Assembly (NCBI GenBank): GCA_964465725.1
Contig: CAYXKS010000002.1
Coordinates: 1 to 38,083, forward strand
Length of the DNA: 38,083 nucleotides
Direction: 5' to 3'
Origin: an uncultured Bacteroides sp.
GTDB lineage: Bacteria; Bacillota; Clostridia; Lachnospirales; Lachnospiraceae
Below are positions 1 through 38,083 of the stretch, one piece after another. Numbering within the stretch: position 1 is the first letter of the stretch; every line of letters begins with the position of its first letter. The notes beneath the pieces are model-generated. The model saw only the letters and a list, made by a program, of their open reading frames with translations, searched no databases and was not told the DNA's origin. Made by a program: the position numbers and the translations under genes.

Positions 1-14
1 TCTGTTCTTCCCAT
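1..14 (-). CDS. 5' end of a gene running off the window (MGRT...)
   Basis: Minus strand reads AAGGGAGGAAAGATAC-ATG GGA AGA ACA: strong SD followed by ATG at 14; only 4 codons visible. Confidence 0.5.
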
Positions 15-125
15 GTATCTTTCCTCCCTTATTCAATTTTCCATATAAGGGATTCGTTAAGATTAAATGACAGGTCACAGACGTGATATCAGAACTTCAG
101 ATTCCCAGATATGTTGTTTGGAAAT

Positions 126-155
126 ATAATAGCATAATGTATTGTATTTTGTAAA
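126..155 (-). promoter_or_regulatory. Putative sigmaA promoter for the leftward gene
   Basis: Minus strand TTTACA-N18-TATTAT with TG upstream of the -10. Confidence 0.4.
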
Positions 156-178
156 GTATTTTCTTCTTGACATCACTC

Positions 179-206
179 TTGTAAAATCTCATACATATAG
201 TATAAT
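179..206 (+). promoter_or_regulatory. Putative sigmaA promoter for the ABC exporter
   Basis: TTGTAA(179-184)-N16-TATAAT(201-206), about 70 bp upstream of the ATG at 279. Confidence 0.45.
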
Positions 207-278
207 GAAAATGACCTCTCGAATCGGTATCTACTCCGTACAGTTGTTGTCCATATGCCCTCTTGAAAGGATCCTGTT

Positions 279-1979
279 ATGCTGAATAAATTTCACACCT
301 TAACGAACTATTTAGATCAAAAGAGTCATAAATCCCTTTTCCTTCTAGCATTCCTCCATTTACTGTACCCTGTTATCGACGTCTTCAGCATCTCTGCTAT
401 CATACCTGTCCTGAATAATATAGTAAATTATCCCGTTTCTACAATGCATATTCTGCAGATGCTCTTATTGGGATTCATCTTTTTAGCAAAAGGTTTTTTC
501 AATTTATTAATCCATAAAGTTTCATGTAATTTTGTGCGAGATACAGCTTATTCATGGTCCGTCAAGGTTTATGAGCTGTACAATAAAGAAGATCTTCTTA
601 CCCATAATCAGAAATCTGCCATGCAGACGCTTGCGGGAGTCCTTAGCGATACAGAAACCTGTGCCTCCATCCTTATTACAACCATAAACCTTTTTATCCA
701 TTCTCTGACATTCATCGGATATTTTTTTGTCACAGTCTATCTCTCTACCTGGATCGGTCTGATCAGCTGTACCCTGATTATCGTATTGACAGTCCTGCTC
801 CTGTTCCTTAACCGTGCACGTATTGAAGCATACGGTGACAGGAAAAGGGAAGCCAATATTAAGGTAAATTCTCAGATCTCTACCGCCTATGGCGCTTATA
901 AAGAAATAAAAATAGACAGGCGTATGGAAAACATGCTGAAAAAATTTGCGCACGCCAATAAAGAATATACTCAGATCAGGAAAAATTTTGATTTCACAAA
1001 CCAAATTGTCAGCATCCTGCTGCAAAACATTCTGCTTGCATCCTTCTTTTTCCTTCTGGCCGCCCTGCTCTTGTCAGGAATCGTCCTTACAGATTTCCTG
1101 ACTGCTCTGGCTGCCTGTATCCTGCTCCTCATCCGTATGCTGTCGGAGGCAAATACGATATCGGTATCTGTTAACAGTTTATATTTCGGGAAAAAAAGTT
1201 ATGAAATATTCAGAACTAATATGAATCGTTACCAGGCTATGAAAGAAGATGAAATGGCAATTTCCCGTCTGCGCAGAAAAGCCATTACATTGAACAGCCG
1301 TCTGCAGATTGAGCACCTGACTTTCGCTTATCCAGAAGGCGAGTCTATTTTCGAAGATGCTTCTATCGAAATTTGCCCTGGAAGTTCCACCGCGGTCATC
1401 GGGAACTCCGGTATAGGGAAAACCACGTTCCTTGATTTATTATTGGGTCTGCTCACGCCGCAGTCCGGCCATATCTGGTATGATGATTACGATCTTGTAG
1501 ACGGGAAAGATCTTCAAGGAAAGTGCCATGCCGATCTGGGTGATGTTGTCAGCTATATCCCTCAGACAATTTATCTGAACGGTGAAACGATACGAAATAA
1601 TGTAGCGTTTATGCTTGATGAGGACAGTGGAAATGAGAACCGGATCATCGAATGTTTAAAGCGCTGCCAGATATGGGAAGATATCCGGAAAATGCCTGAT
1701 GGCATCGATACATTGATCGGTGAAAACGGAACTGCGATCTCCGGCGGGCAACGCCAGCGCATTGCCCTGGCACGCGCCTTATACAAAGATTTTAAGATCC
1801 TTATTATGGATGAAGCCACAGCCGCCCTGGATCTTGAGACTGAGGCTGCCGTTATCGATTCCATCCGGCAATTGGAAGGAAAAAAAACACTGCTGATGGT
1901 CACACACCACAGGTCTTTGGCGAATGTGTGTGAGCATATATATAAGATTGAAAATAAAAGATTTGTCAAAATAAGGTAA
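279..1979 (+). CDS. ABC exporter, fused TMD+NBD, PglK/HetA/Wzk-like (glycan-locus flippase type)
   Basis: N-terminal hydrophobic helices; Walker A GNSGIGKTT, signature ISGGQRQRIALARALY, Walker B ILIMDEATAALD, H-loop VTHH; located in a glycosyltransferase cluster. Confidence 0.85.
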   Translation: MLNKFHTLTNYLDQKSHKSLFLLAFLHLLYPVIDVFSISAIIPVLNNIVNYPVSTMHILQMLLLGFIFLAKGFFNLLIHKVSCNFVRDTAYSWSVKVYELYNKEDLLTHNQKSAMQTLAGVLSDTETCASILITTINLFIHSLTFIGYFFVTVYLSTWIGLISCTLIIVLTVLLLFLNRARIEAYGDRKREANIKVNSQISTAYGAYKEIKIDRRMENMLKKFAHANKEYTQIRKNFDFTNQIVSILLQNILLASFFFLLAALLLSGIVLTDFLTALAACILLLIRMLSEANTISVSVNSLYFGKKSYEIFRTNMNRYQAMKEDEMAISRLRRKAITLNSRLQIEHLTFAYPEGESIFEDASIEICPGSSTAVIGNSGIGKTTFLDLLLGLLTPQSGHIWYDDYDLVDGKDLQGKCHADLGDVVSYIPQTIYLNGETIRNNVAFMLDEDSGNENRIIECLKRCQIWEDIRKMPDGIDTLIGENGTAISGGQRQRIALARALYKDFKILIMDEATAALDLETEAAVIDSIRQLEGKKTLLMVTHHRSLANVCEHIYKIENKRFVKIR

Positions 1980-1984
1980 ACCCG

Positions 1985-2159
1985 GTTCTGGCAATCTGCC
2001 GCGCCACAGCCGCATCTTATCCACGATTATCTTAAAGCTTTTGCGCTCCCCTGCTTCTTTTCCCAGATAGATAAACTGCGCATCCACCGGTTCCAGTTCC
2101 TCCGGCTTCACCGCTTGTCTGCCATGGAACAGCACGCCGTTCACCTGATCCGCAAATAG
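1985..2159 (-). pseudogene. Fragment of an Rpn-family (PD-(D/E)XK) recombination-promoting nuclease/putative transposase
   Basis: Translates LFADQVNGVLFHGRQAVKPEELEPVD..., resembling the FAD..NG.LF.G.QV.KPEEL N-terminal motif of Lachnospiraceae Rpn proteins; truncated at both ends. Confidence 0.6.
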
Positions 2160-2161
2160 TC

Positions 2162-2488
2162 CTACATGAAACTAATTATCAGTTCCTTTGCTTCGTTCCA
2201 TAAATCCTCTGGACATTCTTCTTTAAACTGAGCATTCTGAACACCAATATCTAACATTTTCGCTTGATCACACAGTATCACACCGGTTGTCTGCGTCCGT
2301 TCGTCCAATTTAATATGAAATGGATGTTTTTTATTAGTATTTGTTATAGGACAAACCAATGCTAATGAACTATGATGATTTAAAATATCATTACTCAAGA
2401 CTAGTGCTGGTCTTCTTCCACTCTGTTCATGACCCTTCTGAGGGTTAAAATCCATAACAATTATGTCGCCTTGTTTATAAATTACCAA
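2162..2488 (-). CDS. mazF: Type II TA toxin, PemK/MazF-family endoribonuclease
   Basis: QGDII.MDFNPQKGHEQSGRRPALVLS, VCPIT and GVILCDQ.KMLD are canonical PemK/MazF motifs; TTG start overlaps the upstream TAA. Confidence 0.92.
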   Translation of the reverse strand: MVIYKQGDIIVMDFNPQKGHEQSGRRPALVLSNDILNHHSSLALVCPITNTNKKHPFHIKLDERTQTTGVILCDQAKMLDIGVQNAQFKEECPEDLWNEAKELIISFM

Positions 2489-2600
2489 ATTTCATTACCC
2501 TTTGGATCACCTACGTCAACCTCCTGTGTACTTTCGACATAAATTTCGTCAATCAATCTTTTGTAGAATGCCTCCAACCTTTCTGTTAAATTTATCTTAA
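2482..2600 (-). pseudogene. mazE: 3' remnant of an AbrB/MazE antitoxin
   Basis: Frame reads KINLTERLEAFYKRLIDEIYVESTQEVDVGDPKGNEIW*, matching the E.D.G.P.G.E.W MazE C-terminus; stop overlaps the mazF start (TTGGTAA); no AbrB N-terminal domain upstream. Confidence 0.75.
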
Positions 2601-2670
2601 GAAAGTGTACTTTGAGACTGGCTGTTACGCTGAGTACTTGATATAATAAAAGTAAAAAAGGAGATTCGTT

Positions 2671-3813
2671 ATGCCCGATCTGATATCTGTTATCATACCT
2701 GTATATAATGCCGCACCTTACATAAGTACCTGCATCCAGTCCGTCTTACATCAGACTTACTCCTGCTTTGAGCTACTCTTGGTAGATGACGGCTCACAGG
2801 ATGAAAGCAAGGACATCTGTGAAAAAATCAGCCTGACAGACAATCGGATCCGTTTCTTTCCACAAGAGCATAGAGGCGTGTCCGTTGCAAGGAACAAAGC
2901 CCTCAATGCTGCAAAAGGTAGCTATGTTTTTTTCCTCGACAGTGATGATGTCATCCACCCCTGTCTACTTGAAACTTTACATACAGTTTTAAACAGGACA
3001 CAGGCATCTATGGCAGCTACCGAGTATTGTTTCAGAAAAGCCGGTGCAATGCAGCAATTCGAAAGGAATGAAATTGCCCCCCCCCACCTCCACACACATA
3101 ATTTTAGTGATTACATCTATCTGACTAATGATATCGTGTTGGATTTGTTTGCACAACGTCATACCCATTTACTATACGGCCTCGGTGGGATCATAGTTTC
3201 GCGTACTCAAATAGCTTCTCTTTTATTCGACGAAAGGCTGACTCACGGAGAAGATACTAAGTTCGTCTATCAGGCTTTATTATTAGGTGCAGATGTCGCT
3301 ATTCTGCATAAACAATGGTACTATTACAGGATACATGAGAAAAACAGCAGAACCATACGGACTAAAAATTCCTGCCACAGTATGTATAAATGCGAATGCT
3401 ACATGCGCGACAATGAAATCAAATGCAATAGGATTACCAACGCACTTAAGCTGGAGCAAGGTTTATTAACCCGTATATGCGAATGGTATATAATGGGACG
3501 CCGAAATCATGATATAGCATTGTGCAGCTATCTAAGGAAAATCGCTACAAGAGAAAGTCACTCGGATATTTTTCGTCAACTCTGTCTTAACGACAGAATA
3601 AACTTTTCCCTAATATTTCACTGCCCCCCATCCTACTGGATACTCAATGCATTTCGTTCATTAAATATTTATTTTACAGTACTTTACAACTTTTTTATAG
3701 ATAAACACAGTTTTGCAAAAATTCTTGAAAATCAATACTTTAATCCAAAAAAAACCTTATGCGGCTACCTCTCTCCCTTCCAATGCATCTTGCATATATT
3801 CTGGAAACACTGA
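2671..3813 (+). CDS. Glycosyltransferase family 2
   Basis: ISVIIPVYN, LVDDGSQD, GVSVARN, FFLDSDD, GED motifs; AAGGAG RBS. Confidence 0.92.
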   Translation: MPDLISVIIPVYNAAPYISTCIQSVLHQTYSCFELLLVDDGSQDESKDICEKISLTDNRIRFFPQEHRGVSVARNKALNAAKGSYVFFLDSDDVIHPCLLETLHTVLNRTQASMAATEYCFRKAGAMQQFERNEIAPPHLHTHNFSDYIYLTNDIVLDLFAQRHTHLLYGLGGIIVSRTQIASLLFDERLTHGEDTKFVYQALLLGADVAILHKQWYYYRIHEKNSRTIRTKNSCHSMYKCECYMRDNEIKCNRITNALKLEQGLLTRICEWYIMGRRNHDIALCSYLRKIATRESHSDIFRQLCLNDRINFSLIFHCPPSYWILNAFRSLNIYFTVLYNFFIDKHSFAKILENQYFNPKKTLCGYLSPFQCILHIFWKH

Positions 3814-4119
3814 ACAAAGCTGGATGTAAATTTTTCCAACTAAGTTTCTGTAATATGGAAAAACTCTATCAGTGCATTTATGATGATGCACATGGAAGGG
3901 CTGAATGTGATGTCCTCCACTTCATCCAGCAAACGCAGCACATTCATGAGGCCGAGTGTCGAAGGCTGCCTCATTCATCATCTAAGGAAACATTTTTCAT
4001 GTTTATGGAAAGACCGCTAGAATTATGAATAACGCAGATAATTCGGGAACAATAGGATAAGATCGAAGCCTACTATGTTCATGGACTTCTTAAGTAACAC
4101 AAACTTTCCCTGATTTTTT

Positions 4120-5151
4120 TCAAGAACTACTCCTCCATATTAATAATAGCCTGCTAATTGCATTCGTTAATGCCCTGCCAGCATGTGGATGTTTTCTTAC
4201 AATCCACATAGCTATTTTTTTGTATACAGCAACATTAGGTGCACTCATATAAAAACCTACATAACGCTCGAGTTCTCTCATGCAAACCTTCCAATCTTCA
4301 CATGCAGGTGAAAAATCATCCTTATTCCCCCTCATGCTTTCTTCATACCAATATACCATAAACCGGAACGCGTACTGAAGCTTATGCGCCACAAAATCTT
4401 CACTCTTTATTCTATTTCCTACATCCATAATAGGCTTTAGCGCATAACATATTTCTTTCACAGTATATCTGTTTGTTGAGGAACTTCTTTCATGTTTACA
4501 GTAAAAATATCCCCGAAACGGTACAATTTCCATAAATCCATTACAATAACTTATATATTTGCAGACAAAAGCAAAATCTTCAAAAGCAACTACATCCTCC
4601 GGACATAATATAACTGGATTTCCTTCTGCATCCATGATTATTTCTCTTCGAAACAACACCGAGCAAAGGCTCATTTGAATTTGTTCCCACATAACCATTG
4701 TCAATGCCTGCTGTGGACACCGAACTCGCTGTCCCTTCAAACGATACTGACATAATTTAGGTCTTCCTTCTCCATTACAAAATAGAAGTCCGCATGTTGA
4801 CAGATCATTTCCCCTGTCTATACTTTCCACCAATTTTTCAATCATAGAAGCATGAATCATATCATCAGCATCAACAAATCCAATATACTTTCCTCTTACA
4901 AAATGTAACCCATAATTGCGGGCCTTAGCGCTTCCACCATGAGGAATACTATATATTTTTATCATCGATTCCTGCAATCCATGTTTCTCCTTAAACCTCA
5001 GCACAGTTTTTTCTGTATCATCTGTAGATCCATCATTGACCACTACTATTTCTAAATTTTTGTACGTTGAAGCAAGAATGCTTTGTAGACAGCGTTCTAT
5101 CCTTTTTTCTTCTTGAAACGCAGGTACGACAATCGATACCAGTTCATCCAT
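4120..5151 (-). CDS. Glycosyltransferase family 2
   Basis: VSIVVPAFQEE, VVNDGSTD, ARNYG, GFVDADD, FED motifs. Confidence 0.92.
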   Translation of the reverse strand: MDELVSIVVPAFQEEKRIERCLQSILASTYKNLEIVVVNDGSTDDTEKTVLRFKEKHGLQESMIKIYSIPHGGSAKARNYGLHFVRGKYIGFVDADDMIHASMIEKLVESIDRGNDLSTCGLLFCNGEGRPKLCQYRLKGQRVRCPQQALTMVMWEQIQMSLCSVLFRREIIMDAEGNPVILCPEDVVAFEDFAFVCKYISYCNGFMEIVPFRGYFYCKHERSSSTNRYTVKEICYALKPIMDVGNRIKSEDFVAHKLQYAFRFMVYWYEESMRGNKDDFSPACEDWKVCMRELERYVGFYMSAPNVAVYKKIAMWIVRKHPHAGRALTNAISRLLLIWRSSS

Positions 5152-5218
5152 AACAGCTCCATGTCTCCGCTCAATCTATTCTGGTCCATGTAAGTATCTG
5201 ATATTATAGAGCAATACT

Positions 5219-6412
5219 TTACTCTAATATTACATTTATCCATTCTTGAACCTTATCAAATATATTTAAATCTTCTCTTCGTTCCAAACTCTTTTGCCTG
5301 TATTTTTCTCTTTTTTTGCTATCGCCCAGCAACCTTATCATGGCTTCAGCCATCTTTTGTTCTGCATACTCCAACGGCTCATGATCTTGATATTTTCTGC
5401 CACTACATACAGGAATCAATATCCCATACTCCGTTTCAAGAACATCATTCACTCTCTCTCCCTCTGCATCAAGATCAGGCGCCAATATTTCTCTCGCTCC
5501 CGAATGTACATCTGTTGCGATACAAGGCACTCCACAACACACTGCCTCCGCTAATGCATTAGGATACCCTTCAAATAATGACGGAAGAACAAAAACATCA
5601 GCATTCGCTAAATAGCCATAAGGATTATCACTATATCCAGCGAGAATAATCTTTTCTTTCAAATCGAATAGATTAATTAATTTCTGTAAATATTCTTTCA
5701 AAATTCCATCTCCAAGAATATACAGCTTTGCATTCGGCTCTTTCTTTAAAACATCTGAAAACGCCCTGACCAAATGCCATTGTCCTTTTTGATTGACCAC
5801 TCTTCCTATTGTAACTACTATTTTTTCCTTCGCAGCATTTCCTTCCTTTCCAAATACGCCTTTCTCCATTCCCTTTCTTATTAGCTTATAGTCATAACCA
5901 TTTGTAATAGTTCTTATTTTTTTTTCGGGCATCTTCAATTGTTCAACTAATTTTTTTTCAATTTCTTTTGATACCGCAACTATATTATCAGCGTATTTAA
6001 ATAAACATCTGGTTAAAGGCAAAAAAATAATCTTGGCACACAATTCATTTTCTTCTGCCATCACATCTGTTCTTATAGAAACAATTGTCTTACAATATTT
6101 ATTCCCGGAAAGGACATTAGAAATATTAGCACTATCCAAAAAACTTATGCACGCTTCATAGTCTTTGTTCTTCTTTATCTTTCTCAAATATATTGTTCGT
6201 CTTATAACATTACCAACAAAATACACCGCTGATTTTTTTTCAGGTCTTGACAGAGACAATATATTCCCCTTATAAGGATATCCTATCAAAGACTCATCAT
6301 CTAAAAGAATATCAATATTCCAATCTTCCGGAAAATGAGTCGTTAAATTTGATATCGCCCTTTCTGCGCCCCCTCTATGCAACGCTTCTATGACAAACAG
6401 TACTTTTTTCAT
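5219..6412 (-). CDS. Glycosyltransferase family 4
   Basis: GGAERA N-terminus, IGRV..QKG, PSLFEGYPNALAEA (EX7E). Confidence 0.92.
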   Translation of the reverse strand: MKKVLFVIEALHRGGAERAISNLTTHFPEDWNIDILLDDESLIGYPYKGNILSLSRPEKKSAVYFVGNVIRRTIYLRKIKKNKDYEACISFLDSANISNVLSGNKYCKTIVSIRTDVMAEENELCAKIIFLPLTRCLFKYADNIVAVSKEIEKKLVEQLKMPEKKIRTITNGYDYKLIRKGMEKGVFGKEGNAAKEKIVVTIGRVVNQKGQWHLVRAFSDVLKKEPNAKLYILGDGILKEYLQKLINLFDLKEKIILAGYSDNPYGYLANADVFVLPSLFEGYPNALAEAVCCGVPCIATDVHSGAREILAPDLDAEGERVNDVLETEYGILIPVCSGRKYQDHEPLEYAEQKMAEAMIRLLGDSKKREKYRQKSLERREDLNIFDKVQEWINVILE

Positions 6413-6429
6413 TCCGATTCACGATCTCC

Positions 6430-7635
6430 TTACGATAACATACTTAAAAGCTTCTCTATTTCTTTTAAACCGTCTACCTGCTTTTTCTTTGATGCCGCAA
6501 AGCTGTACCTCCTCCGCATTTCTGGATCATTTGCCAGCTCTAATACATTTTCGGCTATGGCCTCTGGTGTTAACTTACATATTTTTCCATCCACCCCATC
6601 TTCTACCTGCTCACGTACCCCTCCATATTCGGATACTAATATAGCACAACCCAAAGTCTGTGCCTCCTCAATCGCAATACTTTTTCCTTCAAGATAAGTT
6701 GCATGTACATACAGATCGCATTGTGCATAATAAGGAAATGGATTATTTACAGTTCCTAAGAAAATAAAATCATTTTGCAATCCAAACATTCGTACCTGTT
6801 CTTCCAGTTTTTTACGTAGTTTTCCTTCTCCTAATACATACCACCTAAATGGCTTATCAGTCTCCTTCAAAATCTTCATTGCTCTGATTTCCATATCGAA
6901 TGCTTTTTCTGGAACCAGTCTTCCAACTGTCAGAATTCGAAATCCTTTATAACCATCAGAAAATCCACCTTTATCTTTTGACTTGAGGATGATTTGTCTC
7001 CTATCCACAAGGTTATAGAACACGTTTGTACACTTCCTGCATTCAGGATAACTTGATATGAACTCTTCTTTTACATTTTTCGCCACTGCAAATATATGAT
7101 CAAATTCTAAATAACAATTTTCATCCAATTTTCTGTTATACCCTGCAAGATTATAATTTGTATGTATAAATGCAACCTTTTTCTTTGCCTTTACATGAGA
7201 CGCTACATAATATGTTGAACCACCTTCTAAGTAAGCCACGGCCAAATCATATTCCTTATCTAATTTTTGTGCACCATCAGAAAGAATTTTCCATAACAGT
7301 TTGTCTATTTGAATCTTTCCTTTTGTCAGCATATCCCAAAGATTTCCCGTAACATATCCAATTCTTTTATACAAGGCTCCTGAGATAAACAGTGCCTTCA
7401 TCACAGTCTTTATTAACCTTATCTTCCCTGCATGATCTAACACAGATATCGGATAATATTGTTTGTTTACTACATTTACGCTCTCTGGTATTTGATCAAT
7501 CAGCTCCCCCTGACCGGTAAGTACGAATAAATCCACATCATAAACATCCCTATCTATTTGTCTCAATAACTCCAAAATTGCCCTTTCTCCACCTCCCATG
7601 CCCATAGTATTGATCACAAACAATATTGATTTCAT
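6430..7635 (-). CDS. Glycosyltransferase family 4
   Basis: GMGGGERA, TVGRLVPEKAFD, YLEGKSIAIEEA (EX7E). Confidence 0.92.
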   Translation of the reverse strand: MKSILFVINTMGMGGGERAILELLRQIDRDVYDVDLFVLTGQGELIDQIPESVNVVNKQYYPISVLDHAGKIRLIKTVMKALFISGALYKRIGYVTGNLWDMLTKGKIQIDKLLWKILSDGAQKLDKEYDLAVAYLEGGSTYYVASHVKAKKKVAFIHTNYNLAGYNRKLDENCYLEFDHIFAVAKNVKEEFISSYPECRKCTNVFYNLVDRRQIILKSKDKGGFSDGYKGFRILTVGRLVPEKAFDMEIRAMKILKETDKPFRWYVLGEGKLRKKLEEQVRMFGLQNDFIFLGTVNNPFPYYAQCDLYVHATYLEGKSIAIEEAQTLGCAILVSEYGGVREQVEDGVDGKICKLTPEAIAENVLELANDPEMRRRYSFAASKKKQVDGLKEIEKLLSMLS

Positions 7636-7636
7636 A

Positions 7637-9853
7637 TCATTCTCCCGCTAAATTATATGGCTTATCAACATCCTGCTTAAAATAATAACAAACAAAATTT
7701 TCGTCTTCATAGTATACATTCAATTCTGACGGATGCTTCTGCAAAAAATCCTGACACCATTCATAGATTTTTGATTCCACAATCGTACGTAGATTTATAT
7801 AAAGTTCCCAGTTATCACTTAAATACTCCGGCAATTCTTCCTGTGCTGCCTCTTTGGAAATTTCAGTAGCTACTATCTCCATATCTCTGCTCCTTGCCAA
7901 CCATGAAGGCCCATTAAAATAATACTCTTGAAAATACTCAATCGGTCTCTTTTCAATATACAGAAAAACATATTCTGTCGAAAGTGAATATTTCTCAGTA
8001 TTACAATTCTTAAGGAATTTTAAAATTTCTTCATGCTCACCAAAAAGTTCAATCTGAGGTTTTTCCTCAATAGGAGATACAATTGTATAGCTTCCCGGTA
8101 CAAATTCGTTAATAATATCATTTGTCACCAATACCGCAGCCTCATAACGATTCAAAGAATAATATAAATATTCATGAAAAATCCCTAGTTGATTAATGGC
8201 TATATAAAGACCAACGACAAAAATATAAGATGCTTTCTGCATGATATATTCTTTATAATAACGTGCACTTAATGTAAATAGAATATCCGCCGGCATCATC
8301 ATTACTGCAAAAATCATCAAAAATCCCTCTGGGCAAAAACGATGGTTAGGAATAATGACCGGAAGCCCTAATTCTGGTGACGCATAAGCCGCATAAATCA
8401 ACATAGATAAAAAGGAAATTAAAACAACCGGCATATACAAACTACTTATCTTATTAATATATTTACATGAAAATACTCTGCCCATAAAACAAATAAGGAT
8501 AACTCCAATAGTAATTCCGAAAATTCGTCTACCTCTTACCTGTTTAAACGTCCCCTGATATCCAAATTTATACGTAATTTTTATAAGATTTTCTACTTTT
8601 ATAATACCTTTTATAATATGTTGTGCAGTATCTGGTAATTTTTCTAAAATTATCCAATCTTCAGAAGTAGGATCTAACACCCCACTGACACTTTTGACCT
8701 CTCCAGTTTCAGTTTCTAATACTGCAGTAGAGTTTTTATCATTACTGTTTATAACTTTTACTCCCCAATTAATAGATCTTTGAAACGGAATTCCCGACGC
8801 AAGTGCTCCAGCCACAGGCAATATTGCTATTGCACACCCCATAAACACTGAAATTATCAATGGTATCAAATACTTAACATTTATCACTTTTCTAATACTA
8901 AACAAGGCAAATGAAGCACACAAAATAAATGCCATAAGTGTTACATAGTAATGTGTTGATAAAGTAGCCGCCAGTGACATTATAAACAATATCAGATCTG
9001 TGCTCCAAAAAAATTTCGATGTTCTCTCCTTTTTGAAAATACATTTTGCATTTCTTAAATACCGAATCAAAAACAATGCACATAAAAATTGCGTATGCAG
9101 GCCAAATTCCATAGGAAGTGTTACCGGAAGCCTGTACATCCCATGATGATTGTTAACATTTATAATGAGAAATAAACTTATTACAAAGATTGGTGTATAT
9201 CGCCAAGAAAAAATTTCTCTGAACAGACAATACGCCGAAAGCAGAAACACCATTAAATGAATACATTGTAGATATAACATTATATTGTATATACGAATAT
9301 CAAATAAGGCATATAAGCAATATATAAAACTATGCATTGCCGCCGGATAAATACCATCAGGAAATATTTCTCCTCCTATCATCCTATTTATCCAGCCATG
9401 ATGGGTAATCAAATCATAACAACCATACGTATGTATCTGAAAAGAACCGTACGAGAAATAGATTATTCCAAAGATAATAACACTCAACAAGAGACTGTAT
9501 TCCCCAAGGCTTAAATATACATCACTCCATAATTTTCGAATCTGTCTTAGTACCGTCTGTTTGAGACAACTGAATTGCTGACCTCTTCTCAAGGAAACAG
9601 AACGCCAAATTGCCAGCAAAAATGTTCCATAGAAAAAAAGGGCCACTATTATTCTATTCAATATATGAAAAAGTCCTAATGTCAAAACAACGGTATTAAT
9701 AATGATAATTTGAACGGTAACACAGAAACCAAAGCCATATGTCTTTGACTTTCCTCTTAGATGATTTCTAAAAATAACCATTGGCCAAATGAACATTAAA
9801 AAAACATACCCCCAAAAAACCTTCCCATATTCCATTCCCCAATATACATCCAT
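7637..9853 (-). CDS. Large polytopic membrane protein, putative GT-C-fold glycosyltransferase (paralog of 18392-20851)
   Basis: Many TM segments plus a soluble C-terminal domain; loop motif YDLITHHGWI...GIYPAAMH; collinear motifs shared with the 819-aa protein. The CDS is certain; function is inferred. Confidence 0.7.
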   Translation of the reverse strand: MDVYWGMEYGKVFWGYVFLMFIWPMVIFRNHLRGKSKTYGFGFCVTVQIIIINTVVLTLGLFHILNRIIVALFFYGTFLLAIWRSVSLRRGQQFSCLKQTVLRQIRKLWSDVYLSLGEYSLLLSVIIFGIIYFSYGSFQIHTYGCYDLITHHGWINRMIGGEIFPDGIYPAAMHSFIYCLYALFDIRIYNIMLYLQCIHLMVFLLSAYCLFREIFSWRYTPIFVISLFLIINVNNHHGMYRLPVTLPMEFGLHTQFLCALFLIRYLRNAKCIFKKERTSKFFWSTDLILFIMSLAATLSTHYYVTLMAFILCASFALFSIRKVINVKYLIPLIISVFMGCAIAILPVAGALASGIPFQRSINWGVKVINSNDKNSTAVLETETGEVKSVSGVLDPTSEDWIILEKLPDTAQHIIKGIIKVENLIKITYKFGYQGTFKQVRGRRIFGITIGVILICFMGRVFSCKYINKISSLYMPVVLISFLSMLIYAAYASPELGLPVIIPNHRFCPEGFLMIFAVMMMPADILFTLSARYYKEYIMQKASYIFVVGLYIAINQLGIFHEYLYYSLNRYEAAVLVTNDIINEFVPGSYTIVSPIEEKPQIELFGEHEEILKFLKNCNTEKYSLSTEYVFLYIEKRPIEYFQEYYFNGPSWLARSRDMEIVATEISKEAAQEELPEYLSDNWELYINLRTIVESKIYEWCQDFLQKHPSELNVYYEDENFVCYYFKQDVDKPYNLAGE

Positions 9854-9900
9854 ATCTCTATCCCTTACTGTTACTATTTTTGCTATTTATCAAACAAATT

Positions 9901-10989
9901 CTATCCAATACTATCGCTATCACTAAAACATTCTTTCCAGGTTTTTAAATAATTCTGTAAAATCAATGCATCATCAAATCTATCAAAATACTTATTCGTT
10001 ATTTCGGGATATTCCCTCAATGCATCAGTCATAGTGGAAATACTTTTATCAAATTCCTGTTCAGGGTTTATAAGATATTCTGATAGCTCATCTATCATAA
10101 TTTCTCTTGGACCATACGGACAATCCGTAGCAACAACAGGGATACCACAACTTAACGCCTCCACTATATTCAATGGCATTCCTTCTACATTTGAGCATGA
10201 AAGCAATAGAGACGCATTTAACAGCCATTGCTCAGGCTCTTTTTGAAAGCCGATAATATAAATGTAATCTTCCATACCAAGCTCATCGATTTTTTTTCTT
10301 AAACTACTTTCAAGTGACCCCTTTCCCAAATATATTAGATCATAGTTTTTATAAAATTCGCCTTTAAAATATAGATTCAATGCCATATGAGGATTTTTTT
10401 CTTCTTCAAGGCGCCCCATAAATAAAATATACCTTCTTTTATTTGGAGATTCCAATTTTACTGTGTTCCTAAACCTTTCTACATCGCAGGGATTATATAT
10501 TGTTATTATATTTTTTTCATCAATTTCGTAGTTAGAACACAATTCCTGTTTCATACCCTTTGAAACCGTTACTACCTTTTTTCCATTTAATAATTTTCTT
10601 AATTTTGCTTTATAATAATAGCCTCTATTCCTATCCTCCAAAATGCGTGGTATATGCATGACATAAAAAGTCATTTCGCCTACGCTTGTCATAGAAGCTA
10701 AATACTGCGCTGGGTTTAAATGTGCCGTTATTAAAACATACTTTTTCCCCGATATAAATTTATTTACCTTTGGAACACATTTAATAAGATTGAAACGTGT
10801 TAAAATAGGTTCTTTTAATCCAATAGAAAATACATGAATATAATCTGGTATGTCAAAATCATTTTTTCTGTTATAGACTGTAACAAAATCGCTCTCTATA
10901 TTTAATTTAAAAAGTCCCTTCGCAAGATTTAAACAGACTTTTTCAGTACCTCCTCCATGAAGGGAGTTCAAAAAAAACAGCGCTCTCAC
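9901..10989 (-). CDS. Glycosyltransferase family 4 (tandem paralog)
   Basis: GGGTEKV, MGRLEEEKN, SNVEGMPLNIVEA; GTG start. Confidence 0.92.
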   Translation of the reverse strand: MRALFFLNSLHGGGTEKVCLNLAKGLFKLNIESDFVTVYNRKNDFDIPDYIHVFSIGLKEPILTRFNLIKCVPKVNKFISGKKYVLITAHLNPAQYLASMTSVGEMTFYVMHIPRILEDRNRGYYYKAKLRKLLNGKKVVTVSKGMKQELCSNYEIDEKNIITIYNPCDVERFRNTVKLESPNKRRYILFMGRLEEEKNPHMALNLYFKGEFYKNYDLIYLGKGSLESSLRKKIDELGMEDYIYIIGFQKEPEQWLLNASLLLSCSNVEGMPLNIVEALSCGIPVVATDCPYGPREIMIDELSEYLINPEQEFDKSISTMTDALREYPEITNKYFDRFDDALILQNYLKTWKECFSDSDSIG

Positions 10990-10999
10990 TTTTACCCCT

Positions 11000-12076
11000 T
11001 TAATCCGTCATAAAATACTTCTTCCAAACATTCAAATACATCTGTGTAATTAATTCATCCTCAAATTTATTATAATACTTCTCTGTAATAGCAGGATATG
11101 CCCCCAATGCTGAATGAATAACAGAAATACTCCTGGCAAATTCCTGTTCAGGATTTATAAGATATTTCTCTAATTCATCTATCATAATTTCATTTGGTCC
11201 ATATGGACAATCAGTTGCCACTACTGGTGTTCCACAAATCAATGCTTCTGCTATGATCATCGAAAATCCTTCCTGTCTCGAACACGATAACAAAAGTGAT
11301 GCATTCATAAGCCATTGCAAGGGTTTTTTTTGAAAACCTACAAGAAATACGTGTTTCTCCATATTATAATCAGCAATTTGTTCTTTTAATTTATTTTCAA
11401 GGAATCCTTTTCCTAAATAGATCAAGTCGTAATGATTATATAGCTTTCCCTTATAATATAAATGCAAAGCCATCAAAGGATCTTTCTGATCTACAAGTCT
11501 CCCCATTACAAGTATATAATTTCTGGAATGGGGCGAAGCAGATTTTTTTTCAGCTTTTAAATTTACAATATTACATGGATTATAGATCACTGTTATATTT
11601 TCAGGATGAATCCCATACTCACAATGCAATTCATTCTTCATTCCCTCTGAAACAGTCACTATTTTCTTTTTTCCCCAAAAAATTCTCAATCCAATTCGTT
11701 CAAGCAACGAACTATGTTCATCTGTTTTATGTCGACTTTTATGCATAACATAAAGACATTTACTTCTAACACATGTCAAGGAAGCCAAATACTGAGATGG
11801 CTGAAGATGCGCTGTGATCAATACATAATCTTTATCAGAGATAAATGCATTGACTTTCAGAACAGCTTTCGTAATCTCAATACATTCCAATGGCTTATCT
11901 TCAATCTTCAAGCAAAAAATATTAATATAATCCGCAATATCATAATCCGGCTTTTCATCAAAAATTGTAATAAAATCACTTTTAATACCCTGTTTGTAGA
12001 GTTGTGCTGCAAGATTAAGACAAACTTTTTCCGCCCCGCCTCCTGCAAATGAATTTAAAAAAAACAGTGCTCTCAC
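11000..12076 (-). CDS. Glycosyltransferase family 4 (tandem paralog)
   Basis: GGGAEKV, MGRLVDQKD, SRQEGFSMIIAEA; GTG start after GAGGTG. Confidence 0.92.
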   Translation of the reverse strand: MRALFFLNSFAGGGAEKVCLNLAAQLYKQGIKSDFITIFDEKPDYDIADYINIFCLKIEDKPLECIEITKAVLKVNAFISDKDYVLITAHLQPSQYLASLTCVRSKCLYVMHKSRHKTDEHSSLLERIGLRIFWGKKKIVTVSEGMKNELHCEYGIHPENITVIYNPCNIVNLKAEKKSASPHSRNYILVMGRLVDQKDPLMALHLYYKGKLYNHYDLIYLGKGFLENKLKEQIADYNMEKHVFLVGFQKKPLQWLMNASLLLSCSRQEGFSMIIAEALICGTPVVATDCPYGPNEIMIDELEKYLINPEQEFARSISVIHSALGAYPAITEKYYNKFEDELITQMYLNVWKKYFMTD

Positions 12077-12104
12077 TCATTCACCTCGCATATGTAAAGT
12101 AATA

Positions 12105-13175
12105 TTACTTTAAGCCTTTAATCGCATGCCAAATGTCAAGAAGAAAATACTCAACCCGTACACTTAGCAGCAAAAAAGTAAAACAACGTCTATTTAATAA
12201 AAAAACATAAGGATATGCAAATAACGGCAAGCCCTTATACGAACAAATTTTCTTTTCATCCTTACACTTTTCTTTTAGAAAACGTGTCGAGTCATGAATG
12301 GAATGTTTAAAGTCAACTTCTTGATGAACAACTGTTAACACACCACGAAATTCTGAGGCCTTAATCTGTCTCTCAAGTTGAAAGTCATCTCCCGCTCTTA
12401 AATGTTTTCGAAGATAATTCGCGACTGCTTTATTTCCTTCATATAAATCCGCATGATATTGGCTCATAGTGGAACTGCTGCTATCACGATTATAAAAATA
12501 CAGGGCCTCTTTAGAAAAATAAACTTTGTTCGCATTATACATACATTCATACGAGCAAACACTGTCCTCTCCCCGAAACAATGTCGTATCCTTACAATAG
12601 TGTTTTTCCAATAACTTCCTGGCTATTATTTTATCCGCAAGGGATGCCGAACATTTTCCCCTCTCAATTGTTTTCCTTATTGTACAGATCAGATCCGGAA
12701 ATATTTCTTTTTCGAGTCTTTCTCTATCGTACATGCCTTCTTCAATCTTAAGTTTTCTCTTTATATAGTTATCTTCCTGTACTAATTGAAAACAAAAAGC
12801 AAAAATATCTGGTGGATCCTCTGTGTCAAGTACCTGACTTGCTTTTTTCAATAGTTCCTGAGCTATCCAATCATCTCCATCAACGTGATATATATATTTT
12901 CCTGAGGCATGAAAAAGTCCATCATTTCGTGCCGCTACAACTCCAGTATTCTTTTCTTTATGTATGACTTGAACTCTTCTATCAATGGCTGCAAACTTAT
13001 CACAAATCTGTGGAGATCTGTCTGTCGATCCATCATTTACCAAAATTAATTCAAAGTTTTTATAAGTTTGTGAAAGAATACTTTCTATGCACTTCTCCAA
13101 ATCATTCTCATTATTGTAAACCGGCACAATAACTGAAAAAAAAGGTGCTGCAGATTTACTCATACTATGTCTCAT
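12105..13175 (-). CDS. Glycosyltransferase family 2
   Basis: FSVIVPVYN, LVNDGSTD, GVVAARN, HVDGDD, GED; start could be the ATG at 13163. Confidence 0.92.
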   Translation of the reverse strand: MRHSMSKSAAPFFSVIVPVYNNENDLEKCIESILSQTYKNFELILVNDGSTDRSPQICDKFAAIDRRVQVIHKEKNTGVVAARNDGLFHASGKYIYHVDGDDWIAQELLKKASQVLDTEDPPDIFAFCFQLVQEDNYIKRKLKIEEGMYDRERLEKEIFPDLICTIRKTIERGKCSASLADKIIARKLLEKHYCKDTTLFRGEDSVCSYECMYNANKVYFSKEALYFYNRDSSSSTMSQYHADLYEGNKAVANYLRKHLRAGDDFQLERQIKASEFRGVLTVVHQEVDFKHSIHDSTRFLKEKCKDEKKICSYKGLPLFAYPYVFLLNRRCFTFLLLSVRVEYFLLDIWHAIKGLK

Positions 13176-13223
13176 TCCTCTGAATATTCTTGATATTAAA
13201 AACTACCATAAATCACCAAAATA

Positions 13224-13243
13224 TTTCCACCTGTGCGGTTGGA
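13224..13243. repeat. Left terminal inverted repeat of the IS
   Basis: TTTCCACCTGTGCGGTTGGA is the perfect reverse complement of 15295-15314. Confidence 0.9.
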
Positions 13244-13307
13244 TTTTTCAGCTAATAGCCCTTGTCTTTTTGGCAAGGGTATTATTATGCCCTTTGGCAA
13301 GGCGACT

Positions 13308-13379
13308 TGTAGTTAAGAAATTACTTGCATAATTCCTTTGTTTAGCCTATAATCTATATTATGTAGTTAAGAAAGGAGG
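13308..13379 (+). promoter_or_regulatory. IS internal sigmaA promoter bracketed by 13-bp direct repeats, followed by an RBS
   Basis: TTGCAT(13325-30)-N17-TATAAT(13348-53); TGTAGTTAAGAAA at 13308-13320 and 13362-13374; AGGAGG at 13374-79. Confidence 0.7.
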
Positions 13380-13387
13380 CTCTAAAG

Positions 13388-13618
13388 GTGTTTATCCATG
13401 CAGTTCCAGATAACCGCGGGAAGAAAGACGGATACTACTGCTCATTAGTGGAATCACGCCGTGTTGATGGCATTCCCAGGCACGAAACCATGCTTTCCTT
13501 CGGCTTTATTGCCGCAGAGCGGCTTCCTTATCTGAAGGCTGCATTTAACCGTGGTGATCCCGAAGCCATCCTTGAACGCGAAAAACGTAGTCAAGAAAAG
13601 CGAAAGGAGTCTGTATGA
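13388..13618 (+). CDS. Small IS-associated protein (76 aa) resembling the IS1634 transposase N-terminus
   Basis: Strong RBS plus GTG; MFI...K.GYY.SLVES.RVDG.PRHET...G pattern; TGA overlaps the next ATG (ATGA). Confidence 0.65.
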   Translation: MFIHAVPDNRGKKDGYYCSLVESRRVDGIPRHETMLSFGFIAAERLPYLKAAFNRGDPEAILEREKRSQEKRKESV

Positions 13619-15134
13619 CCATGGAAAAGCATCCGGATGACAAGAAGCCTGTCGTCGAATATACTGCAAAGATCACTCTCCCTAATGGTGAAGTCATTGA
13701 AAAGACTGTTTCTACAGTCGGGACTTTCCTTTCTCTTGAGGATTTCGACCTTTCCACACGGGATGGCTTCCTGAAGGACTTTGACCTTTTGGAAAAAACT
13801 GTCCTCGAAACCAGCAGGAAACTCAATGGGGAACTATCCCGCGAATACCTGGACGTCTCGTCTAAAAAAACTGGAAACAAAAGTAAGGCCAACTTCGCTG
13901 GAAGCAGAATCCGGACGGATTGCCATACGTGTTCATGGCGCGTTTGCTAATTCCCTGCAGCCAAAAGAACGCGTCCTTTCGCTGTCCTTTCTGGAAGCCG
14001 CCTCATGTGTATGTACCAAGACAAGCTACCGGGATGCTGCCGATATTCTTAACCGGTTCCTCGGAAGGGCTGACACAAATACGATCAAACTCCGTACGTT
14101 ATCGGACAGCATATGCCGCATTGGTGCTGAGATTTCCAAAGAACTTTCCGATGTTACCGCCCACATCCTGTGCATGTACGGATTTGACGATGAAAGCGGC
14201 CTCCCATTAGAGGATGTGGCACTCTCTGATAACATAACGGCTGCCGCCGGCTCCCACGGTGCAGGACCAGCCAGGCCAGAGATCGCAGAGATGATTGCCG
14301 CAGTGAATGGTTCCCGCGAAGAGAAGATCCCATTTTCAGCAGCAGAAATAAAGATCGAATCGGTTCCGGAGGAATGCGTCTATGTTTCTATAGATGACAT
14401 CGGCGTCAAGCACCAAAAGGATTCCCGCAGGGAAGGCTCCGTAAGGGAATACAAATATGTTGAGAATACGGTCGCCCATATCCAGTATGGTAATGAATCC
14501 TACATACTGACAGGGATAGGCATGAGGAATGTCTTCAAATCTGTCCTTGCATTCCTGTTGGTGAACAATCTCCTCTCAAGGGAACTCGTTTTCCTGACTG
14601 ACGGGGCCCAGGATCTTAAGAGCCATATCCAGTCGGTCTTCCAATTCCACCCCTATACGATCATCCTTGACTGGTTCCATCTCAAAAAAAGATGCCAGGA
14701 ATGGCTCAGCATGGCAGTCCGCGGAAAAGACAGACGGAACGCCATTCTTGAAAAGGTGCTGCGCTATCTTTGGGCAGGTGATGTGAGGGGATGCCTCAGA
14801 ATGCCTTTCATCCCTGGAACCAGCCGACATTAAAAACAGAAAATGGCTTGATGATCTCAGCGGGTACTTCGAGAAAAAAGGCGATGCCATCACCTGTTAT
14901 GCGTTAAGGGCAAAACTCGGCCTCAGGAATTCCAGCAATCCTGTCGAAAAAGCAAACGACCTGATCGTGGCCGGACGGCAGAAACACAATGGGATGGCCT
15001 GGTCTCCCTATGGAAGCGGAGCGCTTGCCGCCCTGCAGATGATCTACCTAAACCACCAATCTGATCTATTGTTCCACAGAAAAGAACTGCGCCTGTTTTC
15101 GCCTTCTCTTGAAAACAACCAAAAAACAGCTTAA
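13615..15134 (+). pseudogene. ISLre2/ISKra4-like (UPF0236-type) transposase split by two +1 frameshifts
   Basis: Three segments: MTMEK...SSKK, then a shift at A7 (13864-13870); ...YVSIDDIGVKHQK...FLTDGAQDL...ILDWFHLKK...WAGDVR, then a shift at G4 (14787-14790); DASECL...NSSNPVEKANDLIVAGRQKHNGMAWS...TA*. Removing two bases gives a 505-aa ORF. Confidence 0.8.
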
Positions 15135-15294
15135 CTCAATACCTGCAAATCATGTAGCATTTCCAACACAGACTGCGGAGTAAAAGCAGATAACAGTCTT
15201 ATTTGTGTTCTCTTTTTCTATGTTGTCGTTCACCCTCCAGACATCCCTTAAAATCCATACTTACTTCCGTCACGAATAACGCTCTTTTTCATAT

Positions 15295-15314
15295 TCCAAC
15301 CGCACAGGTGGAAA
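15295..15314. repeat. Right terminal inverted repeat of the IS
   Basis: TCCAACCGCACAGGTGGAAA is the perfect reverse complement of 13224-13243. Confidence 0.9.
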
Positions 15315-15349
15315 AATTTCCCTCATTCCAGTCATCCGCTAATACACTA

Positions 15350-16441
15350 CTACCCTACAGTCAATTTTACGGCCACTGAAAACGGTACTATTTTATATAA
15401 CCGCATAAACCGAATCCTGCGTCGCCTGTCAGACAGACTGACAGGCTCCATTAGCCGCGGTTGCATCACTTCTCCCTTCTTACATGCAAACCATTTTAAT
15501 TCGCCTTTCACTTCCTCCCATATTTTCTCCGCCCGCTTAGAATGCACGATAACCAGCGACGTTCCCATCCCATCATCCACTTCCGGCTTAACCTTCTCTA
15601 TCCCCCAAAAATCCCCTATCGTAAAATCGCTCTCCCGATCCACCGTACAGAACTTGCAGCTATAACAGGACGGGCGCAGACTATAATTTTTAAAATACAT
15701 CCTGCAATAAATATCCTCATAAATAGAATCTACATACTCTCTTCCGTCAATCTTATAAGATCTCATATGCCCATTATCTGCATTCCGTTTGTCCCTAAAA
15801 GAAAAGTCTGTCATTTTCCCTCCATGCTTCTTCTCAAGATATTTTACATAGGACTTCCATATTCCAGGAGACGGCACGCCATAGCATACCAGATCCACAA
15901 TAATAAGTCTCTCATAATCTCTGCCCAAAAAGAGTCTCAAAGCCTGCGCCTGGCAGGGCGTCCCACAGAAGAGGACCCATCTGTTTTCCTTCAGGTTTTT
16001 CTCTATACTGCTGTATATCCCTTTTGTATCACTTTGTATATACTTTGTTCTCTTAATCTTTTCCAGCCGCCCCTCCTCCTCTGCCTTCTGATGGATCACA
16101 TTCATACTCCCGTCATAACCGGCGCCGTAAACAATTCCCTGCCTCTCGATCACATAATGAGCCAGTATGGAAAACACTCCCCCCGATGAACCTGAACACC
16201 TGATCTTATCATCTGACGCCTGTGCGCCAAAATAAAAATTATCACACTCTTTTTCTTTTGAACCTCTGTCTTTTAACGGGCATACTCTTCTGCACTTCCC
16301 ACACTCTGTACATATGGCCTTGTTGATCTTCGGATAGTAAAATCCTTCCCCGTCCTGAACCATATGGATCGCGCCTTCCGGACAGATTTCTGCACAGGCG
16401 CTGCATCCACAGCATGTTTCCTTTTTCTGATATCCCTTCAT
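15350..16441 (-). CDS. 4Fe-4S dicluster plus coenzyme F420 hydrogenase/dehydrogenase beta-subunit-like protein (EPS-locus type)
   Basis: CCGCSACAEICP and CTECGKCRRVCP ferredoxin motifs; SSGGVF, KYIQS, GTPCQ, DLVCYGVPS, LRPSCYSCKF, SDFTIGDFWG; likely ATG at 16441 after GAGG. Confidence 0.88.
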   Translation of the reverse strand: MKGYQKKETCCGCSACAEICPEGAIHMVQDGEGFYYPKINKAICTECGKCRRVCPLKDRGSKEKECDNFYFGAQASDDKIRCSGSSGGVFSILAHYVIERQGIVYGAGYDGSMNVIHQKAEEEGRLEKIKRTKYIQSDTKGIYSSIEKNLKENRWVLFCGTPCQAQALRLFLGRDYERLIIVDLVCYGVPSPGIWKSYVKYLEKKHGGKMTDFSFRDKRNADNGHMRSYKIDGREYVDSIYEDIYCRMYFKNYSLRPSCYSCKFCTVDRESDFTIGDFWGIEKVKPEVDDGMGTSLVIVHSKRAEKIWEEVKGELKWFACKKGEVMQPRLMEPVSLSDRRRRIRFMRLYKIVPFSVAVKLTVG

Positions 16442-16495
16442 ATACAGCCTCAATACCCTCTTAATTTTCTGTCTCTTTAATCGCCAAAATTACCT

Positions 16496-17641
16496 TCATT
16501 CTTTTAATCCATTCATCAAATACCGGTCTGCCGCCTTCACTTCTTTTTCTATACGCTTCTCTACCTTGTCCCAGTCCACTGTCCGCTCCTGTTCCTGGAA
16601 TCCGGCTTTCTTCTCCATATCTTCCCGATACAGATTCTCCTCCAACCCGCACATTTCCAGGATATTACTGATTCTCGTCCCTACGCTGCTGTGTTGGAAC
16701 GCCACAAAATCCTTATGGAAAATAATACTGAATGCCACCCCGTGAAACGAATTCGTTACTACATGATCCGCCCCATGGATATAGCCTATAAATTCCGCTG
16801 GTCCCGCAGTATAATCTACATAGACATTCTTACCGTGAAGATCCGGGCCTCCCTTTACTTCTAAGATTGAAAGGCCTTCCCTTCGCGCCAATTCTTTTGC
16901 GTACTCCGCCAGCGTGTCGTTTCCCTCCGTCATATACACAAAAACATATCTCTTTTTGTCCGGCAGCTTTTCTATCTTCTGCCACTCTTCCTTCCGCAGA
17001 AGAAAAACGGGATCCGGCGCTGTGAGAATATCCTGACCGCAAAATCGCCTGATATAAGGAATCGCCGCACTTTCTCTCACCGAGATACAGTCCACAGCCT
17101 TGATCAGTTCCGAGAATTCCTGATCATATTTTGATGACAGCGATGCCCTGCCCAGGCTCGCTGCATAAGCGATCACTTTCTTCTTTCTTTTACTTACAAA
17201 ATCTCCGAAATACACCTTCCTTAATCCCAATGTAATCTCAGGATTCCAGATCTGGTCGCTTCCCACAATATAATACTCGTATGAAAGTTTCCTTAACTGA
17301 CCGGCAAACAACAGCCTTCTCTGTTCCTTACCTATAAGATGCTTTCTGCGGAACATCCTCATATTCCGCCTACTTTCGAAAAAAAAAGTTCCCAATCTCA
17401 GGTTTCGTCTCCATCCGTTCCATCCACGTATTATAATATTCATCCAACCGTCAGCCGGTACATAAGGAATCCACCAATGCCTTCCCGTCATAAAAGGCGG
17501 TTCATACGGAACAATATTCGCCTTTATATTTCTCTCACACAGAAATGTTTTCAGCCCATATGCCTGCAGCATCGCTCCAAAGTTATCGGCACAATGAAAT
17601 GTCAGAATGCCCACATCACACATAATCCAATCTTTCTCCAA
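16496..17641 (-). CDS. Polysaccharide pyruvyltransferase family protein
   Basis: GILTFHCADNFGAMLQAYGL, VGSDQIWN, YAASLG, ISVRE, DPVFLL, TNSFHG; alternative ATG start at 17623. Confidence 0.9.
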   Translation of the reverse strand: MEKDWIMCDVGILTFHCADNFGAMLQAYGLKTFLCERNIKANIVPYEPPFMTGRHWWIPYVPADGWMNIIIRGWNGWRRNLRLGTFFFESRRNMRMFRRKHLIGKEQRRLLFAGQLRKLSYEYYIVGSDQIWNPEITLGLRKVYFGDFVSKRKKKVIAYAASLGRASLSSKYDQEFSELIKAVDCISVRESAAIPYIRRFCGQDILTAPDPVFLLRKEEWQKIEKLPDKKRYVFVYMTEGNDTLAEYAKELARREGLSILEVKGGPDLHGKNVYVDYTAGPAEFIGYIHGADHVVTNSFHGVAFSIIFHKDFVAFQHSSVGTRISNILEMCGLEENLYREDMEKKAGFQEQERTVDWDKVEKRIEKEVKAADRYLMNGLKE

Positions 17642-17667
17642 CCTTTAACGCATATCATTCATCCTGC

Positions 17668-18333
17668 CTATTGTATACTGTTTATAAACCTCACATAATC
17701 AAAATCATCCAGATAGCGCCTCTTTAACCTCTGGTCTTTAAAATTCGTTATAGTCCCGAGTTCATCCTTATCTTCAAACCCTTTTATATAAATTGCAGAT
17801 GGAAATTCAGGATACTCGACATGTGTAAAAATCACTTTGCTCTTAAACGGAAGCTTCTCAAACTCTCTGATCGTTTCATAAGTGCATCCATCTTTTTCTG
17901 ACCCGACAATAAAAAGATTATCCCAATTGATCCTTCTTTTCCTTTCCTCCCATTTGAGTACCCCTTCTTCAAAACTGTCATAGTGTATGAAATAGATCTT
18001 AATGTCTCCTAATATACCAGCCGGACACTGATACATCTGGTCATGTGCTTCCGTCATTTCCTGTTCCATATACCACTTCAGATTTCCAGCCATTTTGACA
18101 AAATCGTTCATTTCTATACTCAAGTTAACCGTCGGTGTAAGGTATGGCAGACCCATATCATAATACATGAACATTCCGCTGCAGTTTGAAGCGATCACCG
18201 TAAAATTCCTGTTCTTTAATCTTTTGCTTTTGTTCCTCTTATACGCTTGCCATTCCAATTCTATCAATCGCTTCTGCAGATATCCTTTAACATCTATCAC
18301 CGTCTTATAAGCCTCCAACACTTCTTTTGCCAT
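17668..18333 (-). CDS. DUF1919 family exopolysaccharide-associated protein
   Basis: FTVIASNCSG..MYYDMGLPYLTPTVNL, IYFIHY, KWEERKRRINWDNL are typical DUF1919 motifs. Confidence 0.85.
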   Translation of the reverse strand: MAKEVLEAYKTVIDVKGYLQKRLIELEWQAYKRNKSKRLKNRNFTVIASNCSGMFMYYDMGLPYLTPTVNLSIEMNDFVKMAGNLKWYMEQEMTEAHDQMYQCPAGILGDIKIYFIHYDSFEEGVLKWEERKRRINWDNLFIVGSEKDGCTYETIREFEKLPFKSKVIFTHVEYPEFPSAIYIKGFEDKDELGTITNFKDQRLKRRYLDDFDYVRFINSIQ

Positions 18334-18391
18334 TCCGGCCCCTAGCCAGCTTTTGACTGCTGCTTTTCAAATTGATGGATTACCTTGCCCG

Positions 18392-20851
18392 TTACTCCAA
18401 CCCCAGCTCATACGCCGGACTTCCCATATCCTGCCTGAAATAATAGCACACAAAATCATCATCCTCATAATACACATTCAGCACCGAAGGATGTTCTTTC
18501 GCGAATCTCTGGCACCAGTCATATGCCTTCGACTCCAAAACAGACCGATTATCAAGACTTAAATACATCAGCCATGCATTTTCATACTCCGGCAGTTCTA
18601 CGGAGGCTTCTTCTTCTGAAACCTCTCCTGCTATTATATCCGGACTCTGGCTTGCCCCGCTGTCCGTATATTTATGTGAATACACATCCCAGAAAGGCTC
18701 TAAATATTTCTCTTCTCCCATCCACCAAGGACCCTGGAAGAAGTGAGACTGCCCATAGAGAAGCGGCTTTTTCTCCACATAGATAAATACATATTCTGAC
18801 GGAATGCTGTACCCCACACTGCTACTGCTTTCCACAAAGTTCAACAATTCCTCATGCCATCCGTACTGAATGACCGGATACAGTTCATCCGTAGGGGACA
18901 CGATCGTATAGCTATAGTTAGGAAACGTATCGATGATAGATTCCGTTACCATCGCCGCAGCATTATATCTTGATACTTCATAGAATAACAGTCCCCGGAA
19001 ATTTCCCGTTGCAACCGTTATTCCATAAATCCCCACCACCGCAAACAACGACAGTATACGCAGGATGAGATCCCTCCCAAACCGCAACAAGCCAAACGCT
19101 GCAAACGCCACATCCACCGGCATCACCATAACCGCCAACAACAGCATATGCCCCGGAGAGAAGAAACGTCCCTCCGGCAGAAAATCCGGCAACCCAATCA
19201 TAGGTGCCTCGTAAATAAGCACATAAAGAACAGACGCTACGATTACAGGCGGATAACCGGCACATACTTCCCGAAACTGTTTCAACTTATCTTTCTTTCC
19301 GGCCAGCCAACAGAAAACCGCAACCACCACCGTCAACACCAGCATCCAGCCGCCTCTTCCTTTACCATACAGTGCGGCATAGCCTTTGTCATAGAATTCG
19401 ATCACCCCGCGAAGAATCGTCGCTGTAATACTGATTTCATTTTTCTGAATATCCTGGAGTTCTCCCTCCTTATCTGTTTCTTCTGTGACATTTCCATTAT
19501 CTTCTGCATTCGAGTCCTGATTACGCGACTCTCTGCTCTCCTCGCCACTGACCGCATTGATCGCCCAATCAATAGATGCATTAAAAGGGATCCCTTGCGT
19601 CAGCGCCCCCACCATAGGCAGCACCGCAATCAAGCCTGCACAGAACAGCGAGGCAATCAGCGGAACCAGATACTTCCGGGTAAATATCTTCTTCAACGCA
19701 AATATGGCAAAAGAAACACAGACGCAAATCACCATCAATGTCGCATGAAAATGCGTCATAACTGCGGCAGCCAGTGATATCATAAAAAGGAAGAGATTCT
19801 CATCCCAATAGTAACTACGTACCTTTCCTTTGCCTACTACATGATCTGCATAATCCATACGCGTTCCATTCAAATATTCCGTTAAATACAACGCGCACAG
19901 AAACACCGTATGCAAGGCAAATTCCATTGGCAGCGTGATCTGCAGGCGGAACATGCTATGGATCAGATCCGCATTGCACAGATCCAGCGTCAGGAAAAGC
20001 ATCAGCACAAACAACGGCGTATATCGCCAGTGAAATACCTTTCTGAGCAGCAGATAAGCGGCAGTCATGAAAACCGCCACGTGAATGATCTGCAGATAAA
20101 GCAATATGCTATGTACCTTAATCCCAAACAACGTATGCATACAATAAATAAAGCAATGCATCGCTTCCGGATAAATGCCTTCAACAAATATATTCCCTTC
20201 TATCAGGCCATAAATCCATTTATGATGGGCATATAAATCTCCATACCCATAAGAATGAACCTGAAACGCTCCATAAGAAAAATACGCCATCCCATAGACA
20301 ATTACTAACGCCAGAATACCATAATTCCAAAATAACGAACTTATCTTCCGCCCAAACTTCCAGATGCTCTCCTTCACACGCAGTCTTACTTTCGTCCAGT
20401 TACACGACTTTATCTTTCTTATATAATCAAAACTCAGGAACCGCGCCGCCCTCTTCATATACCTGTAACATACAATGAAAAAGAGGAGTACAAGAACCAA
20501 AGCTCTGTACTTGCCCTTCAAGCTACGTACATCAGGGAACTCCGCCTCCATCATTTTTTTATATTTCCGGTTAAAATATGACACCAGATTTTTCAGAAAC
20601 GCCAAGACAAATACTCCATAAAGAATCAAACGGATCAACCACTGGTTCAATCCATGGATAAGCCCCAGCCCCAACACCAGAGTGTTCATAATAACGATCG
20701 GTACCGTAACACAGAAGCTGAAACGAAATGTCTTCGATTTTTCTCTCAGATAACCGTGAAATACTACCGACGGCCAGAGAAACATCAAGAACAGATAACC
20801 GCAGAACACCTTTCCGTATTCTGAGATCCAATAGTATATATCAATGCCCAT
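18392..20851 (-). CDS. Large polytopic membrane protein, putative GT-C-fold glycosyltransferase (DUF6541/Rv3779-like)
   Basis: Many TM segments; loop motif GYGDLYAHHKWI...GIYPEAMH; soluble C-terminal domain; GGAGGAG RBS. Function is inferred. Confidence 0.72.
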   Translation of the reverse strand: MGIDIYYWISEYGKVFCGYLFLMFLWPSVVFHGYLREKSKTFRFSFCVTVPIVIMNTLVLGLGLIHGLNQWLIRLILYGVFVLAFLKNLVSYFNRKYKKMMEAEFPDVRSLKGKYRALVLVLLFFIVCYRYMKRAARFLSFDYIRKIKSCNWTKVRLRVKESIWKFGRKISSLFWNYGILALVIVYGMAYFSYGAFQVHSYGYGDLYAHHKWIYGLIEGNIFVEGIYPEAMHCFIYCMHTLFGIKVHSILLYLQIIHVAVFMTAAYLLLRKVFHWRYTPLFVLMLFLTLDLCNADLIHSMFRLQITLPMEFALHTVFLCALYLTEYLNGTRMDYADHVVGKGKVRSYYWDENLFLFMISLAAAVMTHFHATLMVICVCVSFAIFALKKIFTRKYLVPLIASLFCAGLIAVLPMVGALTQGIPFNASIDWAINAVSGEESRESRNQDSNAEDNGNVTEETDKEGELQDIQKNEISITATILRGVIEFYDKGYAALYGKGRGGWMLVLTVVVAVFCWLAGKKDKLKQFREVCAGYPPVIVASVLYVLIYEAPMIGLPDFLPEGRFFSPGHMLLLAVMVMPVDVAFAAFGLLRFGRDLILRILSLFAVVGIYGITVATGNFRGLLFYEVSRYNAAAMVTESIIDTFPNYSYTIVSPTDELYPVIQYGWHEELLNFVESSSSVGYSIPSEYVFIYVEKKPLLYGQSHFFQGPWWMGEEKYLEPFWDVYSHKYTDSGASQSPDIIAGEVSEEEASVELPEYENAWLMYLSLDNRSVLESKAYDWCQRFAKEHPSVLNVYYEDDDFVCYYFRQDMGSPAYELGLE

Positions 20852-20875
20852 GCTGTCTCTCCTCCTTCCCGTCCA

Positions 20876-22303
20876 TTACTCATACAGTTCCATCGTACCA
20901 ATAAGATACCCATACTCATCTGCATCCTGCTCATTCGCCAGAAGAATACGCTGCCCGGTATTGGCATCTGTAATGGAAAAGTACACTTCATACTTTACAT
21001 GCAGCAATTCATCCACAGGAATCTCCGTTTTAAGTGTCAGATTTTTCTCCGCATCGTGTCCTCCCGTCAGCAGTCGCAATTCTCCCTCCATTCCATAGGA
21101 CAGACACCCTCCCTGATCCTTGTCATACAAGATCAGTTCGACATTGGGCTCATTATATAACGGTGCAAATCCGACATTTCTCATCGTTACACCGATTTCT
21201 ATCCGGTCTCTGAAAGAATTATATTGAAGTTCTACCCTTTTGATTAACAAGCGGTATCCCAAATGACGCTCAATATAGGTATATCCATCCATACCCATAT
21301 AGCATCCCGGCTCCCTGACTTCTGTTTCCTTCCACTTATCCAAAACCTCCTGATCATGTCCTGCATTCAGGTAAGTGACATGCATCAAAGCCAGATCTTC
21401 CAGCGCATTTTCAAAGTCGTTGTAATGATTGTTGTTTATAACCTCACCACCATTGGGAACCCACCGACACAACAAATTCTGGAATTCCAGTTCCTCTTTC
21501 CTTTCAGAAATTGTCTTTCCTCCAGCCTCAATCACTCTATAAGTACCATAATCGCTCTCGCTACCCAACATACCATCATTAAACAAACTGATTCTCTTCG
21601 CCAAGGGATTCTCTTCCGGCAGTTCTTCCGATACATCCTGCAGTCCGGTAATCCTCCGCCACTGGGAAGGTGTTCTGACCGCCAGATAAGTTGCAGGTCC
21701 CGTAGCACTGTCCAATTTATCTACCAGTCGGGATAATTCACCGTCGCTGAAATATTTCGTCCCGTTCATCTCGCCCCAATTACCGATAAACAATCCCTGT
21801 AATACAAAAATCTGTCTTCCCGCTTCCTGCAATACGCTTTCCAACTGCTCCATATGTCTCAGGATAATATCTATGGTTTCCGGCTCATACTTCTCGTTCT
21901 CCCCATCCCAGTCGTACACAAAGCGTACAATCAACTGCTTATCCAAATCTCCCAGCGCTTGGAATAGGGACTTCATATTCTGCATTCCTTCTTCACTGAT
22001 CTCGTTATCACGATAACCCTGCAGATTGACCTCAATCAGCGTCAATGAAGTATTTTCATCGGTCTTATACATTTCCTGTACCATCTGCCAGTAATTCTCT
22101 TTCTCGTCAGTTATCATAAATCTGTATATATTATAAAATCCACGCCCTGGATTCCGCAGTTCTCTGGACGATTCTGTAAATCTATAGTTTTCCATTCTGA
22201 TATGTCCCTGATAATTGTTTAAGATTACAATACAAAGCGGAATTATCACAATTATTGTGATAATCAATATTGCATAATATTTTATCTTTTCTATTCGATT
22301 CAT
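20876..22303 (-). CDS. DUF4874/DUF4832 membrane-anchored putative glycoside hydrolase
   Basis: N-terminal TM; NPGRGFY, IVRFVYDWDG, QGLFIGNWGEM, FNDGMLGS..DYGTY, GGEV, HVTYLN, HLGYRL. Confidence 0.8.
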   Translation of the reverse strand: MNRIEKIKYYAILIITIIVIIPLCIVILNNYQGHIRMENYRFTESSRELRNPGRGFYNIYRFMITDEKENYWQMVQEMYKTDENTSLTLIEVNLQGYRDNEISEEGMQNMKSLFQALGDLDKQLIVRFVYDWDGENEKYEPETIDIILRHMEQLESVLQEAGRQIFVLQGLFIGNWGEMNGTKYFSDGELSRLVDKLDSATGPATYLAVRTPSQWRRITGLQDVSEELPEENPLAKRISLFNDGMLGSESDYGTYRVIEAGGKTISERKEELEFQNLLCRWVPNGGEVINNNHYNDFENALEDLALMHVTYLNAGHDQEVLDKWKETEVREPGCYMGMDGYTYIERHLGYRLLIKRVELQYNSFRDRIEIGVTMRNVGFAPLYNEPNVELILYDKDQGGCLSYGMEGELRLLTGGHDAEKNLTLKTEIPVDELLHVKYEVYFSITDANTGQRILLANEQDADEYGYLIGTMELYE

Positions 22304-22449
22304 ATTATTCTATACCAAAATTCATGAAGGAATGTAACTGCGAAAGCCACCAATGCTCTATGAAACATCTCTTTGTTTCAAACATAAGCCATCTCTACAA
22401 GTAAACAGTGTAGAAGCAATATCTACAACAGACTCATAGACAAAGTTCG

Positions 22450-23568
22450 TTACTTTAATTTCAATACTCTGATTCTGAAGACAACTGCAAGCACACTTAT
22501 AAACATACGCATCATATACCCAACCGGCTCCAGTCCGGAATGCATACTCTTCCCATCCATCCTTGCATGCATCACCGCCGGAACTTCTGCCACCCGAAAC
22601 TGAAGCAACAGCATCTGCATAACCATATTCGCATCCGGATATTGATAATCAAAATTATTAAATCCAGAGTAATAAGTAAATGCTGCACGACTCAATCCCT
22701 GCAGGCCCGTTGTCGGATCCACGATCTTTCTTCCTGTAACTATCTGAATCATAGAGCGGAACAGCCAAAAAGCAAATTTCTTAACTGCCGAAACACGAAA
22801 CTCTGAACTGCCCTCCATAAATCTGGACGCCAAGACAATATCCGGCTTTTTCCCATCTACCCCTTCTTCCTGCAGTTTCTCAAAAATCAACGGAATATTG
22901 CTGGCATCGTGCTGTCCGTCCGCATCCATCTGGATCACGTACTTATAATTTTCCCTGACCGCATATTTATAACCGAGCTGCAGCGCACTCCCATAACCGA
23001 GTCCAAATACATTTGTGATCTGTACACATGGATACCCGTCAATAATCCGTCCGGAAGTATCCGACGAAGCGTCGTTGATGCATAATATATCCGCTATTTC
23101 CCTGATTTCAGGTTGAAACAACTGTTCCAGCACTTTTCCGATATTTTTTTCTTCATTCTTAACTGGCATAATGATCAATAGGTTTTTTTTCGGTCCTTGG
23201 TTTTGCTGTTCCGTTTTTTCAGGAGAAGTATGGTTTACATCCTTTTCCTGCAGAAGCATTGAGACCTCTATTGCCAATTCATGATTTCGCATCATAAAAC
23301 GAGAAATAAACAGACTAAACAAATAAAAAGAAAAAATAACCACATTCCCAATGCACACTGCCGTAATCTCATCCCTGCCATGGAAATCCGCCGTCCTGGT
23401 AAATATTTTCTGTACTCCCCCTATTATAATCAATGCCACCCCAATAATTTCCCACACAACAGCAAAATTCGCCGTCATCTTCTTGACTGCGAGAAGCAAA
23501 AAGCTAACCAGCATGATCGCAATACCTGCAGTCATCATTGCAATGCTTACAATGCTGCCTGCTCCCAT
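22450..23568 (-). CDS. DUF2304 fused to a polyprenyl-phosphate glycosyltransferase (GT2, DPM1/PpgS-like)
   Basis: N-terminal three hydrophobic helices ending ISRFMMRNHELAIEVSMLL (DUF2304-like); C-terminal IIMPVKNEE, INDASSD, GYGSALQLGYKYA, QMDADGQH, ASRF, DPTTG, R..GKSMH. Confidence 0.82.
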   Translation of the reverse strand: MGAGSIVSIAMMTAGIAIMLVSFLLLAVKKMTANFAVVWEIIGVALIIIGGVQKIFTRTADFHGRDEITAVCIGNVVIFSFYLFSLFISRFMMRNHELAIEVSMLLQEKDVNHTSPEKTEQQNQGPKKNLLIIMPVKNEEKNIGKVLEQLFQPEIREIADILCINDASSDTSGRIIDGYPCVQITNVFGLGYGSALQLGYKYAVRENYKYVIQMDADGQHDASNIPLIFEKLQEEGVDGKKPDIVLASRFMEGSSEFRVSAVKKFAFWLFRSMIQIVTGRKIVDPTTGLQGLSRAAFTYYSGFNNFDYQYPDANMVMQMLLLQFRVAEVPAVMHARMDGKSMHSGLEPVGYMMRMFISVLAVVFRIRVLKLK

Positions 23569-25052
23569 CCCTGCTCCTTTTTCTTCTTTCTCGATTTCTT
23601 CTTTGTCCCATCAGACTTCCGATAAACCACGCTGGACGGCATCTTCCCTCTTCCCCTCTTCAACAGCAGCCATTTACAGAATATATTTCTGTCCAGATTC
23701 TTTTCCACCCACCGCAGTCTCATATAGGCCACCGTCCATCCGGCAAAGGCTCCTAGTAGCACACCCAGACCATACCATATCTCTGACAGGCGATACGCCG
23801 CGAACACACTACCCAGGAAAGTAACCAGACAGAAACTGAGCGTAGTTAAAACTGCCCCTGTCAAATCATTATAGTAATACAGGAAGAGAATTGCCGCATA
23901 CATCAGGAAAAGAATAAAATACCCTGCCGCCATGCAAGGATAAATTCTCATAATTATTCCGCCAAGCCCATACCTGGGCAGAAGGACAACACAGAGCAAA
24001 TAGACTACTACAGATATAATAAACTGAATCCGTACCAGCGTCATTAACTCGTTGCTGATCGTCCGAAACATTCTTCTCTTCGTATTGTCTATATCCGCCC
24101 ACTTACCGCCAATGACAGCCTCTGAATATGCCCTGTATTTTTCATGAAAAAACATCTCTATCCGCGCAATAAAAATAACCGTAGCAGAAATGTTCGTAAA
24201 CATAGCAATACAAGTTGCCATATCATAGGGTTGATTACACACAAAACTCTTGACAACCACAATTCTCATATCCGTCGTCCAGAACACAAAATTATGAATA
24301 TATAATCCTAAAATATAAAGGAAGTTACACACCACCAACTGCCACCACTTCCCGAAATATTTCAGTACAGGTTTATACCGGCTGCTGTTCTTCACGAAAT
24401 AACGCTTGACCGTGGCAAACTCCATAGTCGCGATCAGGAAGAACCCAACCATAAGTGAGAACAAAATACTGATCGTAACTTCCCAGTAAAAGATAAACTT
24501 CAAAATCAGCGAGAGGATAAACGCCACTACCATCCCAATCAGGAAATAGAAAGAAATCTTCTGATAATCCTTACAGATTGAAAGATAGATCATTGAGTAA
24601 AATACCAGCACCAGAGAAATATATCCACAGAATCCCGTGAACACATAGAAAACGCTTACTCCTCCGATAAAGTGCTCCCACAGGCAGAACGGAATACCCA
24701 GAAGGCAGCTAAGCACAATATTCATCATCAATCCCAAATAATAGCATGGTAAAATATCCTGATATCGCTCTTCAAAAATCGCATCCTGCATATACTTTGA
24801 TAAAACCGCATTAAAAGGAGATGCTGTCAAAAGAGCAAAAATAAATGTATATAACACGGTACAGAAAAAAACTTCCCTGGACAAATATGTTGCTTTATTT
24901 AATCCCAACACCCATCCCATCAAAACGATATTCAGAATTACAAGTATCATCGGCGCCACTGTGGCAATAGTACTGTAAGTGAAACCGACAAGATTCGCAA
25001 GGACTGACTTCTTCTCAAAGATACGGTTCAATTTAACGCCTATACCTGCCAT
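23547..25052 (-). CDS. pelG: Pel exopolysaccharide transporter PelG
   Basis: Starts MAGIGVKL after GGGGAGGTG; polytopic; LGLYIHNFVFW, YDMAT, FHEKYRAY motifs; directly downstream of pelF. Confidence 0.9.
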   Translation of the reverse strand: MAGIGVKLNRIFEKKSVLANLVGFTYSTIATVAPMILVILNIVLMGWVLGLNKATYLSREVFFCTVLYTFIFALLTASPFNAVLSKYMQDAIFEERYQDILPCYYLGLMMNIVLSCLLGIPFCLWEHFIGGVSVFYVFTGFCGYISLVLVFYSMIYLSICKDYQKISFYFLIGMVVAFILSLILKFIFYWEVTISILFSLMVGFFLIATMEFATVKRYFVKNSSRYKPVLKYFGKWWQLVVCNFLYILGLYIHNFVFWTTDMRIVVVKSFVCNQPYDMATCIAMFTNISATVIFIARIEMFFHEKYRAYSEAVIGGKWADIDNTKRRMFRTISNELMTLVRIQFIISVVVYLLCVVLLPRYGLGGIIMRIYPCMAAGYFILFLMYAAILFLYYYNDLTGAVLTTLSFCLVTFLGSVFAAYRLSEIWYGLGVLLGAFAGWTVAYMRLRWVEKNLDRNIFCKWLLLKRGRGKMPSSVVYRKSDGTKKKSRKKKKEQGWEQAAL

Positions 25053-25056
25053 AGTT

Positions 25057-26544
25057 CTACACCTCCCCGATGGAATCATCCAACTGTTGTTCTATGTGTC
25101 CCATTTCACTTTCCTGCCATGGCAAATTCATGCTTTTCGCAAATTCACTATAAACAGTTCCGTAATTACCCAGCATGGTTTCCATTCGATAGAATGAAAC
25201 CACTCTGTGATACCCGTTTTCTCCCATCTGTATACGAAGCTGCTTATCTCGCGCCAGAGTGAGAATCGCCTCCGTGATCTCCTCCACATCCATGATATGG
25301 GCAATAATTCCGGCTTCCCCGCACTTATCTTCCTCTCCATTGCCTAATATCAATCCGCTGCAATCGCCTACGTCTGTGGCAATCACAGGTTTGTGCGCCG
25401 CAAAGCTTTCCAGGATCGTCAACGGCTGACCCTCACTGATACTGGTCAGAATCATCATATCCATCTTACCATAATATTCCTGTACATCTATTTTACCGGT
25501 AAATATAACATCAGAAATCCCCATGATCCCTACCATATCAAAGCATTCCTGTGCATATCCGTCATCAGTATCCCATGGTCCCATAATCCAAAGCTTTAAT
25601 CTGGGATCCTTTTCTTTGGCAAAGCCGAACGCCTGAATCATAGTCTTGACGTCCTTAATCGGGGTCACACGCAGCACTGCACCAACATAGATCTCATTCT
25701 GCTCTGCTTCTGTCTTTCCTAATAACTCCTGAAATTTCTCGACCTGAATACCATTCGGAATCACCATAGTCTTTTCTACAGGACATTCCAGCTCGACCTG
25801 TAATTCTCTGGCCTTTCCATACAGGCTGGTCACAAGCTCCGCCCTGTCATAAGCCATCTTTGACATCTTATGAAACTGCCCGATCCAGATATTCTTATAG
25901 ATACCCTTCACCCACTTGGAGCGGATCAGTTCTTCCTCACGCTCCCGTGTATAGATACCATGCTCCGATACCAACAGACGCCCTCCGTGGATATATTTTC
26001 CCATGCTCCCCAGCACGCCTGCATAGCCAGTACACAGGCAATGATAAACGTCTGCTTTCGGGATCTTCATCTGCAATGTTCTGAACAAGGGCAAATAAAT
26101 GGAACGCATTGTCCACAGGAAATCCGTAAATACAATCTGGCTGTAATTCATCATATAAAACTCTGTGACTGCATTCAGGAAATCTTCTCCCATCAATAAA
26201 TCATTCAGGGAACGTTTCTTTTTCTGGAAAAAATCAATCAGAGCTTCCCACTCCACCTGTTTGCCCAGCATAAGACTTCGCAAAGCTTGATATTCTTTCC
26301 TGTTCATGCGTTTCTTTCGTCTTCGTTGTTTGCACCAGTCCAGATCATCCAGATAAAGTTCATGCACCTCCACTACATTCTCAGGCAGTTTATACACAAA
26401 CTTTCCCCGCAAGTCTCTATTAGCCACGATAGTCAAAATAACAAACTCCTGATTGGGAAAAGAACGTATCAGACCGTGCGCCCAACTGGACATGCCACCT
26501 ACCGTATATGGATAACATCCTTCCGCTACTATGCAAATTCTCAT
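25057..26544 (-). CDS. pelF: Pel glycosyltransferase PelF (DUF3492 plus GT4)
   Basis: EGCYPYTVGGMSSW, TGYAG, SEHGIYTREREEE, RVTPIKDVKT, SISEGQPLTILE. Confidence 0.93.
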   Translation of the reverse strand: MRICIVAEGCYPYTVGGMSSWAHGLIRSFPNQEFVILTIVANRDLRGKFVYKLPENVVEVHELYLDDLDWCKQRRRKKRMNRKEYQALRSLMLGKQVEWEALIDFFQKKKRSLNDLLMGEDFLNAVTEFYMMNYSQIVFTDFLWTMRSIYLPLFRTLQMKIPKADVYHCLCTGYAGVLGSMGKYIHGGRLLVSEHGIYTREREEELIRSKWVKGIYKNIWIGQFHKMSKMAYDRAELVTSLYGKARELQVELECPVEKTMVIPNGIQVEKFQELLGKTEAEQNEIYVGAVLRVTPIKDVKTMIQAFGFAKEKDPRLKLWIMGPWDTDDGYAQECFDMVGIMGISDVIFTGKIDVQEYYGKMDMMILTSISEGQPLTILESFAAHKPVIATDVGDCSGLILGNGEEDKCGEAGIIAHIMDVEEITEAILTLARDKQLRIQMGENGYHRVVSFYRMETMLGNYGTVYSEFAKSMNLPWQESEMGHIEQQLDDSIGEV

Positions 26545-26650
26545 TATGTTTCTTCCTTCTCAATATAAATTTACAATCCTAAACCTTTAGATATGAAAAG
26601 AAAACCTACGCAACTGTCAAAACCGTCATGGACATAGATATAAGAACTTC

Positions 26651-28489
26651 TCAGTAAACCGACTGCAACGTAATCACAGCACTGTTCTGTTCCACCTCAA
26701 TCAAAAACGCATCATCTTCAAGTGCTCTCCAGCTACCGCCCTCCACGCTCTCTATCGACTCATGATTCGTTCTCAGCACAAACCATACAGGTCCTCTTAC
26801 ATTATTCAATTCCAGCCGAATAGAATTAAATTCCCTACTTTCCTTATAATCCAATGCCAAGAAACTTCTTATTCTCTCATCGCACTCCGACACGGTTGTA
26901 CTGTCAAACTCCTGTTTCCCGACCCTGTAATCCTGAAGATTCTGCCGCAGTGTATTGGAGGCAAAGACCCACTCATCATTATCTTCTTCCGGATATACAA
27001 TACTCTTCATATCTGCCATGACACTGGTATATCCTAACGCTGTCTCCAGACATCTGATCCGGAAATCATGACGCACCGAGTCTTCGAATCCATCGATCAC
27101 AACACACTGCCTCGTAATATACTCTGATACATAACCAATCACTTCCAAGTTCCTGTCCTCATCATATTCCTCGACAATAGTCCTCACAGAACTAAGCAGC
27201 TCCTCCTGAAGGATATTCCACACCTCTTCGTCCGTCATACCATCCGCATAAAAGGAGGTAAACTGATAGGTCGGCAGCGCCTCCTGCATGAATTCATAGT
27301 CCCTTGCAATTTTCTTCTCATACGGCGTTTCCGACTGGTATGCACCGGACAATCCAGTCTCTGCATTCTGCTCATTCAGCAGTTTCATATATCTTTCAAA
27401 CTGATCGGCATCAGGATAATTGTCGTCTTCATAATCTAACTGCGGGGAAAGCATACAGGTAAAATCCATTCCACTCTCCCTGCGAACAGCCACCACATCA
27501 GGCCAGATCACATTTTGATACAAATCTCCCAGTGACTGACTGTAACGTTCCATCAGCGCCTCGTTATTTTCATCCGCCAAACCGGGATAATTGGCATAGA
27601 TCATATTCTGTGCATTGACAACCGGGTAAATCTCATAAGGACTCATCCTGGCAGACATTGCAGACAAAATCCCCAATCCAGCCACATCCTCCATATAACC
27701 ACCATTAACTGCGAAGACAGAGGCAGTCTCGTAATCCTTTTTCCAGATAATAGCCGGAAGTTCCTCATCCTCTATCGATTCGGTCCCCATCGATCTCTTC
27801 TCAGTGATTCCATTCATATAGATTTCTGTATCGGTGGATAAGCCATACCACGGAAGATGAAATTCCATTCCCTCTTCTATACCTTCCGAGGAATAGAAAG
27901 CCTCTCCTCCCAGCAGGAAACCATTGTGCAGATGGATATCCGTCAAGGCCATCTCCTCTGCCCTGATCATTTGAATCCCCAGAATATCCTGCAGTTGTTT
28001 GTTATCTTTCATCACCGATATATCCGGAAGATTACAAAAAACAAGGTGAATTCCCGACTCCACATATGCATTCAGCAGATCACAGTTTTCTTTCCTGCTC
28101 CAATCAACAGCCGCCGAGTCTATGAGTATCATTGCGGGCAGTTCTGCTCCGTCAGTCTTCTTTGCAGTTTCATATTCTTCTATCGATTGATAGTCCCTAA
28201 ATGCCCTCTTTGTATAAGTAATCCACATGGATACTGTTTGGCCAGTCAATTCCTCTTTATCTCCGATATATACAGCCAGTTCTCTTGAATCACCTGCGAA
28301 ATCCTCCCGCCGTGCATCGAAATCAGCACTGTAGGCGTCGCTTTGATTCGAAATCTCATCTGTATCTACTATATAGGAATTTTCTTCATAATGATTCCAG
28401 CTATCCAACGCAACGTTCGAAAACTGGAACAGAAAAAACACGATGAACATTACGATCGTAATCGTAAAATAATTCCGGCGTGATATCAT
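26651..28489 (-). CDS. DUF2194 / PelA-DA-like membrane-anchored protein, probably catalytically degenerate
   Basis: N-terminal TM; IYPVVNA, YQNVIWPD and WFVLRT segments typical of DUF2194; occupies the slot between pelE and pelF; CE4 DD and HxxxH residues are not seen. Confidence 0.72.
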   Translation of the reverse strand: MISRRNYFTITIVMFIVFFLFQFSNVALDSWNHYEENSYIVDTDEISNQSDAYSADFDARREDFAGDSRELAVYIGDKEELTGQTVSMWITYTKRAFRDYQSIEEYETAKKTDGAELPAMILIDSAAVDWSRKENCDLLNAYVESGIHLVFCNLPDISVMKDNKQLQDILGIQMIRAEEMALTDIHLHNGFLLGGEAFYSSEGIEEGMEFHLPWYGLSTDTEIYMNGITEKRSMGTESIEDEELPAIIWKKDYETASVFAVNGGYMEDVAGLGILSAMSARMSPYEIYPVVNAQNMIYANYPGLADENNEALMERYSQSLGDLYQNVIWPDVVAVRRESGMDFTCMLSPQLDYEDDNYPDADQFERYMKLLNEQNAETGLSGAYQSETPYEKKIARDYEFMQEALPTYQFTSFYADGMTDEEVWNILQEELLSSVRTIVEEYDEDRNLEVIGYVSEYITRQCVVIDGFEDSVRHDFRIRCLETALGYTSVMADMKSIVYPEEDNDEWVFASNTLRQNLQDYRVGKQEFDSTTVSECDERIRSFLALDYKESREFNSIRLELNNVRGPVWFVLRTNHESIESVEGGSWRALEDDAFLIEVEQNSAVITLQSVY

Positions 28490-28654
28490 CTCTTATGCCC
28501 TAGCCCTTTCCTCAACCTGCGCATTAAAACTCCTCCATATAAATTTATGCACAGCAATATATACGAAAAACCCACCTCTAAGCACTCTTCTGAATAAAGT
28601 TCAGATTATTCTCAGCTTTATAGTCTACAAGGCAATAAAATTTATAATATATTA

Positions 28655-29614
28655 TTAACTGAAAATACGTATCAACTCCAATGTTTCATTGTCGATTACA
28701 ACATCCGACTTCTTCAATGCATCCATAGTCTGGAAGAAAGCCTCCCTGTTTCTGACAATAAAGTACAACTTCAGTCTACAAGTAAAAGCTGAAAGTCTGT
28801 CTGGATACTGCTCTGCCAGACGAATACACCACTTCTCAGAATTTTCAAAGTCTTCTATATCCAAAAGACGCAGGCATACGCTCTCATACTGCTGTTCTGT
28901 CATTCCAGAAGGATTCTTCGCATAGAACGATTCCGCCGCTTCGACCATGATCTGCACAAATCTGTTTTGTTCAATCTTCGTAAAAACCTTCTGTTTCAGA
29001 ACCTTGTCAGTATAAGTGATCATCATATCTTCGTATTCGGTCTGATCATCCGATTCATCCCTGATGCCTAGATACAGTTTCTGTACCTCCATACGGAACT
29101 CATTCAGTTCATGGCTCAGAATAGCCGCCGCATAATGAGAAGACTCCGGATCATTCGTCTCAAGCGCCAGTGCGATAGCAGACAGTGAATCCTGTATTTC
29201 TCCTTTAAGGACATTCAACATTGCCATACGAAGACTCTTCTGGTCATTCACGGCAACAGCTTCTTCCAGCGGAATTACGTTCAGTTCTCTCTCCTCATCC
29301 GCCTTCAACTGCGTTCTCACGCGTTCCTTGCTAAAGACAACATCGTCCAGCTCCACTTGAAATCTGAAAATAGTCAGATAAAACAAATGTACGACAAAGA
29401 AGAATAAAGGCCCCACCACCGGGCATAAAATCATAACAATAAAACGCAACAAATAAGTCCTTCTGTTATCATGCAGGCGTTCAACTTCATCTTTCCTTTT
29501 TCGATTACGAATAGGAACCATAATCAGTGCGCCGATCAGCAGATAAAGGACCGCAATGATCGTATTAATCACAACAATGATGAGAAAAATATACTCATCT
29601 CCCGTCAAATTCAT
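28655..29614 (-). CDS. pelE: Gram-positive PelE-like membrane protein
   Basis: Two N-terminal TMs, IPLEEA, ALETNDPESSHYAA, helical C-terminus; ATG at 29614 overlaps the pelD stop (ATGA) after GAGAGGAGG. Confidence 0.75.
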   Translation of the reverse strand: MNLTGDEYIFLIIVVINTIIAVLYLLIGALIMVPIRNRKRKDEVERLHDNRRTYLLRFIVMILCPVVGPLFFFVVHLFYLTIFRFQVELDDVVFSKERVRTQLKADEERELNVIPLEEAVAVNDQKSLRMAMLNVLKGEIQDSLSAIALALETNDPESSHYAAAILSHELNEFRMEVQKLYLGIRDESDDQTEYEDMMITYTDKVLKQKVFTKIEQNRFVQIMVEAAESFYAKNPSGMTEQQYESVCLRLLDIEDFENSEKWCIRLAEQYPDRLSAFTCRLKLYFIVRNREAFFQTMDALKKSDVVIDNETLELIRIFS

Positions 29615-31785
29615 AGTTCTGCCTCCTCTCTGAGACAGCACTCATAGCCCGCCTTTCGGAACCGCTCAATAACACCTTCTGCACTCTTACTATCCGTATT
29701 AGATAACAAAATATAGAATTTCCCGTCGTTAAGGACTCCCATGTAATCCGTCTGACGCATATTCCTGCCCAATACCTCCGCTGCTTTTATGCGGTCTTCC
29801 GTCAATATCTCCAGCATAGCGCACTCTGTCAGTCCGTTTGTCTTTGCGCCTAAAAATGCAGAAACTAACTGTTCAAAAGCGTCCGGCGACATGATATTGG
29901 TCTGCTCCAAATAACGCTGGCTCATCAGCGCATCCATATACCGGTTCGCATTTACCACAGCGTTTTGAATCAGCGCCCCGACTATCGTCAGGCGATTCGC
30001 TTCTGAAAGCGTCATCCTCTGCCAAGGAATACCCCAAACCATCAGAATCAGTTCCATCCTATCCTCAGTATAGACAGCGCCCGCCATCAAAGGCAACTTT
30101 TCGTCCATCTTCTTATTGATAAATACCCTGTGCTCCTTCAGGTCATTATATAAATCCTCCATATTGGTATACTTAATAGAATTGCCTAATTTCTTCGCCT
30201 CTTTCGACGTAAAGGAGAACAGTCTCGCATAATCCCCATTCGCTACCGTATAGACAGCCACATCCTTACTGTCCATCAATTCCCCCAATACCTTCGCGGC
30301 ATAGAACAACACTTCTTCCGGCTCATACGCGTCCAGACTGGAAGTGATTTCATAAATCTTTCCAAGGCTGTCCCTCTGGTTAACCAACTGTGTCTCAAAG
30401 CTTTGCTTCATACGTACATTACTGTCATTGATATCCGCAATATCATCGACTTTCCGGCTCAGGTAGCGCACCTCTTCCTCATTCTCATCTTTGATGAACT
30501 GAAGCTGGTCACGCATATAACCTACCACCATTCCAATGATGAATAACTGAGCCATCCATACGTATATGTTATAATCCAGCAGCACTTCAAATCCTGTTCT
30601 CCCATACATCTGCTGCAGGAAATATCCCACCACCGCCAGCAGAGAGGAAAAGATTGCCTGCTGTTGTCCATAGACAATAGCGAACAAAAGTACATACAGA
30701 AGGAAAAAGTCCAGTCTGTTAAAATACTCGCTGCCTGCCGCCTTACTGTTCATAATGAAAAAGGGAATGAAGCAGATCAAATTCTCAACAAACGGGAATA
30801 TCCTCTTGAAGGTAACCTTAACCCCATGCCAGATTCTCCCGGCCCGGCTTCCTCCCACATCCTCCGCGCTGATAAAGGAATCCGCATGCCGTTTCATATA
30901 TTTGGCAACCTGATCTACTCCCTCTTCATAGTGAACGAATATACTCTGATCATACTCTTCCTGGTAAAGCCTCCCGTCCAACACAAGACGATAGCGATCT
31001 CCGACTGAATTATTGACCAATCTGACGCCACCACCCATCGCCTTAATGACGTACTCTGCGAGCATAACCTCATTGATCTCTTCCATGGAGGAGATATGAT
31101 AACAGGGCAGTGACGGATGCTCTTCCATCATCGCCTTATACGCCAGTTCAACCGCGTCATTCAGCCAGAGCATGGAGAATGATCTTATGTCACTGGCAGA
31201 AACTTTCCCAGTTTTCAATGCTTCCAGGCACATATTAAAACATGGGTTGTTCTCTTCCTGCCCTTTACGTGGCACGCCGTACAGATGATCGAAGCGTAGG
31301 ATCAATGTATCAATACCCTGTGTCTTCCGGTAATTCTCACAAATCTCTTCACCCTGCGCGATTGCCATGGATTTAAATCCTCTGGGTACCATCTGAATCG
31401 ATTCCGAAATATCATCGTGATGTGAACCACTGTATACTTCATGAGACGAGAAATAGACGAAACGTCCCTTGCTTACCATGGAATATGTAGATAGAATATT
31501 CATAAGCGCCGCCGTATACCGCACTGACTCCTGTCTTTCTCTATGCCAGTCAAAATTCGTGTCATATGCGCCCAGAAACACTACCATATCCGGTTTGACA
31601 CTCTCGAATATATCCTTGACACTCTCATCCTCATACGAATAATCGTATCTCTCAAATACATGCTTATAAGAGAACTTCCTATCTCTCCGGCCTGTCAATA
31701 AAAAGATCCGGTGCTTTCCTTTGTTCAACTTATCAATTACGGCATCCGCTAATCTGCTGCCACCACCAATTAATAAAACATTCAT
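29611..31785 (-). CDS. pelD: PelD-like c-di-GMP receptor with an N-terminal SDR (epimerase-like) domain
   Basis: About 300-aa Rossmann/SDR-like region, 4 TMs, coiled coil, GAF-like region, degenerate GGDEF with RQTD (RxxD) I-site and ILLSNT; first gene of the pel array. Confidence 0.82.
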   Translation of the reverse strand: MNVLLIGGGSRLADAVIDKLNKGKHRIFLLTGRRDRKFSYKHVFERYDYSYEDESVKDIFESVKPDMVVFLGAYDTNFDWHRERQESVRYTAALMNILSTYSMVSKGRFVYFSSHEVYSGSHHDDISESIQMVPRGFKSMAIAQGEEICENYRKTQGIDTLILRFDHLYGVPRKGQEENNPCFNMCLEALKTGKVSASDIRSFSMLWLNDAVELAYKAMMEEHPSLPCYHISSMEEINEVMLAEYVIKAMGGGVRLVNNSVGDRYRLVLDGRLYQEEYDQSIFVHYEEGVDQVAKYMKRHADSFISAEDVGGSRAGRIWHGVKVTFKRIFPFVENLICFIPFFIMNSKAAGSEYFNRLDFFLLYVLLFAIVYGQQQAIFSSLLAVVGYFLQQMYGRTGFEVLLDYNIYVWMAQLFIIGMVVGYMRDQLQFIKDENEEEVRYLSRKVDDIADINDSNVRMKQSFETQLVNQRDSLGKIYEITSSLDAYEPEEVLFYAAKVLGELMDSKDVAVYTVANGDYARLFSFTSKEAKKLGNSIKYTNMEDLYNDLKEHRVFINKKMDEKLPLMAGAVYTEDRMELILMVWGIPWQRMTLSEANRLTIVGALIQNAVVNANRYMDALMSQRYLEQTNIMSPDAFEQLVSAFLGAKTNGLTECAMLEILTEDRIKAAEVLGRNMRQTDYMGVLNDGKFYILLSNTDSKSAEGVIERFRKAGYECCLREEAEL

Positions 31786-32026
31786 CTACTGTCTACCCTT
31801 TAACCCTTCTTTTCGATCTCTTTATCCACTATCTTATGTCTTTCTGAGTCCTGTATTACCATGTGCAATCATCCATTCACACAAAAGCCCAGAAAGTGTC
31901 CAAACCATTCATAGTAGTACACTGCAATAAATTAGCTGAAAAGTTTTCAAATTTCTCTTGAATAAGACAATCAACAAGCTCAACATCTAACTACAATCAA
32001 TAGTAAACTACATATTAAGATATTTT

Positions 32027-32056
32027 ATTATATCACAAATAATTTTAGCATTTCAA
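32027..32056 (-). promoter_or_regulatory. Putative sigmaA promoter of the pel operon
   Basis: Minus strand TTGAAA-N18-TATAAT with extended TGn; about 240 bp upstream of pelD. Confidence 0.6.
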
Positions 32057-32148
32057 TACTATATTTATGTCCGACATTTCCTGTCGACCTCCTTTCTCAC
32101 AAAATTTCTATTCTATTGTATTGTATTTCAACCAAAAATCAAGGTGTT

Positions 32149-32190
32149 TGGCAAGAACGTCAATTTTCTGGCAAGAACGCCAGTCAATTT
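32149..32190. repeat. Short direct repeat upstream of the pel promoter
   Basis: TGGCAAGAACG at 32149-59 and 32169-79, each followed by (G)TCAATTTT. Confidence 0.7.
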
Positions 32191-32238
32191 TTGAAAATCA
32201 GGTCTTGACAAGTTAAAAAATGTCTTATTTGCATATAG

Positions 32239-32273
32239 AAAATGCGTACTGCTGATTTATACAGCAGTACGCA
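32239..32273 (-). terminator. Intrinsic terminator after the secreted-protein gene
   Basis: Perfect 12-bp stem TGCGTACTGCTG/CAGCAGTACGCA, 7-nt loop, then TTTTCT on the minus strand. Confidence 0.85.
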
Positions 32274-32308
32274 CATCGCCACACTTGACAAATCTATTCT
32301 GTTTTTAC

Positions 32309-32872
32309 TTACTGAGCTACTTCAACAAATGCAAGAACGCCGTTTGCTGTCATATCTACTACAACGTGGTCTTTTCTTACTTCTGTAACATTGTCCTCTA
32401 CCCAAGTACCATTAGCATATGCATAAACCTTAATATTCTGGCCATCAACGACACCAGGCATATAGAAGTTTACATTTGCTACGCTGTATCCGAGAGTAGC
32501 CGGACCTTTTACAGTAACAACATTCAGTACTTTACCGCCTATTGTGTTCGCAAACTTCTGTGCTACTCCTGAATAGTCAGCGCTTGCTTTCAGAACTGAG
32601 AAAGTAACGTTTGTCTGTCTGCCATCAACGATAACGTCACCACCCTGTGCAACCGGAACAGAGTCTTCCAGTAACCATGTACCTGTTACAGCGTTGTTCA
32701 TATACTCTTCTACCAACTTGTCTTCTTCAATGGCTGCTACCGTAATACTGGGGTCACCAACATTTGATGAGTCCTCCAGATAAACTGCTACAGGCGGATC
32801 ATAATCCTTTGCCATAACAGGCATAGAAAATACCATTGCTCCTACTAATGTTAATGCTAAAAATTTTTTCAT
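32309..32872 (-). CDS. Secreted beta-rich hypothetical protein (187 aa, Sec signal peptide)
   Basis: MKKFLALTLVGAMVFSMPVMA signal peptide; GAAGGGG RBS; own promoter and terminator; GCT/GTT/ACT-rich codons. Confidence 0.85.
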   Translation of the reverse strand: MKKFLALTLVGAMVFSMPVMAKDYDPPVAVYLEDSSNVGDPSITVAAIEEDKLVEEYMNNAVTGTWLLEDSVPVAQGGDVIVDGRQTNVTFSVLKASADYSGVAQKFANTIGGKVLNVVTVKGPATLGYSVANVNFYMPGVVDGQNIKVYAYANGTWVEDNVTEVRKDHVVVDMTANGVLAFVEVAQ

Positions 32873-32997
32873 TTCTCAACATCCCCTTCCTGGATTTTTA
32901 AGTGTGGTGTTTATATTTATGCCATTCAGCAAAAATATCCCTCTCACAATACATATTGTTTCATAAAAAACTGCGGCGCCTGTTTATAAACAACATT

Positions 32998-33026
32998 ATT
33001 ATATTATTTACCAATGGGGATGTCAA
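32998..33026 (-). promoter_or_regulatory. Perfect consensus sigmaA promoter for the secreted-protein gene
   Basis: Minus strand TTGACA(33026-21)-N17-TATAAT(33003-32998); palindrome TGTTTATAAACA at 32981-32992 over the predicted +1. Confidence 0.85.
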
Positions 33027-33070
33027 TTACTATTAAACAAAATTTAGCATAAAAAATGCAGCTGAAAGTT

Positions 33071-33088
33071 TGACGAAAAAATTCGACA
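33071..33088. promoter_or_regulatory. Two inverted perfect Spo0A boxes (TGNCGAA)
   Basis: TGACGAA at 33071-77 (+) and TTCGACA at 33082-88 (TGTCGAA on -), between divergent promoters. Confidence 0.6.
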
Positions 33089-33137
33089 AAGATTTTGTGT
33101 GCCATGAAAAGTGAATATTAAAGTGTTAGAAAATTGA

Positions 33138-33166
33138 TAGACTTTGTTTCACGATTATGTTATACT
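33138..33166 (+). promoter_or_regulatory. Putative sigmaA promoter for the small protein and chemoreceptor
   Basis: TAGACT-N17-TATACT with extended TG. Confidence 0.55.
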
Positions 33167-33214
33167 GAATGCGTCGCACGACAGTTTTTCATAATCGGGA
33201 GGTGAAAGTACGGC

Positions 33215-33397
33215 ATGACTGAAAAGGAAATGATACAAAGAGATATTGAGGATTTTTCCCGGGTGCAGGAATGGATGCTTTTATTAGATAAAGAGTCTGA
33301 AGCGTACAAAGCAATAAAACGCAGATATATTGATTTAAAGGTTATTCTCACTTCATGCGGCGTCAATCTCACAGAAATTGACCGAATCAAAGAGTAA
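33215..33397 (+). CDS. Small hypothetical protein (60 aa)
   Basis: GGGAGGTG RBS; helical, charged sequence ending GVNLTEIDRIKE; upstream promoter. Confidence 0.7.
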   Translation: MTEKEMIQRDIEDFSRVQEWMLLLDKESEAYKAIKRRYIDLKVILTSCGVNLTEIDRIKE

Positions 33398-33447
33398 AAA
33401 TAAAAATAAATCATAAAGAGTCCTAAGTCTGGACAGGAGGAAACAGA

Positions 33448-34866
33448 ATGAAAAACAAAAGCGATAAAATATTGCAGTCCATCAGCAGGATGGAGCCAGT
33501 CGACGGAAGCGCAGAGGCGCTTCAGATCCAGAAACGTCTGAACGAAGGACGGGATAAATTCAACCAGTTGGTAGGCGGTGTATGCAAATCAGTTATGCAG
33601 ATCAGCGCCCTTGACCTTGCCATGGGTGACAGTACCGATAAGATGGGCAATATCAGCAGCAACGTCAAGCATATATCTGAGACGGTTGTTCGCGCTTCCC
33701 AGATGACGGAAGAGAATATGAATGAAGTCGTGAATGCACATGAGGGTTTTGCCGAATCGATTGCACAAGTATCCTCCGCTGCCGGATCGATTATGGATGA
33801 TATGGAAGCCAGCAGCCAGGAAATTTCTTCCATTGTCGAGGAAGCTCAGTCTACAATCGATAAATCCGATCAAATGAAGAATGATATGCAGGAACTTCTG
33901 GAAATCATCAAAGGTATGAACGAGGTAATCAAAGGTATCAATTCCATTTCCGCGCAGACCAATATGCTTGCCCTGAACGCCTCCATCGAAGCCGCCCGGG
34001 CCGGTGAAGCAGGCAAGGGTTTTGCAGTCGTAGCTGAACAAATCAGGAGCCTGGCCGACGAGACGAAGCAGCTCACCGGCAATATGGATGGTTTCGTTGC
34101 CAAGATTGAGGCCGCTTCCAAGATGACTTGTGGGAGTCTTGACCATACCGTGGAAGAATTGGAATCCATGCGCGGTAACCTGAATAAGGTACTTTCCAAC
34201 AATGAGCACAATGTTTCCAATATTGTCAACATAACCGATTCCATTACCACCATTGCTGCCACCAGTGAAGAGATTTTTAGCGCTGTCACCAATGTACAGG
34301 ATCAGATGGGTAGACTTCGTGAAGAATGTGTTTCATTGAATGATCAGTCTGATATGCTCGGCGCTGTATCAGAAGACCTTAAGGAAAATATGAAGCCGGT
34401 ATCCCTGATCGAAAAGGATCTGGATGACTCCGCTAAATTGATGGGCCGTATGGTGGAAGATGTCTTCTACATGTTAAGCAACCGCCAGTTCATCGCCAAT
34501 GTCCAGAACGCGATCACCGCGCATCAGAACTGGTTGAAGACACTTGGAAACATGGTAAAAAACAGGGAATGTGTTCCCCTACAGACGGACGACACCAAGT
34601 GCGCTTTTGGCCATTTCTACTATGCGATGAGTCCTCGCAATAAGATGATTTCTCCACTCTGGAACGGACTGGCCGATAAACACCGCCGCTTCCATGGATA
34701 TGGCAAGAATGTTATCCTTGCTATTAAGAATCAGGATTATGCAAAGGCTGACAGTGAATACAAGTCTGCCGTAAAGCTTTCGGAAGAGCTGATCAGCGAC
34801 TTCAAGAAGATAATCGACAACGCGGAGACTCTGGAACGGGAACATCTTCAGGTATTCGCAGAGTAA
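33448..34866 (+). CDS. Soluble methyl-accepting chemotaxis protein with C-terminal CZB zinc-binding domain
   Basis: Signalling hairpin [34 protein letters not shown]; no TMs; CZB motifs [18 protein letters not shown]. Confidence 0.92.
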
Positions 34867-34899
34867 GGATCTTACATTCAGAAATTATTATATTAAATG

Positions 34900-34924
34900 A
34901 AAAGGACGCCTGTGCGTCCTTTTT
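34900..34924. terminator. Intrinsic (likely bidirectional) terminator
   Basis: AAAAGGACGC-CTGT-GCGTCCTTTT between convergent genes. Confidence 0.8.
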
Positions 34925-35055
34925 ATATTAGTACTTCATAATTGGTTCCAGCCAAATGTATCACGTAAAAACCAGTAAATTCAATGGGTTTAATTATATA
35001 TGACAGGATATTTATTATTCGATCCAGTCTCTCTTTGTATTGGCATCCAATCATT

Positions 35056-36420
35056 CTAATTTTTAAAGCTGTGGATCGGCGCCGGTATCCTTCCTCCGCG
35101 ATTGACAAAGGCATCGCAGGAGAATCCGTTCACTGGCATAATTGGCGCATAGCCGAGCAGACCACCGAATTCCACCGTCTCTCCCACTCCCTTTCCAATC
35201 ACAGGTATCAGACGTACTGCCGTAGTCTTCTGATTGACCATGCCGATTGCCATCTCATCCGCTATAATGCCGGAGAGAGTCGTCGCTTTCGTATCTCCTG
35301 GTACGGCAATCATATCAAGCCCCACGGAGCACACACAGGTCATAGCCTCCAGTTTCTCCAGGGTCAATGCGCCGGCAGAAACCGCATCAATCATTCCTTG
35401 ATCCTCGCTGACCGGAATAAAGGCGCCACTCAATCCCCCGACATAAGAGGAAGCCATCACACCGCCCTTCTTCACCTGGTCATTCAAAAGCGCAAGCGCC
35501 GCTGTCGTGCCGGGCGCACCGGCATATTCCAATCCAATCTCACACAATATGTCTGCCACAGAATCCCCGATCGCCGGCGTCGGCGCAAGGGACAGATCCA
35601 CAATGCCGAAGGGCACATTCAGGCACCTGGAAGCTTCCTTCGCCACAAGCTGTCCCACACGTGTCACTTTAAAAGCCGTCTTCTTAATCGTCTCGCACAA
35701 TACTTCAAAGTTCTCGCCCCTCACCTTTTCTAATGCCGTCTTCACCACACCCGGTCCACTGACCCCTACATTTATCACCTTATCCGCCTCGGTCACACCG
35801 TGGAATGCGCCTGCCATAAAGGGATTATCGTCGGGTGCATTGCAGAATACCACAAGCTTCGCGCATCCCAGGGAGTCTGCCTCCTTAGTCGCTTCCGCCG
35901 TCTGCAGGATAACCTCCCCCATCAGCTTCACCGCATCCATATTGATTCCTGTCTTTGTGGAACCTACATTGACAGAGCTGCATACCCTCTCTGTCACGGA
36001 AAGTGCCTTCGGTATAGATCGAATCAGCATCTCATCCGCTCTGGTCATTCCTTTGGAAACCAATGCCGAGTATCCGCCGATAAAATTGACGCCAACCTCA
36101 TGCGCCACCTTATCAAGCGTATTTGCAATAGATACAAAGTCCTCCGGCGTCTTGCACGCCGCTCCACCGATCAGTGAGATCGGAGTCACAGAGATTCTTT
36201 TGTTGACAATCGGAATCCCGTATTCTCCTGAGATATATTCCCCGGTGGCAACCAAATCTTTTGCAGCGTCATAAATCTTATGGTATATCTTTTCATTGAC
36301 CAGCTTTAAATCTGCGTCGATACAATCCAGCAGACTAATTCCCAACGTGATCGTCCTCACATCAAGATTTTCTTTCTCTATCATTTCATTTGTTTCCGCT
36401 ACTTCGAATATATTAATCAT
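35056..36420 (-). CDS. UPF0210/DUF711 (PFL-like) family protein, 454 aa
   Basis: [58 protein letters not shown]; true start likely MINIFE at 36420 after GGAG. Confidence 0.92.
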
Positions 36421-36604
36421 ATTAATCTCCATTCCGCAGCCTTTGTCTATCTGCCTCTTCACACCAACCATCCATTCCACAGCTGTTGGCACCTGCTTTT
36501 CCACTCTAACCACCCATTCTGCCATCAACGCTGGTAGCACAAACAGTCATGCAAAAAGTTACATTACCAATAGATGTAATAGTAAAGGCTTACAGCTCAA
36601 CCGG

Positions 36605-36877
36605 CTAAATCCTGTGCATCTGGTTAAAAATCTCTTCCTTCTGGCATTTAATGATAACGCCTATACTTTCCCCCAGCTGCTCCAATTCCCTGGCAATCAC
36701 TCCGAAATCCTTCTCGGTCTGATTCGTATCCACTACCATCATCATATTGAAAAAGCCCTGCACAATCGTCTGGGAGATATCAAGTATATTGATCTGATTG
36801 TCCGCCAGATAAGTACACACCTTCGCAATAATACCTACCGTATCTTTTCCTACCACAGTGATGATTGTTTTTTTCAT
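36605..36877 (-). CDS. ACT domain protein (UPF0237)
   Basis: IITVVGKDTVGIIAKV...NILDISQTI...IFNQMHRI; usual partner upstream of DUF711. Confidence 0.92.
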   Translation of the reverse strand: MKKTIITVVGKDTVGIIAKVCTYLADNQINILDISQTIVQGFFNMMMVVDTNQTEKDFGVIARELEQLGESIGVIIKCQKEEIFNQMHRI

Positions 36878-36933
36878 AGTATCCTCCGTTTATCGTTTAC
36901 TCTTTCTATCAAATATCATCAAGTTAAATCAGT

Positions 36934-37731
36934 CTATATTTCTATCATCTGCGAAACTTCACTTCTCTTAGCCACATACAGAGGAAAATCATCCGCCTTG
37001 TATTTCGTATCTGACATGGTCACTTCCACTCTGACCGTCTCATAGGCAAGTTCCGGCAGATTATTCTCCAGACTCAGATGCCCTAAAACCACGGCTTTCA
37101 TATCATCATGCAGCAGCCTGCTTAAGAGTTTTCCTGCCGCTTCATTGGATAGGTGGCCTTTTTTACCCAGAATACGCTGCTTTAAATAATAGGGATAGGG
37201 ACCCACCTGCAGCATATTGATGTCATGATTTGCCTCCAGGTAAAGAACATCCAAATCCTTCAGGCATTCCACCGTGTAGTCATTGTAACAGCCCAGGTCG
37301 GTGATGATGCCTATCTTTTTCCTGTCATGATTAATCCGGTAAGCAACAGGCTCCACTGCATCATGAGATGTCCTTATAGGATAGAGTGTCACATCCTTTA
37401 CCGTCAGCTTCTCATCCGCACTGACATAATGAATCAATTCTTCATCGATCGTTCCCAGAGAATGGTTGGCCCTGATCGCGCTGATCGTTCCCTTCGTGCC
37501 ATACACAGGCACTCCATACTTTCTCGCCAGAACTCCAAGTCCGTTTATATGGTCTGCATGTTCATGGGTCAGGAAAATACCATCAATATCCTGCATCCTG
37601 ATTCCCAGTTCCTTTAGTCCCGCCTCCGTTTTCTTTCCGCTAATTCCCACATCCACCAGCAAATGCGTGGCATCCGTCCCCACATAGATACAATTCCCGC
37701 TGCTCCCGCTGGCAATACTGCATAATCTCAT
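36934..37731 (-). CDS. Metallo-beta-lactamase-fold hydrolase, YycJ/WalJ-like
   Basis: IASGSSGN, THEHADH, SHDA, TDLG, EANHD, GHLSN, HLSLENN. Confidence 0.9.
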   Translation of the reverse strand: MRLCSIASGSSGNCIYVGTDATHLLVDVGISGKKTEAGLKELGIRMQDIDGIFLTHEHADHINGLGVLARKYGVPVYGTKGTISAIRANHSLGTIDEELIHYVSADEKLTVKDVTLYPIRTSHDAVEPVAYRINHDRKKIGIITDLGCYNDYTVECLKDLDVLYLEANHDINMLQVGPYPYYLKQRILGKKGHLSNEAAGKLLSRLLHDDMKAVVLGHLSLENNLPELAYETVRVEVTMSDTKYKADDFPLYVAKRSEVSQMIEI

Positions 37732-37740
37732 AATTTTCTT

Positions 37741-37812
37741 CTTTCTATATTTATTCTCTTTCTGTATTTATTTCTGTACTTATTCTCTTTCTGCATTTTA
37801 TTCTTTTTCTGA
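37741..37812. repeat. Degenerate tandem repeat, about 17-bp unit TTTATTCTCTTTCTGYA
   Basis: About four imperfect copies visible in the intergenic region. Confidence 0.55.
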
Positions 37813-37853
37813 ATGATCTCTCTGTTCTTTCTCTTGCGGAAAATATACGCGCT

Positions 37854-38083
37854 CTACGCCTTTTTCCAATAAATCTCAATCACATCCCCGCTGTGGATCT
37901 CCTCCATGTACTGCGCATCCCTTCCGTTGAGTCTTGTCACAATCCCGCTGCCCTGCGGTTTGGAAAGATCAAAATCTATGTGTTCAAATACATCCACAAA
38001 CACATAAGACATCTTGCCCGTAAGATGCACCTGCTCCTCGTTCACTGACACATAAATGGATGCTCCTGCAGGCTTCTGTACTT
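37854..38083 (-). CDS. 3' end of a gene, probably the clostridial FtsA/PilM-like protein C-terminal domain (partial)
   Basis: Frame is open to the window edge; ends LTGKMSYVFVDVF..IDFDLSKPQG..IVTRLNGR.AQYME....GDVIEIYW, as remembered for Lachnospiraceae FtsA-domain proteins. Confidence 0.6.
   Translation of the reverse strand, partial: VQKPAGASIYVSVNEEQVHLTGKMSYVFVDVFEHIDFDLSKPQGSGIVTRLNGRDAQYMEEIHSGDVIEIYWKKA

What the first reader, a model, noticed from the sequence alone, without database searches (positions are those of the whole stretch)
279..31785. Candidate new system: Gram-positive Pel synthase coupled to a lipid-linked glycan decoration pathway
Seen: pelD-E-(DUF2194)-F-G continues, via a 22-bp overlap, into a DUF2304-GT2 fusion, a putative hydrolase, a GT-C-like protein, DUF1919, a pyruvyltransferase, an Fe-S reductase-like gene, six more minus-strand soluble GT2/GT4 genes and a second GT-C-like protein. 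A PglK-like ABC exporter and a seventh GT sit on the plus strand. No recognisable Wzy, Wzz/CpsBCD or priming phosphoglycosyltransferase is in the window. Known: characterised Pel (Pseudomonas, Bacillus cereus) is a linear GalNAc/GalN polymer; in mycobacteria PpgS (GT2), Rv3632 (DUF2304) and Rv3779 (GT-C) add GalN to arabinogalactan via a polyprenyl-phosphate sugar. Inference: the fused GT2 loads a polyprenyl monophosphate, soluble GTs extend it, the ABC protein flips it, and the GT-C enzymes graft it onto Pel or another surface acceptor. The product would be a branched, variably decorated Pel.
Basis: partly seen in the sequence, partly recalled or inferred. Interest (0 to 1): 0.85.

Follow-up and report, generated by a model that had tools for sequence, protein, structure and literature searches.

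The report
Pel synthase swaps deacetylation for grafting
In gut Lachnospiraceae, one whole lineage of Pel biofilm-sugar gene clusters has lost the catalytic residues of its normally essential deacetylase and instead carries a membrane enzyme, predicted to have a sugar-transferring GT-C fold, that likely grafts lipid-carried sugars onto the polymer, which would make a branched, strain-variable Pel.

Summary
The 819-aa membrane protein folds as GT-C (top 20 of 48,161 chains are GT-C-fold proteins, best Z 16). In an even sample of 300 Lachnospiraceae genomes, 44 carry pelG. All 28 with this GT-C form one PelF clade; 22 have it between pelE and pelA, 26 add DUF2304 and 25 a PpgS-like GT2. The other 16 have none of these. 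B. cereus makes no Pel without this activity. A second, distant PelF/PelG-like lineage carries the same module. Likely mechanism: an acetylated PelF backbone receives side chains from a GacIJKL/Wps-type lipid-monophosphate pathway. The ABC, pyruvyltransferase and six GTs are a variable cassette (ABC: 2 of 28 genomes; low GC; cut off by an IS), so their part is less sure. Pel genes inside larger Roseburia clusters were noted in 2020; the GT-C and dead deacetylase were not found in ten literature searches. Acceptor and sugars are untested.

The parts
29611..31785 (-). pelD, 724 aa: degenerate epimerase-like domain, DUF4118-like membrane part, degenerate GGDEF with RxxD (RQTD at 677)
   Evidence: this architecture is described in PMC7112168
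28655..29641 (-). pelE, 328 aa, two predicted TM helices
   Evidence: position and conservation in relatives; no significant Pfam hit
26651..28489 (-). pelA_DA pseudo-deacetylase (DUF2194), 612 aa; catalytic DD / HxxxH / H replaced by A299-N300 / S381, Q385 / V490
   Evidence: only DUF2194 gene found in the 86%-complete genome
25057..26544 (-). pelF GT4 polymerase, motifs as in classical pel loci
23547..25079 (-). pelG exporter (MOP superfamily)
22450..23568 (-). DUF2304-GT2 fusion (GacJ/GacI- or Rv3632/PpgS-like), predicted polyprenyl-phosphate sugar synthase
20876..22303 (-). DUF4874+DUF4832 membrane-anchored protein, likely glycoside hydrolase; the DUF4832 protein SIR_1591 of S. intermedius disrupts Pel aggregates
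   Evidence: PMC12345266 passages
18392..20851 (-). GT-C-fold protein 1 (core), 819 aa, near-invariant D205 in the first loop of the GT-C module
17668..18333 (-). DUF1919 (variable cassette)
16496..17641 (-). polysaccharide pyruvyltransferase family (variable cassette)
15350..16453 (-). FrhB-like Fe-S protein (variable cassette)
13219..15319 (.). ISKra4-like insertion sequence, 25-nt terminal inverted repeats, transposase in pieces; interrupts the run
9901..13175 (-). GT2 (12105-13175) and two paralogous GT4s (11000-12076, 9901-10989; 55% identical); low-GC block
7637..9853 (-). GT-C-family protein 2, 738 aa, 39% identical to protein 1, same Asp kept (D147); fold inferred from homology
6430..7635 (-). 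PglJ-like GT4; its orthologue lies in 23 of 28 sampled loci, usually between the DUF2304 and GT2 genes (core)
4120..6412 (-). GT4 (5219-6412) and GT2 (4120-5151); low-GC block
2671..3813 (+). GT2, inverted relative to the cluster
279..1979 (+). PglK-like ABC exporter, candidate side-chain flippase of one sub-lineage; on a segment duplicated on contig C246

Best explanation
This locus is a Pel synthase whose deacetylase PelA has lost its catalytic residues and which carries a protein predicted to have a GT-C fold that likely grafts lipid-carried sugars onto the still-acetylated polymer as it leaves the cell. Steps: (1) c-di-GMP would activate PelD (RxxD shown; binding inferred), PelF would polymerise an alpha-1,4-HexNAc chain, probably GalNAc, and PelG would export it (inferred from B. 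cereus and P. aeruginosa). (2) PelA is kept at full length without its metal and acid/base residues (shown) and would act as a polymer-binding scaffold (inferred). (3) The DUF2304-GT2 fusion would load a HexNAc on undecaprenyl monophosphate (inferred from GacI/GacJ, PpgS/Rv3632, WpsA/WpsB). (4) The conserved PglJ-like GT4, and in some strains further cassette GTs and modifiers, would extend it (inferred from lactococcal WpsC-F; about 60% for this window's cassette). (5) A Wzx protein in most relatives, the PglK-like ABC here, would flip it (inferred from near-exclusive distribution). (6) The GT-C would transfer it to the backbone, and the second GT-C would add a second substituent (inferred). 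(7) The DUF4832 protein would trim or release polymer (inferred from SIR_1591).
For: Fold: model pLDDT 86.5. The first 30 Foldseek rows and the top 20 VIA rows are GT-C-fold proteins (AglB Z 16.0, rmsd 7.3, 415 aligned; ArnT Z 15.0, rmsd 6.0, 430 aligned); the first unrelated row has Z 6.5. D205 is Asp in 103 of 104 homologues. Synteny: 51 of 51 loci with a close GT-C relative lie beside pel genes. In an even 300-genome sample, 28 of 44 pelG genomes carry the GT-C: 27 in the locus, 22 of them between pelE and pelA; DUF2304 26, PpgS-like GT2 25, the GT4 23. None of these occurs in the other 16. PelA keeps at most 1 of 5 catalytic residues in 29 of 29 GT-C genomes, 49 of 49 close loci and 3 of 3 further class-level carriers; all 5 are kept in 12 of 13 and 7 of 9 non-carriers. 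PelA_DA activity is required for Pel in B. cereus (PMC13254593), so ordinary Pel is unlikely. Second pairing: three genomes of other families join a distant PelF (DUF3492-GT4), a PelG-like 11-TM protein, GT2, DUF2304 and two GT-Cs of this family; their PelF is not sister to the GT-C clade in a quick tree. Wzx and the PglK-like ABC share only 1 of the loci fetched.
Against: No biochemical data; donor and acceptor are unknown. The GT-C loci are one PelF clade (99% local support), so GT-C gain and deacetylase loss are one event, not 29. PelA is also degenerate in two genomes without the GT-C (G276, G313) and no pelA gene was seen in four loci. Twelve of 51 close loci and 3 of 28 sampled loci lack the cognate GT2, and 4 of 5 such genomes checked have only 30-35% paralogues elsewhere. 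G529 has a dead PelA but its GT-C is on another contig. The best-scoring folds include protein-acceptor enzymes (AglB, STT3, PMT), so the fold does not name the acceptor. The GT2 is below the PpgS cut-off (54 against 370 bits). PglK flips pyrophosphate-linked glycans (recalled), whereas a monophosphate lipid is proposed here.
Confidence: 0.55

Rival explanations
1. The Pel machine has become a lipid-linked pathway. The GT2/DUF2304 pair primes undecaprenyl phosphate, the conserved GT4 and PelF extend that primer, PelG (a MOP-family protein) flips it, and the GT-C ligates or polymerises the chain on a cell-surface acceptor, giving an anchored capsule-like glycan.
For: PelG belongs to the MOP exporter superfamily (PMC13254593). 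Several loci show no other flippase in the stretch fetched. Lactococcal WpsI and WpsJ are GT-C enzymes that polymerise or ligate monophosphate-linked chains. It would explain why deacetylation is dispensable.
Against: PelD, PelE, PelF and PelG keep their motifs and order. A separate Wzx, MurJ-like or ABC flippase is present in many loci. PelF and PelG persist with the GT-C where the GT2/DUF2304 pair is lost.
Confidence: 0.2
2. The GT-C module glycosylates another acceptor (a surface protein, teichoic acid or wall polysaccharide) and shares the operon only for co-regulation by c-di-GMP; Pel is made in parallel as an acetylated, undecorated chain.
For: Top fold matches include protein-acceptor enzymes. 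Stealth phosphotransferases (8 of 28) and glycerophosphotransferases occur in related loci, and Whitfield 2020 read the Roseburia clusters as capsule or teichoic acid genes. PelA also degenerates without a GT-C (G276, G313).
Against: The GT-C lies inside the pel core in 22 of 28 genomes. All 30 strong family-level matches lie with pel genes or pel-clade companion genes, and the family meets a PelF-like gene again in a second architecture.
Confidence: 0.17
3. The pel core is decaying or silent, and the downstream genes are an unrelated glycan cassette that landed next to it.
For: Dead PelA; an IS; a low-GC block; a duplicated, inverted ABC. G037 has a truncated pelF and no pelG match.
Against: Full-length PelD, E, A, F and G are kept across about 28 genera at 20-89% identity to the window's proteins, with RxxD in all 23 GT-C-clade PelD relatives aligned and the window and PelF motifs conserved.
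Confidence: 0.08

Closest known systems
Gram-positive Pel, pelDEA_DAFG of Bacillus cereus ATCC 10987 (PMC7112168, PMC13254593)
   Same: Gene set and order D-E-A-F-G; RxxD in PelD; PelF motifs; membrane-anchored DUF2194 PelA; degenerate epimerase domain on PelD as in other clostridia.
   Different: PelA lacks D262/D263/H350/H354/H488 equivalents, which are essential in B. cereus; a GT-C, DUF2304, PpgS-like GT2 and an extra GT4 are in the locus.
Streptococcal/clostridial pel with cotH-PPP-DUF4956-DUF4832 (PMC7112168, PMC12345266)
   Same: Same core; DUF4832 hydrolase-like gene.
   Different: That type (CotH in 13 of the 16 non-carrier genomes) keeps an intact deacetylase in 12 of 13 and has no GT-C module; it lies outside the GT-C PelF clade.
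Roseburia pel loci inside a larger cluster (Whitfield 2020, S7 Fig)
   Same: Lachnospiraceae pel core in a larger glycan cluster; the legend lists GT1, GT2, phosphotransferase, nucleotidyltransferase and DUF genes, like the Stealth (8 of 28) and NTP_transf_5 (17 of 28) genes seen here.
   Different: The text read names no GT-C, no lipid-monophosphate pathway and no inactive PelA, and leaves function open. The figure could not be read, and Roseburia membership of this clade was not tested.
Four-component glycosylation: S. pyogenes GacIJKL; L. lactis WpsA/B/C-F/G/J (10.1101/180810, PMC9574508)
   Same: GT-A plus DUF2304 activator (fusions known), flippase, GT-C; extension of the monophosphate-linked sugar by soluble GTs and a variable side-chain cassette in lactococci.
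   Different: Their acceptor is a lipid-primed rhamnan; here the proposed acceptor is a c-di-GMP-controlled synthase product. The GT-C has no Pfam family (weak DUF6541 link), and this window has an ABC in place of Wzx.
Mycobacterial PpgS / Rv3632 / Rv3779
   Same: Best NCBIfam match of the GT2 is PpgS; Rv3632 is DUF2304 and stimulates PpgS.
   Different: Score far below cut-off; acceptor there is arabinogalactan (recalled, as is the role of Rv3779).

Membership tests
Gram-positive Pel (pelDEA_DAFG) | pelD, E, A_DA, F, G in order | tested here: met
Gram-positive Pel (pelDEA_DAFG) | PelD with RxxD c-di-GMP site | tested here: met
   RQTD at 677; RxxD in all aligned relatives
Gram-positive Pel (pelDEA_DAFG) | PelF above family cut-off with conserved motifs | tested here: met
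   NF038011 362 bits, cut-off 100; motifs
Gram-positive Pel (pelDEA_DAFG) | PelA_DA with DD, HxxxH and catalytic His (CE26) | tested here: not met
   0 of 5 residues. Mapped by alignment to intact Lachnospiraceae PelA; the B. cereus sequence was not at hand, so equivalence to its numbering rests on motif and spacing
Gram-positive Pel (pelDEA_DAFG) | Product is linear, partly deacetylated alpha-1,4-GalNAc | not testable with these tools
   needs NMR or linkage analysis
GT-C superfamily | GT-C fold | tested here: met
   (protein 1); protein 2 by 39% identity
GT-C superfamily | Conserved acidic residue in the first external loop | tested here: met
   D205 in 103 of 104 rows, Glu in 1; its catalytic role is inferred, no superposition was inspected
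GT-C superfamily | Uses a lipid-linked sugar donor | not testable with these tools
   biochemistry needed
Four-component system (GacIJKL / Wps) | GT-A polyprenyl-phosphate sugar synthase | tested here: inconclusive
   best matches PpgS, AglJ and dolichyl-phosphate hexose transferase, all under cut-off; no PDB sequence match
Four-component system (GacIJKL / Wps) | DUF2304 activator | tested here: met
Four-component system (GacIJKL / Wps) | Wzx-family flippase in the locus | tested here: not met
   none in the window; present in 15 of 28 relatives
Four-component system (GacIJKL / Wps) | Rhamnan acceptor | not tested
   no rhamnan genes among the window's 25 scanned proteins; the rest of the genome was not searched for them
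PglK flippase (NF050066) | Score above the equivalog cut-off | tested here: not met
   205 against 1000 bits; PglK is still the best bacterial match in the PDB, E 2e-51
Wzy-dependent capsule/EPS | Wzy, Wzz/CpsBCD and priming phosphoglycosyltransferase in the locus | tested here: not met
   the locus reaches a contig end

The most novel reading that the evidence does not exclude
A synthase-dependent, c-di-GMP-controlled exopolysaccharide has replaced its deacetylation step by a lipid-linked side-chain pathway. The dead PelA presents the chain to a new GT-C family, and exchangeable cassettes supply serotype-like branches. This GT-C family is dedicated to PelF-type polymers and has paired with them twice, defining a class of decorated Pel-like surface glycans in gut Clostridia.
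Probability: 0.4. Interest if true: 0.87.

Novelty: new variant of a known kind. Interest (0 to 1): 0.72.

Why it matters
[quoted passage not shown] Here about two thirds of the pelG-bearing Lachnospiraceae sampled (28 of 44; about 9% of 300 genomes) keep the synthase but have lost that activity. This turns the question left open in 2020, whether the Roseburia-type loci work and what they make, into a specific test. It offers a hybrid of synthase-dependent export and lipid-linked decoration, a large unannotated GT-C family (2,944 clusters at E <= 1e-30, some labelled 'amino acid ABC transporter permease'), and a possible source of strain-variable surface glycans in abundant gut commensals. It also warns that counting pelDEAFG genes overcounts cationic Pel.

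Tried and rejected
Sequence searches did not name the GT-C: no Pfam or NCBIfam hit, no PDB sequence match; 2 of 30 distant homologues gave weak DUF6541 hits (also atlas). Wzy or transporter identity was rejected on fold. The PelA model was run without an alignment and is useless (pLDDT 39); PelA had no PDB sequence match. A complex prediction of PelG with the GT-C membrane part (orthologues from L026) gave no answer and is no evidence either way. Co-transcription was not shown. Promoter and terminator counts equal chance (44 against 41.8; 15 against 13.0), with one 11/12 promoter-like site before pelD. One metatranscriptome's contigs cover pieces of pelD to pelG thinly and hardly the genes behind; contigs cannot show transcription. 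No Rfam match. The first DUF2304 profile held three GT2 fragments; it was rebuilt and the counts were unchanged. A second ABC clade near many loci goes with PqqD, nucleotidyltransferase and S24/S26 peptidase genes and is not the window's ABC. Six weak GT-C rows (E above 1e-6) and two weak PelG rows were dropped. Left unscored for PelA because truncated or absent in the stretch: G035, G050, G289, G126, G025. The one-clade test for the two PelF groups was not run. No paper was found for a lactyl-ether role of the pyruvyltransferase/Fe-S pair. Three look-ups of earlier scan findings were empty.
Full report
Observation. The window is the start of contig C2 of an 86%-complete genome; its relatives are Lachnospiraceae. 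The listed genes are all present. From pelD to the Fe-S gene they run on the minus strand with overlaps or gaps of at most 165 bp; pelG and the fusion overlap by 22 bp. The six GTs and the second large membrane protein behind it have GC 0.32-0.37 (GC3 0.26-0.31), against 0.42-0.45 (GC3 0.46-0.53) for pelD to the first membrane protein. The ABC gene lies on a segment duplicated on contig C246.

The large membrane proteins. They are 39% identical and have no family hit. An alignment-based model of the 819-aa protein (pLDDT 86.5) matched GT-C proteins in the first 30 Foldseek rows (16 with E <= 0.001). Among 48,161 chains the top 20 are GT-C-fold proteins (two are GPI-transamidase subunits), led by AglB (Z 16.0, rmsd 7.3, 415 aligned) and ArnT (Z 15.0, rmsd 6.0, 430 aligned); the first unrelated row has Z 6.5. 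D205, just after the first helix of the matched module, is Asp in 103 of 104 homologues. The fold does not tell the acceptor.

The fusion. The N-terminal part is DUF2304 (Pfam E 8e-4, under cut-off; 84 bits on a profile of 23 stand-alone relatives against 5.9 for shuffles). The GT2's best model is PpgS, under cut-off. The fusion is local: 8 of 51 close loci; in most relatives the two are separate genes, often with a PglJ-like GT4 between them.

Co-conservation. All 51 loci fetched with the GT-C lie beside pel genes, but that set is biased to close kin. In an even sample of 300 family genomes, 44 have PelG above cut-off and 30 have a strong GT-C match. Twenty-eight have both. Of the other two, G037 has pelD-E-GT-C-A and a truncated pelF, and G050 is a short contig with the GT2 and DUF4832 genes. 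In the 28, the GT-C lies between pelE and pelA in 22, behind pelG in 5 and on another contig in 1 (read; tallied in 102). DUF2304 is in 26, the GT2 in 25, the GT4 in 23, DUF4832 in 26 and a Wzx-type flippase in 15. The 16 other pel loci have no GT-C, DUF2304, GT2 or GT4 of these kinds, and 13 have CotH. Stretches of 8-50 kb were read, so absences are floors. The GT-C loci are one side of a branch in the PelF tree (99% local support): one origin, long maintained.

The dead deacetylase. B. cereus PelA_DA needs D262, D263, H350, H354 and H488, and without its activity no Pel is detected (PMC13254593, passages). Lachnospiraceae PelA without a GT-C show DDFP, HGYNH and a later His in 12 of 13 scored. 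The window's PelA has A299-N300, S381, Q385 and V490 in those columns. At most 1 of 5 residues is kept in 29 of 29 GT-C genomes (the window's included), in 49 of 49 PelA from the 51 close loci and in 3 of 3 further carriers from a 399-genome class sample. The protein stays full length and shares 15 conserved, mostly structural, residues with the active form, which fits a kept scaffold. Against a strict link: G276 and G313 are degenerate without a GT-C, G499 keeps 3 of 5, four loci show no pelA, and G529 has a dead PelA with its GT-C on another contig. PelD keeps RxxD and PelF its motifs, so the synthase does not look decayed.

A second pairing. Four class-level genomes have distant GT-C homologues and no Pfam PelG. 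Three of them hold a PelF-like DUF3492-GT4, a GT2, DUF2304, two GT-Cs and an 11-TM protein. That protein's atlas neighbours are PelG clusters (25 of 30 hits, score 0.94), and it aligns weakly along a PelG profile (E 0.003). Their PelF is a distant group, and with it as outgroup the GT-C clade sits among classical PelF (backbone support only 80-84). The module thus seems to follow PelF-type polymerases in two lineages. The fourth (G345) showed no DUF2304 in the stretch read.

The variable part. The window's ABC belongs to a clade of 29 rows (SH-aLRT 100), all from loci with the pyruvyltransferase or Fe-S genes. In the family sample it has strong matches only in G234, G026 and the window's genome. 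PglK is its best bacterial match in the PDB, but it is far below the PglK cut-off. Wzx and this ABC occur together in 1 fetched locus, which suits two alternative flippases, within the limits of the flanks read. A second GT-C occurs in 9 of 51 close loci. The GT2/DUF2304 pair is missing from 12 of 51 close loci, and 4 of 5 such genomes checked have only distant paralogues.

Mechanism. Shown: gene content, predicted fold, co-conservation, loss of catalytic residues. Inferred: every chemical step. The closest precedent is the four-component system: GacI makes GlcNAc-phosphate-undecaprenol, DUF2304 GacJ activates it (fusions known), GacK flips and the GT-C GacL transfers; lactococcal WpsA/B prime the same lipid, WpsC-F extend it and WpsJ grafts it on rhamnan (10.1101/180810 and PMC9574508, passages). 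I put 0.55 on grafting onto the acetylated PelF product, 0.2 on a fully lipid-linked route with PelG as flippase, 0.17 on another acceptor and 0.08 on decay. A DUF4832 protein of S. intermedius is an active hydrolase on Pel aggregates (PMC12345266, passages).

What is known. Whitfield 2020 (PMC7112168; section 6 read in full, other passages, S1 Table rows; figure PDFs unreadable) reports pel genes in a larger capsule- or teichoic-acid-like cluster in Roseburia and leaves function open. Its S7 legend fits loci of this clade, but I did not test Roseburia. PMC7890745 (parts 1-2 of 4) calls Pel the most conserved of these systems. Ten searches of the open library found no paper linking Pel to a GT-C or to a naturally inactive PelA. 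None of the 13 papers listed contains 'GT-C', and the single paper with both 'pelF' and 'GT-C' is on type IV pili (listing only). Subscription papers are not searched, and the closed supplements of the epsSMASH preprint (passages read) may describe these or the second architecture.

Verdict. A real, conserved, apparently undescribed variant joining two known kinds of machinery. It should not be filed as canonical Pel, since a defining feature failed, though it likely works through the Pel synthase. Interest 0.72.

Noticed in passing
L175 (G510), L176 (G437), L177 (G377): A second Pel-like architecture in three other Clostridia families: distant PelF (DUF3492-GT4), PelG-like 11-TM protein missed by Pfam, GT2, DUF2304 and two GT-Cs; MurJ-like flippase, GH114 and an HD-domain membrane protein each in 2 of 3 by Pfam; no PelD, E or A detected. 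It may overlap the 'pel-like' clusters of the epsSMASH preprint, whose supplements were closed.
   Followed up: partly
window 13219-15319: ISKra4-like element with 25-nt inverted repeats and a transposase in pieces; no second copy found in the assembly.
   Followed up: partly
window 1-2157 and G000:C246: ABC exporter segment present twice at 94-98% identity; on C246 it adjoins a 342-aa ORF that looks like an Rpn-type nuclease/transposase (label recalled, not tested), a fragment of which lies at window 1779-2144.
   Followed up: partly
window 2162-2488: MazF/PemK-like toxin-antitoxin toxin gene between the ABC and the GT2; no antitoxin was looked for.
   Followed up: no
window 32309-32872: 187-aa protein with an N-terminal hydrophobic segment and no family, just upstream of pelD and followed by a strong hairpin; its contig has depth 452 in one metatranscriptome against 2-10 for pel genes; a 46% paralogue lies on C1.
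   Followed up: no
window 15350-17641; L020, L023, L026: Pyruvyltransferase and FrhB-like Fe-S genes travel together, and 720-760-aa fusion proteins occur in relatives; a transfer-then-reduce route to a lactyl ether is conceivable but unsupported.
   Followed up: partly
L025, L029, L033, L065 (G026): Hybrid loci: GT-C-clade pel with dead PelA plus cotH-type accessory genes, without the GT2/DUF2304 pair.
   Followed up: partly
L158, L159, L162, L172/L173; L093, L170: pel loci with no pelA gene seen, or a degenerate PelA and no GT-C, so deacetylase-free pel loci exist in more than one form.
   Followed up: no
L052, L056, L060, L078, L116: Cassette of PqqD-domain protein, NTP_transf_5 nucleotidyltransferase, ABC exporter and S24/S26 peptidase recurring beside these loci.
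   Followed up: no
L106 (G191): Tandem duplication of the GT-C and pelA pair inside the pel core.
   Followed up: no
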